Shown here: positions 1 through 64,000 of the stretch, one piece after another | How positions within the stretch are numbered: the first letter of the stretch is position 1 | How the letters are laid out: each line of letters begins with the position of its first letter | DNA from: Pseudomonas phage BRkr | Reading direction: 5' to 3' (one strand) | Length of the DNA stretch: 64,000 nt | Sequence record: LC765218.1 | The notes under the pieces: model-generated | Seen by the model: only the letters and a program-made list of their open reading frames with translations | Told to the model about the DNA's origin: nothing | Database searches by the model: none | Made by a program: the position numbers and the translations under genes

Positions 1-1365
1 AAGGAGGAATTCCAACGTTATCTGTTCTCCCATTATCAGGATGCAGATGCGATCGAGAACTCAGCTTCGTGTGACTGTGAGCATATCACAGAAGCATACA
101 AGCTTGGGGTAATCTGCGATAACTGCGGTACACCAGTAGTAAGCACGAGCAACCGACCCATCGTTCCATCGATGTGGATTCGGGCACCGGAAGGGGTGGA
201 TCGTCTGGTGAGTCCCGAGTTGTGGATTATGCTTTCAGGTTATATGTCGATGAAAGAATTCGACTTCCTGGAGTATCTGACCAACACCCAGTATCAGTAC
301 GATTACGATACGATCAGTTCGAAGGAAACAAAACGGAAACTTGACAAGTTGCTGGCTCGCCAGTTCCCGCGTGGACTGAACAACTTCGTTCAGAACTTCG
401 ATACGATCTTCCAGTTCTTGCTCGATAGCAGTATCATCAATACCAACAAAGGTGAGATGGCTGCATTCGTTAACCAGAATAAAGAACATCTGTTCCCGAA
501 GAACATTCCGATCCCAACTAAACTCTGCTTCGTTGTAGAGTCTACGACCTCGGGTGTTTACATCGATAAGCCGATCGGCGCAGCAATCGATGCGGTACTG
601 ACTATTAGTAGTATCGGTAGTTCGGCAATTCCGCTGAAACCAATCACTGTACAAAACCGTGTAGCTCGTGCATTGAAGCTTCTAGCTATCTTCCACGAGA
701 ACTACGACAAACAACGAATTGCACAGAAACCCGGTTTGGTTCGTCGACATGTACTAGGTGGTCGTCTTAACCTGACTGCACGTGCAGTAATTACTTCTAT
801 CAGTGATCCGCATGATTACGATGAACTTCACATTCCGTGGGGTGTTGGTTGTCAGCTGTTGAAGTATCATCTGATCAACAAGCTCAAACGCAAATTCCGT
901 ATGACGACTCGCCAAGCGAACTCGTTCATTTACGAGAACGTTCTGAAGTACAACGAAGTCATCGATCAACTGTTCAAAGAGATCATCGCGGAATCGAAGT
1001 ATAAGGGTCTTCCTTGTGTATTCCACCGCAACCCGACTCTGCAACGTGGTTCGACTCAACAGTTCTTCATCACCGTTATCAAGAATGACATTCGCGATAA
1101 CTCAATCAGCATGTCGGTCCTCTGTCTTAAAGCTCCTAATGCTGATTTCGACGGCGATCAGTTGAATTTGACGTTGATGCCCGATAACTATCTGGCTGAT
1201 GCAACTGAGCGAATCGCTCCGCATACTTGGGTACTAAGTCCTGATGATCCGCACGAGATCTCGGGTAACTTGGAACTACAAGGTCCGGTAGTAGAGACCA
1301 TCATCAACTATGCTCACGAGGACTATCTTCCGTCCTTGGAAGAATGGTTGGCGAAAGCAGCTTAA
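1..1365 (+). CDS. Multisubunit RNA polymerase beta-prime subunit, N-terminal fragment (5' partial, continues upstream of window)
   Basis: Frame 1 is open from nt 1. The translation contains the beta-prime Zn-finger C-x-C-x13-C-x2-C, where GVICDNCGTPV resembles E. coli GVICEKCGVEV. The absolutely conserved catalytic motif NADFDGD lies about 340 aa downstream. The ORF stops roughly 70 aa after NADFDGD, as expected for a split phage beta-prime. Confidence 0.85.
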   Translation, partial: KEEFQRYLFSHYQDADAIENSASCDCEHITEAYKLGVICDNCGTPVVSTSNRPIVPSMWIRAPEGVDRLVSPELWIMLSGYMSMKEFDFLEYLTNTQYQYDYDTISSKETKRKLDKLLARQFPRGLNNFVQNFDTIFQFLLDSSIINTNKGEMAAFVNQNKEHLFPKNIPIPTKLCFVVESTTSGVYIDKPIGAAIDAVLTISSIGSSAIPLKPITVQNRVARALKLLAIFHENYDKQRIAQKPGLVRRHVLGGRLNLTARAVITSISDPHDYDELHIPWGVGCQLLKYHLINKLKRKFRMTTRQANSFIYENVLKYNEVIDQLFKEIIAESKYKGLPCVFHRNPTLQRGSTQQFFITVIKNDIRDNSISMSVLCLKAPNADFDGDQLNLTLMPDNYLADATERIAPHTWVLSPDDPHEISGNLELQGPVVETIINYAHEDYLPSLEEWLAKAA

Positions 1366-1385
1366 CGATCCAAGAGGAGTAATCC

Positions 1386-2000
1386 ATGTTACAACAGGCA
1401 TACGGCGTCGATCTGATGGACATCGTCGCTGGTGGCCATCTGGATCAAAATACCACGAACTGGTTGGGTGAACGTTCTCAGACACTTCGTAGTAACCTGA
1501 GTTCGATGGCAACTTCGTTCTTCGATCAAGCACAAAATCTTTACCAGATGATCAGTACCAGCACAGCGGTACAGGCGATGCGGAACATTGTTGCTAAAAC
1601 GGATAACAGTTGGATGTCTAACAACATTCATGGACTGTATACGTTAGAGCAATTGCAAACCGCAAATCCGATCATGCAACGATACATCATGGCACAAGAA
1701 CGCCTGCGTGGTATGTATCTGAACAACATGGTTGAAGGTTATGCTGATTCGTATGTAAACCATCATGGTGATCGTGTTGGCGAACGCCATTACGATTATC
1801 GTCGTGTGATGGACGAAGTACTGGTTGTCAATGATGACCACACCGTAGTCAAGCAGTTCTACGAAGAAATCCCAGAAGGTGATAAAGAGCTTTCTCTCTA
1901 CGAGAAGGTTGATATTCTCCGTTCATGGAATCTTGTGAATGTTGCTCTAGATGAAAACGAAATGGATCCAACCAGTCCTGTAGGGAACTTGTTGGGTTAA
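1386..2000 (+). CDS. Hypothetical protein (possibly a further segment of the split beta-prime subunit or an RNAP-associated protein)
   Basis: 204-aa ORF starts 20 nt after the beta-prime fragment with RBS-like GAGGAG upstream. No recognisable motif. A palindromic terminator hairpin follows at 2011-2030. Confidence 0.5.
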   Translation: MLQQAYGVDLMDIVAGGHLDQNTTNWLGERSQTLRSNLSSMATSFFDQAQNLYQMISTSTAVQAMRNIVAKTDNSWMSNNIHGLYTLEQLQTANPIMQRYIMAQERLRGMYLNNMVEGYADSYVNHHGDRVGERHYDYRRVMDEVLVVNDDHTVVKQFYEEIPEGDKELSLYEKVDILRSWNLVNVALDENEMDPTSPVGNLLG

Positions 2001-2010
2001 CAACATAAAC

Positions 2011-2030
2011 GGAGTCCCTTAGGGGACTCC
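2011..2030 (+). terminator. Terminator hairpin GGAGTCCC-TTA-GGGGACTCC followed by CTTTATAACG
   Basis: Stem of 8-9 bp. Preceded by CAACATAAAC. Follows the stop of 1386-2000. Confidence 0.55.
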
Positions 2031-2058
2031 TTTATAACGAGGATATAAGGAATTTAGT

Positions 2059-2481
2059 ATGATCGAACCGGTGTCGTTTAAGGCCGATCCTAATAAAGCA
2101 CGTCGCCCTATTCTCGATAGTTACGCTCAAAAAATACAAGCTCAAAAAGGGCGTATGAATGTAGTAACTTACTGTGCCAATAACCCCGATAAGATGGTTA
2201 AGATACATCGCGACGGTAATAAATGGTATTGTTGTATTGAACGTGATGGCGTCGAAGTAATTGACAAAAATGAAATAATTGTCATGGGTCCCCCTGGATT
2301 CCCAGATACGATTCAATTACAGATTTCCAATGACCCTAATGATAAAGTACATTTCGTGGAAATTCATGATGGTCGTATTTGGGAAGCAATCAACGCTATC
2401 GGTGGCGGCTATACCCGAAAAAGGATTGAGTTGCCATTCGGACATCCTTTCTTAGACTTCCTTTTCGTGGAGTCCGATTGA
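2059..2481 (+). CDS. Hypothetical protein (moron-like, flanked by similar hairpins)
   Basis: 140-aa ORF with RBS AAGGA. The region is AT-richer than its neighbours. Near-identical palindromic hairpins flank it at 2011-2030 and 2499-2518. Confidence 0.55.
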   Translation: MIEPVSFKADPNKARRPILDSYAQKIQAQKGRMNVVTYCANNPDKMVKIHRDGNKWYCCIERDGVEVIDKNEIIVMGPPGFPDTIQLQISNDPNDKVHFVEIHDGRIWEAINAIGGGYTRKRIELPFGHPFLDFLFVESD

Positions 2482-2498
2482 GTCCAATGATGTAGTTA

Positions 2499-2541
2499 GC
2501 GGAGTCTTAGGACTCCGCATACTTTCCTATTATTTTTTTTT
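2499..2541 (+). terminator. Class-A intrinsic terminator (GCGGAGTC-TTAG-GACTCCGC + T9)
   Basis: 8-bp GC-rich stem with the T-run at 2531-2541. Follows gene 2059-2481. Confidence 0.7.
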
Positions 2542-2550
2542 GGAGTTGCC

Positions 2551-2955
2551 ATGACAGTCTCTCTCCCAACACTAGGTACTGATGGTTGGATTACCTCAAT
2601 GGAATCCAAAGCAGACTACATCATCTCTACTTTCCTTACAACAAATAGGTCCATGTCAACGTTACATAGGACACAAAATACTTCGCTTCAATATCTACTG
2701 AAGGAATATGCTAACGATATCCTTAATCTGGAAATTCAGCTTCGTGATGTACTAACAAATAAACTACGAACCGTGTTTGGTGAATCAGCTCAGGCTTTGG
2801 TTAGTATTGTTCCAGCGAGTCCAGATAATCCGGATGCATTCTCCATTCAGTTTACAGGTATAGTCACTGATGGTACTAAAGAGTATACAGTGGGTAAACT
2901 GGTTCAATTCCAAAATTCACACATTGTGAATATTGCTAATATCAACAACGGGTAA
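2551..2955 (+). CDS. Hypothetical protein
   Basis: 134-aa ORF. RBS GGAG lies 7 nt upstream. It follows the hairpin plus T9 terminator. Confidence 0.55.
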   Translation: MTVSLPTLGTDGWITSMESKADYIISTFLTTNRSMSTLHRTQNTSLQYLLKEYANDILNLEIQLRDVLTNKLRTVFGESAQALVSIVPASPDNPDAFSIQFTGIVTDGTKEYTVGKLVQFQNSHIVNIANINNG

Positions 2956-2959
2956 ATAT

Positions 2960-3550
2960 ATGTCGAATCTTGATTCTCAAATGGAAGAAGCACAGGTACT
3001 GGTCGATGGGGAATCAGATGTTAAATCTGCTCCTGACCTTAATGAAACAGATGCACTCATTCAACGAGTGGAACATCTTAATCGCACGGTAGAACGGCTG
3101 AGCGAAAGGCTTCATGTTTCTGAAAAGGCTATTAAACAAATTTTGGAAGCACTGACCCAATCGGAAGATCTACATGAACTCCGTGTCATTAAGATTCTCT
3201 CTAGTTTCTTTGGTGGGTTGAATAATAGCCTTCGTGAAAGTCTTGAGCATATGACTCAAGAAGTATCCACACGTCGTTATGGTTTTACTATTGAAGTTGT
3301 TGATGGTGTTAACGTAACGGCACACGAGAATAGTGTAATTGCAACCAAACGAGAAGATGGTGGTATTGATTTCGCATCTATTAATACCCCCGATCAAATC
3401 CAAAACCATGGAACCGAACCATTCGTTCAATACCTGAAGCAACATGATGAACTGTTTGAAGGTCAGAATGCAATCGTCATTAATATCCTTGCTTCTAAAG
3501 ATGCACTTGAAAAAGTACAAGGAGAATTGAATGAGCCAGTATCAAACTGA
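2960..3550 (+). CDS. Hypothetical coiled-coil protein
   Basis: The ORF track gives 2933, but an in-frame ATG at 2960 sits 5 nt after the upstream stop. Coiled-coil-like heptad sequence LNRTVERLSERLHVSEKAIKQILEAL. Confidence 0.55.
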   Translation: MSNLDSQMEEAQVLVDGESDVKSAPDLNETDALIQRVEHLNRTVERLSERLHVSEKAIKQILEALTQSEDLHELRVIKILSSFFGGLNNSLRESLEHMTQEVSTRRYGFTIEVVDGVNVTAHENSVIATKREDGGIDFASINTPDQIQNHGTEPFVQYLKQHDELFEGQNAIVINILASKDALEKVQGELNEPVSN

Positions 3551-4142
3551 TACAGCTGAAGAAATCCGCGCACGTCATGTAACGCGTGGAATCGATGATT
3601 GTCTGAATACAATCATCGCAAACGACGAGATGCAGTTGCCCATTATCCTGGAAGACAGGTTTGTGAAAGAGGTCTTACCCCTACTAGTAAGACCATGGGA
3701 TACTGATAACTTAACCCGTTATCGGAAATACGTACTAGAATTGACAAATCCTCTGCGTGTAGCTTCTAATGAAGCAGAGCCGAAGATTCTTTTTACGGTA
3801 CCAGCTTTGTATCCCAGGCCAGCTACCTCATGGGCAGCCGATGCTACAACTGCATCTATTTCACATGTAGTAGATTACATTGCTATTGAACGTGAACGGT
3901 CTCTGCAAGATCTTGAACCGTATATCACGGAATTCTTAAGTAGTGTATCTATTACTACAACCGTGGACAAAAGTGTTCTCATTCCTTTAGCTAACATCCT
4001 GGCGATGTACAACCGCACTTTCGAAGATGAAAGTGGGAATCCATTGTACACCCTCGCCGGGGGTGTTCCCGTTAAAGGGTCTAATGGTAGTGTACGTCAA
4101 CAGGCTGATACAAGCTCATTTGACGACGATTATGAAGACTGA
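3531..4142 (+). CDS. Hypothetical protein with acidic C-terminal tail (…SSFDDDYED)
   Basis: 203-aa ORF with RBS GGAGAA. The C-terminus is strongly acidic. It lies within a replication/recombination-looking module. Confidence 0.55.
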   Translation: MSQYQTDTAEEIRARHVTRGIDDCLNTIIANDEMQLPIILEDRFVKEVLPLLVRPWDTDNLTRYRKYVLELTNPLRVASNEAEPKILFTVPALYPRPATSWAADATTASISHVVDYIAIERERSLQDLEPYITEFLSSVSITTTVDKSVLIPLANILAMYNRTFEDESGNPLYTLAGGVPVKGSNGSVRQQADTSSFDDDYED

Positions 4143-5277
4143 TAAAACAAAGTTCCCCGGTACATTTCGATATATAAGCCTAGGTGATATTCACCTAGGT
4201 CATCGGACAACTCCTACCTCTCATATTCTGTTAAACTTAGATAAAGTTATTACAGATAAGATGTTAAAGGAACTCGATATGGTCATTATTACTGGTGACC
4301 TATTCGACCGACAGCTTAACTACGGTGATGAATCTGTACATCAGATAAACCGTTGGGCAACAACGTTCATGATGCGCTGCGCTGCAAATAACGTGATGCT
4401 CAGAATAGTTGAAGGTACACCTAGCCATGATAGGGAACAAACCCAGTTCTTTGTAGAGCAAAAAGTAAACGTAAATATTCCAGTCGATCTCCATTACTCT
4501 AAGACACTGTCAATTGAGTATATTGAGAAGCTCGATGCACATTTTCTTTATGTCCCAGATAAATGGCATCCATCAACAGCTGTTACTTTATCGCAGGTAA
4601 AAGAACAGATGGCTTCACTGGGCATAGAGAAGGTTGACTTTGCTATTATGCATGGTGCATTTAGTTATCAGCTACCTTCCATTGTAGAAGAACCAACTCA
4701 CGATGAAGAAGAATACTTAGCTTTAGTAAAACATCAGATCTTAATTGGTCATGTCCACAACATGACTATTAATGATAGAATTTACGCAGCTGGTTCTTTC
4801 GATCGAATCTGTCATGGCGATGAGATCGATAAAGGGTTGTTTCATTTTATCGTTCGTGAGGATGGTAATTTCACGGCGACATTTATAAAGAACAAGAATG
4901 CTAAGAAGTATGTTACTTTAGAAGTTCACGGTTATGATACTAAACAACTTCTTAATAAAGTAAAAGAAACCTTAGCAGAACTACCCAAGTATTCTGCTAT
5001 ACGACTGCGTTGTGACCCAATGGACGTAGCTAACGGCGATATCGAAACATTTCGAGTTGAGTATCCTAACTACGAATGGTCTGTCTTGGTGGAAAAAGCT
5101 ACTAAGAAAAAGAATAGTGTAGCGACAAGTCTAAAAGAATTTGACATGTCTAAGTTTATCGCTATTACACCAGAGACAATTAGTGATCTTCTTAAAGAAG
5201 AGATTTCAAAAGTCACTGATGATCAGACCATACAAGTCCGTTGTCTTGAAAGGTTGGCACAGTTCGTTAGGAATTAA
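4132..5277 (+). CDS. Mre11/SbcD-like calcineurin-fold metallophosphoesterase (DNA repair nuclease)
   Basis: Phosphoesterase motifs are present in order: GDIHLGH (D-x-H), ITGDLFDR (GD..D), EGTPSHDRE (GNHE-like), IMHGAF and LIGHVHNM (GHxH). The ORF track starts at 4027. The ATG at 4132 gives MKTDKTKF… immediately before motif I and overlaps the upstream stop (ATGA), so it is preferred. Confidence 0.75.
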   Translation: MKTDKTKFPGTFRYISLGDIHLGHRTTPTSHILLNLDKVITDKMLKELDMVIITGDLFDRQLNYGDESVHQINRWATTFMMRCAANNVMLRIVEGTPSHDREQTQFFVEQKVNVNIPVDLHYSKTLSIEYIEKLDAHFLYVPDKWHPSTAVTLSQVKEQMASLGIEKVDFAIMHGAFSYQLPSIVEEPTHDEEEYLALVKHQILIGHVHNMTINDRIYAAGSFDRICHGDEIDKGLFHFIVREDGNFTATFIKNKNAKKYVTLEVHGYDTKQLLNKVKETLAELPKYSAIRLRCDPMDVANGDIETFRVEYPNYEWSVLVEKATKKKNSVATSLKEFDMSKFIAITPETISDLLKEEISKVTDDQTIQVRCLERLAQFVRN

Positions 5278-5279
5278 AT

Positions 5280-6107
5280 ATGGAACTCATTGAAAGAGAT
5301 GTCGGACAGCTTCCAGTTAGTATCGGTACTTCTCTTGCCTTTGAGGGATTCTTAGGAATTCACCCGAATCAACCTAAGCATCCGATTGACGTTAAATCGG
5401 TAAAAGAGATATGGGTCAATCTTCGAACATTGGCCCGTAATCTTAATTCAGCTGTAGCTACGGATAAAGTCCATGGCATTAATCCAGCTGATGCTGTTAC
5501 AATCCTAATGCAGGAAATACAGACAATTCCGGTTGCACTGGGGCAACATGGATCGAAAGTCAAGGTGCGTTGGTATATCGCATCTAAAGACGCGGTCAAG
5601 TGGGAATACCCCAAGGCTATTTATAAAGAAGCCAAAACGCCAAAACAAATGGCATATGAAGTATACGAACGTTACGCGGCAATTGAACTTCTGCATCAAA
5701 TGAAAGATGCAGGAATAGAAGTGATGGAGATCGATAAAGCTCCAGTAAGGACCCAAGGTACGATCGCTTTGGTTACCCATTTTCCACATGAGCTATTGTG
5801 GAAACAATATTTCGATCGTCTTCTTTTGTTGGAATCCCACACTGGGAAAATAAAACCGTACAACTTGTGGTACACCAAGCTTAACGGCATAAAAGAGGAT
5901 ACGCCCATCCCATTCACTAAATTCACTCTACAAGTGTTTGGCGATAGCGTTGTTTTCGATGCACAACCAAAAGCTATTAAGGCCCAACTGAAACAGTTAG
6001 CTGCTTCGAGACGTTGGTCGCCTGTAACTACACAAGACAAAATCTATCATGACATTACAACTCATGGCAGTAAAGAACTTAAAGAATGTTACGCGCTATT
6101 ACGCTGA
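5280..6107 (+). CDS. Hypothetical protein (co-transcribed with nuclease)
   Basis: 275-aa ORF starting 3 nt after the nuclease stop. No motif recognised. Confidence 0.55.
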   Translation: MELIERDVGQLPVSIGTSLAFEGFLGIHPNQPKHPIDVKSVKEIWVNLRTLARNLNSAVATDKVHGINPADAVTILMQEIQTIPVALGQHGSKVKVRWYIASKDAVKWEYPKAIYKEAKTPKQMAYEVYERYAAIELLHQMKDAGIEVMEIDKAPVRTQGTIALVTHFPHELLWKQYFDRLLLLESHTGKIKPYNLWYTKLNGIKEDTPIPFTKFTLQVFGDSVVFDAQPKAIKAQLKQLAASRRWSPVTTQDKIYHDITTHGSKELKECYALLR

Positions 6108-6192
6108 TTAGAAAGAATACTCTTCATCGATATAGTACGTAGAAACACTTTCGCGAAGTGTAAAAAATTAATCCAATTGGAGCTAACACATC

Positions 6193-6939
6193 ATGTCTCA
6201 ACAATCCCAAGGCCCTGCCCTCTCTCCGTTCTCTGTAATGTCCACTTGGCTACATGCTGATCCGGTAGAAGGTTCTCAGAAACGTCCTAACCTGCGTTTC
6301 GGTGTCTTTGGTAACGTACCTCGCCTGACCGTACGTACTAACGTTCAAGGTGATCTGAATAACGGTAAGATTGAATTCAAAACTGACCTGGCTACTTTTG
6401 CAGCTGCAATGAAGTATGCACGGGATCTTGTCGATGGTAAAGATGTTCCTCAAGAACGTAAGTTTGTTCACCAAGATGACTTTGTTGGCGGTAAAAAGAT
6501 CGATAAGATCATTCCGATCACCACACTGGTAATCGGCCGCGAACAGAACTCTGGTCGTATTTACATTGCTCTTATCTCTTCTCAGCAACAGCGCCCGCGT
6601 ATTCGGTTCTTCTTCGGTCCGTCGAAATATCACACCATCCTGAATGGTGATGGTTCCCCCATCTCTCCGAAAGAGATGTCCGAAGCTTACGCTACCGGTT
6701 TCCTGGAACCGGCCACTGCAATCATTTACCAGATGATGGTAAGCAGTTTTGACCAGAACGCTAAGAACGTAGCCAACCCAGCTAACTTTGGTAACGGTGG
6801 CGGCGGTGGTCAACGTCAAGGTGGCTATAATGGCGGCAACCGTGGTGGTAATAGCGGTGGTGCTCCTCAAGGTTACAATCGTCCGTCCTCCGGTGGTTTC
6901 CAGGACAATGGCTTTGACGATTCCATTCCTGACTTCTAA
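6193..6939 (+). CDS. Putative single-stranded DNA-binding protein (SSB-like: Gly-rich linker + acidic DDSIPDF tail)
   Basis: The C-terminal ~70 aa are Gly/Asn/Gln-rich (GNGGGGGQRQGGYNGGNRGGNSGG). The protein ends DDSIPDF, closely resembling the bacterial SSB disordered linker and the DDDIPF acidic tip. RBS GGAG. The N-terminal domain is not recognisably an OB-fold by eye. Confidence 0.5.
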   Translation: MSQQSQGPALSPFSVMSTWLHADPVEGSQKRPNLRFGVFGNVPRLTVRTNVQGDLNNGKIEFKTDLATFAAAMKYARDLVDGKDVPQERKFVHQDDFVGGKKIDKIIPITTLVIGREQNSGRIYIALISSQQQRPRIRFFFGPSKYHTILNGDGSPISPKEMSEAYATGFLEPATAIIYQMMVSSFDQNAKNVANPANFGNGGGGGQRQGGYNGGNRGGNSGGAPQGYNRPSSGGFQDNGFDDSIPDF

Positions 6940-6947
6940 ATAAATCT

Positions 6948-6982
6948 ACAGCATCTCTTTGGTAAACACCGAGAGATGCTGT
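6948..6982 (+). terminator. Terminator hairpin (11-bp stem ACAGCATCTCT / AGAGATGCTGT) followed by ATGCCCTCTATTTCC
   Basis: Lies immediately after the SSB-like gene and before early promoter 1. Confidence 0.6.
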
Positions 6983-7020
6983 ATGCCCTCTATTTCCTGA
7001 CATTAAAAAATATCTCAGAT

Positions 7021-7036
7021 CTATATTACAACTGTG
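7021..7036 (+). promoter_or_regulatory. phiKZ-type early promoter, copy 1 (cTATATTACAACTGTG)
   Basis: One of four near-identical copies of cTATATTACAAnTGTGaATA. Each lies 39-47 nt upstream of a start codon and just downstream of a terminator. TATATTAC matches the early-promoter core reported for phiKZ-like virion RNAP. Confidence 0.65.
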
Positions 7037-7061
7037 CATCACCAGAACTAAAGAGGTATAA

Positions 7062-8639
7062 ATGCGCATCGACGTTACTGGGGTACAAGGCAACGGCTTT
7101 GTGGAAGTAACCACTAGCCATAAAGGAAACGAAATCAAGTGGAGTACAAGGGCTTATAGCAAAGTAAAACTCAATGATCCAACTCGTGTTTTCAAGGAAT
7201 TTAATGATTACCTAGAAAGCTGCGATGAGGCTGATCAAGATCGTATCTGGAACAGCTATGTCAAAATCAACGATCTGTTCAAGATGGACTTCGAACCGGC
7301 GCACATCTCCAGTACGCTGATCCATTACATCCATGAACTGTACTCAGCTCTGCCAATGAACAAACTCCGTCGTTGGCTGTTGACTATTGGTAATCTGCAT
7401 ATTCCACCAGAGATCCAGAAAACGATCACTGATGAATCGCGCTACACCAAGCGTGAGCAGACTTATCTTCAACATGACTACATCAACCTCGCTACTGTGG
7501 CACTTGGTCTTCGACCGATGGTTCCGATTTGGGGAGAATACATTGATTCGGGTACGGATCAAGAACTCCACAAAGAAAACGAAGTTGTTGGTTTGATTAG
7601 CCGTTGTGAAATTGCTAACTGGCCGCTACTTGAAAAAGATGAAGTGGGTGAAGATGTAGATACTGCATTTGACAAACTGGAAGGGTACGTCAAATTCTGC
7701 GTTGAAGATGAACCGACTACTTTGGGTAGCCTTTGGCGTGGTATGAGTTCAGTTGAAATTCCAGTACATCTTCGTTCGAAGGTTCTGGTTCGCCGACTGA
7801 CAATCGTTCCTCTGAACGATCCAATGTCCCACTCTATCGTAGCTAACACGTTCCGTTACGTACGTAGCAATCTCAATCCTGCCGAGCGTAGTCCAACTGA
7901 TCGCGTTAATGAAAAGCGTCCAGAAGGCGGCGGTGGTGACGACGAAGATAAAACTTCGTTTATTGAGGCACACAAGACGAAAGGTCGAGTTAGCCCAGGT
8001 GACATTGAGGCATACAACATCGATGCGATGGATTATGAGCTACTGGCACAAACGGTAGATCCTACTATCGACATGGAGAAACTGAGAAAATGTATTAGTT
8101 GCGTGAGTCAGGTCGCGAACTTTGAGATCCGTCCTCACCAAGTACTACTGGCACAATGGGTAATGGCAAAAGCTTTCCCGGCGCGTGCTTTCTATCATAT
8201 CTCCAAACTGCCAGTCAATACACTGTTGGCAACTACCCAGGCTCTACTGTGGCATTGGGGTTACCTTGATGTAGCTGTGTTCCTACAAGTCGAACCTGTT
8301 TATCACGGTGAACATGGATCGACTAATCAGCTTAGTAATACCCGAAGTGGTTCGAGAATTGCTCAGAAGTATAAGGCACAGCTCGATGAACTCTATCCGC
8401 ATATGAAACTCGCTAAGGTCCCCCAATCGGGAGAGATTCCTAAGCCAGATAACATGGCGGGTATTGCAGTGAATAACTGTAACCAGTCCATCCGCTCCTC
8501 TACTTGGATCTATCATGGTCCACCTGAGCTGTTCAAGCTTTCTGGACAGATTGCTCAGAACAACATTCTGATTCCACCTCCAAATATCAAGCACACGATC
8601 ACCGAAGTGGTTCTACACCTCGCTCAGATCAACCAGTAA
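7062..8639 (+). CDS. Early-expressed large protein, function unknown
   Basis: 525-aa ORF 40 nt downstream of early-promoter copy 1. RBS AAGAGG. Confidence 0.6.
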   Translation: MRIDVTGVQGNGFVEVTTSHKGNEIKWSTRAYSKVKLNDPTRVFKEFNDYLESCDEADQDRIWNSYVKINDLFKMDFEPAHISSTLIHYIHELYSALPMNKLRRWLLTIGNLHIPPEIQKTITDESRYTKREQTYLQHDYINLATVALGLRPMVPIWGEYIDSGTDQELHKENEVVGLISRCEIANWPLLEKDEVGEDVDTAFDKLEGYVKFCVEDEPTTLGSLWRGMSSVEIPVHLRSKVLVRRLTIVPLNDPMSHSIVANTFRYVRSNLNPAERSPTDRVNEKRPEGGGGDDEDKTSFIEAHKTKGRVSPGDIEAYNIDAMDYELLAQTVDPTIDMEKLRKCISCVSQVANFEIRPHQVLLAQWVMAKAFPARAFYHISKLPVNTLLATTQALLWHWGYLDVAVFLQVEPVYHGEHGSTNQLSNTRSGSRIAQKYKAQLDELYPHMKLAKVPQSGEIPKPDNMAGIAVNNCNQSIRSSTWIYHGPPELFKLSGQIAQNNILIPPPNIKHTITEVVLHLAQINQ

Positions 8640-8658
8640 AATTCAAGAGGTAAATTAC

Positions 8659-18401: not shown

Positions 18402-18404
18402 AGC

Positions 18405-18424
18405 CTATATTACAACTGTGAATA
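18405..18424 (+). promoter_or_regulatory. phiKZ-type early promoter, copy 2 (CTATATTACAACTGTGAATA)
   Basis: Identical over 16 nt to copy 1. Lies 42 nt upstream of the first gene of a cluster of six tiny membrane-protein genes. Confidence 0.65.
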
Positions 18425-18448
18425 TACACCCACATAAAGGACAATGTA

Positions 18449-18658
18449 ATGGCTATTATCACCAATGTATTTGCTTTCGCTATCATCACTCTGTTCATCG
18501 TCTTTTTCCTGAAACAGGGACTTGCGGTCATGGGTGTCAAAACGAACCACCTGCCGATTAAACTGGCTAAAGCTTTCAATGCATCTGGTCCTTTGGCAGC
18601 AATCCTTCTTGCCGTATACTTGATCATGGCAACCTTTTATAACATCTTTCTGAGTTGA
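18449..18658 (+). CDS. Small membrane protein (early)
   Basis: 69-aa ORF 44 nt downstream of early-promoter copy 2. Two hydrophobic helices. RBS AAAGGA. Confidence 0.55.
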   Translation: MAIITNVFAFAIITLFIVFFLKQGLAVMGVKTNHLPIKLAKAFNASGPLAAILLAVYLIMATFYNIFLS

Positions 18659-18662
18659 TACC

Positions 18663-18851
18663 ATGGGATGGATTGTACTGATACTCACCTTCTTCGCTTC
18701 TCTTACGGTTGGAGGTGTAATGACTTTCTATGGCTTGGTAGCTAGCAGTAAAACCTTTTCAGATAGAATCTCTATGGTTCTATTTGGTGTAGTTATTATT
18801 GCTATCACCGGCTATAGTGGATATCATTTATTCGACATGCTTCCAAAATAG
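18663..18851 (+). CDS. Small membrane protein (early)
   Basis: 62-aa ORF with two hydrophobic helices, 4 nt after the previous stop. Confidence 0.5.
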   Translation: MGWIVLILTFFASLTVGGVMTFYGLVASSKTFSDRISMVLFGVVIIAITGYSGYHLFDMLPK

Positions 18852-18859
18852 GAGTTAAC

Positions 18860-19120
18860 ATGGATTTGATGTTTACTAACCCAATAGCGTTTATTTACGG
18901 GACACTTAGCCTTCCTGGACTATTGATCATGACTGGCTATGCTGTATCGTGGTTGTTCGTAATGGGTGTATGCAAGTGGCTTCCTAATTGGAAGTACCTC
19001 TGCATGTTCCTCTGCGTCAGTTGGGCAATTAGCTTTGCGATTTATCTAGTAATGATCATTACGGCCCTGGTTAGCGTGTATACCCCTCTCCAGTTACCGC
19101 CGTGGACGCTCATGAACTAA
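18860..19120 (+). CDS. Small membrane protein (early)
   Basis: 86-aa ORF with RBS AGGAG and hydrophobic helices. Confidence 0.5.
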   Translation: MDLMFTNPIAFIYGTLSLPGLLIMTGYAVSWLFVMGVCKWLPNWKYLCMFLCVSWAISFAIYLVMIITALVSVYTPLQLPPWTLMN

Positions 19121-19133
19121 CAAGGAGTTAATC

Positions 19134-19373
19134 ATGGAAACCATCATGCTGATCTGGTGGATCTCTATTTCGATTATCGCTGGGTCCCTGTTCGTAGCAA
19201 AACTGGTAAAAGATAACGATGATGTTCGTCGAACTCGTTTACCAAAGAAAGATATCATCATGCTCGACCGCATTAATATGATTTGCACTGCTCTCATATG
19301 GGGAGCTGCTATCGTAGCGCTGATCACTCTCTTCTTGGGTGGTCTTTTCATGATGATTGAAGCACAAGTGTAA
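19134..19373 (+). CDS. Small membrane protein (early)
   Basis: 79-aa ORF with RBS AAGGAG and two TM helices. Followed by the bidirectional terminator. Confidence 0.5.
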   Translation: METIMLIWWISISIIAGSLFVAKLVKDNDDVRRTRLPKKDIIMLDRINMICTALIWGAAIVALITLFLGGLFMMIEAQV

Positions 19374-19383
19374 GACGGCATAA

Positions 19384-19427
19384 AGCTCCTACCTTCGGGT
19401 AGGAGCTATGCTTTATTTTTTTTTATT
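19384..19427. terminator. Bidirectional terminator (AGCTCCTACC-TTCG-GGTAGGAGCT). T-run on + side, CTTTATGCCGTC on minus side
   Basis: 10-bp stem with a UUCG loop. Lies between + gene 19134-19373 and minus gene 19423-19845. Confidence 0.7.
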
Positions 19428-19845
19428 TTAATCCAAGATCTTTCTCGATTTGTCTAGCTTGCGATGTACTTTGAATAGCCTTCGACTCTGCAAGTTCAAT
19501 CATGAACAAACAATCATTAAAGGGTAGTTCAAAGAACTCTAGTAAAGATAAACCATAAATGTCATTGATCTTGTAATTGACAAACTTCCGTATCCAAGTT
19601 CTTTCAGGTCCACCTTCTACGACGTTTTCCTTAGGATGCATTCTAACCAGATCTAAAGGATCAGCCTCTGGTGAATCATGATCGAAAATACCGTAGTCTT
19701 TATGGTAGGCCTTCCTGGTCAACATTTCGGCAATAGCTGGCCTTACGGCATCTAGCGTTCGCACGAGTTCATCGAATGCACTCTTACCATTAACAGTCTT
19801 GCGACCGAAAGAGTTCATTGTAACGTGCCCGTTGTCGTCCTCCAA
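19423..19845 (-). CDS. Hypothetical protein
   Basis: 140-aa minus-strand ORF. The ORF-track start is a TTG, and an internal ATG (MNSFGRK…) is an alternative. The stop lies in the T-run of the bidirectional terminator. Confidence 0.5.
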   Translation of the reverse strand: MEDDNGHVTMNSFGRKTVNGKSAFDELVRTLDAVRPAIAEMLTRKAYHKDYGIFDHDSPEADPLDLVRMHPKENVVEGGPERTWIRKFVNYKINDIYGLSLLEFFELPFNDCLFMIELAESKAIQSTSQARQIEKDLGLK

Positions 19846-19883
19846 ATTAATTGTTAGACGACTATGCCGGGGGTCCTCGTTGA

Positions 19884-21485
19884 TTACTCCAGGTGCTTGG
19901 CTTTCTGGCCCGCCAACGTGAAAAATATTGCCATCATGTCTAGCGGTACAAGGTGCGGGAAACGTTCGTTGAATGCTTGGCCCTGAGGACCTTTACATTC
20001 TTTGCAGTTATGCGATGGAAGAGCTACCACAGCCAGTACACAAGAGTTAGTATACTCATGTACGGTATCAAAGAACTGCTCCGCGTACTGCGGATCACTC
20101 AGAGTGTTCGCCAGATAATCACTAATGATTTCCTGATCGTCGGAAAGCAGTTGATCTTCGAAGTCTTCTACATCGTCGTCCTTTTCATAGATACCATCTA
20201 CCCAATGAGCATACTGCATGGCGATAGTAGCTTTACTCAGTTTATCAATGTACGCTGAACGTTGAACACCATGTGGCGGTTCGTTAAATGTACCTTGAGA
20301 CATTTCGATCAATGTCTGAGACCACTGAGAAGCAGCCATCTTACGTTGAGCGATAGTCGGGATAGCAAGACGAACACCAATATCACCAAACCAGAATACT
20401 TTCTTACCGCCAATACCGAAACCTTCACGGTAAGCTTTGAAGTCTTCATCCGTAGCAGGTGCAAATTTCTTAGCGATAAATTTACGCTGATCATTACTGA
20501 ATACAGTGTTGTCAAACCAAACGATAGACGACATGTTAAGTTTTGCAGTGATACGAGCCGTACAGTTGTCCGGGTCTGCAATACATGGAACGTCGTAGTT
20601 GAATCCATCAATGTACATTGTAGAAGCTAGGGCATGATGCAGGATAGCTTCATCAAAGATCGATAGTTCATGTTCCAGGTCACTTGGAGTAATGAAGGAC
20701 TTGTTCGATGCAATAACACAAGACAGAGCCAGGTCAGTCATCGCGTTCATCATTACGGAACCAGCGTTAGAGAACGACATACCTTTGGTTTGCATTCCCA
20801 GCCGTAGCTTGATCTGCTGCATTTCTGTTTGCAATGCGACTACTTCAGTAAGTGTCGGAGCACGCAGGCGAAGCCAGATACCCGAACGAGGCATAAACGT
20901 TTCGTATGTCGCACCAAGACCAGATTTCTTGGAGAGGTATGCCAACAGTTCTTCTTTACTGTGTCGTTTATTACGATCGATCTTTTGAGAAGGGCGGCCT
21001 GGTCGAATAAGGTTACCGTTATCATGACCAGTAATACCTTGTTGCCATACAGAACCTTCACGTTCCGTCCCACCGATAGGAGTGGGGTCAAGGTTAGTAT
21101 GGTTCATACCAGCTACTAGAGAAATCAACCAATCTCGGTCACTGCTAGTAGTAGTGAGATCACCTTGGTGCATTCCATTCAATAGCGCCGAGTGACGTTC
21201 CAATACCTGGTTAAAGGTCTTGGGGTTTTCTAGAATGAAACTCATCAAAGAGGTCATACCAGGAATAGCTTCACTAGAACAAGAACGTGTCTCAGTGAAG
21301 TTAACTGGTTTCTGGTCAATTACCAGAGGAGGTAGTTCAGCAGCAGGCGAAGAAGATACTTCTTCCGCAGGTGCGTCCGGTAGAGTGGGACCCGTGGGCC
21401 CCTGTTCTACTTCTGCATCAGCTTGCTGTTCCCAATTACCCTCAGCAGGATAATTGTCTTCTTTATCCATATCAAGCTCTTGCAT
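19884..21485 (-). CDS. Hypothetical large protein with acidic N-terminus
   Basis: 533-aa ORF. On the minus strand the RBS TAAGGTAATACAAAATG is 11 nt downstream of the previous gene's stop. Antisense ORFs 19953-20258 and 20262-20630 on the + strand are rejected. Confidence 0.65.
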   Translation of the reverse strand: MQELDMDKEDNYPAEGNWEQQADAEVEQGPTGPTLPDAPAEEVSSSPAAELPPLVIDQKPVNFTETRSCSSEAIPGMTSLMSFILENPKTFNQVLERHSALLNGMHQGDLTTTSSDRDWLISLVAGMNHTNLDPTPIGGTEREGSVWQQGITGHDNGNLIRPGRPSQKIDRNKRHSKEELLAYLSKKSGLGATYETFMPRSGIWLRLRAPTLTEVVALQTEMQQIKLRLGMQTKGMSFSNAGSVMMNAMTDLALSCVIASNKSFITPSDLEHELSIFDEAILHHALASTMYIDGFNYDVPCIADPDNCTARITAKLNMSSIVWFDNTVFSNDQRKFIAKKFAPATDEDFKAYREGFGIGGKKVFWFGDIGVRLAIPTIAQRKMAASQWSQTLIEMSQGTFNEPPHGVQRSAYIDKLSKATIAMQYAHWVDGIYEKDDDVEDFEDQLLSDDQEIISDYLANTLSDPQYAEQFFDTVHEYTNSCVLAVVALPSHNCKECKGPQGQAFNERFPHLVPLDMMAIFFTLAGQKAKHLE

Positions 21486-21496
21486 TTTGTATTACC

Positions 21497-22093
21497 TTAT
21501 TTCACGAAGGAAACAGTATCAACACCAGCTTCTTGCATCTTAGCAATGAGACCCATCAGCAGTGGTTGAACAGCTGTTTCTACTTTATGTTGGAGATTTG
21601 CGTAACCCAAAGTCAGCTTACCGATTTGATCGAGATCAGCCAGATCAGGTGTACCAGTTTTGTTTACGTGAAGAATACTAAGAGCTTCCAGAGCACTGAT
21701 CATCTGTTCAATATCAGACATGCAGTTTTGCAGATCTTTAGAGAAACCTTCAGGATCACTGAGTTTACTCAGAATTTCTTCACGACGCTCCAGCGCCGGA
21801 ATGATAACAATGGAAGTAGCATTAAGAGCAGCAGCTGTAGTGCGATACAATTCGCGAAGAATGGCCCAGCCATCTTCTTTAATGAGTTGTTGTGCTGCTA
21901 CAGCAGAAACTTCTACAGCTTGGTCCAGTTGTTCTTTCGGGGACAGTGCGGTCATTTGATTGTGCTCCAATTTTGGATTATGGGGGAATATTTTATCAAG
22001 GGCTTCAGAGAGCCGTTTTTCATCTTCAGGAGTTGGTTTTGGATGGTGTATTGTATCCATCAAATTAAACGGCAGCTCACTAAACTTACTCAT
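21497..22093 (-). CDS. Hypothetical protein
   Basis: 198-aa ORF with RBS AGGAG 8 nt upstream on the minus strand. Preferred over the overlapping + ORF 21371-22096, which has Cys/Phe-rich junk composition. Confidence 0.6.
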   Translation of the reverse strand: MSKFSELPFNLMDTIHHPKPTPEDEKRLSEALDKIFPHNPKLEHNQMTALSPKEQLDQAVEVSAVAAQQLIKEDGWAILRELYRTTAAALNATSIVIIPALERREEILSKLSDPEGFSKDLQNCMSDIEQMISALEALSILHVNKTGTPDLADLDQIGKLTLGYANLQHKVETAVQPLLMGLIAKMQEAGVDTVSFVK

Positions 22094-22217
22094 TGAAGCT
22101 CCTAATGGAATAGTGTAGTAACATAGATGTTACAGGAAACGTAACTTTTCACATATTACGAAGACATACCTGCAACATAACCGTATGTTAGATATTCATT
22201 TATACAGGATAATTCCA

Positions 22218-23069
22218 ATGAAAGAAATGCTAGATAGTATCCTCACTCCCCTAGTGATGGAAGAACGAAAAGAAATCATGCTTGAATGCGTAGCTTCCCT
22301 AGAGGAAATGGATTACTCGGCAGCTCTTGATGAACTGCATACCGTTTGCTCTATTGCTGATGACAATGCAGACACTATGATGTTGCTTGGCCGTATCGAC
22401 GATATTATCCGTGTGGCCCATGATCAGGTTCTAGCTGCACACGAAGTTAAAGTATCGGATGAGGCGACACAAGAGCAACGGCTTGCAATTGTCCATACTA
22501 TTTTAGGTTTGCCAAATTATATTCTTCCTGACCAGATTGAGTTGATTCTACAAGGCGATTTCGATAATGAGGAAATTCTTGCTCATCTGGTACCTATGTT
22601 TGAACGCCTTTCTTTCGACGAAGTGTGGCCTTTAATTAATGAAGTATCTGTTTCTTTCATCGATGCTTTAAAAGCGATGGTGCAAGACACTATGATGACG
22701 CGTGGTCACATCGACGAATACATCGCTCCTGTATCCCGTATCCGTGTTCTTAATCGATTGATGAATACCATAGGTCGAGATAAGTTTAGTATGGTTCTCG
22801 AACTGTCTAATTCTGGTATGCGAGTCGGACATGACTGGTTAGAACTCCTTTCTAATAGTCTTGAAAGCCTGGACAATAAGAACGCTCAAGATGCGGCTTA
22901 TGAAATGGTAGGTCTTGCATTCTTCTCTAATCTTCACCTCGATAGTATCTATAGCACTGTTAAAGTTTCTATCGATGAATACACAGAGAACGAGATGGAA
23001 CGTAATATCATGGAACGGGTGATCGACGAGATCAAGCGTAAAATGGGAAAGCTCTATGAAACTGCGTGA
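22218..23069 (+). CDS. Hypothetical protein
   Basis: The ORF track starts at 22185, but that ATG lies inside a TATGTT palindrome. The in-frame ATG at 22218 with upstream AGGA is preferred. Either start is possible. Confidence 0.55.
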   Translation: MKEMLDSILTPLVMEERKEIMLECVASLEEMDYSAALDELHTVCSIADDNADTMMLLGRIDDIIRVAHDQVLAAHEVKVSDEATQEQRLAIVHTILGLPNYILPDQIELILQGDFDNEEILAHLVPMFERLSFDEVWPLINEVSVSFIDALKAMVQDTMMTRGHIDEYIAPVSRIRVLNRLMNTIGRDKFSMVLELSNSGMRVGHDWLELLSNSLESLDNKNAQDAAYEMVGLAFFSNLHLDSIYSTVKVSIDEYTENEMERNIMERVIDEIKRKMGKLYETA

Positions 23070-24399
23070 TTATTTCCTTTTAGGAATTAAAGCTGGTCTA
23101 TGTAAAAAACGTGCATGGATGAACAGTCTGTTCAACATCGTTTATAATAACGATGATATTCCTAACATGCCTTATAAGCCACATTTTGGTGAAGGCCGAA
23201 TGTGGTTCTACATGCCGAATGGCGATGAGAAAATTTTCATCGATGATTACATCGAAGGTCGAGCTCCTTTACACTTCCGTGATGAATTCATTTTACAACC
23301 GGGTGAAATAGAAAACTACAAAGGTACTGAACCGTTACGTACTACGTATGGTAATGTATTCGTTAACTACCTCTGTCTGGTCCTTCCGTTCGGGGATATC
23401 TTCCCATTTCAGACAGGATATTTCTCACCTGCTAAAATTGAGAATGAGCTGCTAGATAGACTGATTGACGACCGTGAAGATGGTAACGTCACTGAACGAG
23501 CACCGGATGGTAAGATCTACGTTTGGCAATATCTAATGTTTGCGGATCATTGTCTAGCTATTCCCGCTTACGCAGATAGCCTTGTTACTTCTGTTACACG
23601 TAAATCGATGACTGCTCACCCAGACAGAGATAAAGTACGTACAGCTCTTTTGGAACAATATAAAGATCAATTAACTGACCCAGCTATTGTTGCAAAAATA
23701 GGTAACGAACTTATTAAGATGGATGAAGAGTATCTATCTGACGATGAGTCGTATGAGTTCTATGATGCAAAACATGCTAAGCTATTCGGCGGTGTTCGTA
23801 AGAAAGTTCACTATCTATTTGGTGGTGAATCTCCGTTCTCGGATGGTACGTCGGTTGAACTTATCTCTAAGTCACTTGAAGAAGGCATTGATACAGATCA
23901 CATGCCTGTGATGAACAACTCTCTTCGTTATGGTTCTTATAACCGTGGTGCTCAGACTGCATTGGGTGGCGAGTCCACCAAGACTATTTATCGAATGGTC
24001 GGTACAGTCCGAATTATAGAACCTGACTGTAAAACACATATTGGTGTTCCAACGCGAGTAGATAAGTTTAATGCTAAAGAACTCGTTGGTTACACTATGG
24101 TTAAGGATGGAGAATCCATTCTTATTACCTCTGAAAACATTGATGGACTCATGGGTCAAATTATCGATGTACGCGGTCCAATGACGTGTAAGTCTGGACG
24201 TGACATTGAAAAGGGTATCCTTGGACGAGATAAGAATATCTGTGCTACTTGTGCGGGTAAAGCTCTTGCTGAGAACCCCAACGGTATTCCTGCTGCGGCA
24301 GCTGGTGTGGGTGGACGCTTCTTGAGTATCTTCATGTCGAAGATGCACAGTGCTACTCTGAAGACTGTTAAATGGGACCCGGTCCGTCGTCTTTCTTAA
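23056..24399 (+). CDS. Second multisubunit RNA polymerase beta-prime paralog, middle fragment (bridge helix to start of trigger loop)
   Basis: YNRGAQTALGGESTKTIYRMVGTVRIIEPDCKTHIG matches E. coli [43 protein letters not shown] (bridge helix). VRGPMTCKSGRD…NICATCAGKALAENPNGIPAAAAGVGGRFLSIF matches [25 protein letters not shown]…[25 protein letters not shown]. The ORF ends shortly after. Confidence 0.75.
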   Translation: MKLRDYFLLGIKAGLCKKRAWMNSLFNIVYNNDDIPNMPYKPHFGEGRMWFYMPNGDEKIFIDDYIEGRAPLHFRDEFILQPGEIENYKGTEPLRTTYGNVFVNYLCLVLPFGDIFPFQTGYFSPAKIENELLDRLIDDREDGNVTERAPDGKIYVWQYLMFADHCLAIPAYADSLVTSVTRKSMTAHPDRDKVRTALLEQYKDQLTDPAIVAKIGNELIKMDEEYLSDDESYEFYDAKHAKLFGGVRKKVHYLFGGESPFSDGTSVELISKSLEEGIDTDHMPVMNNSLRYGSYNRGAQTALGGESTKTIYRMVGTVRIIEPDCKTHIGVPTRVDKFNAKELVGYTMVKDGESILITSENIDGLMGQIIDVRGPMTCKSGRDIEKGILGRDKNICATCAGKALAENPNGIPAAAAGVGGRFLSIFMSKMHSATLKTVKWDPVRRLS

Positions 24400-24404
24400 G
24401 ACAA

Positions 24405-24427
24405 AGGGGAATCTTACCAATTCCCCT
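24405..24427 (+). terminator. Terminator hairpin AGGGGAAT-CTTACCA-ATTCCCCT after second beta-prime fragment
   Basis: 8-bp stem followed by AATTCTTTG. Confidence 0.5.
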
Positions 24428-24461
24428 AATTCTTTGACTATTCACAAACTAGGAAATCCCC

Positions 24462-25892
24462 ATGGCTAAAAATCGAAATCGTGGTTTCTCTATTCCTACC
24501 GTAGCTAAACTGGTAGAACCTGTTACTCCCGTTATTCCGGAAACTCCCCAAGAGACACCGGTTGAATACGGTCCCCTTTCTATTGAAGAACTACAAGCTG
24601 CTTTCGAAGGTCATGATGACAACGAAGTAGCAGCACTCGTAGCTCCTGTTCTAGCTGCACTTCATCGTGATGCGTTCTATGATGACGATGGTCGGATGCT
24701 GACTTGCGGTGAAGTTGTTGATAAGTTCGATACCGATGTTGAATCTGAAGCCGAAGCTGAAGACAGTGGTGACCCTAAAGGAGAAGAAGAAAGTGATCTC
24801 GAAGAGACTACTGATCTTCCTCCGGAAGGTGAAACCGAAGAAGAGCTGGCTGATCCAGAACCTACCCCCGCTCTGGTCGATCTGCTTCGAGAAGAAGCTA
24901 CCGCAGCTATTTCTGAACCTGAAGTAGTTGAGGAAGTCAAGCCTCTCGTTGATACTCCTGTATCGGGTTGGACTAAAGAAGAACTCGAACTGTATATCAA
25001 AGGCGAGCTTGTTGAAGATGTTCGTTACAATGTTCTGAAGGAAGCTATTGTTGAACATCAACGCCGTGAAGCTACTCTTGATCTAGCCTGGAATCCACAG
25101 CAATGTAAAGAGTTCCTTGTCAGTGGTATTGTTCCTGACAAAACTTCTAAAGGTGCTTGGAAATCCGACATCACTCGTTTTGCACGTAAAGCAACTCAAT
25201 GGACCACACAAGAACTTGAAAGCTGGGCTCTTGGTGAGATTCGCCCAGAGGGTTCTACCAGTGAACCCGCACTGGCCGTTGAACTGAAAGAACGTTTGAT
25301 GTTGGTTAGTAAGAGCAATGCTCCTGAAGATGTCATCCTGGCTTATAAAGCTCAAACCGGACAGACAACTCAGACTACCCATTTGACCGGAACTATTCCG
25401 ACTGCGGCTGCTCCGAAAGTAGATGTCGAAGCTGTTCGTATCCAACTCTCCTACGAAGGACTTACCGAAGTGAACCAAACTTACATTGAAGAAACTCTCA
25501 AGAAATACAAAGAAATTTGTGCTCCGGGTAAACCACTGACTCCGCAAACTGGTGTCATGGCGCAGAAACAACTGGATAACGTTATTCGTTATGTTATCAA
25601 TCTCGAAGATCCAGTTGGCTTTAAGAACGGTATGGAAATTATTCGGAAATTCATCACCGAAAACCGTAAGTCTCCTGGCCTGTTCGATGATAGCCATGCA
25701 TTCCGTTTCACTGATGGTTTGAGTGTTCAAGGTGGTGTACAAGAATCGCACATTCAGATCCTGACTCTGTTCTTCATCTTCGCCGATGAGAACAAAGAAG
25801 CGCGGACCCAGTACGATGTTCCTAGTCTGGTATCCCTCTTCCCGACTAAGCGTCAACCTCTCCTGCTTCAGTACTTCCAACAAGTACAGTAA
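24462..25892 (+). CDS. Hypothetical protein with acidic N-terminal region
   Basis: 476-aa ORF following the terminator at 24405-24427. The N-terminal half has a Glu/Asp/Pro/Thr-rich low-complexity region. Confidence 0.6.
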   Translation: MAKNRNRGFSIPTVAKLVEPVTPVIPETPQETPVEYGPLSIEELQAAFEGHDDNEVAALVAPVLAALHRDAFYDDDGRMLTCGEVVDKFDTDVESEAEAEDSGDPKGEEESDLEETTDLPPEGETEEELADPEPTPALVDLLREEATAAISEPEVVEEVKPLVDTPVSGWTKEELELYIKGELVEDVRYNVLKEAIVEHQRREATLDLAWNPQQCKEFLVSGIVPDKTSKGAWKSDITRFARKATQWTTQELESWALGEIRPEGSTSEPALAVELKERLMLVSKSNAPEDVILAYKAQTGQTTQTTHLTGTIPTAAAPKVDVEAVRIQLSYEGLTEVNQTYIEETLKKYKEICAPGKPLTPQTGVMAQKQLDNVIRYVINLEDPVGFKNGMEIIRKFITENRKSPGLFDDSHAFRFTDGLSVQGGVQESHIQILTLFFIFADENKEARTQYDVPSLVSLFPTKRQPLLLQYFQQVQ

Positions 25893-25899
25893 ACATAAC

Positions 25900-25919
25900 G
25901 CCCTCCCTTCAGGGAGGGC
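25900..25919 (+). terminator. Class-B terminator: GCCCTCCC-TTCA-GGGAGGGC + CTTTATGCCGGC (preceded by AACATAAC)
   Basis: Perfect 8-bp stem. TATG lies 44 nt upstream of gene 25966. Confidence 0.65.
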
Positions 25920-25965
25920 TTTATGCCGGCAATGGTATAGGTTTTAAGAAAGAACAGGATTACAT

Positions 25966-27234
25966 ATGTTCGAATCATTATTAGCAGTTCTTAATAAGTA
26001 CGATGATACATTTCCACCAGGATCACAAATTCCAATTGCTGGTAGTGATTACTTTAGTTATTTCGGTGGGTTTAAAGCAGGCCTACCACAACCTGAAGCA
26101 TTCTCTAATCTAGTTGGTTTCACAGAGGGTACATTACACACTAGTGAAACAACTTGGTTTAAATACAAAGAGAATAACAGACTTATTTATTTACCGAAAA
26201 CACCTTTTAGACGAGGCGCTGCTAGATCGATTATAGAGAACCATGGACTCATCGATGGTAAGGAAATACAGATCGGTAGACATAAGTTCCTATGTCGTGT
26301 TATGACGGGTATTGATAACCCTGGTGCCAGTGCAACTGGTGGCGGCGAATATAACCGTTTGGTTTATTCGATGGTAATACCCAGACAATCTGGTGCAGCG
26401 GCATTTGAGTCATTCTCAACAAGTGACTTTGGTTTAGCTAGTACCGGTGGGGCTAATTGGGTACGTGAAGTCCAAACTACTGGTACTGACGTAGGTAAAG
26501 GCTTCTATCGTGGTTTTAATTCAATCAGCTATGTGGGTAGAGAAGTAGCTGGTTCAAATATGAATAACTACGGATGGCGTCCAATTCTAATTTGGATTGA
26601 CCCGGACATTATTCCATCGAAAGGACCTGGTACTGAATCACTTATAGCCGGTAATGACGATATAGGTTACTTTGGTCGTGTCCCATCTAGTGAATTAATT
26701 ACAGCATCTGCGTTAGCTACCTTAGTTGGTTTGAGCGAGGGGACTGTTCTTAATGAGGCACCGGACTGGTTTAAGTTCTCTCACAGAAGTACCATTCTTT
26801 ATATCCCACAAAAACCACTCAAAAACAACATGACATGGAATTCTCTGGCAAGTGCTGGATTGAATGGTAGGGGTAAACGAATCACTATCGGTGACAACGT
26901 ATACCAGTGTCGATTGATGTATATTGGCGCTACCGATACAGGTATAACCAATAACGCTGCTCCAGGAAGAGAATGGCGTGATCTAATGTATAACGTCCAT
27001 GGAACTGTAACCGGTACAAAGGCATGGGAAAACTTAACCAACGCTGATCTCGGGGTAGGTGGACAAGGAGCCGGTAGTTATAGCTGGGGTCAGGAAACTG
27101 GCTTAGTCGATGGTAAAACAGCATATGCCGGTATCGGTTATAGTAACATGTCCCAGTTGAATATTAACGTACCCACCAATACGGGTGCACATATGGGTTG
27201 GCGTCCTGTTCTAGAGTTGATTGGTAAAGCTTAA
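25966..27234 (+). CDS. Putative virion (fibre-like) protein with internal tandem duplication
   Basis: Two ~200-aa homologous halves. One runs from LVGFTEGTLHTSETTWFKYKENNRLIYLPKTP through NNYGWRPILIWI. The other runs from LVGLSEGTVLNEAPDWFKFSHRSTILYIPQKP through AHMGWRPVLELI. A TATG-containing tail sits 44 nt upstream. Confidence 0.6.
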   Translation: MFESLLAVLNKYDDTFPPGSQIPIAGSDYFSYFGGFKAGLPQPEAFSNLVGFTEGTLHTSETTWFKYKENNRLIYLPKTPFRRGAARSIIENHGLIDGKEIQIGRHKFLCRVMTGIDNPGASATGGGEYNRLVYSMVIPRQSGAAAFESFSTSDFGLASTGGANWVREVQTTGTDVGKGFYRGFNSISYVGREVAGSNMNNYGWRPILIWIDPDIIPSKGPGTESLIAGNDDIGYFGRVPSSELITASALATLVGLSEGTVLNEAPDWFKFSHRSTILYIPQKPLKNNMTWNSLASAGLNGRGKRITIGDNVYQCRLMYIGATDTGITNNAAPGREWRDLMYNVHGTVTGTKAWENLTNADLGVGGQGAGSYSWGQETGLVDGKTAYAGIGYSNMSQLNINVPTNTGAHMGWRPVLELIGKA

Positions 27235-27243
27235 CGGCATAAA

Positions 27244-27263
27244 GCCACACCTAATGGTGGGGC
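27244..27263. terminator. Bidirectional terminator (AACGGCATAAAG-GCCACACC-TAAT-GGTGGGGC). Minus side followed by CTTTATGCCGTT
   Basis: Lies between convergent genes 25966-27234 (+) and 27273-27641 (-). Confidence 0.55.
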
Positions 27264-27272
27264 AATATGTTG

Positions 27273-27641
27273 TCAATACCCTTTATTCAAGAGTTCTGCT
27301 AAAGCGCGTGCTTGTGAGATATTAGTCGATGCAAAGACATCAGAAAGATATCCTTCGTTTGCTTCAGCTCCTTTACGAAGTTCTTTCATCAGGTCAGGAT
27401 TCGCCTTTGCCCATGTTTCCCATAGAGCTAAATATGCATCCCATGAGTTTATAGGACTCAACGGAGGCTTGCCTTTACCGAGCTTCCAATTAGTACCACC
27501 AACATCATAACCTTTAACATCGCATTGGTAGTGCATCTCAATAGTTCGGCCATCGGGCATTACAGCATTTAAGGCGGAGAACCTTTTATCGCCAACGGAG
27601 GAACATTCGTATCCTCCGCGACGTTTCCATCGATATATCAC
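27273..27641 (-). CDS. Hypothetical protein, translationally coupled to upstream exonuclease/polymerase gene
   Basis: 122-aa ORF with a GTG start overlapping the upstream stop (GTGA). An internal Met is an alternative start. No motif recognised. Confidence 0.45.
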   Translation of the reverse strand: MIYRWKRRGGYECSSVGDKRFSALNAVMPDGRTIEMHYQCDVKGYDVGGTNWKLGKGKPPLSPINSWDAYLALWETWAKANPDLMKELRKGAEANEGYLSDVFASTNISQARALAELLNKGY

Positions 27642-29581
27642 TTTGGGGAGTTAGCCTTCTTATCCAAATAAAGCTTCAGCATCTCATCCAGCTTCGGAGC
27701 CTTCATGATTTTCTGACAGATCTCAATGGCATTAACACGTCCACCTGTCAAGTTCACACCTACTTCTCGACGATGATGTTCGGAGATATCTTTCATCATG
27801 GAGAATTCCATGACAGTTGTTTCCCGAGCGATATTGAGAATCTGACTAACGTTCGGATAAGTCGAAACGATGTCAAGGTCAGCTACGTGACTAAAGATCA
27901 AAGTCTTGTAATCAGGTAAGTCCTTAACACACTTCAACCCATTTGGACCAGCCATATAGGACGGCAGTGTAACAATCCAGCTATCATGACCTACAACGTA
28001 TTGATCTAGCTCGTGAACCATCTGGTCGGAGCTAGTGCCAATTACGCATGGCTCAGGACGGTTCAGATACCAGAAGTGCATGTCATCACAGAGACGCTTC
28101 GGGTTAGAGCTGAAGTTCTTATAGTCAGAAGACTTAGAGAACAGAGTAATCGAACTAGCAAGGTCGTTGATCTTTTCATCCAGTTGTTCCAGACGAATGG
28201 AGTCAATGATGTTGTAAAGACCATAACGAACCTTGTGGTTCTTCTGCATCTCAATGTGCCATTCGATACCACCAAGGTGATCAGTTTCAGCAAACTTAAG
28301 TTTACCAAAGTTCATTGTGTAACGAACATGGTTACCTAGGTGCACAGTTTCACCCCAAGTGAAATGCTCTACCGGTGTCCAATCATCCTCTTTACCGCTA
28401 TAGTTAACAAACAGATACGGATAACTACCAGGACGTTCTACCAGAAGTTTATCAAGACTCTTCTTGAATTTAATCAGATCTTCTTCACCAAGAATCTCTG
28501 TCTCTTCATCAACGTTTAGCTCCTTCTTAAGAATATAGTCGAGAGCATACGAAGGCTCTTTACCTTTAGCAAGACGAGTTACCCGATACGTAGACATCGC
28601 ATCAATGGGTTGGAAAGAGGCAGGACATGTAATCCAATGCCACTGATCTTCAGGTCCCTTAGATTTAGTAACACCAGAAGCGGTAGTTGTCATCGCCTGG
28701 TCTTGGCGGAAATGGAAATACTTGTAATTATTAGGAACAGACGGATCGCTAAATACAAGTGCCGGATCAACTCCTGCATCTTCCAGGGTCTTCAAGATTC
28801 GACTCATGTCGAAGCTGATGTTCCAGAAAGAGAAGAAGTCTGGTTTCCATTCGTGTAGCCGCTTAATACAGTTAATGACAATGTGAACTGGTTGATCAAC
28901 CACTTCGATTTCTATTTTAAGATTACGGCCATTACGAAGTGCAACCAATTCAGGAATACGTTCTAGTTCCTCGAACGTTTCTTTCACGGGGTCTTTAAGA
29001 TCACTAACCCAATGTTTAAGATAGGCAAGATAAACGTTTTCTTTATGGCTTACGGACATACAGATAATCTGTCCGTCTTTTCCATCTTCGTAAACGTTGG
29101 TCTCAATATCACCACCTGCTACCGTGTTACGAGAAATGAGATCAGGTGCAGCAGTTCGATAATCGTTCTTCAAGCAGCATACAGAACTAACGTCCGCACC
29201 ATACAGGTAAGGACTTCGACTCAGTTGACGAAGCCTAGGGTTAGGTCCCATGCTGTAATCACCCAGAGCTTTAGCAATCGCATGCGGCATGTTAATCTGG
29301 GTAGACTTACGTTTAATAAGCTTACTAGCGTACTCATAGTCTTTCTTCTCATGATAAGTACGCTGGCTTTCTTTTTTATTTGCTTCAGGATCCAGCCACC
29401 ATGGCCGTTCATAATCCTCAATAAACCTCAGTCGTGGAATCCTGCGTTTATCTTTAAGATGCACGACTTCTTTAACAACATGTAAGTCATGCTTACGGTG
29501 ATTCCTATCGGTGACGTATGTAATATGTTTAGCCTCGACACCGATTACATCTTCTTTACTGAAAGAAATATTATCACTCAT
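27638..29581 (-). CDS. DEDDy 3'-5' exonuclease / N-terminal portion of a family-B DNA polymerase (motifs Exo I-III and putative motif A only)
   Basis: Exo I GGDIETNVYEDG, Exo II FWNISFDMSRIL, Exo III PSYALDYILK (Y-x3-D). About 240 aa later comes DLDIVSTYPNV, resembling polymerase motif A DxxSLYPS. No motif B (KxxxNSxYG) or motif C (DTD) occurs before the stop. Confidence 0.55.
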   Translation of the reverse strand: MSDNISFSKEDVIGVEAKHITYVTDRNHRKHDLHVVKEVVHLKDKRRIPRLRFIEDYERPWWLDPEANKKESQRTYHEKKDYEYASKLIKRKSTQINMPHAIAKALGDYSMGPNPRLRQLSRSPYLYGADVSSVCCLKNDYRTAAPDLISRNTVAGGDIETNVYEDGKDGQIICMSVSHKENVYLAYLKHWVSDLKDPVKETFEELERIPELVALRNGRNLKIEIEVVDQPVHIVINCIKRLHEWKPDFFSFWNISFDMSRILKTLEDAGVDPALVFSDPSVPNNYKYFHFRQDQAMTTTASGVTKSKGPEDQWHWITCPASFQPIDAMSTYRVTRLAKGKEPSYALDYILKKELNVDEETEILGEEDLIKFKKSLDKLLVERPGSYPYLFVNYSGKEDDWTPVEHFTWGETVHLGNHVRYTMNFGKLKFAETDHLGGIEWHIEMQKNHKVRYGLYNIIDSIRLEQLDEKINDLASSITLFSKSSDYKNFSSNPKRLCDDMHFWYLNRPEPCVIGTSSDQMVHELDQYVVGHDSWIVTLPSYMAGPNGLKCVKDLPDYKTLIFSHVADLDIVSTYPNVSQILNIARETTVMEFSMMKDISEHHRREVGVNLTGGRVNAIEICQKIMKAPKLDEMLKLYLDKKANSPK

Positions 29582-29689
29582 TTTTGAGCTTCCTTTTTAA
29601 AACTTAAATCACGTAGTATTAATCACCAGAGTAATCTCTCATTCGAGCTTTACTTTATGATTAATAAAACTGACGAGTAGGCCACTCTC

Positions 29690-30937
29690 ATGTATAACCG
29701 ATACACTATCTCTCAAGAGATGTTAGTAGTTGGAGCTAAATCCAACATTGGACCGATCACTGAAAAATACGTTACTCTTATCAGAGAAGCGTATAAAAAG
29801 GACAAGATCATTCCCGTTAGTTTGTTTACTGATTTTGCAAAAGAATTAAAAGTTGAAACCGGTATTAATTACGAGTTTACTGTCAGTGGTGACTCCGGAT
29901 TAGACGCCGGCGTTAGCCTAGAAATGATGGCGTTGGGTCATAGCGGTACTTGGTATAATGCACATAAGTGGCTTCGAGCAGAGAACAGCTATAACGATCC
30001 GCGGAAACTTGAAACCATTATCGATGTTAAGAACGTTCGTGTTAAAGGTGGTCTCGCCGATGAACTGAAGTTTAAGATGTATATCTCTCTTGGGTTCATT
30101 AGTGAGAAACTAGGTTTCACCATTCGTGAAGTAACTGCTGCTCTTGTTCACGAAATAGGACACACCTTTAACGTCTTTATGTACATGGGCGACTACGTAT
30201 GGCTTAACTATTATCTTACAGATGGAATTGAAATTCTACAAGGTAAGAAAAACAACGTATTCAAGCTTGAGGTTCTCACCGATAAATGGTTGAAGGAAAA
30301 CCTTAAAGAAGAAGAATACCAGGCCTACATTAATGACCGCTCTGATATCGGTAACGTTCGCCGTGCTATTCTATCTGCTTATAAAAAGGCACCACGACAC
30401 CATTTGATGAATAACCCCGTTACAGCAATGCGACGTGAAGAGCAGATGGCAGATATGTTTGCCTCTCGTTTGGGTTATGGTCGTGATCTAGCGACATGCC
30501 TCCATAAGTTCGATAAATACTACGGAATGGAGTACCAAGAGTCTGGGTACATCATGTTGATTATCCATGCCTTGGCCATGCTTTGGTTCTCACCATTAGT
30601 CATGTTGGTTATTCTTACAAATAGCGAAGTAGATGAATTCAATTTCTCTGCACGTTACGATGACCCACGTGAACGAATCATGAAAGTCCGTCGAGATCTT
30701 ATTGCTCAACTACGTAGAACTGATACAGTTAAAGATAAAGCTTCGATGAGTGATGATGTTAAAGCTATCGATGACATTATTCGAGACTTTTCTAATAACC
30801 GTAATTTGTTCGATACCGTCCTAGAATTCTTCCGTCCAGCTCGTCGTAAAGAAACTCAGTATAAACGAACTGAAGAGAATCTTGAGACATTGCTGAACAA
30901 TGATTTGTTCTTACAAGCTTTCCGCTTAACTCAATAA
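29690..30937 (+). CDS. Putative HEXXH zinc metallopeptidase with a C-terminal-proximal hydrophobic segment
   Basis: Contains ALVHEIGHTFN (HEXXH). A 25-aa hydrophobic stretch IMLIIHALAMLWFSPLVMLVILT follows. 415 aa. It lies divergent from the exonuclease gene. Confidence 0.5.
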   Translation: MYNRYTISQEMLVVGAKSNIGPITEKYVTLIREAYKKDKIIPVSLFTDFAKELKVETGINYEFTVSGDSGLDAGVSLEMMALGHSGTWYNAHKWLRAENSYNDPRKLETIIDVKNVRVKGGLADELKFKMYISLGFISEKLGFTIREVTAALVHEIGHTFNVFMYMGDYVWLNYYLTDGIEILQGKKNNVFKLEVLTDKWLKENLKEEEYQAYINDRSDIGNVRRAILSAYKKAPRHHLMNNPVTAMRREEQMADMFASRLGYGRDLATCLHKFDKYYGMEYQESGYIMLIIHALAMLWFSPLVMLVILTNSEVDEFNFSARYDDPRERIMKVRRDLIAQLRRTDTVKDKASMSDDVKAIDDIIRDFSNNRNLFDTVLEFFRPARRKETQYKRTEENLETLLNNDLFLQAFRLTQ

Positions 30938-30952
30938 ACAAGGTAGACCGAA

Positions 30953-31393
30953 ATGCGTACTGGTTTTGAAATTGCCCGTATCCTGAAAGAAATTAAATCC
31001 CCGACCAACAATGATCGTCAAGCTCGCGCCATGTTTGTAGCTAACGCTGTTGGTTTCTTTGTCCAGCTTGATCCATCTCTTTCTTGTGAAGAGTTGATTG
31101 ATGCACACATGCCTATGTTGAAGAAGGTAGCTGGCCAGGTTAACGAGAATATTGCTCTCGACCTGAATCTGACTCGTGAACTCTTTAAACAAGTCATCCG
31201 TATCCGATTGGAACTGATTAACTGTGTTAGCGATCCAGCTATCATTGAAGCTGCAATGAAATCCGTTACAGCAGAAGATTATCAGACAATCGATGAAACC
31301 GCTACCGCTAACATGCTTGCCAGTCGTTTTGATTTCGCTAAGAGTCAAAATGCTATAGCCAGTGTTCTGCGTCAGCTTGAAGTAGAAGGCTAA
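30953..31393 (+). CDS. Hypothetical protein
   Basis: 146-aa ORF 16 nt after the previous stop, same strand. Confidence 0.5.
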   Translation: MRTGFEIARILKEIKSPTNNDRQARAMFVANAVGFFVQLDPSLSCEELIDAHMPMLKKVAGQVNENIALDLNLTRELFKQVIRIRLELINCVSDPAIIEAAMKSVTAEDYQTIDETATANMLASRFDFAKSQNAIASVLRQLEVEG

Positions 31394-31410
31394 TTCAGGG
31401 AGGGGTCGTC

Positions 31411-31713
31411 ATGATCGACCATACCCATGATGACTTAGTTCACCCGCGTATTACAAAAGCATACGCAAAGTCATTAATCGTAAAAGAGAAGATCATCTCT
31501 GACCCTGAAATGTTGGTGACAGTCTGCATTACTAAATTACGTAATGGCCATCGGATTGTCACCGATGCAATTGTAGCGAATAAAGCAGCATTTGATTCTA
31601 AGCGTGGAGTTGTAGTAGCCAGGCGAAAAGCAATTGAAGAAATTATTCGTTTAGAATTGTACCTCTTACGTGACAAGCTTTACGAGCATTCTAAAGGTAA
31701 TGAAAATGCATGA
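31411..31713 (+). CDS. Hypothetical protein
   Basis: 100-aa ORF with RBS GGAGGG. Its stop overlaps the next start. Confidence 0.45.
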   Translation: MIDHTHDDLVHPRITKAYAKSLIVKEKIISDPEMLVTVCITKLRNGHRIVTDAIVANKAAFDSKRGVVVARRKAIEEIIRLELYLLRDKLYEHSKGNENA

Positions 31714-32944
31714 ACACGATAACGTTCTTATTGAAGGACAACGACAGTTAGGTGAAGAGCTTGAAGCAGCTCCCGTCCGTGGAGTTCAGCTCGATCCAAA
31801 TCTGCAAGAAAAGCTACATGCTGCATTGGAGCATATTAGCACGCTAGACGATCTACGTTCTACTATCCGTGCCGAAGGTGTTAGTTCGCATGATATCACA
31901 GCTCTTCGTGGTATCCATAGTTCCATGGAAGCTATTGGTTTGAATGTGCCAGTACTACCATCTCTGGAAAACTATAACGCTCTATTCACGCCCACACGTA
32001 CTAGCTTGAATCTAAAGGTTTCTAATGAAGCTATTGGTTCGGCTATTATGGCTACCATTAAAGAATGGTTCCATGTACTGGTTGACTTTATTGTAAAGAC
32101 AATCCGTTGGGTTAAGTCAGTTGAGATGAATGACGAAGTGATCCAAGGTAGGATCGTTTCTATTAACGAAAAAATCGTTAAATTAGAATCCAACTGGAAA
32201 GAGATGCAAGCTTTGAACCGTTTGGGTAATCGTAATCTTGATCGTAAGTATTACGAAGCTGCCGAAGTGGTTCTACTTGATCCTAAGCTACCCCGCTCCG
32301 ATATCGGCCTGTTGGCTTTTGGTGTAGATGATGATCTTCGTCGAATCCGAAATATCCAACAAGAAGCACAAAAATTTGGTGCACAACTGCTGGAGCAAAT
32401 TCGACAGCTTCGTCAAGTAATGGACCGCTCTCGTTTAGAACTTGGCTTTGAATCTCATATTGGACCACGACTACAGTCTCTGGCAGAAACGCTGAAGAAC
32501 ATGGATAGTCAGTCTGACGATCCTAACTTCTATATCAAACACAAACGAGTTGGTATTCGTTTCTTTGAAGATACTAAACGCATGTTAAAGCGTGAGCCAA
32601 TTACATATAAGTTCATCTATGAGCTCTATGGTAAATGTGCAGACGAACTGCGTAAAGTGAATCGATTTGATCTAGAAGAATCTGTTGTACCACTTCCTAA
32701 ACTTCAGGCTGTTATTGCCAACGTTAACGCTGGTATTGAAGCACTGAATGACATGGTTAAGGTATTCAGCCGTATTCCTCTTTATCAGTACAAAGCTGGT
32801 GCAACATATGCCAACTTCTTCATCAAGGCGCACGACATCGTTCGTGAGGATTTCTATGCTCATGTCGCAAGTGACGTAGCTAATGCCGCCTGGGATAAAC
32901 TGATTAAGCGTTTTGAAGATATCAAACGTGAGCTTGGTATTTGA
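31706..32944 (+). CDS. Member of paralogous acidic virion-protein family (see 41005-51510)
   Basis: Start set at ATG 31706 (MHEHDNV) with AAAGG 10 nt upstream; the ORF track gives 31670. Shares the family motif ALEHISTLDDL…ITALRGIHSSMEAIGLN…SLENYN, cf. ALEAYSGLLRQ…AAFLRVGIKQAERVLG…GLENYN in 46277-47710. Confidence 0.6.
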   Translation: MHEHDNVLIEGQRQLGEELEAAPVRGVQLDPNLQEKLHAALEHISTLDDLRSTIRAEGVSSHDITALRGIHSSMEAIGLNVPVLPSLENYNALFTPTRTSLNLKVSNEAIGSAIMATIKEWFHVLVDFIVKTIRWVKSVEMNDEVIQGRIVSINEKIVKLESNWKEMQALNRLGNRNLDRKYYEAAEVVLLDPKLPRSDIGLLAFGVDDDLRRIRNIQQEAQKFGAQLLEQIRQLRQVMDRSRLELGFESHIGPRLQSLAETLKNMDSQSDDPNFYIKHKRVGIRFFEDTKRMLKREPITYKFIYELYGKCADELRKVNRFDLEESVVPLPKLQAVIANVNAGIEALNDMVKVFSRIPLYQYKAGATYANFFIKAHDIVREDFYAHVASDVANAAWDKLIKRFEDIKRELGI

Positions 32945-32982
32945 CAACATAAAGCCCGGCATTGAGCCGGGCTTTATGTCGT
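32944..32982. terminator. Long bidirectional palindromic terminator ACAACATAAAGCCCGGC-ATTGA-GCCGGGCTTTATGTCGT
   Basis: 16 of 17 bp palindrome arms. Exactly fills the gap between convergent genes 31706-32944 (+) and 32983-35898 (-). Confidence 0.7.
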
Positions 32983-35898
32983 TTAGTTATTCAGTACTTC
33001 GTGTTTAAGGAAGTTGAATTGAACGTCGTCTTCTACAGTTAACTCTTGGTTAGCAAGAACAACAAGCTTCTTACGAATCGCGAGGCGAACAGCATCATCT
33101 TCAACTGTAAGAATGGCGTAGTTATTAGTGCCACCCAAACCGAATACCTCAAGTGCCTGTACCCCGTCACCAGACGTCGCTTCAAGTTGAGCAACTGTAT
33201 CAGACATCGATACAGTCTTACGACTGATGTATTCATTAAGTACAGACTTACCGTTAGCCATAAGGCTAGGTCGAATTGTAGTATTGGTATATTCAGCTGG
33301 TTTCAGATAGAAACTAAGAGTGAATGCTTGATCGACGGAGATGGTAGCTTTCTGACCTTCACGTACGGTAACAGTAGTATCACCATAAGTGGTAGTCGGA
33401 TAGAGATACATCTCACACATTTCAAGTAACTGTGCATCGAGGATACTGATGTCATTCTCAAGCCATGTAACGAATTCCATCGGAATTTCGACTTTGTAGT
33501 CAAGTGCCGATTTTTCATTGGCAAAGTAGAATAGTCCATCAACCATCATTAAAGTAATTTCACGTAGACGCTTACGCGGTGCAACCAAAATAGGTTTACC
33601 GTTTGAGTCTAACATTACATCGCCTTTCTGGTGCTTGCGAACCTGATTACCTTGTGCATCCAATACCGGATCACCTTTACGATGAAGTATCTCATAATCG
33701 AGAGTACCATCAGGTTTAATCGTTACAATGATGTTACCTGCTTCATCGCGTTTATATTCGTTTTCCTCATAGAACCACATTACATCATGTTCCCAGTGCT
33801 GATAAGACTCATCACCAAGTACAGTACGACTACGTCGCCACATTTTGGTCATGTCATAACCAAGTGTTGTAACTAGACGTTCACGGTTGACAACCATGAA
33901 TTGTTGTGGCAATAGGTGGGCTTGAACCATTTCATCGATCTGGTTAGGTTGATAACCAGGTGTACTCGTATTAACAACAAGGATAGTGATATCAAACATG
34001 TTATTTAGAGTACTCGCGAAATTGTTTTGCACCTCGGAGAACATCGACATGTTAGTCGTGTAGAGCTCGTTCTTGGAATTGATGTCATGATTAGTTTTGA
34101 TATCAAAAGTAAATACGCGCTCACCGTCTTCGATACCAATGAACTTACCATTAACAGAAGCCCAGCGTACTTCACCAGCTGGCTGATAGCCAATTTGAAG
34201 TACAACTTGTTCATCAGCTAGTTTCTTGAACTGCTCACCAGATTCTAAACGAACTGTAATTCGATAACCTTCATCCGTTTTAACTATATCAAAGACATCG
34301 ATAGCAGCTTGTAAATTAGCTGTGTCGTTCTCACCAACAAAAATCTTTTCGGTGATTGTTGGATTGTCTAAATAGTAGGGACGAACCTCAAAATTCTCAC
34401 GCGATGCATCTAGTACGTTATGGAAAGGAGAATACACGTAACGGCCATTGTTCATCTCACGTGCAATCTGTTCGGCAGTGCTGCCTTTTAGACGAGCAAT
34501 CTCAGCATCAGCAACGGTGTTAACACGACCATTATTGAACGTGTAGAGCATACTAGGTTTGATCGTTAATCGATCACCATTGTCCGCTACATGTATAGAG
34601 CCCGCCAAAGACTCCATATCGACTTTAAGTTGCGACATGGCTACACCAGCACCAGAAATAACATCAAGCGACCTCGGAGCTCCTAGACGCCTTGAAGCGA
34701 GGAACTGTCTATTCGTAATGTTATCGATATTGGATACGAGTGTATAACCACGCCGATTAACAGCGTCAGTAATTTGAACGTTAGTAATAGGTACTTGGTT
34801 TGCACCGAGTGTATTATTAATAACCTGATTACGGAGTACGTTAAAATCAACCGAATTCGCACCTCCTTCTACTCGACCACGTGCCAGAGATTGAATGAGG
34901 TTAAACGTTGTCAATGGAGACACATACGAGCTATCGTCATCAATAGAGTTCAGATAGAACTTAAACTGGTTTGCTTTATAAGCACCTAGATCGCGATCCA
35001 TCTTTCCTTGGGTAGTATAGATATCGATACGGATATCACCCTGTGCCATTCGTGTGTTTGTATAGATAGTTGGAATACTCACTTGGAGTTTATTACCAAT
35101 AACTTTAAACACAACGGTCAGTTCCATTGGGTCATAGACTAAAGCCGAGTGAGTCGTTTTAAGTTCCACCCAATTATCATCTTCAGTACGGCTGATGTAC
35201 GCCCGCGCATAGAAGAACTGATCGGTGAATGTATACGATTCTTGGAAAAGACTAGATGGGTTAAGAGATTCGGTATGTGTCTTTACTGCGAACTGATAGA
35301 CCGGGATGCTAAGAGAAATAACCTTACGTCGATCAATGACGAGCATAGACCATGGTACAATGTTCGTCGATAGGGTTTCCACAGGTGACTTTTTATCGAG
35401 GACATATTCGATAGTAATACCACCGTGACGCATAACCCGAATTTCAATTGGGTACTGCATCGTGAATTTAATACCAGCTGCATCAAATTCCGTTAAGCGC
35501 GGTATAACTAGTTTCTTGATACCTGTATCTCCGACGGCCACTGCTTTAGCAATAACTTCATCGTAGGCAATCAAGAAATTGAAGGTTGTTCTAGCAGGAG
35601 AAGCAAAGCGTCCAATATAGTCATCATCTGACATGTGTTTATAGAGCTCTTCACTACCCAGCGAAAGACGTGGATACAGCTGACGTCCCAATGCCTCCAT
35701 TTCACCAATTGCCATCGCGGTTTCCATGGAACCGATCTCAAGCGAGAATACAAAAGGGATAGATGCATCTGGAATATCAGCAATGACGGCTCCATTACTA
35801 GAGCCGTTCATTTGTGTATCCAGTTCATTAAGAGCGATGGTTTGCATCAACGCTGGATTACGTCGAGCACTATACATCCGTTCTTTAAACTGACTCAT
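32983..35898 (-). CDS. Large putative virion structural protein
   Basis: 971-aa minus-strand ORF. Its stop abuts the long bidirectional palindromic terminator 32944-32982. No enzymatic motif. Size and context suggest structural, possibly sheath-like, which is speculative. Confidence 0.7.
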   Translation of the reverse strand: MSQFKERMYSARRNPALMQTIALNELDTQMNGSSNGAVIADIPDASIPFVFSLEIGSMETAMAIGEMEALGRQLYPRLSLGSEELYKHMSDDDYIGRFASPARTTFNFLIAYDEVIAKAVAVGDTGIKKLVIPRLTEFDAAGIKFTMQYPIEIRVMRHGGITIEYVLDKKSPVETLSTNIVPWSMLVIDRRKVISLSIPVYQFAVKTHTESLNPSSLFQESYTFTDQFFYARAYISRTEDDNWVELKTTHSALVYDPMELTVVFKVIGNKLQVSIPTIYTNTRMAQGDIRIDIYTTQGKMDRDLGAYKANQFKFYLNSIDDDSSYVSPLTTFNLIQSLARGRVEGGANSVDFNVLRNQVINNTLGANQVPITNVQITDAVNRRGYTLVSNIDNITNRQFLASRRLGAPRSLDVISGAGVAMSQLKVDMESLAGSIHVADNGDRLTIKPSMLYTFNNGRVNTVADAEIARLKGSTAEQIAREMNNGRYVYSPFHNVLDASRENFEVRPYYLDNPTITEKIFVGENDTANLQAAIDVFDIVKTDEGYRITVRLESGEQFKKLADEQVVLQIGYQPAGEVRWASVNGKFIGIEDGERVFTFDIKTNHDINSKNELYTTNMSMFSEVQNNFASTLNNMFDITILVVNTSTPGYQPNQIDEMVQAHLLPQQFMVVNRERLVTTLGYDMTKMWRRSRTVLGDESYQHWEHDVMWFYEENEYKRDEAGNIIVTIKPDGTLDYEILHRKGDPVLDAQGNQVRKHQKGDVMLDSNGKPILVAPRKRLREITLMMVDGLFYFANEKSALDYKVEIPMEFVTWLENDISILDAQLLEMCEMYLYPTTTYGDTTVTVREGQKATISVDQAFTLSFYLKPAEYTNTTIRPSLMANGKSVLNEYISRKTVSMSDTVAQLEATSGDGVQALEVFGLGGTNNYAILTVEDDAVRLAIRKKLVVLANQELTVEDDVQFNFLKHEVLNN

Positions 35899-35908
35899 TA
35901 AAATTTCC

Positions 35909-36952
35909 TCAACTTGGATTGTATCCGCGTGTTAGGTTACCGCCGGCCATTTGGTCGTAGATAGACTTAGGTACGTGCCATTCTAATTCCATATTCGCAC
36001 TATTAATGTACGGGTAGGCCTGGAAGTTAAACCATTTCTTTTCATGCTGTCGTAACTTTTGTGTCAAACGCCCACGGTTGTTATCTCGCATCAGCGGGTT
36101 AAATGTTTCAACAAGATCATTAAACTCATAGATCAAGATATGATCGTAAATTGTCATTCCCATGCAACGGAAACTAAAGTTGAGTTGATCACTTGCAGTT
36201 TGGAACGGTGTCTCTGCTCCATCACCAGTAAAGTTAATAATTTGACCAGTTGGAGCATTCATTGGTAAAGCAGCACCACATGCAGCAATACGGGTTACAA
36301 ATGTTTTAGTGGAGTCCATTACCAGGCGATAGATACGCGTGTTGGCATCGTATTCATTAAGCATCAATAAATCGGGATAGGGTAGGATACGACCTTCTCT
36401 ATTAAGTCCCATATAGACTAGCCAGATCTTGAACATCCATGTTATAGGATCTCCAGCAATATTGCGGAATGTCGCCTGTAAATCGTAGGTGTTGTACTGA
36501 TATGGCACGTCGTCCACATAGGACATTACGTCACGGTAAACACCGGGTGTTGTGGTACCGAGATTAATAGTAAAATCTTCCCAACCAGTAAGACTAATCA
36601 AGTTGTTACTAAGAAGGGGGATAAACGGGTTAAGAGGATCTACTCCACCGCACCATGCTGTGCCACCTTCACTATGTGCTCTCGGATCCAAATATGCCCT
36701 AACCATACGCTCGATACTCTGTGGGTTAGGATTCAGGATCATGGACAGTCGCCTGTCCACCATGCAGTTATCTTCAGCCAGGTTCAGTAATGGACGGGTA
36801 AAGAAAGTATAACCATGGTTTTCTGTATTTAACGAAATCGCATTGTTACGACCTGTGATGTTCAGGCCTTTGAATGAATCTTCAATGGAACGATCACGCG
36901 GCGACATCCCAATGTTTTGTGTAATTTGCGTTAGATAATCACTTAATGCCAT
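35909..36952 (-). CDS. Putative virion structural protein
   Basis: 347-aa ORF immediately upstream of the 971-aa gene on the minus strand, 10 nt apart. Confidence 0.65.
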   Translation of the reverse strand: MALSDYLTQITQNIGMSPRDRSIEDSFKGLNITGRNNAISLNTENHGYTFFTRPLLNLAEDNCMVDRRLSMILNPNPQSIERMVRAYLDPRAHSEGGTAWCGGVDPLNPFIPLLSNNLISLTGWEDFTINLGTTTPGVYRDVMSYVDDVPYQYNTYDLQATFRNIAGDPITWMFKIWLVYMGLNREGRILPYPDLLMLNEYDANTRIYRLVMDSTKTFVTRIAACGAALPMNAPTGQIINFTGDGAETPFQTASDQLNFSFRCMGMTIYDHILIYEFNDLVETFNPLMRDNNRGRLTQKLRQHEKKWFNFQAYPYINSANMELEWHVPKSIYDQMAGGNLTRGYNPS

Positions 36953-36989
36953 TTTTCAAATCTCTGTGAACAAATGAAGGAAGAGAACG

Positions 36990-38174
36990 ATGCCACTACC
37001 AATCGTAGCTAGTGCTATGGCTGGCGCAGCAGGCGCTGCTGCCGGTAGCCAAGCTTTTAAAGGTCTTATGACCACAGTCCTTAATGCGACCAAAAATAGC
37101 ATGGAGATTAACTCCCTTGCAGATTTGACTCGCCCATGTCGAGTTGAACCACTTGCTATTATTGATAGCGTTCTGGTCGACCAACCTTACATGCAAGATA
37201 TCCTTAAAATGGCACTTAGCCAATTCGCCGGATATTATCTGCAAGCTGTTAATATGGTTCTTGGTGTAGGCAAAATCGATACTCTCAAAGTATTCGATAG
37301 CCTGAACCCGTACCGTTCTATTGGTGCTGATGTTAGTGGCGCTGTCTTCTCGAAAGAAAATTACATGAACGGTTTCCCGTCCCTCGAAGCGTTCAACCAA
37401 AAGATCCGTCCTGAACTGATTGCTGAATACTCTCAAGAAGCGTATGAGCAATCAAAAGACGATGATCGTAAGAAGGGTGATAGGGAAAAGAAAGAAGCTG
37501 CACCACGGATGTCTTCGGGTGATACTCAGAAAGTATACGAAACCGAAAACCTCGCTGTGGGTAAACTACTGAACGTTGAAATTACCGATGGTGATGCTAA
37601 GGCTAAACTGCCTGTACTCATCCGTCTCATTCCGGCAGCAGTTCCGTCGCAGACTCTTACTCATATCTTTAGTGCCGGCGGACGTGATACTTGGAGCCAT
37701 CGTCTGTTCCTGGTTAAAACTGGACAGATTCGTTTCTGGCGCGACTTCGTTCTTGGACAGGATATGATTGATGCACACTTTGCAGCTCTGATTTCCGATA
37801 AGTCCGGCGTTTACAAAGAGATCACTGATCGTCGTCGTAATAACCTGAGCAAGTCTGTTCAGACTGGTCGTGTTTCTATGGCAGATGCTTCTAACATTGC
37901 TGTCGTTTCGTCTACCACGATGAAAACAACTGCCAATGCTCTTTACGGTAAACTAGAAGATCCGAATACCCGTCGTAAGATCTTCGATAATAGCTATCTA
38001 CTCATGTTGATCGTTGTTGATGAACGTTGGCAGCGTGTTACTATTTATCACCGTGGTGTGGATATTGCATCTAGCTTCCGCATCGATGAAGTGAAGATGG
38101 CTGAGAAATCTAAAGGTCAAGACATCACTGAAATCTTTAAGATGTTCAGCAAACAGATGCAAACCAACATTTAA
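36990..38174 (+). CDS. Hypothetical protein (Ala/Gly-rich N-terminus)
   Basis: 394-aa ORF with RBS GAAGGAAGAG. Divergent from the minus-strand structural genes. Confidence 0.6.
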   Translation: MPLPIVASAMAGAAGAAAGSQAFKGLMTTVLNATKNSMEINSLADLTRPCRVEPLAIIDSVLVDQPYMQDILKMALSQFAGYYLQAVNMVLGVGKIDTLKVFDSLNPYRSIGADVSGAVFSKENYMNGFPSLEAFNQKIRPELIAEYSQEAYEQSKDDDRKKGDREKKEAAPRMSSGDTQKVYETENLAVGKLLNVEITDGDAKAKLPVLIRLIPAAVPSQTLTHIFSAGGRDTWSHRLFLVKTGQIRFWRDFVLGQDMIDAHFAALISDKSGVYKEITDRRRNNLSKSVQTGRVSMADASNIAVVSSTTMKTTANALYGKLEDPNTRRKIFDNSYLLMLIVVDERWQRVTIYHRGVDIASSFRIDEVKMAEKSKGQDITEIFKMFSKQMQTNI

Positions 38175-38189
38175 CCAAGGACATGACCA

Positions 38190-39083
38190 ATGAGTATTCT
38201 TAACTATGTCCAGCAGCTTGCACCTGTAATGGAGCGCCGTCAACTGCTGAACGTTCTGGATCAACTCCAGACCGAATATGACGATACCCTTGCCCCGATT
38301 GTTTCTGATGTTCGGGAAGCTTTCCAAGGTATCCCGCTGAAGTCTAACCTCGCCAAACGAATGGAAAACGTTCTTCGTCGTGGTATTACTTTTAACCAGC
38401 CGGCTATCGATCTGATGCTGGGTTCTCTCGATAACATCCGTGGTAACTTCGAAGTTATTCGTAAAGAAATCCGTAGTCTATTCTCGATCCAATTCACTAA
38501 TACAAACCTGACATTCGATCGAGCTAACATGCTCAAGTTCATCGAAGGTCTGGCTTTCTATATTCGATTTGGCCGTAAATATCTACTGTTCCTTGTTGCC
38601 CAAGAAGCTGCCCTACATGGGAAGGCTACCCGCGCTGCATGGACGTCGGCTGAGTCCGATTGGATCGATACCAACATGGAACAGTTCGCTGCACTGTATC
38701 CGGCGATGACTCTTCAACCTCAAGCACTGAAGCAAAAGCTTAATGCTGCTTCTAATGCTACAGTTGACGAATCGACTTTCCAAGTTGCACAGCAGAATCT
38801 TGGACTTACCAAAACTGATCCTCTGGGTATGGCTGGTTTCTCTCCTCGTCAGAATCCCTTCTTGATCATCGGTAAGCTGATTGCAGAGATGCAGGCTGAG
38901 CGATATAACGTGGCACAAGAAGAGTACTATGGTCTTCAACTTCGGTTGGAAGAACTACGTGCACTTCTAGCTAAAGAACCGACCAGCCCTGTTCTGCAAA
39001 AACAGATCGAAGCTTACGAGCGTCGTATCTCCGCGTATGAATACGAGATCAATAAGATCGAAGAACGCGCTGGCGTACAATAA
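38190..39083 (+). CDS. Hypothetical protein
   Basis: 297-aa ORF with RBS AAGGA. Confidence 0.6.
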   Translation: MSILNYVQQLAPVMERRQLLNVLDQLQTEYDDTLAPIVSDVREAFQGIPLKSNLAKRMENVLRRGITFNQPAIDLMLGSLDNIRGNFEVIRKEIRSLFSIQFTNTNLTFDRANMLKFIEGLAFYIRFGRKYLLFLVAQEAALHGKATRAAWTSAESDWIDTNMEQFAALYPAMTLQPQALKQKLNAASNATVDESTFQVAQQNLGLTKTDPLGMAGFSPRQNPFLIIGKLIAEMQAERYNVAQEEYYGLQLRLEELRALLAKEPTSPVLQKQIEAYERRISAYEYEINKIEERAGVQ

Positions 39084-39093
39084 GGAGTTGACA

Positions 39094-39627
39094 ATGCCTA
39101 CTAATGCAGTCAAACCTTTCGATGCTAATCGTGAGTATTCTGGCGGTCAAGCTAAAGCTCAACAACGTTTCACTATGCGCCAAGGTGATCCGCGTGTTGT
39201 TGAACTTATGGTTGAATATACCAACTTTCCTCGCCGCGCTGTGTATTGGGAATTCCGTAAACGTGTAATTGATCTCGCTCTTATTAAATTCTCGGGTAAC
39301 TATAACTGGTTTATCCGTCAAGATAATAATGCCATGATTGCTGATCACAATTACGCATTCCTGCAAGATACTGTACGGTTTATTGCCACAGGTAAACGTC
39401 GAGTGAATATCCATGCATGGCCAATGCTACTTACAGCAGAACCGCCAGCGGGTGTTCAACTAATCGAAGATCGTCGGGATATCGCTGAACTTTTCTTAAG
39501 CTACAATCTTTCTCCGAACGAGAACGACATGCTTCAGGAATGGCTCAAGAAGAAAGGTGGCTTCGATGATCTCATGTACACAATGAACATGTTGTTTGGT
39601 AGTGTACCTGAAAAAATCAATAAGTAA
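39094..39627 (+). CDS. Hypothetical protein
   Basis: The ORF track starts at 39037, overlapping the upstream gene. The in-frame ATG at 39094 (MPTNAVKPF) has a strong RBS AAGGAG 7 nt upstream and is preferred. Confidence 0.55.
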   Translation: MPTNAVKPFDANREYSGGQAKAQQRFTMRQGDPRVVELMVEYTNFPRRAVYWEFRKRVIDLALIKFSGNYNWFIRQDNNAMIADHNYAFLQDTVRFIATGKRRVNIHAWPMLLTAEPPAGVQLIEDRRDIAELFLSYNLSPNENDMLQEWLKKKGGFDDLMYTMNMLFGSVPEKINK

Positions 39628-39637
39628 GGAGGGGTCC

Positions 39638-40936
39638 ATGGTTGACTCAGTTAACCATTCCCAACCTAACGCAGTCGACGGGGTAACACCCGTCGATCTG
39701 TCCGTCTCGATTGAAGATGAATTCAACGAGTTCGATGCTTGTGCTGAAAAACTTGATAAGTTAATGATGGGGATGGAAACCATAGAGCGACTCGATACAT
39801 TTATCCAGTCTAACTATGACACAGCCAGTCCTGAGATGTTAGCTTATGCTGTTGAGAAATTCGGTCTCACTGACGTTGTCTCTACAGAAGACATTAGTGA
39901 TTCGAGCATGCAGGTTTGGGAACGTACTAAGTTAGAAATAAAGAGAGCGAATAGTGACCTATATGGCTACGCTAAAGTACTGATGGCTGGTATAGATCGT
40001 ACTGTAGAACGAATCACTATGCTTTATGAGATGGCTTCGAACTTAAATGGAACTAAACCATTTAAATCGGAGATTGAACTGAGAAAGGCAAAAAAGTTTA
40101 ATATCAATGGCGAGTTTAAACCATTGGATATTCGACCTGTTCTGGAACAAACACAAAACACCATTGATTTCTATGATAAGGTGTTCATGCCTTATCTCAC
40201 TGCGATCGACAAAACATTCAATAATCTTACCCTTGATCAAGAGTGGACAGATGACTCCACTATTCGGTTTGAAATATTCAATGCGAAACGTTGGATGAAG
40301 GGGGCTATTGAAGTCGACCAAGACGACAGGTTTAGAGTCAATGCTACTTTGTTCCGTTCTGAGTTAACTCAGGGTAATAAGGCTCTTTATTTCTCTGGTC
40401 CGAGTGAAACTAAGACTGAGCAACTTAAAGATTGGCAGTTTATGGTAAACTCCATTCGGGACTTCCGTTTTAAGTATTACACTGTACCAGAACAGAAACC
40501 ATTAAATGAGCAAGATAACAAAGTTGAAGTGTCGAATATAAACGCTGTTCGTCAGCGTTTAGGAGTACTACTTGGGTTAGCTAAACGCTTACAATCGCGC
40601 AAAGGCTATGACCAAAAGATCTCTGCTCAACTTCGTAAACTTGAACAATCCGCTGAAAAGATTAGAGTAAAAGCTGGACAACTTCGCCAAAGTCAAGGTC
40701 GTAAAAAACCTGGCGCTGAGGAAAGAGATGAAGCCCGGCCATCCGTATCTAATGTCGTTAACGATCTAACAATGATCCTTAATAATGTCATGCGGATGAT
40801 CATTGACTATAACAACACTCTCGCTGGTATGATTCGCTTAATTGCAGGTTTGGCTATGGTAGCCGACCTTGAACTTAAGGCGTATCAGGCTCCTCTTCGC
40901 AAACCTACGGAAGAAGAACAGAAGCGTTTGGGTTGA
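39638..40936 (+). CDS. Coiled-coil protein, probable distant member of the acidic paralog family
   Basis: Start at ATG 39638 with RBS AAGGAGG 5 nt upstream; the ORF track gives 39596. Contains ETIERLDTFIQ…, resembling the family LEAY region. Confidence 0.6.
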   Translation: MVDSVNHSQPNAVDGVTPVDLSVSIEDEFNEFDACAEKLDKLMMGMETIERLDTFIQSNYDTASPEMLAYAVEKFGLTDVVSTEDISDSSMQVWERTKLEIKRANSDLYGYAKVLMAGIDRTVERITMLYEMASNLNGTKPFKSEIELRKAKKFNINGEFKPLDIRPVLEQTQNTIDFYDKVFMPYLTAIDKTFNNLTLDQEWTDDSTIRFEIFNAKRWMKGAIEVDQDDRFRVNATLFRSELTQGNKALYFSGPSETKTEQLKDWQFMVNSIRDFRFKYYTVPEQKPLNEQDNKVEVSNINAVRQRLGVLLGLAKRLQSRKGYDQKISAQLRKLEQSAEKIRVKAGQLRQSQGRKKPGAEERDEARPSVSNVVNDLTMILNNVMRMIIDYNNTLAGMIRLIAGLAMVADLELKAYQAPLRKPTEEEQKRLG

Positions 40937-40945
40937 TGACATATT

Positions 40946-40965
40946 GGGGAACCACACGGTTCCCC
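40946..40965 (+). terminator. Class-B terminator GGGGAACC-ACAC-GGTTCCCC + TTTATGCTATGTTATC
   Basis: Perfect 8-bp stem, preceded by GACATATT. Lies 37 nt upstream of gene 41005. Confidence 0.65.
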
Positions 40966-41004
40966 TTTATGCTATGTTATCTATTCACATGTCAGAGAAT
41001 CGAA

Positions 41005-43659
41005 ATGACTATTCACAATCTGAACAAACATCTTGGTGGTGGTAAAGCCACCTCCTCAAACGAAGCTATTGCTGATGGCGTAGCTCGCGAAGTACCAGTT
41101 GATACAGTTGATACTTCTGTAAAAGCCTTGGCCACTACCAAAGATCTACCAGAAAATCCAGAAGAAGGTGCTGTTTATCACGTTAACGGTGTTGACTGGG
41201 TATTCGTTAAAGGTGAATGGGTCACGCGTCAAGGTATTTATGGCCACGAAGATTTTGGCGATGCGCATGAACCTCTGTGGGATGGTACTGGTGAGAAACC
41301 TAATATCGAAACACAGAGAGCAGAATCTGAAGTTGTCCGAGAAAATAGTGATGAACCTGCAATCACTCCTGAGGGTACCAATGAGTCCACGGAACAGGTT
41401 GTAAGTGAAACTGAACAAGTTGAAGAAGTAGTTGAAGAAAACGTTACTCCTGAACCTATCGTTAATCCAGCCTCTCCTAGTGAGACTATGGAAGAAGCTA
41501 CTTCTGAAACGGAAGCCGAGAGTGAGTCAGTGGTTGAACCCACCGTACATGAACAGGTAGAAGCCCATGAAGCAGCAGCTAACCCCATCGAAGAGATTGA
41601 GGAAAGCGAGACCCAGGAAGAAGAGAAACCCTCGACAGAAAACGTTGACGGGGAACCTCTAGCTCATCCCGTTGAAGAAGATAAGCCTGTTGAAGTAATG
41701 GAACCTTCTGATGTGGGTATGTGTGAAGAAACTATGTTGGCACATGATCGCATCGGTCAAGTGGCGAATAGTATCGATCAGTTGCATACAGCACAGACTG
41801 CTCTAGAAGCTTATCACGATGTCGTTAAGACTGGTCGTGTATCTAAGCAATCTGCCGCAGTACTTCATAAAGGTCTTGTTCATATTGATCGGACTTTTAA
41901 TCTCAAGGTCAAAGCAACAGGACTTGAGGCATTCGATACTACTCCTCGTTCGGCAATGGAATCTGTCGATATTGATGGTGAGACTATCACTGGACGAATG
42001 AAGCAGATCGGTGGGGCAGTCTACAAAAAGATTCAAGAACTTCTCGCCAAGCTGATCGAATACATTAAGAACTTTGATCTAAAGCGTAAACAATCTGAAG
42101 CTAAAGTAGACAAGCTGCTTTCTCAGATCAGTGATGTACCGCGCAACGCGATTCCTGAAAACGAAAAGATTAAAGTATCGAAAGCTAAGTTCTTCTATGC
42201 TGGCGGTAAATTCGTTGGCACTGATACAAGTGCAGAAGTAGCTGTTATTGATCTAGCTGTATCTGCTGCCATGGCAATGCAGTCTAACGTTGTATTCCTT
42301 GGTCAACAACTTGCTAAGATGGAAGCGACTAGTGATGGTGTGAACGAGTTCAGAAATGTTATTGAAACACGGCTGAGTCAGAACCGTGATCACGTTGAGA
42401 AAGATCTTCCAGGTGGTGGTAAAATCATTCGAGAAGGCCATGCCCTTATTCTTGAGCGTGGTGAAGATGAACATGCAGGTGAAGAACTAGATGCTCTTTC
42501 TCGTACTGATATCGAGAAAGCTTTGAAGTCACTTCAGAAGTTCTATCAGAATGCAGGTAAGTCTGACCGTATTTCTCGAATTGTAGATTCTGCTCGTACT
42601 AAGTCACAAGAAGCAATTAAAGCTGCACGTACTGGTGGTGATGAACGTTATGTTCAAGAGCTACAACAACTTTACGTTACAGCTGTAGCAGATATGATCA
42701 AAGAGATGAATCTCCAGATGGTAACTGCTCTTGTTACTTATACGTCTTCTGGTAAAGCCATGTATCTTGAAGCATGCCTTGAGAACCTTAAAGTGCAAGG
42801 TGCTGGCATGGAGTCTCACGATCCGTTCGTATTCTCTAATGAAGGCCTCTTTACCGAAATCGGTCACTTCTTCAACGCTATGATTCATGGGCGTAAAGAA
42901 GATCTTAAGCCAGAGCAGTACAATGCGGTTAAGAGCAAGATCTCTAAAACGTTTGGTGATCCGAATTGGCTGAAGAATCGTCGTTTCATTGAAGGCGATA
43001 TTAAGTTCAAAGGAGATCCTTCTCTTGGGGATAACTTCAAACAAGTAATCGCTAAGGCAGTTGGTCAACTTAACCAGGCTGCCCGTGGTAACGCAGCTGT
43101 GTTTACCCGAGCTGCTAACTCCGTTAAGCCATATACTGACTTCCTAATCAAGATGGAATATCGTAACCATCCTGAGAAGACTCAGAAAATGTACGACGGC
43201 ATGCCAAGCTTTGATAAGAATAAGTTCAAACCCGTTAAATATAACAGTGGTATGGCACATTCTTACGTAGACGTTACTCTTCCTGCAATGACTCCAGAAC
43301 AGGTAGCCTCAGCCGCAGATGAGATCATTAAAGCTATTGATTATATCACTGGCTATTGGAAAACATCTATGGGCAAAGAGTGGTGGGATACTTTCAACGT
43401 TGAGAATGAGTACGGTCTATTTGGTCGATTTATTCCAGCGCACATGGAAGGTTCCGGTAAGTACACGGATGTTATCCGTAACATTGCTACGTACACTAAA
43501 GGTGAAGACCAGAAATGGTGTGTTAAGCTTGCCAGTAAGATTGCTGAATTCGCTGATGATGGCGAAGCCACATTCTTCAAAGAAGGCGGTGGTCAGTGGG
43601 AATTCTATTTCACTTACATCCGCGGTCTAATCAACTGGATGGATGCTTCCACCCGTTAA
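41005..43659 (+). CDS. Paralogous acidic virion-protein family member 1 (inner-body/ejection-protein-like), acidic N-terminal region
   Basis: Start ATG 41005 (MTIHNLNKHLGGG); the ORF track's 40933 lies inside the upstream terminator tail. It has a roughly 170-aa Glu/Thr/Val/Pro-rich acidic region. The family motif is TALEAYHDVVKTGRVSKQSAAVLHKGLVHIDRTFN. Confidence 0.65.
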   Translation: MTIHNLNKHLGGGKATSSNEAIADGVAREVPVDTVDTSVKALATTKDLPENPEEGAVYHVNGVDWVFVKGEWVTRQGIYGHEDFGDAHEPLWDGTGEKPNIETQRAESEVVRENSDEPAITPEGTNESTEQVVSETEQVEEVVEENVTPEPIVNPASPSETMEEATSETEAESESVVEPTVHEQVEAHEAAANPIEEIEESETQEEEKPSTENVDGEPLAHPVEEDKPVEVMEPSDVGMCEETMLAHDRIGQVANSIDQLHTAQTALEAYHDVVKTGRVSKQSAAVLHKGLVHIDRTFNLKVKATGLEAFDTTPRSAMESVDIDGETITGRMKQIGGAVYKKIQELLAKLIEYIKNFDLKRKQSEAKVDKLLSQISDVPRNAIPENEKIKVSKAKFFYAGGKFVGTDTSAEVAVIDLAVSAAMAMQSNVVFLGQQLAKMEATSDGVNEFRNVIETRLSQNRDHVEKDLPGGGKIIREGHALILERGEDEHAGEELDALSRTDIEKALKSLQKFYQNAGKSDRISRIVDSARTKSQEAIKAARTGGDERYVQELQQLYVTAVADMIKEMNLQMVTALVTYTSSGKAMYLEACLENLKVQGAGMESHDPFVFSNEGLFTEIGHFFNAMIHGRKEDLKPEQYNAVKSKISKTFGDPNWLKNRRFIEGDIKFKGDPSLGDNFKQVIAKAVGQLNQAARGNAAVFTRAANSVKPYTDFLIKMEYRNHPEKTQKMYDGMPSFDKNKFKPVKYNSGMAHSYVDVTLPAMTPEQVASAADEIIKAIDYITGYWKTSMGKEWWDTFNVENEYGLFGRFIPAHMEGSGKYTDVIRNIATYTKGEDQKWCVKLASKIAEFADDGEATFFKEGGGQWEFYFTYIRGLINWMDASTR

Positions 43660-43664
43660 AGCAT

Positions 43665-43682
43665 GGGGAGCTTCGGCTCCCT
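43665..43682 (+). terminator. Class-B terminator GGGGAGC-TTCG-GCTCCC(T) + TTTATGCTATG
   Basis: UUCG loop. Lies between paralog genes. Confidence 0.6.
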
Positions 43683-43718
43683 TTATGCTATGTAAACTAA
43701 TTCTATTTCGAGGCTAAC

Positions 43719-44981
43719 ATGCTTGACACTGAAATGCCCTGTACTGTAAATACAGAACCTGCTGAAACAATCATCGAACCAGCGGAAGATATCCAGGTAG
43801 AGATTGAAGACGTATCTGATTTCCAAAACGATGTAGCTGAACAAGAAGTTGTAGAATCCGAAGACCTCGAAGGTGTCGCTGAATCTCTAGAAGCTTATTC
43901 TCAACTCCTTAAACAAGCTGGTGACAAAGGTATCACTAAACAATCTGCTGCAATGATGCGAATTGGCATGAAACAGATTGATGCGCGGCTCAATATCAAA
44001 CGAGAAGCACTTAGCCTGGAAGGCTTTAAAACGTGCACTATGCGCGATGGACTACAAACCACTACTGTTTCCATGGAAGATGTCAAAGAGCGCGTTAAAG
44101 AGCTTGGTAAGCGCATTGTAGAGTTCATTGCTAGGCTGATTGAACGAGCGAAGGCGATTTACCAAAAACTGGCTGGTCCTAAAGTTAAAACACAAAAGGC
44201 AGCACAACAACTAATTGCTGCTTCTCGTGCCTTCCCTGCTTATCCTGGCGGTAAGATGCGTGGCTCTGTTCCAGAAAATGTTTCGGAAGATCTTAAGAAG
44301 AAAGCTGCTGAGATTAAAGAGCGTAAAGGTGATATCGACGAAGAATCTAAGAAGATTCGTATTGAAGATACCACTAACATTGTTGCCGATGGAGAGAACA
44401 CTTACGACACCATCGCAACTGAAAAGGCTTACGCTGTATTCCTCTACGATCGTCTTCCCAAAGCACTAATGTCCGTGATGAAATTTGCCAAAGATAATGT
44501 TGGTAAAGGCGATGCTTCTGAATATATTGAAAGTGTTCTAGATCACACCCACAGTGAAATGACAAAAGTTGTTCAAGCCTCTATCGGTCAAGATTTCCTA
44601 CCCGGTAGTATCCGTCTTTCGTGGGATATGGAAAACCTAGGCTTTAAGATTATTCATGGTACTGACTCGAATGGACCTATTGAGGTTGATCTCCGTCCAG
44701 CAAGTGCTATCACTAAATTTGCTCAGGAATGTGAAACTGTTCTAGCTGTCATGACCGATGATGCATCTGTAAATCGGCACAATGGTGAACTTCAACAGCT
44801 ATCGGACTCCCTCGGTGCAAAACTAGTGACTGAGCTGGACGACCCAGCTGTATTTGGTGCCATCACAAGTCTAATCACTAAGATCCGTTCTCTCGATGTT
44901 CTTGCTCAAGTTGAACGTCAGATTGTTACCTCTGTTTTTGCGAAACTAGCTATCGCTAAACACGAGCTAACTAAGTACTAA
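43719..44981 (+). CDS. Paralogous acidic virion-protein family member 2
   Basis: Carries the family motif SLEAYSQLLKQAGDKGITKQSAAMMRIGMKQIDARLN after an acidic N-terminus. Hairpin plus TTTATGCTATG lies 30-35 nt upstream. Confidence 0.65.
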   Translation: MLDTEMPCTVNTEPAETIIEPAEDIQVEIEDVSDFQNDVAEQEVVESEDLEGVAESLEAYSQLLKQAGDKGITKQSAAMMRIGMKQIDARLNIKREALSLEGFKTCTMRDGLQTTTVSMEDVKERVKELGKRIVEFIARLIERAKAIYQKLAGPKVKTQKAAQQLIAASRAFPAYPGGKMRGSVPENVSEDLKKKAAEIKERKGDIDEESKKIRIEDTTNIVADGENTYDTIATEKAYAVFLYDRLPKALMSVMKFAKDNVGKGDASEYIESVLDHTHSEMTKVVQASIGQDFLPGSIRLSWDMENLGFKIIHGTDSNGPIEVDLRPASAITKFAQECETVLAVMTDDASVNRHNGELQQLSDSLGAKLVTELDDPAVFGAITSLITKIRSLDVLAQVERQIVTSVFAKLAIAKHELTKY

Positions 44982-44988
44982 CATAAAT

Positions 44989-45006
44989 GCCCTCCCTATG
45001 GAGGGC
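44989..45006 (+). terminator. Class-B terminator GCCCTC-CCTATG-GAGGGC + TTTATGACTGCTATGCC (preceded by AACATAAAT)
   Basis: 6-bp GC stem. Lies between paralog genes. Confidence 0.55.
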
Positions 45007-45055
45007 TTTATGACTGCTATGCCAAATTCTATGTTTAACATAACGAGAAATCAAA

Positions 45056-46216
45056 ATGGACACTCGTCAGAATCCAGCAAATCGCCCGCAATTAAAAGAT
45101 AGTCCTCAGGAAGAACTTCCGGATATGATCGTCAATGATCATGAACAAGAATTCAAAGATTTGTTTGAAGCCCATATCGCTATTGAAGCTTATCTTGATC
45201 AATTAACTGATGCAGGTCGAGATGGCCTAAGTTTACAAACTCGTAAGTTCATGGCTATTGGTCTTGAGCATATAGACCGTATTCTTGGTAAACAAGAACG
45301 TGTATCGATTGAAGCACTTCTTACTGATCCAACTATTTCACAAGAGTCACTAGTTGATCGTTTAAAAGAGGTGGGTAGAAAAATCCTTGAGCTCATCGAA
45401 AAGATAATCGATGAAGCTAAACTACTCGCGCAACGTGTTATCTCTGGTATCAGCTCAACTGAAAAGAAAACAGAAGAGCTTCTTAAGTTAGCTCAACAGA
45501 GCAGCAATAAGAAAGCCAGTATGGAATTCCATGACAACGGTACAACTATCACTGTTAATGGAGCTTCCAAGCTTTTTGCAGGCTCTGAGTTCTGCCTGGA
45601 TGATTTCAAAGCTGAAACCACTGTAATGAAGTTCTTCATTAATACTTACCCGAAGTACCTTGTCGATAATATTAATCGGCTATGTAAGTCCATTAAGAGT
45701 TACGATGTAGAAACTGGTGATATCACGACATTTGAAGCGAACTCGGAATTCATTGGTAAGCATACCAGTATTATTCATCCGCTCAAAGATGTTGTTCTAC
45801 CGGGTAACTATGTTATCCATTTCCGCGACGTATCTCTTCTACCAATGGTCATCCATGATGAGGATATGACCAGCGGGCCAGAAACATATGAACATCCAGT
45901 GCGCAGTCGATTGGAAATCCAAAAGACTCTTAAACAGAATCTGGTCGTTACAAATAGCCTTGGTGAACTCTTTAAAGAGGAAGCTAAGGTACTTGAGCAA
46001 ATGAAATGTCTAACCAAAGATCTTATTGCATTGGAAGATCGTCGTGGTGAGACAGTATGGAAAAGATCTCGGGATGCTCTAGATCGAGTGTCTAGTATTG
46101 TAATGGATCTTATTCCGAAATTACGGCCGAACTATGGTCCAATTGTTGCACGTATTAATGCTATCACTAACATTCGAAATAAAGTGTGTGAATTAGAGCT
46201 CAGTGCGACCTCTTAA
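45056..46216 (+). CDS. Paralogous acidic virion-protein family member 3
   Basis: Carries the motif AIEAYLDQLTDAGRDGLSLQTRKFMAIGLEHIDRILG. A hairpin plus TTTATGACTGCTATGCC lies upstream. Confidence 0.65.
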   Translation: MDTRQNPANRPQLKDSPQEELPDMIVNDHEQEFKDLFEAHIAIEAYLDQLTDAGRDGLSLQTRKFMAIGLEHIDRILGKQERVSIEALLTDPTISQESLVDRLKEVGRKILELIEKIIDEAKLLAQRVISGISSTEKKTEELLKLAQQSSNKKASMEFHDNGTTITVNGASKLFAGSEFCLDDFKAETTVMKFFINTYPKYLVDNINRLCKSIKSYDVETGDITTFEANSEFIGKHTSIIHPLKDVVLPGNYVIHFRDVSLLPMVIHDEDMTSGPETYEHPVRSRLEIQKTLKQNLVVTNSLGELFKEEAKVLEQMKCLTKDLIALEDRRGETVWKRSRDALDRVSSIVMDLIPKLRPNYGPIVARINAITNIRNKVCELELSATS

Positions 46217-46276
46217 CCAATTCTATGGTTATTAACAATCATCATCGCGCGATGATTCTCCTCCGAGGAAAATGTA

Positions 46277-47710
46277 ATGCTACGATCCATTCATAAATAC
46301 GTCGGTTCTCTAGAAGAATTCAAAGAAGAACCGATTACTCCAGAAGTTGCTGCTGTTGCAGAAGCTCCTTTGGAAACACAAGAAGTAGAAGTCATCGAAG
46401 CACCGACCAATGTGGTCGATGAGGCTCCTGTTGAATTACCCGTTCCGACACCTGTACCCGAAATTGGTGCAGTTGGTACCGATACTGTTGTAGAAACCGA
46501 GCCGGTTGAAGTACCTGCTGAGATTGCTCCTATCGAAGGTCCAGTTGACGTTACTGAAGCTGTTGGTGAAATCGATGCTGTATCGCATGCTCACGTTGAA
46601 AAAGAAATCCTTGAACAACGTGCAGATGAACTGATTGAAACGCAACATGCCCTTGAAGCGTATTCTGGTCTACTGCGTCAAGCTCGTGGGGAGATTTCTC
46701 AACAGACGGCAGCATTCCTTCGTGTTGGTATTAAACAAGCTGAACGTGTTCTTGGTACTAATCAAGTATCCACAGGACTTGAAAACTATAATGCCGGCGA
46801 ACGTTCTGATATTCTTCGTGCAGAAATTTCTGTAGAAGATATTAAAGAATACGCCAACAAGGCATTTGAGAAACTGAAAGAAATCATCGAGAAGATCATT
46901 GACGCCATTATTGGTGGTATCGATAATCTGATGAACGGTATCTCCAAAGCAGATAAAGTTGTCACTCAACTCGAAGAGATTCTTGCTTCTGGTGGTAATC
47001 TCTGGACCGGTACAGGTAAGACCTTTGTTCTTAACAATCCGGCACCTGTCTTTGCGAATGGTAAATCCAAACTTGGTGATACCAAAGTTCTCAGTGGTCT
47101 AGCTCATTTCTCGGCTTACGTATACCCGGCCGCTGTTAAGAAATACTACGAGAACCTTGCTAAACTTATTAGCGGTTATAACGTAGTTAAAGGTGATGGC
47201 GAAGAGATGTCGGAGAAGTTGTACAAAGCTACCGCTCCTCTTGATGACATCTACGGTGCAAACTACGATATCTTCCCTGGTAACATGCGTGTTGAACTTC
47301 AAGCAGACGGTATCGTTTACGGTATTGGTCCAGCCACTTCTGCCAAAGAAGCACCGGCGGAATTTGAAGTTAAAGTATCCAGTCCAAGTACTCTGCGTAC
47401 CAATACGAAACGCCTTCGCGATATCATCGAGATTCTGAAAGCAGCTCGCGATGAACACGTTAAGATCAAAGAAGGTGCTGAAGCCCTTAAGAAAGCAGTT
47501 AGTAAAATCGAAGATCAGCTTAACAATGAAGATCTCGACGATGCATCTAAAGCTGCTGCTCGAAAAGTAACTCAGACTGCACTGGAACTGATTCGTGAAT
47601 CCAACCCGCGTTCTCGTGAAATCATCCGGTATGTAACCCGTACTGTTGTTGCATACGCTTCTGTTTATATTCAAGAAGCTAAGCTGCATAAAGAGCCGGC
47701 TAAAGACTAA
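46277..47710 (+). CDS. Paralogous acidic virion-protein family member 4
   Basis: The N-terminus MLRSIHKYVGSLEEFKEE parallels MLKNIHKYITSLEDFAES of 48976-51510. Carries the motif ALEAYSGLLRQARGEISQQTAAFLRVGIKQAERVLG. Confidence 0.65.
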   Translation: MLRSIHKYVGSLEEFKEEPITPEVAAVAEAPLETQEVEVIEAPTNVVDEAPVELPVPTPVPEIGAVGTDTVVETEPVEVPAEIAPIEGPVDVTEAVGEIDAVSHAHVEKEILEQRADELIETQHALEAYSGLLRQARGEISQQTAAFLRVGIKQAERVLGTNQVSTGLENYNAGERSDILRAEISVEDIKEYANKAFEKLKEIIEKIIDAIIGGIDNLMNGISKADKVVTQLEEILASGGNLWTGTGKTFVLNNPAPVFANGKSKLGDTKVLSGLAHFSAYVYPAAVKKYYENLAKLISGYNVVKGDGEEMSEKLYKATAPLDDIYGANYDIFPGNMRVELQADGIVYGIGPATSAKEAPAEFEVKVSSPSTLRTNTKRLRDIIEILKAARDEHVKIKEGAEALKKAVSKIEDQLNNEDLDDASKAAARKVTQTALELIRESNPRSREIIRYVTRTVVAYASVYIQEAKLHKEPAKD

Positions 47711-47716
47711 GACATA

Positions 47717-47740
47717 GACGGGGCTCTTCGGAGTCCCGTC
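47717..47740 (+). terminator. Class-B terminator GACGGGGCTC-TTCG-GAGTCCCGTC + TTATGTTCAGGAG (preceded by AGACATA)
   Basis: 10-bp stem with one G-U pair. UUCG loop. Confidence 0.65.
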
Positions 47741-47759
47741 TTATGTTCAGGAGTTAACA

Positions 47760-48881
47760 ATGGAAACAGAAAATATTCCCCTAGATGTGGAATCTAATCC
47801 ACCCGAGGAAATCGTCGTATTCGATGACTCCCCTGCGGCATTGAGTGCGCTACTTGAGAAAGATGAAGTTACTGCTAATCGTATTCTTGATCTAATTGGT
47901 GGTTTTGAAAATTATCCAATGTTTGAAAGAGAATCACATCTACTAGATCTCGGTTGTGAAGATTTCAAAGGAACCGTTGTAGGTATTCTTGATAAAGTCA
48001 TTGCATTTCTAAATCGAATTATGGAAGATATGTTCGATGGTAGTCTAGCTTTATCTCTAGCATTTGACAATATCCTTCTTCGAGTAGAAGAACTTAATAC
48101 GTTAACACGTACTACTGCACGCCGTTCAAAGGAACCGACCTTTGATGTGACTACTCGAATTCAAAATCTTTGTGTTCGTTATAAAGCCATCAATGAAGTA
48201 CAGGGATTGATTGCAAACCTAAAGAACCTTGAGCAAATTGGGAAACAGTTCTTTGATTACAATAATGAAGAACTTATTCGTGCAGCATTCCATATCCCAC
48301 AGCGCATTACAACCGCTGAGGAATTAAATAAACTCGTTGAAACAATCATGTTATCCAACCCGGTTAAAATGGTTTCTTCTAATCCACTTTATAGTCATCG
48401 TGGATATCGGCATGAGTCTCTTCACCTGATGGGTAATTATCAGGTCGTAGTTCTTGACAAATCGCCAGAAGCAACTGGTATAGATCGAATGTTGGGTATC
48501 AGTGTTAAACTAGATAACTCTGAACGTGATCCTTTGCCCCTTCCAGATTTAATTAAATTTCAACATTTCTCTGGACCTGTACAGATTACTGTATTGCGCC
48601 AAGTAGAGAAGATGGCCGAGATGTTTAACCGTGCAAGTGGTATGAGTATCCGTCATCGTCGGAAAGAACGTATTCGATCAATGTTGAATATTGTCAAAGG
48701 TATTCGTAATCAGATTGTCAATGATCAAGTTGAGGGCGCAGATGAAGCAATTCTACGTCAGTTTGTTGAAGTACTTGAGCGCTACATTGATTGGCTTGCT
48801 AATCCTTACTTGGGTATCTTGGCTCTTGCCGGGCGTAATCTTAACGCTGTTCTTAATGTATGTCGTTCCAATATTAAGTAG
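47760..48881 (+). CDS. Hypothetical protein in the paralog array (weak family resemblance)
   Basis: 373-aa ORF with RBS AGGAG. Hairpin plus TTATGTT lies 18 nt upstream. Confidence 0.6.
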   Translation: METENIPLDVESNPPEEIVVFDDSPAALSALLEKDEVTANRILDLIGGFENYPMFERESHLLDLGCEDFKGTVVGILDKVIAFLNRIMEDMFDGSLALSLAFDNILLRVEELNTLTRTTARRSKEPTFDVTTRIQNLCVRYKAINEVQGLIANLKNLEQIGKQFFDYNNEELIRAAFHIPQRITTAEELNKLVETIMLSNPVKMVSSNPLYSHRGYRHESLHLMGNYQVVVLDKSPEATGIDRMLGISVKLDNSERDPLPLPDLIKFQHFSGPVQITVLRQVEKMAEMFNRASGMSIRHRRKERIRSMLNIVKGIRNQIVNDQVEGADEAILRQFVEVLERYIDWLANPYLGILALAGRNLNAVLNVCRSNIK

Positions 48882-48975
48882 GCCTTGGCGTTCAATAATC
48901 TGAAACAGTGTTTCGTCCATGAGTAGCGTTTAGGACGAATAACGCTACTCGTATTCTGTACAGAAGGTAAACAAC

Positions 48976-51510
48976 ATGTTGAAGAACATTCACAAATATA
49001 TCACCAGTCTTGAAGACTTCGCTGAGAGCTCCACCGAAGTTGAAGATAAGCCTGTTGAAACTGTAGATGCTACTAATGTAGAAGCATCCGCAGAACCGGA
49101 AAGCGATGTAGTTGAAGCAGGCGATGAACTTGCGCAAGCTACCCCCACTGAAGAAGTAAAACCCGATGGTGATCTGGAAACGGTAGAAGAACCTCTTGCT
49201 GGTGAAACCAGTGAAGAGCCGTCTGGTATTCCAGAACCTATGGCTACTACCAATGAATCTGCGGCTGAGGCCGCTGCTGCTCAAGCTGAAGAAGCACAAG
49301 CTGCCGAAGTGAAAGAACTCACTGAACAGGCCGAACAGATTCAAGCAACCCAACAGGAAACTGTTGAAGCAGCCGCGGCAGATGCTGAGGCCATCGAAGC
49401 CAACGAGACAGATGTAAATGGTAACACTGTACCTGCTGAAGATACTACTGGTGAACAAAACGTAGATATCACTAATAGCGGCGGTGCTGGTGAAACCGAA
49501 CTGACTAACGATGTTGAATCTCTTGATACCGAAACTACTGTCGATGACGGTGGTGAAACTGCTACCGCTGATACCATCGGTGAAGAACCGGAAACCCCGG
49601 TTGAAGAAGTAGAAGAGACTTCGGAAGCAGAGATTGAAGAAGTAGCTGATGTCAGTGATGCTGCCCCTGAACTCGACAACACTGAGCCGGCCACTGTAGA
49701 AGGTGGTGAAACTCAGGGTGGTGATGAAGAACTACCTGAGTTAGAACCGGAAGCTCAAACCGAAGCAAATGATCAGGTGGATGGTGTTTCTACCCCTGAA
49801 GTTGAAGAAGGCGCTGACGAAGTCACCGTACCCGAAGTCGAAGAGTCTATCGCGGAAACTACCGAAGAAGAAGTTTCTGAAGATGTAGCTGAAACGGAAG
49901 AAGTCAACGAAGAAATCGCTGAAGATTCCACTGATGATATTCCAGCTGAAGAAACTCCAGTTGAAGAACAAGTGACTGAAACTGAAGAATCTACTGTGGA
50001 AGAAATTCCAGCAGAGGAAGAACCAGTAGTCGAGGAAACTGAAGTCGAAGAAGAAACACCGGCGGAAGTGGAAGAAACTCCTGAAGAAGACATCGTCAAC
50101 GAAGAGGAAACTCCTGTTGAGACAGAAGCGGAGGTTGTAGATGAACAAGTCGAAGATCAATCCGAGTCTACCGATGAGACTACAGATGTCGCTGAAGACG
50201 AACCAGTCCTCGAAGAGATCGAAGAAGACGAACCCGATGGAGAAATCGATGATGACGGTGAAGCTAACTTCGATGAAGGTGAACTGGATATCGAGGACGT
50301 TGACACTGATGTCACTGAAGACGATGTAGCCGAAGCCGTAAAAGAAGCCGATGAGGCCGAAGAAGAAGCCGATGCTGATGAAGAGGAAGCGATTGATGCC
50401 AGTCGTACAATCGAAGATCTTCAGAAAGAGAAGGAGTCTGTAGAAGGCTTCATGGAGATTCTGAAATATGGTCTCTCTCAAGAAAGCTATAGTGTTCAAA
50501 CTCTTATCCTGAGTCAAGTTAAACTTGATGAACTCAAGAAAGCATTTGGTGACTATGCTCCTTCCGTTCCTTCGATGGAGCAATATGGTAAAGAAGATCT
50601 CGATAAGTACTATGCTGCTAGTCTTGAGTCTTTCCGCGGTTTCCTTAGTCGTATTACCGGTCTGAAGCGTGCACTGAACGAGAAGTTGATTAAATGGTGG
50701 GAAGGTCCCCTCGTTACTAAAGTTAAGAAGCGTTCTCAAGCACTTAACAAAGATGTCGACCTTGCTCTGACTAAACTTGGTAAGTCCAATATCGGGCGTG
50801 AAACCGTTAAAGGTATTTCTAGCGATATGGCCACCAAAGAAACTAACCTCGTGCAAGCTGTTGCAAAAGATCTTCGTGTCACTTCCGAGATCGCTGTTAA
50901 GGGCGTTAAAGACTCTGAACGTGCACTGCAAGAAGTAGTAGGTGTCATCAACAAGGCTGTTACTGAAGGTGGTTACGATAAGACTGGTCCGCTAGTTAAG
51001 ACTGCTCTGAATATCAAACCTGCCAAGTATCCGGAAAACATGGCTAACGCTCTCATGGGTGGTTGGGCTATTGAATACGAGAAAGGCCCACGCGGTGGCG
51101 ATAGTAAGATCGAGGCTTTGGCATATACTCTGGTACCTGTCTTCAAGAAGATCAAAGTAGAGGATCGCCAAGTTAGTTTCGATGTGACCAAAGCTGATCT
51201 AGCGAACATGCTTAAGATGGCTAAGGCATACGTCGCCCTGGCTGATAAGCTTGCTGATTCCGTTGGTTCTAAAGCTATCGATGACATTATCAATCTCGAC
51301 GTTACACGCAACCGTGCATTGAGCACTGGCTCCAGTGAGTTCGATACTACTTCCCGTGCATCGGGTTGGGATGAACAAGCTGAGCTGGATGATCTGGCTA
51401 GTGCAATGCTGAAAGTGTCTTACGCGCATGTGGATGCGTATAAGTTCGTAACACAGCATGCTCTTGACGTGGCAGATGGTATTGTTAGTGTTGTTCGTAA
51501 AGCTCTGTAA
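48976..51510 (+). CDS. Paralogous acidic virion-protein family member 5 with ~400-aa hyper-acidic E/T/V/D/P-rich repeat tract
   Basis: 844-aa ORF. Residues ~20-440 are almost entirely acidic low-complexity repeats (…EETPVEEQVTETEESTVEEIPAEEEPVVEETEVEEETPAEVEETPEED…). The family domain follows. Several antisense ORFs through the repeat are artefacts. Confidence 0.65.
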   Translation: MLKNIHKYITSLEDFAESSTEVEDKPVETVDATNVEASAEPESDVVEAGDELAQATPTEEVKPDGDLETVEEPLAGETSEEPSGIPEPMATTNESAAEAAAAQAEEAQAAEVKELTEQAEQIQATQQETVEAAAADAEAIEANETDVNGNTVPAEDTTGEQNVDITNSGGAGETELTNDVESLDTETTVDDGGETATADTIGEEPETPVEEVEETSEAEIEEVADVSDAAPELDNTEPATVEGGETQGGDEELPELEPEAQTEANDQVDGVSTPEVEEGADEVTVPEVEESIAETTEEEVSEDVAETEEVNEEIAEDSTDDIPAEETPVEEQVTETEESTVEEIPAEEEPVVEETEVEEETPAEVEETPEEDIVNEEETPVETEAEVVDEQVEDQSESTDETTDVAEDEPVLEEIEEDEPDGEIDDDGEANFDEGELDIEDVDTDVTEDDVAEAVKEADEAEEEADADEEEAIDASRTIEDLQKEKESVEGFMEILKYGLSQESYSVQTLILSQVKLDELKKAFGDYAPSVPSMEQYGKEDLDKYYAASLESFRGFLSRITGLKRALNEKLIKWWEGPLVTKVKKRSQALNKDVDLALTKLGKSNIGRETVKGISSDMATKETNLVQAVAKDLRVTSEIAVKGVKDSERALQEVVGVINKAVTEGGYDKTGPLVKTALNIKPAKYPENMANALMGGWAIEYEKGPRGGDSKIEALAYTLVPVFKKIKVEDRQVSFDVTKADLANMLKMAKAYVALADKLADSVGSKAIDDIINLDVTRNRALSTGSSEFDTTSRASGWDEQAELDDLASAMLKVSYAHVDAYKFVTQHALDVADGIVSVVRKAL

Positions 51511-51523
51511 GTAACAACATATT

Positions 51524-51546
51524 GCCCTGCCCTAAAAAGGCAGGGC
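51524..51546 (+). terminator. Class-B terminator GCCCTGCC-CTAAAAA-GGCAGGGC + TTTATGCCGGATCTTATG (preceded by AACAACATATT)
   Basis: Perfect 8-bp stem. Confidence 0.65.
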
Positions 51547-51588
51547 TTTATGCCGGATCTTATGATCTTAAACCATGAGGTGGTTACC

Positions 51589-53235
51589 ATGCCCCATGCA
51601 ATTATCCCCTTGCCAGACGTATACGAAACCGTAATGCGGAAGGTATCAGTCGATGCTATTCGACAAATTGCTACAATGATGCAGTTACCCGGTGCTACCC
51701 GAGTTTACCTACCTGGACGTGTCGATACCGTTCCTATGAACGACGGTATGTTTGGTAACTGTTGCGATGCAGCCGATGCTGTTCACTTTGACCCAGAAGA
51801 ACGTATTACAGTTGCATATGAAGAAATAGCCGAAGAGAACTTTACTCTTTCAACTGCGGTTTATAACAACGAGAACTTTCCTCTATTCGTTGATGATGTT
51901 CATGATATTACTATTCGACCGATTCGACGTTTTGTTGACTTCAGGATAGACATTGAATATCAGGCACCTAACGTGGTACTGGCTCAACGCTGGTTAGACG
52001 ATCAACGGATACGTTGTTCAGCCGGCGGTGCTGAGATGACAATGTCTCTAACGTATCACTATAATGTCCCTCCATCTCTTTTAGGTTTGATGAAAGGACT
52101 GTATGATACAATGCAGAAGTCAAACTGGCCAACCGATCTAACCTTCCGTGAGTGGATGGAGAAACATTGGTGCCAACCTCAAACCGAAATGGCTACCCTA
52201 GCAAGTACACATCCTACACTTTCTATATACGAACGTCAAGTTGATGTGGTCGGTTGGTTTGACTTTAGTACATCTCCAGATACGCCACAAAAGTCGTCTG
52301 ATAATGCTGGTGGATACACTGTTAATTTTAGCTATCTGTGTCGTTATGAACGACCTACGCATATGCGTGTTAACTATCCAATCCTAATGAACCAGTGTAC
52401 TATTCCTAAAGTATTCCGACCGGAGTATCGATATCAGAATTATCAAGCGGTTGATCGGAAGACTACATCTTTACGTGGAACATTAGATCATCAATTTCTC
52501 TTAATGCGAGATATGGGTCTACCTTATATCCAGCATCCAGATATCGATGATTGGCATACTGACCAAATTCCACCGCACCGCTTCACATTCTTTAATGGGT
52601 TGTTGTGCCTGAGTAAAGATGACCTGACATCACTGATGGACTTCAAGAACCTAGGTCGATTTACATTCAATCCATATTGGCTTGAGTTTATCCAGACTCT
52701 AGGAACAGCTGCAATCGCAGATGGCTCTTTCTTTGAAATCCGGTTGTACCAAAATAACGAGCGGTTACGTGTACCGATGACAATTGATCCTGGGACTACT
52801 CTTCTGAGAACAACCATCCCACTGGATCCTTTGAAGTACTACCACATTCAAATTAGTCTCTCTAAGAACTTCTATGGTATCCATGATAAGTACTGGGAGA
52901 TGATTCGTCGTTATCCAACTACCTGCTGGAGTCTGTTCCGGTTGTTCCGTGTTAGTATTGGTCGTAACCCGATCGAGAAAATGGAACTACTGGGTCTAAG
53001 TGGTCCTCGTCCAGAAGATCCCGATGCTCCAGGTGAAGGTACTACACCAATCACGTCTGACCTGCCTAATACGTTTAAGCGTGGTATCGTGAAATGGGGT
53101 GATATTGCTAAAGCTCGTGAAGAGCAAGACAAGATCATCGCAGAAGTTGGAGCCAGTGGTGGTTATATAGATCAACACAAAGTCGGTCCATTGAACGTAT
53201 TATTTTCGCACATTATTTCTGACATTAGGAGTTAA
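51589..53235 (+). CDS. Hypothetical (probable virion) protein
   Basis: The ORF-track start 51550 is the ATG inside the CTTTATGCCGG tail. The in-frame ATG at 51589 has RBS GAGGTGG 8 nt upstream and is preferred. Confidence 0.6.
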
Positions 53236-53237
53236 CG

Positions 53238-54644
53238 ATGTCTCTTTTTGTAGATGAGGAAGAAATTGCTCCTCAGAGTCCAGAAGTTAATCCTGTTACT
53301 GTCAAAGCACGCCCCGAGGTTTATCGGGGCATTGCCATTGATACAAAGTTCGTACCAAAAAGTTCGATGCTTGCATGGATAAATGGTTCTAACTGGAACG
53401 TAACGTATTTCTCACAAATTCTTGACGAAACTCAAGAACCAACTCCCCTGGTTCTCCATCGTCAACCACCATATCAACAATACCGTTGCATTAAAGGAAT
53501 GGATCTTAAGGTTAACCAGTCTTTAGATATTTCCCAAGATGAACGTATTCGTACATTCTCTGTTACTGGTGCCGGACACACATATCCGTTCCTCGTTCCT
53601 AACGTTGGAGATATGTTCATTGGTAACATTGGTGATGGTGTACTAGGTCTATTCACTATTACGGCGGCTCGTCGTGAAACATTCTTGCGTGATTCCACAT
53701 ACGCTATCGAATGGAAGATGGTGAGTAAACTTAATGAACAACAAGTAGAAGACCTTGAACGTAAGACTATAATCACTTACTATTATTCTGCAAGTTCTCT
53801 TACTAGTGGTTGTGGTCCGTTTGTTACTGAACAAGAACAACAAGATCAAAAAGATTTTGCTGCTCTTCGTAAAGAGATCATTCGGAGATACATTAGTGAT
53901 TTCTTCTCTGTTGAACATAGTACATTCCTGGTACCAGATCAGTTAATGAAAACCTATGACCATTTTGTAACTAAAGCGATGGTTATGATGGTTGACATGA
54001 AAACTGATCGACGGATGATGAATGTTAAGTTACTGAATGTAATGTCCGAACCTGTAATGAAGCAACCAACTATTTGGGATGCTATCTTACGTCAAGATGC
54101 TACCCGTCTTTGCGGTTCTACTGAACGTGCACATCTCGTAGCTACTAGAATCTCCCGCTGGCGGCCAGAACTACAGGCAATTGGTTATACCGGTATCCCT
54201 AGGTTCGTGTTCCCTATCGAGGGACCAACTGACGTGGATTCACAATACGATGGTGAAGACCGTGCTCGACCAGAAGGAATTCCGTTCCATGAAGGTCAAC
54301 CCCGTCGTCCTCAAATACCGTATAAGACGCAAGAAGAACGAAACAGCGAATGGTTTAAACGTGCTGATCCAGATGTCATAAAACAAGATGAAGCGTGGGA
54401 TCGCCCGGCTGACATCGCGCCCGTAGTTCGTGATAACTTCTATGTATTTACCGAAGCCTTTTATACGGAAGATGCCAAGCTCCAGACTAAACTGGAAATG
54501 TTAACTTGGCAAATGATCAATCGTCAACCTATGGACATGAACCAATTAAGAAAAGTGACGAAATGTTGCCTTTCGTGGGACAATTTGGAACGATTTTATT
54601 ATCACCCTGTCCTGATAGCACTACTTAAATACGCAACGAGGTAA
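53238..54644 (+). CDS. Hypothetical (probable virion) protein
   Basis: 468-aa ORF with RBS AGGAG, 3 nt after the upstream stop. Confidence 0.6.
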
Positions 54645-54650
54645 TCTCCA

Positions 54651-55223
54651 ATGCAACTCTGTGAACGATATACTGCGGCATGGCGTTTGTTCCATCTTCG
54701 TTATGAAGTTGTTACACCAGATCTTGCAGCTTATAGCACTAACTATCTACGTAATAACCATATCAACGTAACGGGAGATCGACTAGTCGACCGTGAACGT
54801 GTATCGCAAATGTCCCGTGGTCAACAAACAGCCGCTGGTATTGCAATGATGATGGGTGAGGGGTATAGCGTAGGTCTCGTTAACTATAAAGACTGCGTGC
54901 AGATCTATGCTGACATCCAGAAACATCTGGGTGACTGGCGAGAACAAACTCTATTCCATGCACATCCAGCTGGTTTCCCACCTATTGAAGATCTTCGTCT
55001 TTTCGAAGCACTTGCTATTGAGGTTTATGAACTAGCGAAAAAGCTGGAACCGCGTGAAGACGTACGTAGTCAAATATTTGACTCGCTTGTGGCAATGAAC
55101 CGTCGTCGTAACTTGGCATCCACTAATAAGTGGTTGCAGGCACGTAGTGAAGTCGAAGGTAAATTAAAGCCATACGTTTCTATCGTAGATCAGATTGAAC
55201 GTTACATCGTGGAGGCTGAATAA
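54651..55223 (+). CDS. Hypothetical protein
   Basis: 190-aa ORF with RBS GAGG, same operon. Confidence 0.55.
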   Translation: MQLCERYTAAWRLFHLRYEVVTPDLAAYSTNYLRNNHINVTGDRLVDRERVSQMSRGQQTAAGIAMMMGEGYSVGLVNYKDCVQIYADIQKHLGDWREQTLFHAHPAGFPPIEDLRLFEALAIEVYELAKKLEPREDVRSQIFDSLVAMNRRRNLASTNKWLQARSEVEGKLKPYVSIVDQIERYIVEAE

Positions 55224-56608
55224 TGTCTGTCGATAGTACGCTTTTAATGCGTGAAGTCGAACAGGTTACCGAAATTGGTGAAAGCTATTCTAACTTCCGC
55301 AATGAGATTAAAATCCTTGCTAATAAAAAGTGGATTACTCCTGTACGTCTTGATTTTCTTTATTTGAATAGAGACTACGGGAGTGGTCAACTTGGTGATA
55401 TCAGAGAGGTTCAGTTCTTAATTGGTTATGGTGACTATGTCCATGATATCGTCCCTTATCGCGATAACCTACAAGTCGATGTATCTGAGATACCTCTACT
55501 GGAAGCAGTAGCTACACGTAACGTCGAACGGAAAGCAGTTACCAAACGTTACCGAGGGATTATTTCCGTTAGTGGTGACGATAACCCGGCCTTGTCAGGA
55601 AAGAACTCTAATCTTAAATCCAGAGAAGCGATGAACCAGATCGGATTGATAAGCGTACAGATGCAACTTGTGGATGAACTGACGTATAAACTGATGATGG
55701 TAACTTGTGGCACTACATATCGAGTTACGACCACAATGAATGCTCTTAAATCACTGTGGACGCAATTTGGGCAATTAGTGGGAGGCTCGGATAGCCAAAG
55801 ATTACTTGCCATCGATATCGCAGATGGATATAGTCAAGAAGAACGTAATCAGATTATCATCCCAGATGGAATGCCTTTGAAAGACGTTCATCGATTCTTC
55901 CAAGATAAAGAAGGAGGAATCTATTCTACGGGTATTGGACGTTATATACAAAATCAGGTTTTATTCTTGTATCCTCTTTACGATACAACTCGTTATGGAA
56001 AGAATACAAAAGTGCTAAACTTGATCAACGTTCCTAATGATCGGTACCAGGGTGCCGAGAAGACGTTTAGAAACACGATGCGCCATATCACAGTGTTAGC
56101 CACTGGCGATGCGACTTCACTTGACCAAGGACTCGCCGAGCAACTTCAGAATGGTAACTCTTTCCGATTTGGGGATGCTCGTAAAGTATTCCAAGACTTT
56201 GCAATTGACAAAGACAACAAAATGTTAGTTGATAGGGCTACTAACTTGTTCGAAGTCAAGATGAAGGATTTGGAAACAGGATTCAATAACGTTCGCTGGG
56301 CAAAAGATAGATTGACATCTAACCCTTTCAAGCAATATACGGATATGGCTAGAAAGCAAGGACAAGAGATCAAATTGGAATGGACACATGGTAATCCTGA
56401 TTTACTCTATCCGGGGATGCCTGTTAAATTTCAGACAATATCTGATAACCGAGTGAAAACATACCACGGCGTGTTATTAGGTGTAAACGAACAACGTAGA
56501 TCAGCTGACGCTGGGGCCACAGTCAATCGCCACGTCGGTAAAGTCACATTGGGCGTTTTCATTAATCGCTTCGAAGTAACAGAAGACGGTATAGAGCCCA
56601 CCCCGTAA
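55223..56608 (+). CDS. Hypothetical (probable virion) protein
   Basis: 461-aa ORF whose start overlaps the upstream stop (TAATG). A terminator hairpin encloses its stop codon. Confidence 0.6.
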   Translation: MSVDSTLLMREVEQVTEIGESYSNFRNEIKILANKKWITPVRLDFLYLNRDYGSGQLGDIREVQFLIGYGDYVHDIVPYRDNLQVDVSEIPLLEAVATRNVERKAVTKRYRGIISVSGDDNPALSGKNSNLKSREAMNQIGLISVQMQLVDELTYKLMMVTCGTTYRVTTTMNALKSLWTQFGQLVGGSDSQRLLAIDIADGYSQEERNQIIIPDGMPLKDVHRFFQDKEGGIYSTGIGRYIQNQVLFLYPLYDTTRYGKNTKVLNLINVPNDRYQGAEKTFRNTMRHITVLATGDATSLDQGLAEQLQNGNSFRFGDARKVFQDFAIDKDNKMLVDRATNLFEVKMKDLETGFNNVRWAKDRLTSNPFKQYTDMARKQGQEIKLEWTHGNPDLLYPGMPVKFQTISDNRVKTYHGVLLGVNEQRRSADAGATVNRHVGKVTLGVFINRFEVTEDGIEPTP

Positions 56609-56628
56609 TTGGGGTGGGTTTTTATTTA
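56596..56628 (+). terminator. Class-A terminator GCCCACCCC-GTAAT-TGGGGTGGG + TTTTTATTT
   Basis: The stop codon of 55223-56608 lies in the loop. U-run follows. Confidence 0.65.
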
Positions 56629-56639
56629 GGTAGGACCAT

Positions 56640-57071
56640 ATGCAGAACGTGTTCTTTCGTATTGACCACGTTTGGTCATACAACTTTATTGGATCTATAA
56701 AAGGATTCATCGATCTTTCAATAGATGTAGTAAACCACTTATACTCTTTAGCCACTGAGTATGTGAAACTACAGCACAACTTTATTTATAACCACAACGC
56801 TAAAGAGTTCAATAAAGGGTATCAATACATCCTTATGGAACTACAACGCTATCCAATCGATACAAGTTTCTTTGAAGGTAATTTCAAAGAACTATATAAC
56901 TTTCATCGATTAGCATTTAATAGCTTAAAAGGTGAAATCGAGACTATAAAGACATATTGCAACGACGAAGGGAATATAGAGGCGTTCATTATAGAACTTC
57001 GTGAGTGTCCACCTTGCATTCAAAGCATTTTAAACCCTATATCACAATTGGGAATAAACCAGTTATATTAG
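56640..57071 (+). CDS. Hypothetical protein
   Basis: 143-aa AT-rich ORF following the class-A terminator. Confidence 0.5.
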   Translation: MQNVFFRIDHVWSYNFIGSIKGFIDLSIDVVNHLYSLATEYVKLQHNFIYNHNAKEFNKGYQYILMELQRYPIDTSFFEGNFKELYNFHRLAFNSLKGEIETIKTYCNDEGNIEAFIIELRECPPCIQSILNPISQLGINQLY

Positions 57072-57078
57072 GTGCTTT

Positions 57079-57222
57079 ATGCAAGAACAAGCTAAGGAAG
57101 AAATGTTCCCGCGTTCCAATAAGAGTGATCCCAATGTCCCACCGAGCTGGGTTAAACTAGAGTATGTTGTAATCGTGTTCGTTATCTCTCTTGTTGCAAC
57201 AATCATTTTCAACGGCTTCTAA
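57079..57222 (+). CDS. Small membrane protein (47 aa), below ORF-track cutoff
   Basis: MQEQAKEEMFPRSNKSDPNVPPSWVKLEYVVIVFVISLVATIIFNGF carries one TM helix. Found by manual translation. Confidence 0.35.
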   Translation: MQEQAKEEMFPRSNKSDPNVPPSWVKLEYVVIVFVISLVATIIFNGF

Positions 57223-57231
57223 GGATAAACC

Positions 57232-57396
57232 ATGTTCTATGATCATAATAAACCTCACGAAGAAAACGAAAAGAGTCGTCGTGAGTACGCCCACAATCGT
57301 GAACTTATGCAATATGCAACCGCTGGTATTGCTTTAATAACCGCTGCAATTACCCTTACTATAGCGGTAAAAAAGGCAGTGAATGAGTTCACCTAA
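57232..57396 (+). CDS. Small membrane protein (54 aa), below ORF-track cutoff
   Basis: MFYDHNKPHEENEKSRREYAHNRELMQYATAGIALITAAITLTIAVKKAVNEFT. RBS AAGGA lies 6 nt upstream. One TM helix. Confidence 0.4.
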   Translation: MFYDHNKPHEENEKSRREYAHNRELMQYATAGIALITAAITLTIAVKKAVNEFT

Positions 57397-57464
57397 TCTT
57401 GCACAATCTGATGAGTTGTGGTTTCGCGACCATTAGATTTTGTAGGACAAAGGAGCCATAGTCA

Positions 57465-57938
57465 ATGGCTGAATTCGTGATAGGTAAAGACATTTTTAAA
57501 GAGCCTGGGGATCTTTACCTAATAACTGTTAATACCCGTGGCGTAATGGGTACAGGTTTAGCGGAAAGCTTCCGTGAGAAGTTCCCTGAACTGTATCAAA
57601 GATATAAACATGATTGCAAGTATCGAATCATCACCATCGGTAACCCAACCATCTATCTTGCCGATGATGGTAAACGTTACATGATGTTCCCAACGAAAGA
57701 TCGTTGGCAAGATGATTCACAGTTAAGCTATATCAATGACGGCCTCCAATGGATAGTCGACAATATTGATGTAGAAGATGGGATCGACCCTAAGTGGAAG
57801 ATCGTAGTACCACCGCTCGGTTGCGGAAACGGCATGCTGAAATGGCCTGATGTTAAACAAACATTAGAAAAGTTCAGTAGTCATATCCCTAACGAGATGG
57901 TGGTCGTAGTACCGCCCTGGATGGCGGCCCTTGCTTAA
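57465..57938 (+). CDS. Putative macro-domain (ADP-ribose binding/processing) protein
   Basis: GKDIFKEPGDLYLITVNTRGVMGTGLAESFREKFPELYQRYKHDC parallels the macro-domain signature GDIT..DAIVNAAN..L.GGGGV.GAI..AAG..L..EC. VVPPLGCGNGMLKWPDV parallels the second signature IAFPAISTGVYGYP. RBS AAAGGAG. Confidence 0.45.
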   Translation: MAEFVIGKDIFKEPGDLYLITVNTRGVMGTGLAESFREKFPELYQRYKHDCKYRIITIGNPTIYLADDGKRYMMFPTKDRWQDDSQLSYINDGLQWIVDNIDVEDGIDPKWKIVVPPLGCGNGMLKWPDVKQTLEKFSSHIPNEMVVVVPPWMAALA

Positions 57939-57950
57939 TCAAACCTAAAA

Positions 57951-57973
57951 AGCCCTGGTCTTCGATCAGGGCT
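57951..57973 (+). terminator. Class-B terminator AGCCCTGGTC-TTCG-ATCAGGGCT + TTATGTCGTG
   Basis: UUCG-containing loop. Follows the macro-domain gene. Confidence 0.55.
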
Positions 57974-58012
57974 TTATGTCGTGTCAAACCAAACCCAAAA
58001 GGAAATTGAAAA

Positions 58013-58441
58013 ATGAATATCGCAATCAACGCAATTGTAGCTGTAAGTGTAATCGCTTTCCTGGCCTACATGGCTTATGCAATTTACATGCACCGTCAAC
58101 ATGAGCTAGCTAAAGGGATCAAATCGGATATCTGGCGCTGGCACATGAAAACTATGGATAACATGATCGGTAAGATGGAGAACATTCTCAGGTACTCTAG
58201 TTTGAAGAGTAGTTTCGTAGCCGGTGAACGTCAGTTTGTTGAAGTTATTCGCGAATATCGTATTAAGTCGATCGCTAATACCGAAAGTAAACTTCGTCAA
58301 GCTGGACTCGTGAGTGGTCTGTGTAATGAAGTAAGTAATCACAACGAACATGTGGCCGACGATGTAATTGATCGTGTTCTCGGTCATTTCATCACCGATC
58401 AGAATCTGCTTCAGCGCATCGCTCGTAAGTCCGTAGTCTAA
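58013..58441 (+). CDS. Membrane-anchored hypothetical protein
   Basis: 142-aa ORF with an N-terminal TM helix IAINAIVAVSVIAFLAYMAYAIY. Hairpin plus TTTATGTCG lies 38 nt upstream. Confidence 0.5.
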   Translation: MNIAINAIVAVSVIAFLAYMAYAIYMHRQHELAKGIKSDIWRWHMKTMDNMIGKMENILRYSSLKSSFVAGERQFVEVIREYRIKSIANTESKLRQAGLVSGLCNEVSNHNEHVADDVIDRVLGHFITDQNLLQRIARKSVV

Positions 58442-58467
58442 AGACTACATTCAAACCAATTTAAAGG

Positions 58468-58486
58468 CTATATTACAAGTGTGATA
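58468..58486 (+). promoter_or_regulatory. phiKZ-type early promoter, copy 3 (CTATATTACAAGTGTGATA)
   Basis: Consensus match. Lies 43 nt upstream of micro-ORF 58513. Confidence 0.6.
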
Positions 58487-58512
58487 TTAGTCAACAGATC
58501 AAGGAGATCAAC

Positions 58513-58617
58513 ATGGGACTCGCACGCTTCTGTGTAAAACTCGCTGCATGCATCATCGTTGTTAATGCTGCCTGTTGGGCAGTTGATGAAGTATTCAATG
58601 CTGCTCAAGGAGAATAA
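58513..58617 (+). CDS. Micro-protein (34 aa, hydrophobic)
   Basis: Found by manual translation, 45 nt downstream of early-promoter copy 3. Perfect RBS AAGGAG 7 nt upstream. Sequence MGLARFCVKLAACIIVVNAACWAVDEVFNAAQGE. Confidence 0.3.
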   Translation: MGLARFCVKLAACIIVVNAACWAVDEVFNAAQGE

Positions 58618-58619
58618 AC

Positions 58620-58715
58620 ATGAACACTCTCGTAAAAACTGTATTTGTCGTAACTGTCGGTATCCTGGCAATGAATATTGCTGGTACTCTTTACGATGAA
58701 GTAGTGGGTGCATGA
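58620..58715 (+). CDS. Micro-protein (31 aa, TM)
   Basis: RBS AAGGAG 7 nt upstream. Sequence MNTLVKTVFVVTVGILAMNIAGTLYDEVVGA. The stop overlaps the next start (ATGA). Confidence 0.3.
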   Translation: MNTLVKTVFVVTVGILAMNIAGTLYDEVVGA

Positions 58716-59041
58716 AAACCCGCTATGTTGTTGGTGCCGTTGCATTAGGTATAATTATATCCGGTTTTGCTGGTGCAGCTTATCTAATGCAAAGGCATAT
58801 CGACATGGTTAATAAAGTCGTAGCTAAGGCCGGTAAGGTCGTTGAAAGCTATCACCATGTCTTGCTCCGTAGGAGTCAGTACCTCTTTGGTGATCCAGAG
58901 AGACGCTACGCGATGCTACGTAAAGCATGTTGGGAAGAGGTTCGTGAGATCCTAGATCAGGAATACGAGCCAATCCGAAAGACTGCTGAACCGCGTGTCG
59001 ATCATTATATCAAACAGGTCATCTATCGAGACCTACCTTAA
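58712..59041 (+). CDS. Small membrane-anchored protein (early)
   Basis: 109-aa ORF with an N-terminal TM VVGAVALGIIISGFAGAAYLM. Confidence 0.5.
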   Translation: MKTRYVVGAVALGIIISGFAGAAYLMQRHIDMVNKVVAKAGKVVESYHHVLLRRSQYLFGDPERRYAMLRKACWEEVREILDQEYEPIRKTAEPRVDHYIKQVIYRDLP

Positions 59042-59056
59042 AAAGGGAACTCCATC

Positions 59057-59254
59057 ATGAAAAAGATTCTGGTTGTTACTGGTGCTCTGGCTGCCGTTAT
59101 CGCTCTCGGTACAGCTGCATGTAAGCTGTATGAAACTCTGAACGACAACGTTGTCGAACCAACTGGCGATGATGCATCCACGGATACCGCAGCTGAATCT
59201 CCTGTTCAAGAACAGGATACCTCTGCTCCGGCTGAAGAAACAACTGCTCAATAA
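59057..59254 (+). CDS. Small secreted/lipoprotein-like acidic protein (early)
   Basis: 65-aa ORF. The signal-peptide-like N-terminus MKKILVVTGALAAVIALGTAAC ends in a Cys, lipobox-like. The remainder is acidic. RBS AAGGGAAC. Confidence 0.5.
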   Translation: MKKILVVTGALAAVIALGTAACKLYETLNDNVVEPTGDDASTDTAAESPVQEQDTSAPAEETTAQ

Positions 59255-59280
59255 CCCCATCTGCAAATAAGGAAAGTAAC

Positions 59281-59562
59281 ATGTTCGGTAATTTTGTAAA
59301 AGGTCTGGGTTGTGTTGTAGTCGGCGGTGTAATCTCGATGATCGCCATTACATGGACCGACGAGAACACAGCAGAAGAAGTCATGCAGAAACTGCGTGAC
59401 GCCAATGATCGAATCCCGCCGGATTACGATCTCGATAAACGTAAAGAAGAACTGTCCGATCTGGCAGAACGCCTGATCCATGAAGCAGAAGAACGTATTC
59501 TGCTGACGGCAACTCTGCGCGAACTGCGTGAGGAGGTTGTCAAGTTCCTGCGTAAACTGTAA
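59281..59562 (+). CDS. Small protein with N-terminal TM helix (early)
   Basis: 93-aa ORF with RBS AAGGAAAG. Followed by a UUCG-loop terminator with a T-run. Confidence 0.5.
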   Translation: MFGNFVKGLGCVVVGGVISMIAITWTDENTAEEVMQKLRDANDRIPPDYDLDKRKEELSDLAERLIHEAEERILLTATLRELREEVVKFLRKL

Positions 59563-59566
59563 TAAG

Positions 59567-59594
59567 AAGGGCTCTTCGGAGCCCTTTCTTTTTA
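59567..59594 (+). terminator. Class-A terminator AAGGGCTC-TTCG-GAGCCCTT + TCTTTTTAT
   Basis: UUCG tetraloop plus U-run, just before early promoter 4. Confidence 0.7.
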
Positions 59595-59629
59595 TCATAT
59601 TCGAATGTACATTTAAGTCTTTTTAAAAC

Positions 59630-59651
59630 GTATATTACAAATGTGATAATA
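59630..59651 (+). promoter_or_regulatory. phiKZ-type early promoter, copy 4 (GTATATTACAAATGTGATAATA)
   Basis: Consensus match. Lies 47 nt upstream of micro-ORF 59678 and just after terminator 59567-59594. Confidence 0.6.
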
Positions 59652-59677
59652 CCCCTATCTAGAGAAGGAAACTCAAC

Positions 59678-59833
59678 ATGAAAGCTATCGTAATGGTTCT
59701 GGTTGGTATGGTTCTCGGTGCAGCTGTTGTTTACGGCGGTTCCTATGAAGCTCCGAAAGTTGAAAAAGAATCCGAGGTTATTCTCGGTCATCGTATCGGT
59801 CCCAATGGCCAAGAAATGCTCGTAACTAAATAA
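59678..59833 (+). CDS. Micro-protein (51 aa, N-terminal TM)
   Basis: Found by manual translation, 47 nt downstream of early-promoter copy 4. RBS GAAGGAAAC. Sequence MKAIVMVLVGMVLGAAVVYGG…. Confidence 0.4.
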   Translation: MKAIVMVLVGMVLGAAVVYGGSYEAPKVEKESEVILGHRIGPNGQEMLVTK

Positions 59834-59843
59834 GGAGATAAAA

Positions 59844-60185
59844 ATGGAAAAGTCCGTAGCAGTTAAAGTAATCGACAACATGTGCCGTCCGAATATCGTT
59901 GCTCGCATGAATGGTAAACTGGTCTACCATGCGCGTAACGTAGAAATAGTGGAAGGTAAGGATCTATGGCCAAATCGCACTGACGTAGATGATGTTCGTG
60001 TACTGGTCGGTGAAACCTTCCGTAACGGTGAATGGGTATCCCTGCGCAGTTCTAGCCTGGTTAAAGTAGACACTGTTGCTGGTGTATACGAAACCCTCAA
60101 CTCTGTTTACCTTGCTCCGGATCTTCTGGGAAGTCTCTCGGTTGGTCCCGACGTCTTCAATTCGGATGCCACTCTGAAAGGGTAA
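59844..60185 (+). CDS. Hypothetical small protein (early)
   Basis: 113-aa ORF with RBS AAGGAG 7 nt upstream. Confidence 0.5.
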   Translation: MEKSVAVKVIDNMCRPNIVARMNGKLVYHARNVEIVEGKDLWPNRTDVDDVRVLVGETFRNGEWVSLRSSSLVKVDTVAGVYETLNSVYLAPDLLGSLSVGPDVFNSDATLKG

Positions 60186-60190
60186 TAGTC

Positions 60191-60343
60191 ATGGACTTCA
60201 TTAAAGAAAATGCACTCAGCTTGGGTCTCATCGCCGTAGCCGTTGTCGGCTTCGTCGGCGTTGCTGCTTACCATAACAACTGGATGGAAGAGCGTCGTAA
60301 GACCAAGGACGAAACTGCAAAACCAAAAGCTGAACTGCGTTAA
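60191..60343 (+). CDS. Micro-protein (50 aa, single TM)
   Basis: Found by manual translation: MDFIKENALSLGLIAVAVVGFVGVAAYHNNWMEERRKTKDETAKPKAELR. Lies 5 nt after the upstream stop. Confidence 0.4.
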   Translation: MDFIKENALSLGLIAVAVVGFVGVAAYHNNWMEERRKTKDETAKPKAELR

Positions 60344-60381
60344 TCCATTCTCACTTCAAATTCGAAAATAGGAATATACAA

Positions 60382-60705
60382 ATGAATCAAGTCCTCAAAG
60401 AAATGGCAATTGGTCTTGGCGTTGCCCTGACTGTCGCTGGTGTCATGATCGGTACTGATATCGTGGCTAAGAGTCTGAACGATAAGATTCTTTTCGCTGA
60501 TTTCAGTAAGCGGTTGGACGTACTGATCCAAGAAGCACGTAAAGCTGCGATCGAGAATGATACCGCTGCTCGTCTGCGTTTCTCTCAGGGCCTGTTGAGT
60601 CTCCGCATTAAAATGGCTATTGAAATGCGTGATCGTGACGGTGAGTACAAAGCTGCATTCGATGTACGCATCGATGAATTCAAATCCGAAATGGGTTGGG
60701 GGTAA
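60382..60705 (+). CDS. Small membrane-anchored protein (early)
   Basis: 107-aa ORF with an N-terminal TM helix. RBS-like AATAGGAA. Confidence 0.5.
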   Translation: MNQVLKEMAIGLGVALTVAGVMIGTDIVAKSLNDKILFADFSKRLDVLIQEARKAAIENDTAARLRFSQGLLSLRIKMAIEMRDRDGEYKAAFDVRIDEFKSEMGWG

Positions 60706-60709
60706 TAGG

Positions 60710-61096
60710 ATGGAAACCTACGTTAAATACGGTCTCATTGCATTGGCGGTTAGTGCAACCGCCGTTGCTGCTATCCTCGCCGTAAAAGCAACCACCAAGG
60801 AAGAAGGGCGAACTGTAGCGGAACAGATCGAAAGCAGTATCTCTGATATTCTTATCGATAAGATCTCGGCCTACCGTAATAGTGATCAACATCGCAAGTT
60901 GGTGAATCGGCTCAGGCGTGATCGTGAACTGGATGTCGCAGAGTTCATTTCGCGTATCCAGCTGGACATCGCTCTGAACGTTCTTCCGGAGGTAGAAGTA
61001 CTTCTGGAATCTCATCGTGATCAGCTGACCGAGGAAGAGTTTGGTCGGCTGGTTGCAAATCTCCAACATTTCGTACAACGGATCATCGCTAAGTGA
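60710..61096 (+). CDS. Small membrane-anchored protein (early)
   Basis: Start at ATG 60710 (METYVKYGLIALAVSATAVAAIL) with RBS TAGGA; the ORF track gives 60620. Confidence 0.5.
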   Translation: METYVKYGLIALAVSATAVAAILAVKATTKEEGRTVAEQIESSISDILIDKISAYRNSDQHRKLVNRLRRDRELDVAEFISRIQLDIALNVLPEVEVLLESHRDQLTEEEFGRLVANLQHFVQRIIAK

Positions 61097-61269
61097 AAAC
61101 CAAAATAGGTGTAGGTTTTCTTGCAGTTCTGATGGGACTCGCTGCTGCTTGCGGTGAGTTCTATTATGAACTGACCAAACCCGAAGGTAAGGTTTCGAAG
61201 GAATGGTGTCAAGATCCGGCTAAACCGAAATGTACTATGTTTGCATTCACTGTAAATGAGGATAAATAA
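61093..61269 (+). CDS. Putative small lipoprotein (58 aa)
   Basis: A GTG start overlaps the upstream stop (GTGA). Sequence KTKIGVGFLAVLMGLAAAC has lipobox L-A-A-C. Found by manual translation. Confidence 0.4.
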   Translation: MKTKIGVGFLAVLMGLAAACGEFYYELTKPEGKVSKEWCQDPAKPKCTMFAFTVNEDK

Positions 61270-61872
61270 ATGGATAGTCGTCTGTCGAAAGTCTTCCAAA
61301 ACGTGGACCATGTGTTCACCCAAGAGCAGACCAATGAACTGGTCAATCGTCGTAATGAAGACATGATGTTGACCGTAAAGGTTGACGCTATGCTGGCGTT
61401 GATCAAAAACGATGCAGTTAAGTTCAAAGATCTGGAAACGTTGATCATTAATGATGCAATCGATTTCATTACAGCTGAACGTGCATCTGATATCGCACTG
61501 GGCCTTTTCAACAAAATGGTTTACCAGGATGTTGGACCAGATGCAGTCGGCTTGTTGGAATATGCCAAAGCCGCCGAGTACATGTGCACGCACGTGGATG
61601 AATCCTGTGCATGGGTCAATACGTACCGTGATAAGCTGAAGTCTTTCATGGTCACTTTCACCTCTCAGTGCATTGGCAATGCTTTGGTTCGTTCTGAGCT
61701 GAGAACTCTTCAGGCTCAAAACTACAACATCGCCAAGCAAAACTTTCGCAACATGAGTAAACCTGCCCCTGAAGGCACCGTAAAGGAACTGGCTGCAAAA
61801 TACGGTAAGTCCATTTCGGAGATCCGCCGTATGAAAGCTGAAGGTCGTCTTGGGGAACTGACCCAGGAATAA
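61270..61872 (+). CDS. Hypothetical protein (early region)
   Basis: 200-aa ORF whose start overlaps the upstream stop (TAAATG). A UUCG-loop hairpin follows. Confidence 0.55.
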   Translation: MDSRLSKVFQNVDHVFTQEQTNELVNRRNEDMMLTVKVDAMLALIKNDAVKFKDLETLIINDAIDFITAERASDIALGLFNKMVYQDVGPDAVGLLEYAKAAEYMCTHVDESCAWVNTYRDKLKSFMVTFTSQCIGNALVRSELRTLQAQNYNIAKQNFRNMSKPAPEGTVKELAAKYGKSISEIRRMKAEGRLGELTQE

Positions 61873-61873
61873 T

Positions 61874-61900
61874 AGATGGGTCTCTTCGGAGACCCCATCT
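61874..61900 (+). terminator. Terminator hairpin AGATGGGTCTC-TTCG-GAGACCCCATCT
   Basis: 11-bp stem with one bulge. UUCG loop. Follows gene 61270-61872. Confidence 0.55.
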
Positions 61901-61967
61901 CAATGTGTCTTGGAAAGGATGCATTGAGATGTACTCAACTAAACCCAAATGTAAAAAGGAAATTACC

Positions 61968-63095
61968 ATGAAACAATATCGCGAACCCACCACCCGGCTG
62001 ACCAAAGAAAAACTGGAATGGGTTATCGAACGTCGCAAGGAACGTAAAGCCGAGAGCCCCTTCGGCCGCGCTCATTTCCCTGCTGGTACCCGTGCAATCT
62101 TCGAGTCCTGTTCTCTCCGTTTCCTGGACGAAAATGAACGCGTGTATCCCGGTCAGCGTTATGAAACCTTCGAAGCTACCGTTCTTGGTATCGTGGCCAA
62201 TGGTCATGACAGCTATGTCGCTGTTCTGGATAAACCCTGCAACTTGATCGAAGGACGCAAGTACAGCATCAACATTAGCTGGTGTAAAAAGATCCTCGAA
62301 CGTGGCGAAGGTAACTTCACCTGGTTCAAAGAAGAACCGACTGAGTACGATCGTGCGCATGGTTGGAACATCCGTGAGAAACATCCGACTGTTCGTTGGG
62401 TAGAAGGTCCTCGCCCTACTAAGGTTCGCAACCTGACCTGGGCTGAGGAGTTCGACTACCATCGTCATACCGATCCGGTCTACGTCGAGATTAACAAACA
62501 CCACAACCAGTACTTCATCACTGACATGCGTACGTTCGTGATGTTCGCTCTCCAAGAGCATCCTGCATATACCAACCCTTCGAAGGATCATCTGTACGAT
62601 CTGGAGAAACTGGTAGCAGCGATGTATGCTGATCCGACTATCAAGGCAGCTGAAGTAAAACTGTCTCGTTATTTCGGTAGCTGGTTGATCAGCAAGAAGA
62701 AGTTCCATAAAGTCCTGCAACGCCTGCTGCCGTTCTACAAGACTTCTCGTCGTAAGGCGCAGGAAGAAGATAACAAAGCAATGTCCGAAATGTACGAAAA
62801 AGAAATGGAACGTGACTTCGATGAAATGTATGGAGAGTCTTCGGATTCTTCTGATGAATCGTGCTACTCCATGGAAGACTCGTACTACGACTCTGGTTTG
62901 GATGACGACATCGATATGATTAACATGAATGACATGTTCGAAGACTCGGCATGTTCTCGTGAAATCAGTGATGACGTTCAACCCAAAACCATCGGTGAAC
63001 TCCTGCGTGAAGCAATGGAAGAACCCGACGAAGATAAATCCAAACTGGTTATCAGCAGCATGGAAACTCTCTCGGAAGCGGTTGTTATCAAATAA
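61968..63095 (+). CDS. Hypothetical protein with Ser/Asp/Glu-rich acidic C-terminal tail
   Basis: Start at ATG 61968 (MKQYREPTTRL) with RBS AAAAGGAA 7 nt upstream; the ORF track's 61905 is a GTG. The C-terminal ~90 aa are highly acidic (ESSDSSDESCYSMEDSYYDSGLDDDIDMINMNDMFEDS…). GC-richer than surroundings. Confidence 0.55.
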   Translation: MKQYREPTTRLTKEKLEWVIERRKERKAESPFGRAHFPAGTRAIFESCSLRFLDENERVYPGQRYETFEATVLGIVANGHDSYVAVLDKPCNLIEGRKYSINISWCKKILERGEGNFTWFKEEPTEYDRAHGWNIREKHPTVRWVEGPRPTKVRNLTWAEEFDYHRHTDPVYVEINKHHNQYFITDMRTFVMFALQEHPAYTNPSKDHLYDLEKLVAAMYADPTIKAAEVKLSRYFGSWLISKKKFHKVLQRLLPFYKTSRRKAQEEDNKAMSEMYEKEMERDFDEMYGESSDSSDESCYSMEDSYYDSGLDDDIDMINMNDMFEDSACSREISDDVQPKTIGELLREAMEEPDEDKSKLVISSMETLSEAVVIK

Positions 63096-63128
63096 TTCGT
63101 TCCTAAGAACTTTCAATAAGGAATAGGC

Positions 63129-63269
63129 ATGCTCTGGAAAATCACGTGTTACAATGGTACTGTCTGGGAGGCTCCCTCTCAAATGGGAATCGAAGAGGCA
63201 CTTCAAAAGTTCTATCGTGACACTGAATTGTCGCAGTGGGATATTGTCAAAATAGAAAACATGCATTAA
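63129..63269 (+). CDS. Micro-protein (46 aa)
   Basis: Found by manual translation. RBS AAGGAATAGG upstream. MLWKITCYNGTVWEAPSQMGIEEALQKFYRDTELSQWDIVKIENMH. Confidence 0.35.
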   Translation: MLWKITCYNGTVWEAPSQMGIEEALQKFYRDTELSQWDIVKIENMH

Positions 63270-63278
63270 GGAGTAATT

Positions 63279-63911
63279 ATGGACGTCGTTCAAGCAGTTC
63301 TGGTAATGGTTGCCCTTAAAGAACAGGCCGTCAAAGGCGTTGTTCGCGTTGCATTGACTCACCCCCGTGCAGCTAACTGGGTAAAGGTCGAAGATCGACT
63401 GATTCCTGACTATACTTCCAAGATCACTCACATCGAAGTTCCGCTTCACGATGTGCTGATCATGGGTAATGTCAATGCCGGTGGCAAATACGAACGCTGC
63501 GTCATGCGTAACAATGCAAACTGGTATGATATCATCATCCTGAAAAACGGTGTACCGACTGTGGAAGGTTGGATGCATCAGCGCAATACGGCGGACATGA
63601 CTGTCCAGTCCATGGGTACTGTAGCAGAGTGGTCCAAACCCGCTACTGCTGCCATGCCTAATCCGACCAAGATCTTCTTCCATCTGGTAACTGTAATGGA
63701 TACCAATGGTCGTGTCTGGGCGGTGGTGATCGAAGCTCGTGGCATTCCGGTAACTCAGGAAAACGTGAAAGATAAACTGGCCATGGGTATGTTCTTCGAG
63801 AGTGAAGAACATGCCCGTGAGTACATCAGCGATCGAGTAATGTTCTTCAGTGAGGTCTCTCCGACCAAACCGAAATGCAATGCATTGACCTATGCTCATG
63901 TAGCTGCGTGA
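63279..63911 (+). CDS. Hypothetical protein (early region)
   Basis: 210-aa ORF with RBS TAAGGAG 7 nt upstream. Followed by the class-A terminator 63916-63947. Confidence 0.55.
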   Translation: MDVVQAVLVMVALKEQAVKGVVRVALTHPRAANWVKVEDRLIPDYTSKITHIEVPLHDVLIMGNVNAGGKYERCVMRNNANWYDIIILKNGVPTVEGWMHQRNTADMTVQSMGTVAEWSKPATAAMPNPTKIFFHLVTVMDTNGRVWAVVIEARGIPVTQENVKDKLAMGMFFESEEHAREYISDRVMFFSEVSPTKPKCNALTYAHVAA

Positions 63912-63915
63912 TAAC

Positions 63916-63947
63916 AGGGGACCTTCGGGTCCCCTTTTTTATTTTTT
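63916..63947 (+). terminator. Class-A terminator AGGGGACC-TTCG-GGTCCCCT + T6AT6 then ATGTCGTAA
   Basis: Perfect 8-bp stem with UUCG loop and a long U-run. Confidence 0.75.
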
Positions 63948-64000
63948 ATGTCGTAATTTTTTATTTAGTAATAAACCCATAAACCGCAAAAAGGAAATTA

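Follow-up and report, generated by a model that had tools for sequence, protein, structure and literature searches.

Two split RNA polymerases (RNAPs) have been known in phiKZ-like phages since the genome and proteome work on phiKZ and 201phi2-1. The non-virion enzyme (nvRNAP) of phiKZ is composed of gp55, gp68, gp71-73, gp74, and gp123 (PDB 7OGP, 7OGR, 8QUE, and 9RJS), and it has been purified and its structure solved by cryo-EM (PMC8287921; PDB 7OGP). It is expressed early by the injected enzyme, is imported into the phage nucleus, and has TATG late-promoter specificity (PMC10612078, PMC8287921). The virion enzyme (vRNAP) is composed of gp178, gp149, gp180, and gp80, and the candidate for its C-terminal beta-prime piece is a separate small protein, gp176 (PMC5105663; PMC7598289). 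Subunit composition, timing, and localization have all been described for the phiKZ type (PMC8287921, PMC7598289, PMC10612078, PMC5105663). Here, we analyzed a stretch of 64,000 nucleotides from Pseudomonas phage BRkr (LC765218.1; the window). By sequence comparison, its source is almost certainly a phiKZ-family jumbo phage of Pseudomonas aeruginosa that hardly differs from PA1C, phiHQ, HHBS36_1, and PS119XW, and the window carries genes for four of the five nvRNAP subunits and for one vRNAP subunit.

The source phage and its relatives

Positions 1-24400 of the window are 99.6-99.7% identical in nucleotide sequence to six deposited phage genomes, among them PA1C (MK599315), phiHQ, HHBS36_1, PS119XW (classed in Pawinskivirus), and phiLBG22, and these near-identical genomes differ from the window by small indels. 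Comparison against the phiKZ annotation showed that gene order is colinear with phiKZ from gp65 to gp81. Moreover, both markers of the Chimalliviridae, the nucleus-forming jumbo phages, are present. A homolog of gp69/Imp1, an import factor (bioRxiv 10.1101/2024.03.27.586873), is encoded at 8659-10293 and is 49% identical to phiKZ gp69, and a homolog of chimallin gp54 ("nuclear shell protein") lies directly upstream of the window in the PA1C and HHBS36_1 genomes.

The HHBS36_1 record already labels all four RNAP open reading frames (ORFs) listed in the initial annotation as RNA polymerase beta subunit, and the PA1C record so labels three of the four, with the gp80-like ORF a "hypothetical protein." The split RNAP genes are known, characterized phiKZ-type subunits, and the RNAP genes bring nothing new in themselves; the initial RNAP call was correct but ordinary, because it concerned a published phiKZ-family jumbo phage with already characterized split subunits. 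The main significance is correct annotation and little beyond it. The useful product is a precise subunit map for a Pawinskivirus-type phage, which adds a gp68-like fifth subunit invisible to beta/beta-prime homology, the placement of gp80 as a middle, rather than C-terminal, beta-prime piece, and intron presence/absence polymorphisms at the catalytic motif.

Subunits of the non-virion enzyme

The RNAP genes of the window are as follows:

1-1365, plus strand: nvRNAP beta-prime N-terminal subunit, phiKZ gp55 ortholog, with the 5' end cut by the window edge
7062-8639, plus strand: nvRNAP fifth subunit, sigma-like, phiKZ gp68 ortholog
12066-14177, plus strand: nvRNAP beta C-terminal subunit, phiKZ gp71-73 ortholog, with the second double-psi beta-barrel
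14204-16177, plus strand: nvRNAP beta-prime C-terminal subunit, phiKZ gp74 ortholog, with bridge helix, CSRCYG, and trigger loop
23056-24399, plus strand: vRNAP middle beta-prime subunit, phiKZ gp80 ortholog

The pieces at 1-1365 and 12066-16177 are assigned to the non-virion enzyme, an assignment supported by the literature (PMC8287921, PMC7598289, PMC10612078) and by orthology to the phiKZ nvRNAP, an enzyme both purified and structurally solved. The first ORF matched phiKZ gp55 (7ogp_A) at E 2.9e-226, bacterial beta-prime at E about 1e-6, and Pfam RNA_pol_Rpb1_2 at E 4.9e-10; about 54 amino acids are absent from its start, as residue 1 of the query aligned with gp55 residue 55. Its Zn finger (C-x-C-x12-C-x2-C) lies at nucleotides 70-126 and its catalytic NADFDGD at 1138-1158, 68 codons ahead of the stop, and the polypeptide ends soon past the double-psi beta-barrel. 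The ORF at 12066-14177 matched 7ogp_C (E 0), E. coli beta residues 1061-1130 (E 5e-5), and Pfam Rpb2_6 (E 3.3e-6). Within it, phiKZ gp71 maps to 12090-13253 and gp73 to 13290-14168. The gp74-like ORF matched 7ogp_D (E 0) and the beta-prime C chain of phage AR9 (7s00_D; E 4e-13), and it carries CSRCYG at nucleotides 15197-15214 (amino acid 332); the structural elements of phiKZ gp74 have been described (PMC8287921). Where measured, identity of the nvRNAP proteins to phiKZ gp68, gp71, gp73, and gp74 was 57-71%, with gp68 at 57% and gp74 at 71%.

The initial annotation had proposed that a phiKZ-like jumbo phage encodes two split multisubunit RNAPs that are paralogs, with 12066-16177 belonging to the non-virion set; orthology to the nvRNAP chains and to phiKZ gp80 bore it out, and no result spoke against it. 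All four of its ORFs are present at the coordinates given and are RNAP homologs to a degree far above chance, by matches to 7OGP chains A, C, and D and by gp80 identity and profile, and the motifs it had cited (NADFDGD and the Zn finger in 1-1365, CSRCYG in 14204-16177) are present. Its list of four beta and beta-prime genes stood but missed a fifth nvRNAP gene, the gp68 homolog, which matched 7ogp_B over its full length (E 4.4e-204). No beta or beta-prime sequence similarity was found for the gp68-like protein, and no Pfam model matched the gp68-, gp74-, or gp80-like proteins. In phiKZ, gp68 is required for nvRNAP assembly and promoter binding (PMC8287921). The claim that adjacency of the beta C and beta-prime C genes differs from phiKZ was wrong: in phiKZ too, beta C ends with gp73, and gp74 starts 30 nt further on. 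The sole departure from phiKZ in this arrangement is that the window lacks the gp72 insertion.

As the initial annotation had stated, the window encodes no beta N-terminal half, and tblastn with phiKZ gp123 and gp178 gave noise only (E at least 0.89). The comparison with phiKZ subunits that it had suggested matched gp55, gp71-73, gp74, and gp80; homologs of gp123, gp149, gp176, gp178, and gp180 were absent from the window by tblastn, and all five are in PA1C outside the window (63-76% identity). We considered whether a beta N-half or further vRNAP subunits might be hidden at 24.4-64 kb and rejected this, as tblastn gave only noise and the HHBS36_1 annotation lists none there. The gp123-type gene for beta N is present in PA1C at 118893-120518, 70% identical to gp123 and, in PA1C coordinates, about 11 kb past the window end. 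We note that the gp178-like and gp180-like genes of PA1C are immediate neighbors; in phiKZ, gp179 separates gp178 from gp180.

The virion-enzyme subunit and alternative readings

The ORF at 23056-24399 encodes a beta-prime piece of the virion enzyme, as supported by phiKZ gp80 identity (70.4%), a profile search, a fold search, and the literature (PMC8287921, PMC7598289, PMC10612078). As in phiKZ, the gene and the gp79-like virion gene upstream of it share 14 nt, and a gene for a gp81-like virion protein comes next; the phiKZ annotation calls gp80 a "structural head protein." The bridge helix lies at about nucleotides 23917-24015, and CATCAG occupies the CxxCYG position at 24241-24258. The protein covers the segment from the bridge helix through the first trigger helix, past which it stops. 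Thus, the initial reading of a second beta-prime piece with a bridge helix was right, but it is a middle piece and no full C-half. The gp80 type also includes SPN3US gp42, a middle beta-prime polypeptide that spans the bridge helix to the trigger loop. Likewise, assignment to the virion set stood but late-gene status did not, as the phiKZ vRNAP genes are reported to be middle genes, not late genes (PMC10612078). Packaging of the gp80-like protein in the virion would follow from the phiKZ experiments.

Might the gp80-like product instead be a virion structural protein, its beta-prime likeness due to chance or vestigial, such that the window encodes one RNAP only? A single-sequence phmmer search against the PDB found no match, as did Pfam, pairwise BLASTP to the gp74-like protein was marginal (E 0.02), and CxxCYG occurs in degenerate form. 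Detection therefore required a family profile and a fold search, on which paralogy of the two beta-prime pieces rests. A 45-sequence profile of the gp80-like family found phiKZ gp74 at E 6.7e-4 and, at E 9.5e-4, residues 748-904 of Francisella beta-prime, a segment running from the bridge helix as far as CxxCYG. Every one of the 30 hits with E no higher than 1 was a beta-prime or beta-double-prime chain, with the alignment spanning the bridge helix, DCGT, and R-P-x-TC...C-x-x-C-x-G. With an AlphaFold model (mean pLDDT 82), Foldseek against the PDB returned 249 hits at E<=0.001, of which the best 50 were all RNAP beta-prime or beta-double-prime chains. Moreover, the protein matched phrog_2962 (E 9e-157), a family labeled "RNA polymerase beta subunit," and cross-hit the gp74 family at E 8.7e-8, and phiKZ gp80 coprecipitates with gp180, gp178, and gp149 (PMC10612078). 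We consider a purely structural role highly improbable and retain the gp80-like protein as a vRNAP subunit.

Alternatively, introns or mobile elements could have broken up larger beta and beta-prime genes, of which the pieces would be exons or fragments, either joined by splicing or decaying. RNAP genes of the relatives do get invaded: in PS119XW and phiLBG22, the gp55-like gene holds a group I intron of 362 bp exactly behind NADFDGD, and in phiKZ, gp72 is inserted between gp71 and gp73. The window copies, however, lack both, as the gp55-like gene is without the intron, the beta C gene is one uninterrupted ORF, and phiKZ gp72 found no match in the window. Moreover, the pieces lie kilobases apart with unrelated genes between them, every piece has start and stop codons of its own and forms a complete ORF, and in the solved enzyme each of the phiKZ orthologs is a polypeptide chain by itself (PMC8287921). 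Fragmentation of larger genes is thus very unlikely and already effectively refuted, and we read the pieces as separate subunits.

Predicted expression and comparison with known systems

Three further elements of the window bear on transcription:

7022-7036, plus strand: early-promoter-like motif TATATTACAACTGTG, lying 26 nt ahead of the start codon of the gp68-like gene
12023-12042, plus strand: degenerate promoter-like variant ATCTATATAATCATTCTGCA, upstream of the beta C gene, found by sequence inspection
16194-16213, plus strand: hairpin GGGAGGGC-TTTG-GCTCTCCC, between the beta-prime C gene and the helicase gene

The phiKZ promoters were reportedly mapped in the primary work of Ceyssens (2014). 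The core TATATTAC also occurs at the syntenic site upstream of phiKZ gp68; it is given as the promoter predicted for phiKZ and resembles the consensus for 201phi2-1 (PMC7058600). The exact extended motif has four copies in the window, all on the plus strand, versus none in 100 shuffles, and each of the four exact copies of TATATTACAANTGTG lies upstream of a plus-strand gene or a run of small plus-strand genes. Neither the bare 8-mer TATATTAC (4 versus 2.1 expected) nor the 15-mer allowing three mismatches (9 versus 8.4) was enriched in the window. Judged by motif, 7022-7036 is a putative target of the injected virion RNAP. The ATCTATATAATCATTCTGCA variant might, more weakly, be a promoter of the beta C gene, and phiKZ has a similar degenerate variant upstream of gp70.1/gp71. 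Sigma-70-type promoter matches were fewer than in shuffles (23 versus 38), a scarcity that is consistent with host-independent transcription and proves nothing. The hairpin is possibly a terminator, and alignment placed hairpins of different sequence at the equivalent site in phiKZ and PhiPA3.

Directly downstream of the nvRNAP beta-prime C gene, at 16234-17768, is a conserved helicase gene, the phiKZ gp75 ortholog. It carries a conserved, lineage-wide 1-nt deletion in the Walker A codons, which would be tolerated because both frames read G-K-G-K, and the site consists of two in-phase -1 slippery heptamers, G_GGA_AAG and G_GGA_AAA. We speculate that the helicase uses programmed -1 ribosomal frameshifting there, although this seems doubtful. 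A hairpin downstream of the slippery site was judged not significant (fold z-score only -1.3).

How the two enzymes might work together can be proposed by carrying expression timing, packaging, assembly, and nuclear import over from phiKZ to the homology, motifs, synteny, and promoter-like motif observed here. The virion enzyme would be packed into the head and be injected along with the DNA, and it would transcribe early genes, nvRNAP genes included, from AT-rich TATATTAC-type promoters; the one support here for early nvRNAP expression is the promoter-like motif upstream of the gp68-like gene. The five nvRNAP polypeptides would then assemble without alpha or omega and enter the phage nucleus by import. 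There, the nvRNAP would transcribe middle and late genes, including those of the vRNAP, the products of which would go into new heads.

Among known systems, the non-virion RNAP of Bacillus phage AR9 (PDB 7S00 and 7S01) has the same split beta/beta-prime architecture, with sequence matches at E from 1e-13 to 1e-21, and it was the best Foldseek match for the gp80-like model. AR9 is a distant relative, one whose DNA genome contains uracil and that is described as without an encoded pseudo-nucleus (PMC7598289), and no similarity to the gp68-like protein is detectable in gp226, its promoter-specificity subunit. Of the phiKZ vRNAP, the window has the gp80 type only. With the phiKZ nvRNAP locus, in contrast, it shares orthologs of four of the five chains, the gene order and the neighbors SbcD, gp66, Imp6/gp67, Imp1/gp69, gp70, and helicase gp75, as well as the promoter-like motif upstream of gp68.

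Two split RNA polymerases

Homology, motifs and synteny place genes of two split, multisubunit RNA polymerases of the phiKZ type in the window, a non-virion enzyme (nvRNAP) and a virion enzyme (vRNAP). The initial annotation had arrived at the same core reading, with ORF coordinates that were all borne out, but it erred in its comparison with phiKZ and missed the gp68-like subunit. The nvRNAP genes match the chains of the solved phiKZ nvRNAP structure (PDB 7OGP) as follows.

Genes of nvRNAP subunits in the window
1-1365, open at the window start: beta-prime N piece, gp55-like (chain A, E 2.9e-226; query residue 1 corresponds to gp55 residue 55)
7062-8639: fifth subunit, gp68-like, overlooked earlier (chain B, E 4.4e-204, full length)
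12066-14177: beta C piece, gp71-73-like (chain C, E 0; AR9 beta C, 4e-14; E. coli beta 1061-1130, 5e-5)
14204-16177: beta-prime C piece, gp74-like (chain D, E 0; AR9 beta-prime C, 4e-13; CSRCYG present)

The 1-1365 product also matched AR9 beta-prime N (~1e-21), dozens of bacterial beta-prime chains (~1e-6, across E. coli residues 331-468) and the Pfam family RNA_pol_Rpb1_2 (E 4.9e-10), and the beta C piece matched Pfam Rpb2_6 (E 3.3e-6). The Zn finger and NADFDGD motif claimed for 1-1365 are both present, at nt 70-126 (C-x-C-x12-C-x2-C) and nt 1138-1158, respectively. The finger has the same spacing as the Zn-binding motif in E. coli beta-prime. The gp68-like protein is without beta or beta-prime similarity, and its gene was therefore invisible to a motif-based reading. 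The phiKZ enzyme depends on gp68, a sigma-like integral subunit, both to assemble in active form and to bind promoters (PMC8287921).

The vRNAP is represented by the gp80-like gene at 23056-24399, the product of which had no match in Pfam or in a single-sequence search of the PDB. Across its full length it shares 70.4% identity with phiKZ gp80, which is labeled "RNA polymerase beta subunit / structural head protein" in the phiKZ record, and it matched phrog_2962 (9e-157) with a cross-match to phrog_3015, the gp74 family (8.7e-8). Homologs were gathered, 45 were aligned, and the alignment profile was run against the PDB. All 30 matches up to E 1 were beta-prime or beta-double-prime chains, the best being phiKZ gp74 (6.7e-4) and then Francisella beta-prime 748-904 (9.5e-4), and the aligned region covers the bridge helix, the DCGT motif and R-P-x-TC...C-x-x-C-x-G. 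Moreover, an AlphaFold model built on the same alignment (mean pLDDT 82) gave 249 Foldseek matches in the PDB at E<=0.001; the best 50 of the 249 were all RNAP beta-prime or beta-double-prime chains, headed by the AR9 beta-prime C chain. Profile, fold and phrog matches agree that the second bridge-helix/region-G segment is real, and we conclude that the gp74-like and gp80-like pieces are therefore true paralogs. The gp80-like protein ends directly past the first trigger helix (...FMSKMHSATLK...) and is the middle piece of a beta-prime made of N, middle and C pieces, for which phiKZ gp176 and SPN3US gp244 are the candidate C piece (PMC7598289; PMC5105663). The initial annotation set it among late-looking genes, but the phiKZ vRNAP genes are reported to be middle, not late (PMC10612078).

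Gene order and promoter-like motifs

The adjacency of beta C and beta-prime C had been taken to differ from phiKZ. It does not: in phiKZ, gp74 (start at 66626) follows 30 nt after gp73 (end at 66595), and phiKZ gp65 to gp81 are fully colinear with the window by tblastn. The sole difference in arrangement is that phiKZ beta C is broken by ~1.2 kb containing gp72, whereas the window has one ORF, to which gp71 (12090-13253) and gp73 (13290-14168) both align by tblastn; gp72 had no match in the window. In the more distant phage PhiPA3, the gp71-74 region is ~500 nt longer than in the window and is annotated as a misc_feature fragment only. As in phiKZ, homologs of nuclear import factors are interleaved with the nvRNAP genes (bioRxiv 10.1101/2024.03.27.586873).

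Import factor homologs in the window
1386-2000: Imp3 (gp59), equivalence from PhiPA3 and PA1C annotation notes only
6193-6939: Imp6 (gp67), 53% identity
8659-10293: Imp1 (gp69), 49% identity

Exact TATATTACAANTGTG occurs four times in the window, on the + strand only, and in none of 100 shuffles.

Early-promoter-like motifs, promoter-like variant and hairpins
7022, +: TATATTACAANTGTG, 26 nt 5' of the gp68-like start codon
18406-18420, +: TATATTACAANTGTG, 5' of a run of small + strand ORFs (18449-19373) syntenic with phiKZ gp76-76.3
58469-58483, +: TATATTACAANTGTG, 5' of a run of small + strand ORFs
59631-59645, +: TATATTACAANTGTG, 5' of a run of small + strand ORFs
12023-12042: degenerate promoter-like variant, 5' of the beta C gene
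11598-11623: strong hairpin, 3' of the gp70-like gene
16194-16213: hairpin, 3' of the beta-prime C gene

The copies share further likeness upstream (ACATTTAA...TTTAAAG). In phiKZ, the same TATATTAC core lies at the syntenic site 5' of gp68 and also 5' of gp76, gp121, gp166 and gp185. TATATTAC has been published as the predicted promoter of phiKZ, and the window version agrees with the consensus for 201phi2-1, ...TTTRARR_BTATATTACDWHDGTG (PMC7058600). Early promoters in phiKZ-like phages are AT-rich at about -10 and are read by the injected virion enzyme (PMC7598289). We infer that the motif sites are early promoters in BRkr. Sigma-70-like matches were rarer in the window than in shuffles.

Polymorphism among close relatives

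In a megablast search of deposited phage genomes, window 1-24400 matched PA1C, phiHQ, HHBS36_1, vB_PaeM_PS119XW (two records) and phiLBG22 at 99.6-99.7% identity and 100% coverage; HPP-Temi matched at 85% and PhiPA3 at ~74%, patchily. The records assign PS119XW and HPP-Temi to Pawinskivirus and phiHQ to Chimalliviridae. Directly 5' of the window, PA1C and HHBS36_1 carry a homolog of phiKZ gp54 (chimallin, "nuclear shell protein").

In PS119XW and phiLBG22, the nvRNAP beta-prime N gene is interrupted by a group I intron of 362 bp (RF00028, 75.7 bits, E 1.9e-19; intron entry at 1137-1442 of the compared PS119XW stretch). The insertion point lies exactly past the NADFDGD codons, after window nt 1158. 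The window is the intron-less allele, as are PA1C, HHBS36_1 and phiHQ by uninterrupted gene annotation.

A gp75-type SF2 helicase gene (16234-17768) is split over two reading frames, with the shift zone at 16639-16671, because 1 nt is deleted within the Walker A codons (CAAAC-GGGAAAGGGAAAACC). All five close relatives examined have the deletion, as does the window, whereas HPP-Temi, PhiPA3 and phiKZ do not. The gene could be expressed by programmed frameshifting: the frame-1 codons ACG GGA AAG GGA AAA provide two X_XXY_YYZ heptamers in phase, and a -1 slip would give a 511-aa protein with 97% gapless identity to the intact HPP-Temi helicase and a predicted junction peptide ...QTGKGKTLTSLA....

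Slippery heptamers
16644-16650: G_GGA_AAG
16650-16656: G_GGA_AAA

A hairpin begins 6 nt past the first heptamer; its fold is not significant (z -1.3). Translation could instead re-initiate at TTG 16611, with GKGKT kept in frame 3, or the gene could be dead. Just 5' of the helicase ATG, a T run (16228-16233) has six T in the window and HHBS36_1 and five in PA1C, and because of the latter the PA1C coding sequence is annotated 55 nt further 5', right past the gp74-like stop. ATG 16234, kept in phiKZ and PhiPA3, is the likelier start.

Remaining subunits and proposed working

The earlier finding that the window has no beta N half is upheld, since phiKZ gp123, gp149, gp176, gp178 and gp180 gave only noise against it (E >= 0.78). 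All five have homologs in PA1C, at 63-76% identity.

Further RNAP genes in PA1C
118893-120518: gp123-like, ~11 kb beyond the window end
153265-153903: gp149-like
180291-181013: gp176-like
182980-187341: gp178-like
187344-188996: gp180-like

The gp178-like and gp180-like vRNAP genes adjoin in PA1C (2-nt gap), whereas gp179 lies between them in phiKZ.

Timing, packaging and import in BRkr may follow phiKZ. By orthology, the vRNAP, including the 23056-24399 product, would be packaged and then injected (PMC8287921, PMC7598289, PMC10612078). The injected enzyme would transcribe early genes, among them the nvRNAP genes at 1-1365, 7062-8639, 12066-14177 and 14204-16177. The five-subunit nvRNAP, without alpha or omega, would then enter the phage nucleus and transcribe middle and late genes.

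Among the relatives, HHBS36_1 labels all four ORFs named in the initial annotation "RNA polymerase beta subunit"; PA1C so labels three and calls the gp80-like ORF "hypothetical protein." The system itself is already known from genome annotation, biochemistry and an atomic structure.

Follow-up and report, generated by a model that had tools for sequence, protein, structure and literature searches.

Stop-codon-proximal hairpins with a TTTATG-YYG tail as probable transcription terminators of a phiKZ-like Pseudomonas jumbo phage

The 64,000-nt stretch of Pseudomonas phage BRkr DNA analysed here (LC765218.1; hereafter, the window) carries hairpins followed by a conserved tail, which very probably represent the transcription terminators of this phiKZ-like, nucleus-forming jumbo phage. 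Judging by their likeness to mapped sites, the TTTATG-YYG hairpins are the terminator motif documented experimentally in phiKZ and 201phi2-1, encountered here in a third genus, the experimental support all stemming from those two phages. The finding is hence considered sound but not new, the motif having been published before for both phages. The anatomy of the element, its statistics, its strand asymmetry and its orthology to mapped phiKZ sites are all demonstrated in the phage under study.

The window shares 99.5% identity with PS119XW/PA1C, a Pseudomonas jumbo phage of the genus Pawinskivirus. The phage genome harbors the genes of a nuclear shell protein and of PhuZ, indicating the nucleus-forming type, and the window itself encodes a beta-like RNA polymerase subunit (Pfam PF00562) along with a beta'-like subunit bearing the NADFDGD motif; the phage is thus a nucleus-forming jumbo phage with phiKZ-like RNA polymerases. 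The motif TATATTAC, labeled as the early promoter in the phiKZ table of transcription start sites (TSS), resides mostly 34–57 nt 5' of start codons. One copy of this early, vRNAP-type promoter-like motif (7022–7029, + strand) precedes the gp065 start codon by 40 nt; other copies are found at 18406–18413, 58469–58476 and 59631–59638. The development of phiKZ is reported to be independent of the host RNA polymerase (PMC11512511; PMC10612078); since no host enzyme is needed, it is presumably the phage polymerases that stop at the hairpin sites in vivo.

The presence of about 20 GC-rich hairpins 3' of stop codons, proposed in an earlier note on this DNA, was borne out, and every site it cited was found, with coordinates exact or off by 1–2 nt. 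Its count of at least nine C-TTCG-G loops also agrees with the nine such hairpins with stems of at least 5 bp (at 17780, 19393, 38940, 43671, 47726, 59574, 61884, 62839 and 63923), seven of them intergenic and two inside genes; all nine are plus-strand hairpins, the − strand having none. Genome-wide, PS119XW possesses 122 intergenic hairpins of this type. The hairpin starts 5–11 nt past the stop codon in 83 cases out of 114, and the distance to the next start codon is not fixed (3 to 519 nt). Between co-directional genes, the cUUCGg loop occurs 43 times on the sense strand and once on the antisense strand. This bias, together with the confinement of the TTT and YYG(T) features of the tail to the sense direction, shows that the element functions at the RNA level and on the sense strand.

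CTTTATG occurs in the window 24 times vs. 9.1 expected, and at least 10 of these directly abut a GC-rich hairpin on its 3' side, in line with the proposed enrichment (0.06 expected if the positions of CTTTATG and hairpins are taken as independent; Poisson p = 2e-19); the minus-strand copy at 11599 was left out of the strict hairpin scan owing to a mismatch in its stem. In the PS119XW genome, the sense-strand consensus of the tail reads TTTATG-YY-GT, often mirrored on the 5' side by ACRRCATAAA, an arm which is optional in co-directional contexts. TATG exactly 2 nt past the stem was recorded in 58 of the 138 sense readings; TATG tails were present in 30/36 readings between convergent genes vs. 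43/102 between co-directional ones. Convergent genes require no promoter, yet the tail is best conserved there; hence it belongs to the terminator, as the earlier note had suspected, and RNA 3' ends of phiKZ map within the same tail. Likewise, the tail does recur at minus-strand gene ends lacking a downstream same-strand gene (11599, 19385 and 27244), and the gene map places both tails at 32954/32972 in the same situation. The “conserved GC dinucleotide” ascribed to the tail is better described as YYG(T). The tail also contains TATG, the nvRNAP promoter core.

Among the individual elements, the terminator after gp085 (25900–25929, +) consists of a hairpin at 25900–25919 (GCCCTCCC-ttca-GGGAGGGC) and the tail TTTATGCCGG at 25920–25929; it differs from the published 30-nt phiKZ consensus by three mismatches (0 such matches expected) and is conserved in HPP-Temi, with the tail there reading TTATG. 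The same tail, TTTATGCCGG, follows the hairpin 51524–51546 after gp104 (51524–51556, +). This element is orthologous to the phiKZ gp097|gp098 site, where the stem is wholly different but the flanks AACATA...TTTATGC are kept and the mapped 3' end (T046) lies 8 nt past the stem. Directly downstream, a late (nvRNAP) promoter core TCTTATG is predicted (51558–51564, +) whose start would be G51564, 25 nt before the gp105 start codon; GATCTTATGATCTTAAAC is identical in phiKZ, where the TSS P054 (101390) coincides precisely with this G. After gp102 (47717–47748, +), the hairpin is GACGGGGCTC-ttcg-GAGTCCCGTC and the tail TTATGTTC; stem and tail are identical to those at phiKZ gp095|gp096 with the mapped end T044 (97650).

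Three terminators with TTTATG-type tails overlap or adjoin GCTATG. After gp098 (40946–40976, +; hairpin 40946–40965, tail TTTATG), a predicted late promoter overlaps the terminator (40971–40976, +) with the start at G40976; the arrangement CTTATGCTATG is conserved in HPP-Temi and was mapped at phiKZ P049, where the TSS is the second G. The hairpin GGGAGC-ttcg-GCTCCC with the TTTATG tail after gp099 (43666–43692, +) is accompanied by a predicted promoter at 43687–43692 (+), and the one after gp100 (44989–45021, +; hairpin 44989–45006, tail TTTATGACTG) by a possible promoter at 45016–45021 (+); at the latter site, HPP-Temi has conserved the tail but not the second GCTATG. The “CTTTATGCTATG” tail variant of the earlier note is accordingly a composite of a terminator tail and a separate late promoter GCTATG starting at G, because late starts in phiKZ use a separate downstream TATG (mapped at P049 and P075).

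The other plus-strand elements include the terminator after gp112 (57952–57982; GCCCTGGTC-ttc-GATCAGGGC, tail TTTATGTCGT) and two with deviating tails: the cUUCGg-loop hairpin after gp072 (17774–17801; TTTATACCGT, without G; TTTATGCC in the HPP-Temi orthologue) and the hairpin GGAGTCCC-ttag-GGGACTCC after gp057 (2011–2039; TTTATAACG), whose minus-strand side reads GTTTATGTTG. The earlier list needs amending in that 17773 (TTTATACCG) and 2011 lack the G and 47717 has TTATG.

Bidirectional terminators are predicted between convergent genes. At gp092 (+)/gp093 (−) (32944–32982), the hairpin 32954–32972 has the + tail TTTATGTCGT and the − tail TTTATGTTGT; the long palindrome claimed for this place was found at 32947–32979, with 14-bp arms, and HPP-Temi differs in loop and arm bases but retains CATA...TATG. 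The minus-strand tail TTTATGCCGT is shared by the terminator of gp087 (27234–27263, −; hairpin 27244–27263), the gp078 (+)/gp079 (−) element (19375–19423; hairpin 19385–19406 with cUUCGg on +, − tail at 19384–19375) and the gp067 (+)/gp068 (−) element (11589–11640; hairpin 11599–11622, − tail at 11598–11589). Their + sides read AATATGTTGT (at the end of gp086), TATGCTTTATTTTTTTTT and TGTTGCTTTAAAATTTT, respectively. In HPP-Temi, the 27244 stem is swapped for GCCCGGCC..GCCGGGC and the 19385 stem wholly for GCCCTCTCC..GGAGAGGGC, with the flanks kept in both cases. Such covarying stems between fixed flanks are seen in the comparisons with both HPP-Temi and phiKZ.

The published phiKZ consensus, BCCYCCCCHWWDGGGRRGGBYTTATKYYGT, was derived from 61 terminators by ONT-cappable-seq (PMC10914365). 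It matches the window twice in full (0 expected) and six times in its 3' half (0.4 expected), and the 40 kb of phiKZ that we scanned showed the same hairpin-tail architecture. The 3' ends of phiKZ (23 terminator entries, including the orthologues of 47717 and 51524) lie 1–9 nt past the stem, mostly at about 4–9 nt, after ...UAUG(Y), these positions having been taken from a PDF-converted supplementary table and being precise to a few nt only. Motif A of 201phi2-1 (n = 59) strongly resembles the phiKZ motif, and the co-occurring motif B extends the stem (PMC11512511). Of eight 201phi2-1 terminators placed in a host-cell reporter, six matched or beat the lambda T0 control (PMC11512511), so the host polymerase responds as well, and a signal specific to a single phage RNAP, as suggested, is not supported. 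Goslar, a nucleus-forming phage of E. coli, showed no evident copy of the motif in 50 kb, so phages with such polymerases do not all carry it.

The tail TATG might itself serve nvRNAP as a late promoter (T-3 A T G+1), making the element a terminator–promoter cassette restarting at the tail G. Indeed, TATG is the complete known late-promoter consensus of phiKZ with all four bases required (PMC7598289; PMC12809450), PS119XW retains the p119L promoter as CCTATGTAGACAC, and each late structural gene in the window has such an element 32–44 nt before its start codon. Still, this reading is very improbable: the tail is best conserved where no same-strand gene follows (the 30/36 convergent readings), its spacing to the next start codon varies (3–519 nt), the variants 17773 and 2011 dispense with the G (the published consensus has K there), and upstream TATGs away from hairpins are often followed by TA (16/64), whereas tails continue with YYG. 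Moreover, 0 of the ~119 phiKZ start sites read fall on a tail TATG, and P049, P054 and P075 start at a second TATG 5–21 nt downstream. Where a late gene comes next, a separate TATG(+1) promoter 5–20 nt past the tail would be used, the tail TATG itself probably not being a start site. It is also unlikely, if slightly less so, that the 3' ends reflect tail cleavage or exonuclease trimming to the UUCG hairpin, i.e., a processing or stability signal instead of release. The ONT 3' ends do not separate termination from trimming and, in phiKZ, are scattered 1–9 nt past the stem; cUUCGg hairpins are classic 3'-end protectors, and the phage has ribonuclease and RNA ligase genes. At the same time, six of the eight 201phi2-1 terminators equaled or exceeded lambda T0 when uninfected host cells carried them in a two-reporter construct, phiKZ has independent promoters just downstream, as expected with a true transcription end, and a hairpin with a proximal T-rich tail has the geometry of an intrinsic terminator, with which ARNold agrees. 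The sequence-conserved arms ACRRCATAAA...TTTATGYYGT, the perfect palindromes between convergent genes and the SbcCD-like palindrome nucleases encoded by the phage could point to a DNA palindrome, e.g., a site for a dimeric protein, a cruciform or a recombination/packaging signal. This is hardly credible, being largely refuted already by the 43:1 strand asymmetry of the UUCG loop; besides, TTT and YYG appear only on the sense strand, the 5' arm is optional between co-directional genes, the elements are tightly tied to stop codons, and RNA 3' ends of phiKZ map at such sites.

Within the terminator reading, the earlier note had distinguished a U-run class. U-run tails were found after gp108 (56597–56630, +; CCCACCCC-gtaatt-GGGGTGGG followed by TTTTTATTTAGG, conserved in HPP-Temi), after gp118 (59567–59598, +; cUUCGg loop, tail TCTTTTTATCAT), ending the unit begun by the early-type promoter at 58469, and after gp128 (63916–63947, +; cUUCGg loop, tail TTTTTTATTTTTTAT). 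Two of its proposed members need correcting: the hairpin after gp058 (2499–2545, +) fits neither class clearly, its T-run starting 17 nt past the stem, and 19384(+) reads TATGCTTTATTTTTTTTT. The cUUCGg hairpin after gp125 (61878–61895, +) lacks both the TTAT tail and the U-run and is directly followed by a second long hairpin; the tails inspected at 61878, 16196 and 24405 were neither of the TTTATG type nor U-runs. Two distinct mechanisms, with U-runs stopping the virion RNAP (early) and TTTATG-YYG the non-virion RNAP (middle/late), are doubtful, although less so than the readings weighed above. When the first hairpins 3' of 18 early-type promoters were compared with 97 other gene-end hairpins, the strict tail T2-4ATGYYG was found in 0/18 vs. 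24/97, TATGYYG in 2/18 vs. 37/97 (Fisher p = 0.03) and a T4 run in 9/18 vs. 20/97 (p = 0.016), and the clean U-run sites 56597, 59567 and 63916 sit in the small-gene region with early-type promoters. The claimed association of U-runs with early regions is therefore only modest (p about 0.02–0.03), the p-values being exploratory and uncorrected and the temporal class assigned from the promoter motif alone. The division into discrete classes is not supported: the tails grade continuously along T(2-5)-A-T-(G/T/A), the three U-run sites also containing T(n)AT (TTTTTAT), and TATG lies within 3 nt of the stem in 7/18 early-unit terminators. Furthermore, the 3' end of phiKZ T034 maps to the proximal TTAT, not to the distal T10 run, and some T-runs belong to the AT-rich upstream region of the early promoter that follows, or are the A-tract of an opposite-strand terminator. 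Nor is the label “non-canonical” supported, since ARNold predicted these phiKZ sites as ordinary intrinsic terminators.

Termination at the hairpin-tail element would then proceed as follows. The unit comprises the stop codon, 5–11 nt often reading (A)ACRRCATAWW, a GC-rich RNA hairpin of 6–10 bp, often with the cUUCGg tetraloop, and the tail TTTATG-YY-G(T). The nascent hairpin may form with the polymerase positioned on CUUUAUGY, a weak rU/rA-rich hybrid, and release of the transcript would follow about 4–9 nt past the stem, most often at 7–8 nt; which polymerase acts in this phage and where it lets go of the transcript we infer. Termination would be of the intrinsic type, with a short sequence-conserved tract replacing the U-tract, and the phage multisubunit polymerases would stop at the tails during infection. 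The searchable literature yielded no in vitro assay of termination by vRNAP or nvRNAP. The 5' arm CATAWW may allow the element to serve both directions, being complete where genes converge and optional in other contexts, and the U-run tails probably are members of this family with an extended T-run, somewhat commoner at early unit ends. A simple weak-hybrid model does not account for the conserved YYG or for G being preferred to T at tail position 6.

The hairpins that follow stop codons in the window are joined to a conserved tail (the bases 3' of the stem), best exemplified by CTTTATG. This heptamer occurs in 24 copies against 9.1 expected, and at least 10 of the 24, counted with an explicit hairpin finder, directly adjoin a GC-rich hairpin on its 3' side, where 0.06 would be expected under independence (p = 2e-19). 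Hence the enrichment that the earlier note proposed to look for is present. At the listed sites, stems comprise 6–10 bp with 5–8 G-C pairs and loops span 3–7 nt; nine hairpins whose stems reach 5 bp or more have C-TTCG-G loops, all nine on the plus strand, which carries most genes. Two C-UUCG-G hairpins, at 38940 (gp096; gene numbers follow the relative PS119XW) and 62839 (gp126), lie within coding sequence on the sense strand, their stems comprising 6 and 8 bp, respectively; they may be internal terminators, attenuators or chance structures.

All hairpin sites named in the earlier note exist, although several of their tails had been misread: the T-run at 2499 lies 17 nt from the stem, the tails at 17773 and 2011 actually read TTTATACCG and TTTATAACG, and that at 47717 is TTATG. 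At 61878, 16196 and 24405, neither of the two tail types it distinguished (U-run and TTTATG-type) is present, and variant tails (TTTATACCGT, TTATGTTC, TTTATGCTATG) are found at some sites. Its observation that tails recur on the minus side where no same-strand gene follows agrees with the gene map at 11599, 19385, 27244 and for both tails at 32954/32972, the latter within the palindrome between gp092 and gp093 (32947–32979, 14-bp arms). Two long near-perfect hairpins have neither a TTAT tail nor a U-run: one at 6947–6985, just 5' of the early-type promoter that precedes gp065, and one at 61896–61931, directly after the UUCG hairpin 61878 and upstream of gp126. A scan of the window against Rfam at gathering thresholds returned zero matches.

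Over a stretch of 12 kb, the window shows 99.5–99.6% identity to six records (Pseudomonas phages phiHQ, PA1C, phiLBG22, HHBS36_1, PS119XW) and 82% identity to HPP-Temi; all of these are ~300-kb phages, and PS119XW and HPP-Temi are assigned to the genus Pawinskivirus. The entire window aligns with ~43.9–107.8 kb of PS119XW at 99.5% identity, and its gene map was transferred from this genome, where a nuclear shell protein and a PhuZ tubulin are annotated. The window itself encodes a beta-like RNA polymerase (RNAP) subunit, gp069 (Pfam PF00562, an RNAP beta domain and the sole match in a Pfam search of eight large window proteins), and a beta'-like subunit with the catalytic NADFDGD motif; three window orthologues are labelled RNA polymerase beta subunits in the HPP-Temi annotation. 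The shell protein, PhuZ and the two kinds of RNAP subunit therefore identify it as a phiKZ-like, nucleus-forming jumbo phage, as had been guessed from the sequence; phiKZ-type early promoter motifs are present as well, and the gene order is syntenic with phiKZ.

The complete PS119XW genome gives the tail its full shape. After entry of its 396 annotated features (all CDS translated cleanly) and a hairpin scan of both strands, 122 intergenic GC-rich hairpins were obtained, yielding 138 sense readings, i.e., readings in the direction of the gene ending just upstream. Their tail consensus is T-T-T-A-T-G-Y-Y-G-T: TATG begins exactly 2 nt past the stem in 58 sense readings, the intervening dinucleotide being TT in 40, and TATG is followed by TCGT, TTGT or CCGT in 32 of 73. 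Read antisense, the elements remain enriched in TATG (42/106) but not in TTT or YYGT. The hairpin starts 5–11 nt past the stop codon in 83 of 114 cases. The genome contains 18 convergent intergenic elements, of which four fall within the window; at convergent gene ends, the stop codon stands exactly 9 nt ahead of the hairpin in 13 of 32 readings (TAA-CRR-CATAAA-hairpin), thus making the two stop codons the outermost arms of the palindrome. Instances in the window lie at 11576–11599 and 19362–19385, and gp067 and gp078 there share the identical terminal 18-mer GTGTAAGACGGCATAAAG.

Such an element has already been mapped in related phages. Putzeys et al. (2024, microLife, PMC10914365) documented 133 phiKZ termination regions by ONT-cappable-seq and derived the terminator motif 5'-BCCYCCCCHWWDGGGRRGGBYTTATKYYGT-3', which is the TTTATG-tailed class of the earlier note. 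The full 30-nt consensus has two matches in the window, at 25900 and 27234 (minus strand), with 3 mismatches, and none in 100 shuffles; its 3' half, GGBYTTATKYYG, has six exact matches against 0.4 expected. A 40-kb scan of phiKZ returned the same flanks. In 23 motif-bearing entries of the phiKZ termination table, the called 3' end is 1–9 nt past the stem, mostly ~4–9 and typically after ...UAUG(Y). One of these phiKZ termination sites, T046, is the orthologue of 51524, with its 3' end 8 nt past the stem; another, T044, is the orthologue of 47717, and its stem and tail are identical. In 201phi2-1 (PMC11512511), motif A (n = 59) is said to "strongly resemble" the phiKZ motif and co-occurs with motif B; when eight 201phi2-1 terminators were assayed in host cells with a reporter on either side, four exceeded lambda T0 and two equalled it.

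The phage of the window shares with phiKZ and 201phi2-1 a GC-rich hairpin followed directly by YTTATKYYGT a few nucleotides past stop codons, elements serving both directions where genes converge, an upstream arm lengthening the stem (201phi2-1 motif B, PMC11512511), and membership of the same nucleus-forming lineage with a virion and a non-virion RNAP (vRNAP and nvRNAP, for early and late transcription). It differs in belonging to another genus, Pawinskivirus, and in having mostly different stems. The motif was published for phiKZ and 201phi2-1 in 2024 and is extended here to a third genus. The symmetric CATA...TATG framing and the sense bias of the UUCG loops described below found no mention in the available parts of PMC10914365 and PMC11512511. 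In the Putzeys study, which covered six P. aeruginosa phages, the motif is reported for phiKZ only (PMC10914365), so it follows the phage lineage and not the host. Goslar, a nucleus-forming phage of E. coli, had few hairpins of this kind in the 50 kb examined, and a clear motif was not seen there.

What the tail is conserved for can be narrowed. At the 102 co-directional hairpins the cUUCGg loop stands on the sense strand in 43 and its complement in only 1. This 43:1 bias, unexpected for a palindrome acting at the DNA level, led to the rejection of such an element and therefore indicates selection as RNA on the coding strand. Stem sequences vary between sites, and at orthologous sites stems have been replaced wholesale (19384 and 27244 in HPP-Temi, 51524 in phiKZ) with the flanking CATA...TATG unchanged. 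Pairing with the 5' arm does not by itself account for the conservation of the tail: at co-directional sites the arm is complementary to the tail in only approximately half of the cases, and past TATG (tail positions 7–8) arm–tail mismatches are A-C, not G-U. At convergent pairs, YYGT might be thought a by-product of the opposite stop codon, ...GTTA being the complement of TAAC; this was rejected, as YYG is kept at co-directional sites without an opposite gene.

Another alternative is a promoter. The only consensus of the phiKZ nvRNAP late promoter is T(-3)ATG(+1), all four bases of which are needed (PMC7598289), and the phiKZ beta-like subunit gp123 reads TATG on the non-template strand (PMC12809450). 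Since the tail contains the identical tetranucleotide, the late-promoter core, it could in principle be a promoter. At the same time, p119L, kept in PS119XW as ...TATATTCCTATGTAGACAC, has no upstream hairpin in either phage, unlike the tail TATG. TATG tails are commonest where a promoter would not be required, being seen in 30 of 36 convergent vs 43 of 102 co-directional readings; hairpin and next start codon are separated by anything from 3 to 519 nt; and the TATG of tails is followed by YYG, whereas upstream TATGs without a hairpin are followed by TA in 16 of 64. Among the ~119 sites compared in the phiKZ start-site table (supplement to the bioRxiv preprint by Putzeys et al.), none falls on a tail TATG. 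These counts, the variable spacing, the TATG context and the start-site table together argue against the tail as a late promoter, a reading that was rejected; the tail belongs to the terminator, as the earlier note had suggested.

Where phiKZ transcripts do start beside terminators, a second, downstream TATG is used: 5 nt on at the start site P049 (...GGGTTCCCTTATGCTATG), 8 nt on at P075 (...GGCTTTATAATGCTATG) and 21 nt on at P054 (...CCCTTTTATGCTGTTAGACCATGATCTTATG), the last belonging to the orthologue of window 51524. A second TATG, as GCTATG or TCTTATG, is likewise seen 5–20 nt past terminator tails in the internal-head-protein gene array of the window, at 40971–40976, 43687–43692, 45016–45021 and 51558–51564. 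Judging from homology to P049 and P054, these are likely the late promoters of gp099, gp100, gp101 and gp105. The string GATCTTATGATCTTAAAC is identical in phiKZ (P054) and the window, so a late start is predicted at G51564, 25 nt before gp105. The "CTTTATGCTATG" sequence at 40965 and 43681, listed earlier as a tail, should therefore be read as a composite in which a late promoter overlaps the tail of a terminator.

The division into U-run and TTTATG-tailed hairpins held only in part. Directly after the hairpins at 56597, 59567 and 63916 there is, by inspection, a U-tract of ~7–9 nt consisting mostly of U, and class B tails fall below a 5-T-in-8 rule (4 T in TTTATGCC; 3–4 T in the first 8 nt of TTTATG-YYG tails). 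A consensus scan of window positions 1–20000 picked out none of the TTTATG-YYG tails on the strand to which they belong. The U-run tails TTTTTATTTAGG, TCTTTTTATCAT and TTTTTTATTTTTT also hold T(n)AT, so the two classes intergrade. The phiKZ termination site T034 carries a T10 run, and its mapped end falls at the proximal TTAT.

What remains of the division is a modest association with early units. The motif TATATTAC, which matches the phiKZ early (virion RNAP) promoter, has 21 intergenic plus-strand sites in PS119XW, most of them 34–57 nt before a start codon; in the window it lies at 7022–7029, 18406–18413, 58469–58476 and 59631–59638, in an AT-rich context ~40–47 nt before start codons. Genome-wide, its context falls into two subtypes, ...TTTAAAGGC-TATATTAC-AAATGTGA and ...AAAAATATNTCAGATC-TATATTAC. 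The first hairpins downstream of early-type promoter motifs (18) were compared with 97 other gene-end hairpins: the strict T2-4ATGYYG tail is found in 0/18 vs 24/97, TATGYYG in 2/18 vs 37/97 (p 0.03) and a T4 run in 9/18 vs 20/97 (p 0.016). T-rich tails are thus associated with early units in this exploratory comparison, in keeping with the earlier note, the effect being modest, and TATG is still present in 7 of the 18 early-unit hairpins.

With canonical intrinsic terminators the elements share the GC-rich hairpin, the T-rich proximal segment and the A-rich 5' arm of bidirectional copies and, in the relatives, 3' ends ~7–8 nt past the stem (phiKZ) and activity with host RNAP in reporters (201phi2-1). 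They differ in that the U-tract has just three U, followed by A-U-G and then a conserved YYG, and in that the tail is kept in sequence, not as mere composition, across three phage genera. Their phiKZ equivalents were nevertheless classed as intrinsic by ARNold (PMC10914365).

Termination of the intrinsic type is the best-supported reading. The polymerase would stand on a weak CUUUAUGY hybrid while a stable hairpin, in many cases closed by a UUCG loop, forms behind it, and the transcript would be freed ~7–8 nt past the stem. Development of phiKZ is described as independent of the host polymerase (PMC11512511; PMC10612078), and we infer from this that phage polymerases terminate at these sites during infection. 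The 201phi2-1 reporter data show that the host polymerase also responds to such terminators. Three features do not follow from the weak-hybrid model: G is preferred at tail position 6 (46 of 64 T2-4AT tails), TATG keeps a fixed 2-nt offset from the stem, and YYG is conserved. In pause studies of bacterial RNAP, Y(-1)G(+1) is an elemental-pause context, and YYG at tail positions 7–9 may represent such a context.

A more specific explanation, which we consider improbable, is that recognition by the elongating phage polymerase keeps the tail TATG conserved. At phiKZ late promoters, gp123 contacts the non-template TATG through its beta-lobe; this lobe of the beta-like subunit would re-engage the tetranucleotide 2 nt past the hairpin, and the enzyme would pause, the RNA ending at ...UUUAU/G. 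Three U would then suffice, and the terminator would borrow a promoter contact. If true, this re-binding would account for the G, the fixed 2-nt offset and the conservation across three genera, and possibly for the weaker motif at virion-RNAP units. Sequence-specific viral termination signals are exemplified by the class II signal of T7 RNAP (ATCTGTT) and the vaccinia early signal (UUUUUNU). These share with the present tails a short conserved sequence that, beyond a U-run, marks the stop of a viral polymerase; they differ in being hairpin-free, and the vaccinia signal needs an RNA-reading factor, whereas here a hairpin is always present. A literature search found no study of in vitro termination by jumbo-phage polymerases. 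Recombinant phiKZ nvRNAP and promoter-complex structures exist (PMC7618050, PMC12809450), so the role of the tail is directly testable in vitro.

The phiKZ terminator grammar reaches a third genus, and the present data provide a map of terminators and late promoters for phages of the PA1C/PS119XW type, a group that serves in studies of the phage nucleus and is under consideration for therapeutic use. The remaining interest lies in the sequence specificity of the tail, whose TATG is the entire promoter consensus of the nvRNAP.

Several differences between the relatives were seen along the way. In the window, the beta'-like RNAP gene is a single continuous ORF (1–1365, ...APNADFDGDQLNLTLMPDNY..., catalytic motif at ~1140–1165). 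In PS119XW (892–1197 of the retrieved locus), it is annotated as gp055 and gp056, with a ~368-bp insertion directly after NADFDGD, which is a group I intron by Rfam (RF00028, 75.7 bits, E = 1.6e-19); the insertion being absent from the window ORF, this phage has an intron-less allele. In gp075 (18449–18663), a one-base difference in a T-run near the 3' end relative to PS119XW alters the last residue and lengthens the ORF by six codons (...ATFYNIFLS*); the two phages may truly differ here, or one of the sequences may contain a homopolymer error. In HPP-Temi, the DNA-polymerase-like orthologue of gp088 (window 27273–29581) is annotated in pieces with an HNH endonuclease gene between them (14549–18579 of the retrieved locus), which is another mobile-element polymorphism within the genus.

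Follow-up and report, generated by a model that had tools for sequence, protein, structure and literature searches.

The window, that is, the whole 64-kb stretch of DNA that we analysed, probably carries two distinct phiKZ-type transcription signals that share the tetranucleotide TATG, promoters that start at TATG and terminators in which TATG follows a hairpin; a preliminary description of this DNA had merged the two. These signals are additional cases of the known middle and late TATG promoters of phiKZ and of phiKZ-type terminators. Our reading is built on sequence, statistics, conservation, and orthology to mapped phiKZ transcript ends, and from these we infer the 5' and 3' ends, the temporal class, and the polymerase in the phage from which the window comes.

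The window is 99.5–99.8% identical to the Pseudomonas jumbo phages phiHQ, HHBS36_1, PS119XW, PA1C, and phiLBG22 (genus Pawinskivirus) and 84% identical to HPP-Temi; the intergenic identity to HPP-Temi is 89%, so the footprinting power of this comparison is limited. By BLASTP of the window proteins against phiKZ, the genes follow phiKZ gp65–gp99 in the same order, gene for gene (27–71% protein identity in the region), with a lone rearrangement, the inversion of the gp82-gp82.1-gp83 block in the window. Encoded here are homologues of the nvRNAP (non-virion RNAP) subunits gp68, gp71–73, and gp74, a homologue of the virion RNAP subunit gp80 (70% identical to that of phiKZ), and an internal-head-protein array. 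We found no transcript map for Pawinskivirus in the literature searched; therefore, the experimental anchoring comes entirely from phiKZ and 201phi2-1. The phiKZ transcription start sites (TSSs) and termination sites (TTSs) are those of the tables in the bioRxiv supplement of Putzeys et al. (rows P001–P003 and P008–P126 of the TSS table and part of the terminator table), with coordinates checked against the phiKZ sequence; the statements on mapped phiKZ ends that follow refer to these rows. ONT-cappable-seq yielded 149 TSSs for the ~370 genes of phiKZ, so a TSS that is missing from a given tail is not proof that no transcript starts there. Our statistics on tails and their context cover the 64 kb of the window in a genome of 301 kb.

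The gap at 22094–22217 parts the homologues of gp78 (minus strand) and gp79 (plus strand) and is the orthologue of the phiKZ gp78/gp79 gap. By its sequence, the gap holds a back-to-back pair of deeply conserved promoters with TATG initiators, one on each strand, for which we predict starts at the G of each TATG (Table 1). We aligned this gap across nine phages that represent at least seven genera (the window, HPP-Temi, PhiPA3, phiKZ, 201phi2-1, Phabio, Psa21, Viktualia, and RVTF4). Only TAACATA (minus-strand TATGTTA) and AAC-NN-TATGTTA are invariant in all of them; the rest is scrambled. In the phiKZ table rows covered, the TSSs P038 (74086, minus strand) and P039 (74150, plus strand) both lie on the G of TATGTT and are both classed as middle. 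The leftward promoter reads GTGAAAAGTTACG-N14-TATGTT in the window and GTGTAAAATTACC-N14-TATGTT in phiKZ, the rightward promoter reads CCGTATGTTAGATATTC in the window and CCCTATGTTAATAATTC in phiKZ (with a 31-nt leader in both), and the G-to-G distance between the divergent starts is 65 bp in the window and 64 bp in phiKZ. The proposal of a bidirectional TATG pair in this gap is thus borne out, with sequence and spacing orthologous to mapped phiKZ starts. Three further minus-strand TATGs in the gap (22152, 22165, and 22176) are all lost in HPP-Temi.

The same pair had been proposed as late promoters, and here the orthologues argue otherwise, because P038 and P039 are middle promoters with an AAAnTTAC-type element at −22. 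In the window, a middle-type element (AAanTTACc/AAAnTAC, ~22–24 bp upstream of +1) is present on the leftward side (AAAAGTTACG), where GTAAnnTTT is partly conserved across genera; on the rightward side the −22 element matches the middle motif only loosely (GAAGACATAC; counterparts AAAGAATAC in HPP-Temi and AAAGAATAAC in phiKZ). The corresponding middle-promoter element of P78M, AAAATTACC, was described by Yakunina et al. (2015; PMC4666361). A late promoter would be a TATG start that precedes a virion gene and is free of a middle-type upstream element, a definition that leaves out the pair at 22122 and 22187. From the class of P038/P039 and from the identity of gp80 as a virion-RNAP subunit gene, we infer that the pair belongs to the middle class. 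The ATG within the rightward TATG (22185) is annotated as the start of the gp79 homologue in HHBS36_1 and HPP-Temi; we rejected this start because in PhiPA3 and 201phi2-1 the added codons are out of frame or interrupted by a stop, because ATGAAA/ATGCAA at 22218 is conserved, and because the phiKZ transcript begins at the G.

TATG is in excess between genes: the plus strand has 21 intergenic copies when 9.6 ± 2.7 are expected from dinucleotide shuffles, and none of the 2000 shuffles yielded as many as 21. Among intergenic 4-mers, only GGAG, the Shine-Dalgarno core, is more strongly enriched. The whole of this enrichment stems from hairpin tails. On both strands together, 21 of 45 intergenic TATGs are located 0–2 nt 3' of a GC-rich hairpin; on the plus strand these account for 11 of the 21 copies, and the 10 that are left after their removal are at the chance level (9.6). 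We therefore rejected TATG counts alone as a promoter caller and, the free copies being uninformative in number, used orthology and conservation for promoter calls. The distance from hairpin to TATG is nearly constant (1.0 ± 0.9 nt), and that from TATG to the start codon ranges from 15 to 77 nt (sd 16). A general TATG-to-ATG spacing had been claimed, to be given up if that spacing did not differ from random expectation; with the spacing fixed to the hairpin and variable to the start codon, the claim falls on its own terms. The TATG coordinates themselves are all exact, except that the copy placed at 51562 is really at 51561–51564. A scan for sigma-70 promoters gave fewer matches in the window than in shuffles (23 vs 43), and a generic terminator scan overlooks most of the hairpin-TATG elements because their T-run is short. 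Within genes, sense-strand TATG is depleted relative to synonymous shuffles (O/E 0.70, z −10, rank 4 of 256); almost all of the depletion is in the frame xxT|ATG (O/E 0.53; 0.62 in phiKZ), and a milder form is seen in T4 (0.81). The depletion, bound to one frame and present in T4, is therefore at least partly codon context; we dropped it as a polymerase-level signal and did not use it as evidence.

The motif BCCYCCCCHWWDGGGRRGGBYTTATKYYGT is common to 61 phiKZ terminators (Putzeys et al., 2024; PMC10914365), and a study of 201phi2-1 reported the same motif and eight terminators that work in vivo (PMC11512511). The logo of the window tails aligned on TATG, GGGC-TT-TATG-YY-G(11/21)-T(15/21), matches the tail of the published phiKZ motif. 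The hairpins fold with −15 to −26 kcal/mol (z −3 to −7; 11 elements), often with an outer helix in which CAUA pairs with UAUG. The exact sequence GCTTTATGYYG occurs at eight sites, all of them hairpin tails, and four of these are on the minus strand of convergent gaps, aimed into the 3' end of the opposing gene; with at most one mismatch there are 13 matches (3.3 expected). In the comparison with HPP-Temi, the stems in gaps 19374 and 27235 have been rewritten through compensatory changes. Of the 21 tail TATGs, 20 are retained, against a background retention of 0.69 among intergenic 4-mers (p = 0.004); the T-run varies both within and between relatives (TTTATG, TATATG, AATATG, and TTATG). Our analysis classes the hairpin-CTTTATG(YYGT) elements as phiKZ-family terminators of the intrinsic type, with predicted 3' ends.

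Table 1. Predicted promoter elements, starts, and terminators in the window (positions in nucleotides from the first base of the window)
Feature	Position	Strand	Context and counterparts
Leftward promoter, initiator TATGTTA	22119–22125	−	reads TAACATA on the plus strand; invariant in nine phages; kept in HPP-Temi; orthologous to phiKZ TSS P038, 74086
Predicted leftward +1	G at 22122	−	28-nt leader with AGGAG Shine-Dalgarno; gp78-homologue start at 22093
Leftward middle-type upstream element AAAAGTTACG	22140–22149	−	−27 to −18; aligns with phiKZ P038 GTGTAAAATTACC-N14-TATG
Rightward upstream element GAAGACATAC	22160–22169	+	−27 to −18; weaker match to the middle-type element; proposed from alignments
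Rightward initiator block AAC-NN-TATGTTA	22179–22190	+	invariant in nine phages; orthologous to phiKZ TSS P039, 74150
Predicted rightward +1	G at 22187	+	31-nt leader to gp79-homologue start at 22218; leader of identical length in phiKZ P039
Predicted late start CTTTATGATTAATAAA	29656–29659	+	gp84 homologue, 31-nt leader; orthologous to phiKZ late TSS 81932 (CTTTATGATTATAAA, 31-nt leader); 100% conserved in HPP-Temi
Predicted late start, second TATG (GCTATGT)	40973–40976	+	5 nt beyond terminator tail; hairpin-YTTATGCTATGT layout like phiKZ P049; kept in HPP-Temi
Predicted late start, second TATG GCTATGTAA	43689–43692	+	27-nt leader to 43719; near-identical to phiKZ P049 CTTATGCTATGTAATTAAG, leader 27–28 nt
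Predicted late start AATTCTATG	45030–45033	+	gene at 45056; kept in HPP-Temi; resembles phiKZ P050 AATTCTATG
Predicted late start CCAATTCTATGG	46224–46227	+	gp95 homologue at 46277; orthologous to phiKZ P050 CTAATTCTATGG, TSS 95917
Predicted late start GATCTTATGATCTTAAAC	51561–51564	+	gp98 homologue at 51589; identical 18-mer at phiKZ P054, TSS 101390
Predicted terminator of minus-strand gene 11630–11992	11590–11622	−	tail GCTTTATGCCGTC into 3' end of plus-strand gene; no downstream gene in that direction
Predicted terminator, convergent gap	19376–19410	both	minus tail GCTTTATGCCGTC, plus tail CTATGCTTTATTTTTT; HPP-Temi stem fully rewritten, TATG kept on both strands
Predicted terminator after gp81 homologue	25900–25928	+	8-bp GC stem and tail CTTTATGCCG; −21.8 kcal/mol, z −6.2; orthologue of phiKZ T039, TTS 77890; phiKZ tail without a TSS in the rows covered
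Predicted terminator, convergent gap	27235–27269	both	minus tail GCTTTATGCCG, plus tail AATATGTTG; compensatory stem changes in HPP-Temi
Predicted bidirectional terminator, convergent gap	32947–32979	both	14-bp stem, −25.7 kcal/mol; TTTATG tails match GCTTTATGYYG on both strands
Predicted terminator hairpin and tail TTTATG	40946–40971	+	fold and hairpin-tail layout
Predicted terminator hairpin and tail TTTATG	43666–43687	+	fold and hairpin-tail layout
Predicted terminator hairpin and tail TTTATG	44989–45012	+	fold and hairpin-tail layout
Predicted terminator with tail CTTATG	47717–47745	+	15 nt before gp96-homologue start; stem near-identical to phiKZ T044, TTS 97650; phiKZ without a TSS in the rows covered
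Predicted terminator with tail CTTTATGCCG	51524–51552	+	positional orthologue of phiKZ T046, TTS 101370
Predicted terminator with tail CTTTATGTCG	57949–57978	+	fold and tail motif

Six TATGs that stand free of the hairpin tails, at 29659, 40976, 43692, 45033, 46227, and 51564, carry the sequence feature of late promoters and are likely late starts by our analysis, some of them 5–21 nt past a terminator. Starts predicted by orthology are kept in HPP-Temi in eight of eight cases, vs 4 of 14 other free TATGs (Fisher p = 0.0017). The earlier proposal of a late promoter at 29656 was a very good call, since both the sequence and the leader are orthologous to a mapped phiKZ start (TSS 81932, which the part of the table covered lists as validated by Ceyssens 2014). 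At 45009, also proposed as a promoter, the conserved candidate is instead the TATG at 45030–45033; the intervening copy at 45018–45021 is lost in HPP-Temi. The start at 46224–46227 does not appear among the sites listed in the preliminary description.

As for the polymerase, initiation by the phiKZ nvRNAP requires TATG, with the G as +1 (PMC4666361), and GP123 binds the single-stranded non-template TATG, again with +1 at the G, in a pocket for which seven residues have been named (PMC12809450). The GP123 homologue of PS119XW (gp144) is 69.5% identical to the phiKZ protein and has all seven of these residues (S144, N186, S330, S334, N398, S402, and Q466), an outcome with a chance of ~8% at this identity; Goslar shares three of the seven and an AR9-like phage two. 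TATG recognition of the phiKZ type is therefore plausible in the window phage. In the mechanism that we propose, the pair at 22122 (minus) and 22187 (plus) would have the phiKZ middle architecture, that is, a TATGTTA initiator with +1 on the G and an A-rich/TAC element ~22 bp upstream; as in phiKZ, TATG would presumably be recognized by the beta-lobe pocket of the nvRNAP. The leftward promoter would drive the gp78-gp77 homologues, and the rightward promoter the homologues of gp79, gp80 (the virion RNAP subunit), and gp81. Transcripts would end within a few nt of a tail TATG, 5–8 nt after the stem, and genes behind terminators would be served by read-through or by a separate free TATG promoter, sometimes located 5–21 nt downstream (40976, 43692, 45033, and 51564).

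The preliminary description suggested that the hairpin and TTTATG may be fused into one module. In such a model, RNAP would terminate at the hairpin and (re)initiate at the G of the same TATG to give a leader of 15–45 nt. The fused module has points in its favor: the phiKZ nvRNAP needs TATG for initiation (PMC4666361); the genes at 25966, 47760, and 58013 have the terminator tail as their only upstream TATG; the tail TATG is better conserved than the adjoining T-run; and the would-be +1 lies no more than about 2 nt from the point of termination, so the open bubble would expose the non-template TATG. The mapped phiKZ ends, used as a proxy, point the other way. Among the table rows covered, a TSS falls on 0 of 18 hairpin-tail TATGs in the 49-kb syntenic segment of phiKZ and on 8 of 29 free intergenic TATGs (Fisher p = 0.017); for the late promoters (58 rows covered), 44 start at TATG and none of these 44 is on a terminator-type tail. 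The tail TATGs of T034, T035, T036, T039, T040, T044, and T046 instead have RNA 3' ends mapped no more than 3 nt from their G, and three of these terminators (T039, T044, and T046) are the orthologues of the tails at 25922, 47742, and 51549, with mapped 3' ends and, in the rows covered, no 5' ends. Where a second TATG comes after a terminator tail in phiKZ, the mapped start is on that second copy: P049 has the layout hairpin-CTTATGCTATGT with TSS 94330 on the second TATG, P075 starts 10 nt after T064, and P054 (GATCTTATG), TSS 101390, is 20 nt beyond T046. Terminator and promoter are thus often neighbors but remain distinct elements. These layouts recur in the window at 40971/40976, 43687/43692, and 51552/51564 (the last with an identical 18-mer), so of the double TATGs named earlier (40968/40973, 43684/43689, and 51549/51562) the second is the predicted start from the phiKZ data and the first is a terminator tail. 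Also against fusion, the spacing is fixed to the hairpin rather than to the start codon, and a co-oriented gene is next downstream, at variable distance, for only 8 of the 21 tail TATGs; the other 13 face none. For the gene at 47760, the phiKZ orthologue has a 3' end and, in the rows covered, no start; the gp83 homologue (25966) has its own late promoter in phiKZ, and the inversion put the window copy behind a terminator, so dual use of that one tail is possible. Taken with the published terminator motif, these observations make a fused module improbable and argue against tails such as those at 25922, 47742, and 57975 as late promoters. Another alternative concerns the gap at 22.1 kb, where the "two perfect palindromes" described earlier do exist, at 22118–22133 (GTAACAT-AG-ATGTTAC; 7-bp arms, 2-nt spacer) and 22174–22189 (AACATA-ACCG-TATGTT; 6-bp arms, 4-nt spacer), as interrupted inverted repeats that are not strictly perfect. 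They could control the divergent genes, either by binding a dimeric regulator or by forming cruciforms; two such repeats with arms of at least 6 bp within 124 nt occur in 2% of mononucleotide shuffles, and the half-site AACATA/TATGTT is common to both. However, the symmetry is broken in HPP-Temi (GTAACATAGATGTAAC and AACCTAACCGTATGTT), the second arm is absent from phiKZ, PhiPA3, Psa21, and RVTF4 in the nine-phage alignment, one half-site of each repeat is invariant, and folding is weak (−4.4 and −2.6 kcal/mol, the second no better than its own shuffles). We therefore consider regulator sites or cruciforms very improbable and rejected the palindromes as functional units; conservation is limited to the TATGTTA half-sites, and the repeats appear to be lineage-specific by-products, which would have arisen from extra partial half-site copies nearby and would have no function of their own.

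A further possibility, about the mechanism of the terminators, would leave promoters and terminators as separate elements: the beta-lobe pocket might read the tail TATG as a stop signal. With the active site of the elongating RNAP at the G, the non-template TATG would dock under the beta-lobe as in the open promoter complex, and the pause, 5–8 nt after the hairpin, would offset the short U-run. This idea would fit the invariance of TATG at tails in which the T-run varies within and between relatives, reverse-strand tails such as GGGC-AATATG-TTG that keep TATG and have no U-run, and the phiKZ 3' ends no more than 3 nt from the G in the table rows covered; it would also fit the binding of single-stranded non-template TATG by GP123 (PMC12809450), with the pocket residues conserved in the Pawinskivirus homologue. 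The idea is conjectural; we found no paper that links the terminator tail to the promoter motif. Terminators of 201phi2-1, chosen to span its several motifs, function in uninfected P. chlororaphis with the host RNAP (PMC11512511), so a phage-specific reading is not required for termination, and in the published phiKZ motif the fourth position may be either G or T (K). Pairing of CAUA with UAUG in the outer helix means that 3'-end stability could explain part of the conservation of TATG. In addition, U followed by G, as in the E. coli elemental pause consensus, is a generic pause context for any multisubunit RNAP. We regard a stop signal read by the pocket as rather unlikely. Were it correct, one four-base sequence, read by one nvRNAP pocket, would mark both ends of transcription units, as a start at promoters and as a stop 5–8 nt after a hairpin, a generalization that we hold as tentatively as the reading itself. 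At 25925, before the relocated gp83 homologue, TATG might, rarely, do both.

For Pawinskivirus, a genus that is used in phage therapy and in work on the phage nucleus, the analysis provides a predicted regulatory map of 64 kb, with one bidirectional middle-type pair, six likely late starts, four clear early-type promoters, and about a dozen terminators, and it also amends gene starts. The promoter pair between gp78 and gp79 shows conservation down to the base in at least seven genera. P78M is used poorly in vitro by the purified nvRNAP despite its TATG (Yakunina et al.; PMC4666361), which implies an extra factor or determinant; the pair is therefore a good substrate for asking what beyond TATG specifies nvRNAP promoters. 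The identity between the tetranucleotide of terminator tails and that of promoters, unremarked before, offers a hypothesis that is cheap to test.

The closest known counterpart of the divergent pair is phiKZ P038/P039 (P78M of Yakunina et al., 2015), with TSSs mapped by Wicke et al. (2021) and Putzeys et al. (2024). The two share orthologous flanking genes, TATGTT(A) on both strands, starts 64–65 bp apart, and an AAA(A/G)TTAC element 14 nt upstream of the leftward TATG. They differ in the length of the gap (124 nt in the window, 170 nt in phiKZ) and of the leftward leader (28 nt vs 76 nt), in the rightward −22 element, which is degenerate in the window, and in the half-sites, which form inverted repeats only in the lineage of the window; moreover, the starts are mapped in phiKZ and predicted in the window. 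The phiKZ late promoters, which have a TATG initiator (e.g., P119L), are matched in context and leader length by the six free TATGs, whereas the pair at 22.1 kb carries middle-type upstream elements. The hairpin elements resemble the terminator motif of phiKZ and 201phi2-1 (motif A in 201phi2-1) in their GC-rich stem, their loop of 4–7 nt (often TTCG), and their tail, C-TTTATG-YY-G-T, as well as in their location after genes and in convergent gaps, often symmetrically with CATAA upstream. In the window, however, the fourth tail base is G at 21 of 21 sites (which were selected on TATG), and two more terminators carry TATA (2031 and 17793); the papers on phiKZ and 201phi2-1 describe the tail as 'TTAT', without comment on its identity with the promoter tetranucleotide. 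As an analogy only, a stop read by the promoter pocket would follow the same logic as sigma70-dependent pausing. In promoter-proximal pausing at −10-like non-template sequences, the promoter-recognition surface re-reads its motif during elongation and halts the enzyme. Here, an integral beta-like subunit would take the place of sigma as the reader, and the enzyme would terminate at a hairpin.

Within the coding sequence of the window as a whole, sense-strand TATG, the tetranucleotide shared by promoter initiators and terminator tails, is depleted when set against shuffles of synonymous codons (rank 4 of 256, with O/E 0.70 and z -10); with the same shuffles, the one-letter neighbours of TATG show no such depletion there. 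phiKZ (L004) was also scored, with T4 (L013) as the control. Nearly all of the depletion falls in the frame xxT/ATG (O/E 0.53 in the window, 0.62 in phiKZ and 0.81 in T4), so codon context accounts for at least part of the effect, which is stronger in the phiKZ-like phages.

Deposited annotations disagree on the genes that flank the divergent gap. For the gp79 homologue, HHBS36_1 and HPP-Temi use a start at 22185, that is, the ATG within the promoter TATG; cross-genus alignment and the phiKZ transcription start support 22218. The gp78 homologue is cut to 21497-21955 in the PS119XW annotation, which also places an ORF on the + strand at 21980-22096; we regard the latter as spurious. In the window the 198-aa ORF of the gp78 homologue (21497-22093) is intact. 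Elsewhere, GACGACTATGCCGG, which resembles a terminator tail, lies antisense in the gap separating two minus-strand genes (19863-19866, +). Its TATG is kept in HPP-Temi and the short stem beside it is not; the element could be an antisense terminator or a start.

The published phiKZ tables of transcription starts (P) and RNA 3' ends (T) are used with a caveat: several 3' ends lie at the positions of opposite-strand 5' ends (see the table), which may reflect strand mis-assignment or processing.

Early-type promoter sites in the window and coincident RNA ends in the phiKZ tables
Feature	Genome	Coordinates	Strand	Remark
TATATTACAANTGTG, exact copy	window	7022-7036	+	upstream of gp68 homologue
TATATTACAANTGTG, exact copy	window	18406-18420	+	
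TATATTACAANTGTG, exact copy	window	58469-58483	+	
TATATTACAANTGTG, exact copy	window	59631-59645	+	
Weaker early-type sites	window	12026-12033 and 57038-57052		
T055/P065	phiKZ	117934	opposite	shared 3'/5' coordinate
T056/P068	phiKZ	118183/118184	opposite	shared 3'/5' coordinate
T045/P053	phiKZ	98802/98803	opposite	shared 3'/5' coordinate

The early-type motif TATATTACAANTGTG occurs in four exact copies, and allowing up to two mismatches gives five matches (0.65 expected); the start of the gene downstream of the motif is in every case 25-45 nt away. It agrees with the phiKZ consensus for early, virion-RNAP promoters (...TATATTAC...), and the copy preceding the gp68 homologue has the same placement as its phiKZ counterpart, early promoter P034. 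A variant, TATATAAT, lies upstream of the gp71-73 homologue, the non-virion RNA polymerase gene.

That polymerase gene is a single, uninterrupted 703-aa ORF in the window (12066-14177), whereas in phiKZ (L004 8276-11596) gp72 is inserted between gp71 and gp73; the DNA polymerase gene of HPP-Temi (L005 27034-30699) is broken by an HNH endonuclease gene that the window lacks. The relatives differ in mobile insertions at both polymerase genes. HPP-Temi (L005 16210-17745) and phiKZ have the gp75 helicase homologue as one ORF, whereas the window and the relatives 99% identical to it have it as two (16234-16671 and 16686-17768); possible reasons for the split are recoding, a frameshift or stop, and a sequencing issue.

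The block gp82 (DNA polymerase)-gp82.1-gp83 (25966-29581) is inverted relative to phiKZ 77960-81861 (in L004); the gp83 homologue is thereby placed directly behind the gp81 terminator, and the DNA polymerase gene becomes divergent from gp84. For the latter polymerase gene, a non-TATG middle start is likely near 29611 (-), with a predicted leader of about 30 nt: upstream, on the minus strand at about 29609-29636, lies ATTACTCTGGTGATTAATACTACGTGAT, which is similar to the phiKZ middle promoter P040 (..ACTAATATAGTACG/T).

Follow-up and report, generated by a model that had tools for sequence, protein, structure and literature searches.

The window analyzed here, 64,000 nucleotides long, comes from a jumbo Pseudomonas phage of the Pawinskivirus type and shares 99.6-99.9% identity with PS119XW, PA1C and phiLBG22. 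It very probably carries the internal-head (inner-body/ejection) protein gene cluster of this phage, directly equivalent to phiKZ gp86 together with gp92-gp97. From 39638 to 51510 we found seven tandem genes whose products all contain a diverged version of a single helical domain, that of the PF12699 (phiKZ_IP) family, and an eighth gene, at 31706, encodes a gp86-type capsid vertex protein with the same motif in its N-terminal half. The cluster is already known and annotated and is ordinary among phiKZ-like phages; the array genes are labeled "internal head protein" in public records of near-identical phages. All eight open reading frames of the original prediction were present with ATG starts and matched RefSeq CDSs of phage PS119XW (genes are named below by their first position):

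31706..32944, + strand: gp86-like head protein, 412 aa (PF25617, PhiKZ_gp86, 4e-165; PDB 8y6v_G, gp86, E 1.2e-32)
39638..40936, + strand: gp92-like internal head protein, 432 aa (PF12699 4.9e-62; 37% identity to phiKZ gp92; HHalign 97.6%)
41005..43659, + strand: chimeric internal head protein, 884 aa (Pfam 1.7e-30)
43719..44981, + strand: internal head protein paralogue, 420 aa, orthologue of PhiPA3 gp098 (Pfam 1.3e-45; BLASTP)
45056..46216, + strand: internal head protein paralogue, 386 aa, orthologue of phiKZ gp94, 201phi2-1 gp156 and PhiPA3 gp099 (Pfam 1.3e-48)
46277..47710, + strand: internal head protein paralogue, 477 aa, orthologue of phiKZ gp95 (Pfam 4.3e-72; 30% identity to phiKZ gp95)
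47760..48881, + strand: gp96-like internal head protein, 373 aa (Pfam 26.7 bits against a gathering score of 27; 34% identity to gp96; HHalign 94.5%)
48976..51510, + strand: gp97-like protein, 844 aa (tblastn to PHIKZ097 and PhiPA3 102; HHalign 97.1%, E 6e-11)

First, the region at 29.7-54.6 kb was syntenic, gene for gene, with phiKZ gp84-gp99, and the array genes were positional orthologues of phiKZ gp86 and gp92-gp97, PhiPA3 089/095-102 and 201phi2-1 gp148/gp154-159. The best match of every array gene was the syntenic phiKZ or PhiPA3 gene, the array kept its location, with the gp84-91 head genes on one side and gp98-99 on the other, the array-flanking orthologues shared 38-62% identity with phiKZ, and synteny and orthology also extended across 201phi2-1, Phabio, Psa21 and Noxifer. 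The phiKZ counterparts are gp86 for 31706, gp92 for 39638, gp96 for 47760, gp97 for 48976 and gp93/94/95-type paralogues for 41005, 43719, 45056 and 46277 (45056 aligned with gp94 over its full length at 33% identity). Comparison with phiKZ gp93, gp95 and gp97, which the original prediction had proposed as a check, revealed orthologues in the same gene order and of the same domain family. Also common to both phages are an N-terminal S-L-E leader, the hyper-acidic N-terminal tract of the gp97 orthologue and conserved intergenic hairpin/TATG modules; however, the window has seven tandem members and phiKZ six, and protein identity is only 26-37%. The closest characterised relative is PhiPA3 gp095-gp102 (Miltoncavirus; 36-63% identity), with seven reported PF12699 members and one-to-one orthologues of 39638, 43719, 45056, 46277, 47760 and 48976. 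PF12699 proteins are abundant in the heads of SPN3US (paralogue family A, gp53/gp54) and 201phi2-1 (gp155-157) (PMC5694885, PMC10052503), although SPN3US has two members only, whose similarity to the window proteins is below BLAST detection.

Second, family membership was examined by profile comparison. The PF12699 threshold, the curated gathering score of 27 bits, was passed by five of the eight genes: 39638 (210.8 bits), 41005 (106.9), 43719 (156.7), 45056 (166.6) and 46277 (243.9). Gene 47760 fell just under it (26.7 bits) and 31706 scored 16.7 bits; phiKZ gp96 itself was above the cut-off (31.8 bits), and HMMER gave no PF12699 match for 48976 or phiKZ gp97. Genes 41005, 43719, 45056 and 46277 were mutually significant (BLASTP E 1e-7 to 1e-17; HHalign 98.7-99.9%). 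When the outlying members were compared by HHalign with a merged core profile of 21 sequences, the gp92 group (39638) scored 97.6%, the gp97 group (48976) 97.1% (E 6e-11, 350 columns), the gp96 group (47760) 94.5% (E 7e-8, 293 columns) and the gp86 group (31706) 88.5% (E 2.7e-6). The last aligned over only 174 columns, in the N-terminal half, and therefore shares just part of the core domain. Five neighbouring head-protein families used as controls scored at most 2.3%. The shared core claimed for six genes was borne out by the LEAY...G.S.Q.AA...LENY motif, seen in the alignment of 31706, 41005, 43719, 45056, 46277 and 48976, and by the mutual significance of four of them, but 48976 and 31706 were connected only by profile-profile comparison, 31706 over half its length. 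The placement of 48976 and phiKZ gp97 in the family is suggested by HHalign with small alignments. In the two genes first listed as possible members the motif was only partial; 39638 is more than a possible member, given its strong PF12699 match (4.9e-62), and 47760, a divergent PF12699 member without the first half of the LEAY motif, was borderline by Pfam but supported by HHalign. Structure predictions reached a pLDDT of just 39 and 36.

Pairwise identities of merely 11-32%, and a spurious-looking match of one member to the designed helical protein 8e55, might suggest that the apparent family is an artefact of common helical/coiled-coil composition and acidic low complexity, without common descent. 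This seems extremely improbable, however, since full-domain HHalign alignments of 290-350 columns had E values from 7e-8 down to 6e-36, the control families, some of them helical, had E values of at least 0.02, a specific ordered motif was conserved across members, and five members passed a curated Pfam model.

At the gp93/94 position the window differs from phiKZ in having an 884-aa chimera with a gp184-like module and an extra 284-aa C-terminal domain; phiKZ encodes gp184 about 100 kb away. The parts of gene 41005 are as follows:

41113..41262, + strand: gp184-like beta module after the leader, residues 37-86 (PDB 8y6v_I, gp184, E 3.4e-16; tblastn to PHIKZ184, 66% identity)
Residues ~100-250, + strand: acidic linker
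41755..42747, + strand: PF12699 domain, residues 251-581
42805..43656, + strand: extra C-terminal domain, residues 601-884 (phrog_28891 match)

The gp184-like module is flanked by S-N-E (residues 18-20) and G-H-E (80-82) sites. In PhiPA3, by contrast, the equivalent of 41005 is split into 096 (leader, acidic region and gp184-like module) and 097 (PF12699 domain), and the C-terminal domain is absent. This domain had no Pfam match; within arrays it was confined to Pawinskivirus, and its remote stand-alone homologues in Noxifer and D6 are free-standing genes adjoining ribonucleotide reductase genes.

The interpretation of the array as inner-body/ejection genes was supported by orthology with phiKZ, PhiPA3 and 201phi2-1, but not for 31706, which scored 550 bits against a PF25617 cut-off of 26. 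This gene is orthologous to the minor capsid protein that binds the vertex in phiKZ and not to an inner-body protein; about 175 columns of its N-terminal half are distantly related to the PF12699 core, with reciprocal weak Pfam cross-matches. In phiKZ itself, gp86 and a portion of gp93 belong to the capsid wall and not to the inner body (PMC11297242). It is possible, though on the unlikely side, that the cluster mainly encodes capsid-wall components, that is, inner-surface cement and vertex-complex proteins stabilising the T=27 shell, and not DNA-associated inner-body or ejected proteins: phiKZ gp86 is a solved vertex-binding protein, residues 37-86 of 41005 match gp184, also a vertex-complex component, and residues 14-84 of phiKZ gp93 are resolved as fibre-like cement between hexamers. 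However, what is seen of gp93 and gp184 on the shell is limited to short N-terminal pieces, with no PF12699 domains resolved there, and gp93, gp95, gp97 and gp92, which share PF12699, are packaged and injected along with the DNA (bioRxiv 10.1101/2024.03.24.586471). The capsid-wall reading is complementary for a subset of the genes and no alternative for the whole array. Record notes state that mass spectrometry found the 201phi2-1 orthologues in virions; in the literature on the genus, we found no virion proteomics.

With regard to processing, a leader found across the family makes up the shared N-terminus and ends in S-L-E; its pattern, M..(I/L).KY..S-L-E-(D/E)-F, is shared with phiKZ gp93/94/95/97/184. 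The near-identical starts noted for two members were confirmed (10 of 15 residues identical), and S-L-E occupies residues 11-13 in both 46277 and 48976, matching phiKZ gp93, where cleavage falls between E13 and S14 (PMC11297242; PMC5694885). In 46277, which matched the gp93 chain 8y6v_K (E 1e-16), the leader MLRSIHKYVGSLEEF gives way to an acidic region rich in E/V/P/T that runs to about residue 106, followed by the PF12699 domain at 107-464; 43719 has an acidic N-terminus of about 60 aa. The S/A/G-x-E sites of which the acidic regions had been said to be full were not enriched over composition: [SAG]-x-E counts were at or below shuffle expectation, with no sites at all in the N-termini of 43719, 45056 and 47760. 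Thus, processing of every member is not implied. PF12699 paralogues, which vary in copy number (2-7 per phage), are processed by the gp175 protease (PMC5694885, bioRxiv 10.1101/2024.03.24.586471, PMC11297242), and HHBS36_1, a phage that matches the window at 99.6% identity across the array, has a gp175 homologue (58.8% identity). SPN3US family A and 201phi2-1 gp155-157 have long N-terminal propeptides with several prohead protease cut sites, and the N-terminal 15-mers of SPN3US gp53 and gp54 are identical, with cleavage motifs (PMC5694885, PMC10052503). A functional analogy only is offered by the T4 internal proteins (IPI-III, Alt), which have a capsid targeting sequence, a short N-terminal leader that directs them to the prohead core and is removed after Glu by the head protease before injection with the DNA (PMC5694885); they are small, basic, not a helical paralogue family and without sequence relationship to the array.

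Judging from their homologues, the array proteins may be made as precursors, with the short leader and/or the acidic, basic-residue-free propeptide targeting or spacing them in the prohead core. A gp175-like head protease (MEROPS S80 type) would then cut after Glu in S/A/G-x-E, and leaders and acidic regions would leave the head as small fragments, freeing room for DNA. The mature helical C-terminal domains would remain as an inner body around which DNA is spooled and would be ejected into the cell along with it, while N-terminal pieces of some members, with the gp184-like module of 41005 and the gp86-like 31706 as candidates, might stay attached to the inside of the capsid and serve there as cement or as parts of the vertex.

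The gp97-like protein of 48976 has three parts:

48976..49020, + strand: leader MLKNIHKYITSLEDF
49021..50400, + strand: hyper-acidic low-complexity tract, residues 16-475 (composition, Tandem Repeats Finder)
50401..51507, + strand: helical C-terminal domain remotely related to PF12699, residues 476-844 (HHalign)

This tract, described earlier as about 400 aa of nearly pure acidic repeats, is real and acidic (460 aa; 39% D+E, 1% K+R, one aromatic residue), but Tandem Repeats Finder detected only 2-copy units of 12-21 bp, and thus it reflects compositional bias and not repeats. All gp97 orthologues keep an acidic tract (71-538 aa; 34-41% D+E and hardly any K/R), which argues for selection on the tract itself. 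This and the other acidic regions might be retained functional virion parts, a polyanionic spacer or DNA mimic organising the spool or driving ejection, and not disposable propeptides; SPN3US heads, moreover, are not fully cleared of some propeptide fragments (PMC10052503). We consider this improbable: in phiKZ, 201phi2-1 and SPN3US the protease removes long N-terminal propeptides from the homologues, 23 candidate S/A/G-x-E sites occur in the tract (27.1 +/- 4.1 expected from shuffling), and its length differs nearly eight-fold among genera, which is ill-suited to a fixed structural role.

Finally, intergenic modules of the phiKZ type, a GC-rich hairpin followed by (T)TTATG, were identified at five positions in and next to the array:

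40946..40976, + strand: hairpin then TTTATGCTATG, phiKZ-type terminator and late-promoter TATG, upstream of 41005 (same position conserved in PhiPA3, phiKZ and 201phi2-1)
43666..43692, + strand: hairpin and TTTATGCTATG, upstream of 43719
44989..45012, + strand: hairpin and TTTATG, upstream of 45056
47717..47745, + strand: hairpin (one G-T pair) and TTATG, upstream of 47760 (nearly identical in PhiPA3 and phiKZ)
51524..51552, + strand: hairpin and TTTATG closing the array, upstream of the next gene, 51589

They match the late-promoter TATG motif (PMC4666361) and the hairpin+TTAT terminator motif (PMC10914365) of phiKZ, and the window contains 15 such modules against 1.8 expected. The original prediction that each gene is preceded by one held for half of the eight genes (41005, 43719, 45056 and 47760) but not for 31706, 39638, 46277 or 48976, upstream of which no such module was found. 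A conserved AATTCTATGG lies upstream of 46277. Translation of the gp98-like gene probably does not begin at the ATG of the closing module but more likely at 51589, in agreement with the RefSeq start and with orthologue alignments that begin at residue 14. Late transcription may start from the TATG sites by the phage non-virion RNA polymerase, with phiKZ-type hairpin terminators separating several array genes. As a separate observation, a conserved, covarying hairpin with an invariant loop is present upstream of 48976; PhiPA3 lacks this conserved element upstream of its gp97 orthologue.

The value of these results as a discovery is small, in that the PF12699 family, its tandem expansion, acidic propeptides, processing and injection have all been published for phiKZ, 201phi2-1, PhiPA3 and SPN3US. 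They do assign a phiKZ counterpart to each gene and place the gp96-, gp97- and partly the gp86-type proteins with the family by profile comparison. Two small leads emerge for jumbo phages: the chimeric member, which combines a vertex-complex module, an internal-protein domain and a cargo-like domain, and the conserved structured element upstream of gp97 orthologues. Modular use of the internal-head-protein chassis in 41005, together with a new cis-regulatory RNA upstream of the gp97 orthologue, is a speculative and rather unlikely reading. If it were true, the gp184-like module of 41005 would stay behind at the capsid vertex after proteolysis, its PF12699 domain would carry the extra 284-aa C-terminal domain into the host as an injected candidate effector, and the invariant-loop hairpin would set the dose of a very abundant protein.

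The array comprises eight genes of an internal head (inner-body/ejection) protein cluster, named here by their start coordinates. Comparing all proteins by BLASTP with those from the matching stretches of phiKZ, PhiPA3, 201phi2-1, Phabio, HPP-Temi, Psa21 and Noxifer, seven phages in all, revealed that phiKZ gp84-gp99 were collinear with the window at 29.7-54.6 kb, with the following counterparts.

Array genes and their counterparts
31706, + strand: phiKZ gp86, 26% identity
39638, + strand: phiKZ gp92, 37% identity
41005, + strand: central domain matches PhiPA3 gp097, 201phi2-1 gp155 and phiKZ gp94/93
43719, + strand: PhiPA3 gp098
45056, + strand: phiKZ gp94, 33% identity over the full length
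46277, + strand: phiKZ gp95, 30% identity
47760, + strand: phiKZ gp96, 34% identity
48976, + strand: phiKZ gp97, 26% identity over the C-terminal 370 aa; 52% to PhiPA3 gp102

Head genes on either side of the array (gp89, gp98 and gp99 types) were 48-62% identical to phiKZ, more than the array genes; thus, the array genes evolve faster than their neighbours, and this holds within the genus too (73-89% identity to HPP-Temi for the array, 94-95% for the flanks). Between the gp85-like and gp86-like genes there is a 100-aa ORF (31411-31713) whose end shares 8 bp with the start of 31706. The records of PhiPA3, 201phi2-1, Phabio, Psa21 and Noxifer annotate this ORF, but in that of phiKZ nothing is annotated between gp85 and gp86.

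A megablast query with 41005-51510 was covered at 96-100% by seven phage records, six of them 99.6-99.9% identical (phiLBG22, PA1C, phiHQ, HHBS36_1 and two records of PS119XW) and the other, HPP-Temi, 78.6% identical. The genus Pawinskivirus has PS119XW as its type species and consists of phiKZ-like jumbo phages with genomes of about 300 kb. The array is already known: it has been both sequenced and named, because the PS119XW RefSeq CDSs coincide exactly with the predicted coordinates under the names 'internal head protein' or 'virion structural protein'.

The original prediction proposed a paralogous family with a conserved domain core. In Pfam, 39638, 41005, 43719, 45056 and 46277 passed the cut-off of PF12699 (phiKZ_IP), and 47760 fell 0.3 bit below it (phiKZ gp96 lies above). 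No PF12699 match was found in the Pfam search for 48976 or for phiKZ gp97, and 31706, a member of PF25617 (PhiKZ_gp86), had just a weak cross-match to PF12699 (E 0.0045). NCBIfam gave no meaningful match, and the resemblance of 46277 to the designed protein 8e55 'SG135' was set aside as a product of helical low complexity. Within the window, BLASTP linked only 41005, 43719, 45056 and 46277; an HMM built from the clear members recruited only 39638 in addition and found no further members among the other window ORFs. Per-gene ortholog alignments from eight phages were compared all against all by HHalign, with the gp84, gp89, gp90, gp98 and gp99 groups as controls, and each group was compared in a second round with a merged 21-sequence core profile.

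HHalign comparison of ortholog groups with the core profile
gp92 group: 97.6%, E 2.6e-12, 303 columns
gp97 C-domain group: 97.1%, E 6e-11, 350 columns
gp96 group: 94.5%, E 7e-8, 293 columns
gp86 group: 88.5%, E 2.7e-6, 174 columns, N-terminal half only
Control groups: 2.3% or less, E 0.02 or higher

The gp86-core link was also seen in three reciprocal weak HMMER cross-matches at the same N-terminal profile positions. A lack of significant pairwise profile similarity, the outcome named as refuting the prediction, was thus not what was seen, and the family is real. The proposed core thus held for 41005, 43719, 45056 and 46277 by Pfam and BLASTP, for 48976 through HHalign, and for 31706 in its N-terminal half only. 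In the motif-region alignment the signature read aLEaY..L..aG..giS.QsAA...g...idr.lG......LEnY, followed by iS.Ed; it was found in 31706, 41005, 43719, 45056, 46277 and, diverged, in 48976, only its second half was present in 47760, and 39638 had diverged. Structure predictions for the C-domains of 48976 (window paralogues as alignment) and 41005 (single sequence) reached pLDDT 39 and 36, respectively, and the 41005 model was unusable.

By its domain matches, gene 41005 is a chimera. Residues 37-86 (41113-41262) matched phiKZ gp184 (E 3.4e-16, 66% identity; PDB 8y6v chain I), a beta-rich minor capsid protein of the vertex complex, and this segment, flanked by S-N-E (18-20) and G-H-E (80-82), is embedded towards the N-terminus of an internal head protein. 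By tblastn, each near-identical Pawinskivirus record listed had one gp184-like place, inside the 41005 orthologue, whereas PhiPA3 encodes the module in a gene of its own, 096, which immediately precedes the IP gene 097. The PF12699 domain of 41005 is followed by a further C-terminal domain of 284 aa (residues 601-884, 42805-43656; phrog_28891), with no match in Pfam or NCBIfam. Within arrays this domain type occurred only in Pawinskivirus; its remote homologues, at 27% identity, stand alone as genes in Noxifer (gp335/336), and the D6 homologue is part of an 890-aa protein. The Noxifer and D6 homologues lie near ribonucleotide reductase genes. The 41005 orthologue is 9 bp shorter in PS119XW; in PA1C (MK599315) the annotation divides it into two hypothetical proteins and tblastn matched it in two pieces, which suggests a frameshift or sequencing error.

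Two members had been noted for near-identical starts, and MLRSIHKYVGSLEEF (46277) and MLKNIHKYITSLEDF (48976) were indeed identical at 10 of 15 positions. This leader, M-x3-4-(I/L)-x-K/x-Y/L-x2-S-(L/V)-E-(D/E/N)-(F/Y), is found at the start of many other proteins, including phiKZ gp93, gp94, gp95, gp97 and gp184, PhiPA3 gp100 and gp102, and several members from Psa21 and Noxifer. In phiKZ, gp93 is cleaved between E13 and S14 (PMC11297242; PMC5694885), and the SPN3US paralogues gp53 and gp54 have the same 15-residue N-terminus, identical in both, with cleavage motifs (PMC5694885); thus, the near-identical starts represent a known leader type. We infer that the leader may be analogous to the T4 capsid targeting sequence.

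Acidic N-terminal regions had been noted in most members; longer ones were found in four. Residues 16-475 of 48976 contained 39% D+E, 1% K+R and a single aromatic residue, and segments nearly free of basic residues occurred in 41005 (residues ~100-250), 43719 (1-60) and 46277 (16-106), whereas the N-termini of 45056, 47760, 39638 and 31706 were short and just mildly acidic. All gp97 orthologues had an acidic tract (34-41% D+E, 71-538 aa; 439 aa in phiKZ gp97). The roughly 400 aa of acidic repeats proposed for 48976 are real as a tract but not as repeats: TRF reported only 2-copy units of 12-21 bp, and true tandem repeats were rejected in favor of low complexity. Nor were the acidic regions 'full of' S/A/G-x-E protease sites. 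Against composition-preserving shuffles, [SAG]-x-E occurred 23 times in the 48976 tract (27.1 +/- 4.1 expected) and 8 times in 41005 (10.0 expected), and three N-termini had none. Because counts were at or below expectation, site density was rejected as independent evidence of processing. A homologue of the phiKZ-type prohead protease gp175 is present in the lineage (HHBS36_1, 58.8% identity).

A hairpin plus TATG module had been proposed before each gene. A GC-rich hairpin running directly into (T)TTATG was found upstream of 41005, 43719, 45056 and 47760, and also of the next gene after the array, but not of 31706, 39638, 46277 or 48976. That next, gp98-like gene probably starts at its third ATG (51589, Met14 of the long ORF), as indicated by orthologue alignments and RefSeq annotation; the ATG at 51550 is part of the TTTATG in the terminator/promoter module. 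Window-wide there were 15 modules versus 1.8 in shuffles, with positions kept in PhiPA3, phiKZ and 201phi2-1. Further ones outside the array included the following.

Hairpin plus (T)TTATG modules outside the array
19385-19410, + strand
25900-25925, + strand
32952-32978, + strand
57950-57978, + strand
2007-2030, - strand

Several of these are palindromic enough to give the module on both strands, e.g. between the convergent genes at 32944/32983. The array modules matched both published phiKZ signals, the intrinsic terminator motif of a hairpin then TTAT (PMC10914365) and the late-promoter consensus TATG, in which transcription begins at the G (PMC4666361), and we infer that they may terminate and then restart late transcription. 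The published 30-nt terminator consensus (≤3 mismatches) hit only two window sites, both outside the array; the array hairpins have other stem and loop lengths. A sigma-70 promoter scan gave 23 sites versus 33 in shuffles, consistent with independence from host RNA polymerase.

Genes 31706 and 39638 adjoin their upstream genes. Upstream of 46277 there is a conserved AATTCTATGG and then a different palindrome. The sequence AATTCTATGGTT (46219-46256) is conserved ahead of the gp95-type gene in Pawinskivirus, PhiPA3 and phiKZ and is likely a late promoter, though no hairpin comes before it; the palindrome ATCATCGCGCGATGAT comes next in Pawinskivirus and PhiPA3. Upstream of 48976 the structured element differs from the hairpin module.

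Element upstream of 48976
48912-48952, + strand: structured element, TTCGTCC-AT-GAGTAGCGTT-TA-GGACGAA-T-AACGCTACTC

A conserved CTGTACAGAAGGTA follows on its 3' side (48956-48969). The element occurred once in the window (0.11 expected) and, with the gp99 alignment as anchor for related loci, in the syntenic place of 15 different sequences, which represent at least five genera; it was absent from PhiPA3 and Noxifer, and Rfam gave no match in 40.9-51.7 kb, including the element. The outer hairpin (8-12 bp) had nine different arm sequences with complementarity kept in all, a complete covariation of the arms across at least five genera, and it was the predicted minimum-energy fold in all five sequences tested. 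The loop GGACGAA and the complementary upstream TTCGTCC were invariant, a topology of either a pseudoknot or alternative pairing. A full pseudoknot is sterically doubtful because the linkers are only 0-4 nt; this predicted element more probably involves alternative pairing or a loop that binds protein.

Taken as an observation, the original prediction was largely correct, and sequence homology supports its inner-body/ejection interpretation for the array. The main qualification to that label concerns 31706: in phiKZ, its counterpart gp86 belongs to the capsid wall, as do N-terminal parts of some members (PMC11297242). Injection has been shown in phiKZ for gp93, gp95, gp97 and gp92 (bioRxiv 10.1101/2024.03.24.586471). 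By homology, the array products would be late head proteins that become part of the prohead and are shortened by the gp175-type protease, and their helical C-terminal domains would form the inner body and be ejected with the DNA.

Follow-up and report, generated by a model that had tools for sequence, protein, structure and literature searches.

A stand-alone DarG-type macrodomain protein of Pseudomonas phage BRkr is a probable AdfM orthologue directed against DarTG2

Introduction

What might a phage gain from a single, small macrodomain? The question is raised by a 157-residue protein encoded by Pseudomonas phage BRkr, for which a reading of the sequence alone had proposed a macro domain and a role in countering host defence, either by reversing DarT-type DNA ADP-ribosylation or by acting on ADP-ribose-derived signalling of the Thoeris kind. 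Here we follow up that proposal with profile, structure and genome comparisons made on the window, by which we mean the whole stretch of 64,000 nucleotides analysed (record LC765218.1, one strand). The gene and its product are referred to below as the macro gene and the macro protein. In GenBank records the gene is still named 'hypothetical protein', and the record for phage PA1C carries the note 'similar to PHIKZ104' for it.

A family of phage macrodomain proteins with an anti-defence function has been described in the recent literature. The name AdfM (anti-DarT factor macro) was given to phiKZ gp104 and PhiPA3 gp108 (Morgan et al., Cell Rep 2026, PMC13309987), and the members in chimalliviruses are phiKZ gp104, PhiPA3 gp108, Asesino gp217 and Goslar gp83 (PMC13309987). 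Purified phiKZ AdfM removes from an oligonucleotide the ADP-ribose that P. aeruginosa DarT2 installs on the second T of TNTC, an activity that is lowered by the N23A mutation, and the protein saves E. coli from DarT2 toxicity (PMC13309987). On DarTG2 hosts the titre of phiKZ without AdfM is down by 3–6 logs, and PhiPA3 without AdfM shows a lower titre and a progeny yield that is ~15- to 80-fold smaller in each lytic cycle; when AdfM is missing, phage DNA is ADP-ribosylated and capsids stay empty (PMC13309987). The AdfM proteins of phiKZ, PhiPA3 and Asesino are found in the phage nucleus, and protection requires this nuclear concentration (PMC13309987). The AdfM family was thus already described in 2024–2026, along with the enzymatic activity, nuclear import and anti-DarTG2 role of its members, and the macro protein is to be seen as a further orthologue.

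A macrodomain of the DarG type

The gene itself and its ribosome-binding site are as follows:

57465..57938, + strand: macro gene, coding sequence of a stand-alone DarG2-like macrodomain, AdfM orthologue; ATG start, 157 aa
57450..57455, + strand: Shine–Dalgarno sequence AAGGAG of the macro gene, 9 nt 5' of the ATG, read directly from the sequence

Translation of the open reading frame at 57465–57938 gives exactly the 157-residue sequence quoted in the sequence-only reading. This protein matches the Pfam Macro family (PF01661) with 29.9 bits (E = 5.7e-7), above the curated gathering score of 22, and residues 21–133 align with positions 3–117 of the 118 in the profile. DarG is its sole match among the PADLOC profiles (128.7 bits, E = 8e-38), on a par with the scores of the validated AdfM proteins of phiKZ (132.9 bits) and PhiPA3 (130.5 bits), and the sole match in NCBIfam is the DarG equivalog model NF048014. 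When PDB sequences were searched with phmmer, the DarG proteins of M. tuberculosis (5m3i, 1.4e-22) and T. aquaticus (5m31 and 5m3e, 1.2e-21) and a Thermosipho DarTG fusion (7omu, 9e-18) were recovered, with TARG1 reaching merely 0.3. An exhaustive search of 1.84 billion representative proteins with the same program found 5,739 relatives (E ≤ 0.001). Those closest to it in cellular genomes are full-length DarG proteins and DarT–macro fusions: ten of the nearest relatives, sampled at 330–370 aa, all match the DarG equivalog model (four of them passing its cutoff), and two further close relatives are DarT–macro fusion proteins.

Structure prediction tells the same story. An AlphaFold2 model built on the homologue alignment (pLDDT 94.6, pTM 0.89) has a three-layer alpha/beta/alpha layout, running from strands at residues 3–6 and 17–23 through helices at 32–39 and 41–52, strands at 62–65 and 71–78, a helix at 87–99, a strand at 112–115 and a helix at 127–138 to a last strand at 144–149. 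Foldseek places DarG macrodomains at ranks 1–4 among PDB entries (5m3e, 5m3i, 5m31 and 7omu, TM scores 0.82–0.83), followed by TARG1, Poa1p and then designed proteins on the macro fold and viral macrodomains. With a limit of E ≤ 0.001 the PDB yields 199 matches; among the matches listed, nearly all are natural macrodomains or designs on the same fold.

The sequence-only reading had suggested a Pfam scan and a structure prediction as checks, and both bear out its macro-domain identity, the former through the match to PF01661 together with the DarG matches in PADLOC, NCBIfam and the PDB, the latter through a predicted alpha/beta/alpha sandwich closest to the DarG macrodomains. The case is strong that the macro protein belongs to the DarG-type, DarT-associated clade of macrodomains and not to the MacroD, Poa1p or viral types.

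The two motifs singled out in the earlier reading correspond to the two ADP-ribose-binding loops of the macrodomain, both glycine-rich, at residues 22–33 and 116–125. Across 23 aligned homologues, N23, G26, G29 and G31 of the first loop (VNTRGVMGTGLA) are invariant, as are P116–C120 and G123 of the second (PPLGCGNG). Position 124 in the second loop, which is Met in the macro protein and Gly in both T. aquaticus DarG and phiKZ, falls in a column that is variable in the family. The catalytic residues N23 and K78 are themselves invariant in the 23 homologues and align gap-free with N23 and K78 of phiKZ AdfM, and with N22 and K80 of T. aquaticus DarG.

A probable orphan antitoxin

Whether the macro protein could be a full-length DarG2 antitoxin is answered by the same profiles. 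It scores 127.8 bits against NF048014, below the curated cutoff of 250 and below the 270–412 bits of true DarG relatives, and it covers positions 7–148 of the 338 in that model and positions 8–145 of the 329 in the PADLOC DarG profile. The protein ends at residue 157, leaving NF048014 positions 149–338 unmatched: the C-terminal DarT-binding domain of DarG is absent. Nor was a darT gene found beside the macro gene, where the same-strand neighbours are without significant Pfam match and none matches DarT; Pfam and PHROG scans of the neighbour genes suggested a function for none of them and found neither DarT nor an adjoining ADP-ribosyltransferase gene. Identity as a full-length DarG2 antitoxin was rejected on these three counts, the score below the NF048014 cutoff, the missing DarT-binding domain and the missing darT neighbour. 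The macro protein is instead best seen as an 'orphan antitoxin', a phage-borne protein that comprises just the catalytic macrodomain of DarG2.

Orthology and phage lineage

The window comes from a phiKZ-like Pseudomonas jumbo phage. Over a 2.5-kb stretch that was compared, it is 99.5–99.8% identical to phiLBG22, PS119XW, HHBS36_1, PA1C and phiHQ and ~81% identical to HPP-Temi, of the genus Pawinskivirus. The macro protein shares 100% of its residues with the PA1C product, 95% with that of HPP-Temi, 67% with PhiPA3 gp108 and 63% with phiKZ gp104, in all cases over the full length, and thus differs from the tested orthologues at about one-third of its residues. Orthologues of phiKZ gp101, gp102 and gp102.1 lie directly 5' of the macro gene, as they do for gp104. 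Judged by protein identity and gene order, the macro gene is the syntenic orthologue of phiKZ gp104 and PhiPA3 gp108.

The gene neighbourhood

The features around the macro gene are these:

56598..56626, + strand: upstream terminator, CCCACCCC-gtaatt-GGGGTGGG then TTTTTAT; found by terminator scan, fits the phiKZ motif
56640..57071, + strand: gp102-like protein, 143 aa; tblastn to phiKZ gp102, phrog_14431; first gene past the upstream terminator
57079..57222, + strand: 47-aa single-pass transmembrane (TM) protein, orthologue of phiKZ gp102.1; tblastn 46% identity, phrog_34982, hydropathy 2.44
57232..57396, + strand: 54-aa single-pass TM protein, from hydropathy; no family detected; sits in the place of phiKZ gp103
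57949..57982, + strand: intrinsic terminator of the macro gene, 12-bp hairpin then TTTATGTCGT; RNA fold dG −18.5 kcal/mol, z = −5.2

This region is directly preceded by virion structural genes, a block of orthologues of phiKZ gp97–gp101, which is closed by the terminator at 56598–56626, 3' of the gp101 orthologue. The macro gene sits where this block gives way to a series of small genes under early-type promoters. Its immediate neighbours encode proteins of 47–143 aa, mostly single-pass TM proteins. The 47- and 54-aa ORFs directly 5' and a 142-aa ORF directly 3' contain one TM-like segment each (19-residue Kyte–Doolittle mean 1.9–2.4), in agreement with the tiny membrane proteins that the sequence-only reading had placed on both flanks, and nine of the ten next ORFs checked further downstream also contain one such segment. 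A tblastn search of the window with phiKZ gp103 gave no match, and the 54-aa TM protein is unrelated to it.

Terminators of the window match the published phiKZ terminator motif (PMC10914365). A hairpin followed by TTATGYYGT recurs across the window, such GC hairpins being the standard terminator type of the phage, and the hairpin 3' of the macro gene is kept in four phages, HPP-Temi, PhiPA3 and phiKZ in addition to this one, with stem sequences that differ. Searches of the entire window for Rfam families and tRNA genes were negative.

A putative early-type promoter upstream

The timing of expression is less straightforward. One further element bears on it:

57004..57052, + strand: variant of the early-type (virion RNA polymerase-type) promoter, GCATTCAAAG / ATTTTAAA / TATATCAC / AATTGGG; found by PWM

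Published descriptions of the early promoter of the phiKZ group give it an AT-rich sequence in which blocks at −10, −20 and −30 are conserved, and TATATTAC is the listed phiKZ promoter core (PMC7058600). Four exact copies of this core are present in the window (7022, 18406, 58469 and 59631), all on the + strand and all within a common extended motif. The TATATCAC variant is missed by exact or one-mismatch searches for TATATTAC filtered on AT content, and was revealed by a scan with a PWM trained on the four exact window sites plus three sites from phiKZ and PhiPA3. Its score at 57038 is 43.5, compared with 37–52 for the four exact sites and 14.7 for the top background position.

The core of the variant, at 57038–57045, falls within the 3'-terminal part of the gp102-like ORF, 427 nt 5' of the macro start codon, and precedes the 47- and 54-aa ORFs as well as the macro gene. 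At the orthologous place HPP-Temi has identical promoter blocks and PhiPA3 has TATATCAC, and in phiKZ an exact TATATTAC is found between gp102 and gp102.1. We infer from the motif that the element at 57038 would act as an early promoter. Other promoter types offered little: a sigma-70 promoter scan gave 4 matches versus 6.2 in shuffles, a result that says little, as expected of a phage that does not use the host polymerase, and the only nearby copies of the TATG late-promoter motif, which is too short to be diagnostic, are those overlapping the gp102-like start codon or the terminator tail.

In the literature, phiKZ AdfM is stated to be late-expressed, citing Ceyssens 2014 (PMC13309987). Taken by itself, the motif evidence favours the label 'early' for the gene, in conflict with the published 'late' for phiKZ AdfM, and AdfM of the PA1C/HPP-Temi lineage may be transcribed from the early-type promoter variant and appear within minutes of the start of infection, not late. 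The 'early small-gene region' of the sequence-only reading holds up in part: upstream there is indeed a conserved variant of the early-type promoter, but so, directly, is the virion-gene block, and phiKZ AdfM has been called late.

Predicted import into the phage nucleus

A candidate import partner is encoded elsewhere in the window:

8659..10293, + strand: PicA/Imp1 (phiKZ gp69) orthologue, nuclear-shell import factor; tblastn 49% identity, residues 1–537, E = 6e-172

The phage is taken to be nucleus-forming because it is related to phiKZ and PhiPA3 and has this PicA orthologue. ChmA (phiKZ gp54) was not found in the window by tblastn; from phiKZ synteny, its gene would be expected shortly before the first position of the window.

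phiKZ gp104, also called Nlp3, is a model cargo of phage-nucleus import, for which it needs PicA and a surface patch at residues 77–95. By analogy, the PicA orthologue would be the trans-acting import partner of the macro protein. Neither phiKZ nor PhiPA3 imports the AdfM of the other, so import of the macro protein would rest on its own PicA, 49% identical to that of phiKZ, with which it is assumed to have co-evolved.

The putative import patch of the macro protein, residues 77–95, reads TKDRWQDDSQLSYINDGLQ. In comparison with PhiPA3, 13 of the 19 positions are the same and 6 differ; in comparison with phiKZ, 10 are the same and 9 differ. The mapping was checked on phiKZ and PhiPA3, for which it returned ~47% (9/19), as published. 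In HPP-Temi the patch is 100% conserved. Because it differs from both PhiPA3 and phiKZ and is identical in HPP-Temi, the PA1C/HPP-Temi lineage may have its own import specificity for AdfM.

Proposed function and alternatives

We consider it highly likely that the macro protein is the AdfM orthologue of the PA1C lineage, an enzymatic anti-DarTG2 factor that is probably imported by PicA; its activity, its protection against DarTG2 and its nuclear import are all expected by extension from the orthologues. According to this proposal, host DarT2 would ADP-ribosylate thymidines in TNTC motifs of single-stranded phage DNA, the two glycine-rich loops of the macrodomain would bind the DNA-linked ADP-ribose, and Asn23 and Lys78 would hydrolyse the thymidine–ADP-ribose bond to leave unmodified DNA. 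Hydrolysis of thymidine-ADP-ribose made by DarT2 can be predicted because the catalytic residues are conserved and, since the protein lacks the DarT-binding domain, it would act purely enzymatically. Repair of the DNA in this way would let replication and, above all, genome packaging proceed. Made in the cytoplasm, the protein would probably be concentrated in the phage nucleus via PicA, as in phiKZ, PhiPA3 and Asesino, with recognition taking place through the surface patch around residues 77–95. The reversal of DarT-type DNA ADP-ribosylation that had been suggested from the sequence alone is supported by what has been shown for the orthologues phiKZ gp104 and PhiPA3 gp108 (PMC13309987).

The alternative that survives best, although an improbable one, is that the main substrate is some other ADP-ribosylated protein or RNA, the work of another host or phage ADP-ribosyltransferase, and that DarT2 reversal is secondary. 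Macrodomains can be promiscuous, and the macro fold is common to erasers of protein- and RNA-linked ADP-ribose such as TARG1 and the viral macrodomains; some phage homologues lie within annotated ADP-ribosyltransferases (Streptomyces phage Quantum), and the literature ties macrodomains to ADP-ribosyltransferase systems on mobile elements. However, the assignment to the DarG clade is strong, no ADP-ribosyltransferase gene adjoins the macro gene, and phiKZ without AdfM plates normally on seven of nine susceptible clinical strains, the two restrictive strains being those that carry DarTG2 (PMC13309987).

That the protein is a housekeeping hydrolase of ADP-ribose metabolites with no defence role, acting as an ADP-ribose-1''-phosphate phosphatase or O-acetyl-ADP-ribose deacetylase, we regard as very unlikely. 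PHROG 335 is labelled 'phosphatase', several phage homologues are annotated 'phosphatase' or 'Appr-1-p processing', and Poa1p, an ADP-ribose-1''-phosphate phosphatase, is found with TARG1 among the more distant fold matches. The labels, however, are inherited annotation and not tests, both sequence and fold are far nearer to DarG than to the Poa1p or MacroD types, and the orthologues act on DNA-linked ADP-ribose and are needed specifically on DarTG2 hosts (PMC13309987).

The Thoeris option of the sequence-only reading, in which the protein would degrade or sequester ADP-ribose-derived immune signals such as gcADPR-type molecules, draws on just the general ADP-ribose-binding ability of macrodomains and is scarcely credible: no relative of the clade was tied to Thoeris in our results, every close one being DarT-associated, and the orthologues are located in the phage nucleus, apart from signalling in the cytoplasm (PMC13309987). 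Both this and the generic 'phosphatase' reading were rejected on the clade assignment given by PDB sequences, Foldseek and the nearest relatives. Some macrodomains only bind ADP-ribose. It is nevertheless most improbable that the macro protein is a catalytically dead reader that binds modified DNA or protein only, given that the catalytic Asn, the catalytic Lys and the two glycine loops do not vary within the family and that the phiKZ orthologue is an active hydrolase whose activity is reduced by N23A (PMC13309987).

Comparison with known systems

As an AdfM, the macro protein has most in common with the chimallivirus proteins, of which it is a full-length orthologue (63–67% identity) of similar length, in the same genomic position, with the same N23 and K78, the same stand-alone architecture and a PADLOC DarG score in the same range, encoded by a phiKZ-like phage with a PicA orthologue. 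It differs from them in coming from a third lineage (PA1C, PS119XW, phiLBG22 and HPP-Temi; genus Pawinskivirus) and in the 77–95 patch, at 6/19 positions from PhiPA3 and at 9/19 from phiKZ. The loci differ too: another tiny TM protein replaces gp103 of the phiKZ locus upstream, and an extra 142-aa TM gene, not present in the characterised AdfM loci, is found between the macro terminator and the next early-type promoter.

With the DarG2 proteins of T. aquaticus and M. tuberculosis (5m31, 5m3e and 5m3i) the macro protein shares a macrodomain 31–35% identical in structure alignments, the catalytic Asn and Lys and the loops. In contrast to them, it is the N-terminal half alone, is encoded by a phage without a darT neighbour, and would counteract the host system instead of serving it as antidote.

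T4 Tk.4 has also been named AdfM and is needed on DarTG2 hosts (HIDEN-SEQ preprint, 10.1101/2025.11.20.689424). It too is a stand-alone phage macrodomain of ~155 aa, but its identity to the macro protein is 22% (pairwise E = 1e-4), its PADLOC DarG score is 35.9 bits against 128.7, its FPTK lysine motif is not evidently aligned, and T4 has no phage nucleus. Tk.4 was probably acquired separately, or has diverged much further. On the basis of sequence, the macro protein clearly belongs with the AdfM proteins of chimalliviruses and is not close to its T4 namesake.

A closer parallel in strategy than in structure is provided by AdfN (T4 30.3), a NADAR-type orphan antitoxin against DarTG1 (PMC11825919): in both cases the phage carries the enzymatic half of a host antitoxin, which erases DNA ADP-ribosylation. 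The NADAR fold of AdfN is unrelated, however, and its target is guanosine-linked ADP-ribose made by DarT1, as opposed to the thymidine-linked ADP-ribose made by DarT2. Human TARG1/OARD1 (4j5q–4j5s) is of the same macrodomain subclass by fold (TM ~0.75–0.78) and has the catalytic lysine, but it is only ~20% identical (E-value 0.3) and is a eukaryotic eraser of protein-linked ADP-ribose.

Significance

A reading based on sequence alone picked out what is very probably a genuine counter-defence gene. The presence of AdfM in the lineage of PA1C, PS119XW, phiLBG22 and HPP-Temi predicts that these phages are resistant to DarTG2, and AdfM enables nucleus-forming jumbo phages, candidate agents for the therapy of P. 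aeruginosa, to grow on DarTG2 strains. The conserved early-type promoter upstream puts the 'late' expression label of AdfM in question, and the lineage supplies a natural third variant of the 77–95 patch for dissecting how PicA selects its cargo.

More tentatively, and with rather less than even confidence, we suggest that the macro protein adds to the AdfM family a third, lineage-specific import code, possibly together with transcription from an early promoter, or, more speculatively, that it also erases ADP-ribose placed by enzymes other than DarT2. If true, a third import code and early expression, or a wider substrate range, would amount to a modest revision of the published AdfM model and not to a new kind of system.

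A predicted early-type promoter upstream of adfM

The window carries four exact copies of an early-type promoter core and one variant, the latter upstream of the sub-operon formed by two small ORFs (47 and 54 aa) and adfM, the gene for the DarG-type macrodomain protein:

7022, + strand, early-type promoter, core TATATTAC (motif match)
18406, + strand, the same
58469, + strand, the same
59631, + strand, the same
57038-57045, + strand, early-type promoter variant, core TATATCAC (match to a position weight matrix, PWM)

The core TATATTAC has been given as the phiKZ promoter core (PMC7058600). Around these cores an extended motif of ~45 bp is conserved, CATTYAAR - N2-3 - ATTTWAAA - N3 - TATATTAC - AANTGTG, which fits the early (virion RNA polymerase) promoter of the phiKZ group; promoter sites score 37-52 with the PWM, against a background maximum of 14.7 in a scan of the window. 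Genes resembling gp68 and the nuclear-shell import factor PicA lie downstream of the 7022 site, and runs of tiny TM-protein genes also stand behind early-type promoters.

The promoter of the adfM sub-operon is conserved in position in four phages: the window (57038-57045), phiKZ (L001:5359), PhiPA3 (L003:5568) and HPP-Temi (L007, ~1939; each position within that phage's stretch). phiKZ AdfM is, however, stated to be expressed late (PMC13309987), and an early-type promoter predicted from sequence at this conserved position conflicts with that timing.

The region downstream of adfM

Immediately 3' of adfM (window 57974-58012, L001:6520-6560 and L003:6540-6580 were compared, together with HPP-Temi), the four phages differ. 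In phiKZ and PhiPA3 an early-type promoter directly follows the adfM terminator, whereas in the window and HPP-Temi only its first block (TCAAACCA) is left and a gene for a 142-aa TM protein takes its place; in the window, an intact early-type promoter stands behind that gene, at 58469.

58013-60705, + strand, run of 11 small ORFs of 31-142 aa (ORF calls)

By hydropathy, all but one of the 11 start with a single hydrophobic TM-like helix, and profile searches gave no PHROG or Pfam family for most of them. Small ORFs of the run are headed by the promoters at 58469 and 59631. The ORF at 59057-59254 has a lipobox-like LGTAAC.

Intrinsic terminators of the phage consist of a GC hairpin followed by TTATGYYGT; examples are:

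32942-32983, both strands, terminator
57949-57982, terminator
63914-63955, terminator
near 27242, 19383, 11597 and 2008, - strand, terminators

A single hairpin at ~32950-32975 serves both strands. The tail includes TATG, the four-base phiKZ late-promoter/TSS motif, so late start sites and terminators may overlap in this phage.

Macrodomain homologues elsewhere

A search of the phage collection found DarG-like macrodomain homologues in 280 phage records, reaching well past the nucleus-forming phages. Carriers include N4-like/G7C-like Escherichia and Shigella phages of ~77 kb, Vibrio phage VAP7, Sinorhizobium phiM7 and Rhodococcus phage Trina; one Streptomyces phage homologue is annotated as ADP-ribosyltransferase. 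Among the nearest relatives is P0084, a 3,221-aa protein in which a DarG-like macrodomain is joined by DprA (DNA_processg_A) and DUF488 domains; such a giant multidomain setting is unusual for this macrodomain clade. The phage proteins are candidate anti-DarTG2 factors; most are labelled 'phosphatase' or 'hypothetical', and their re-annotation may be needed.
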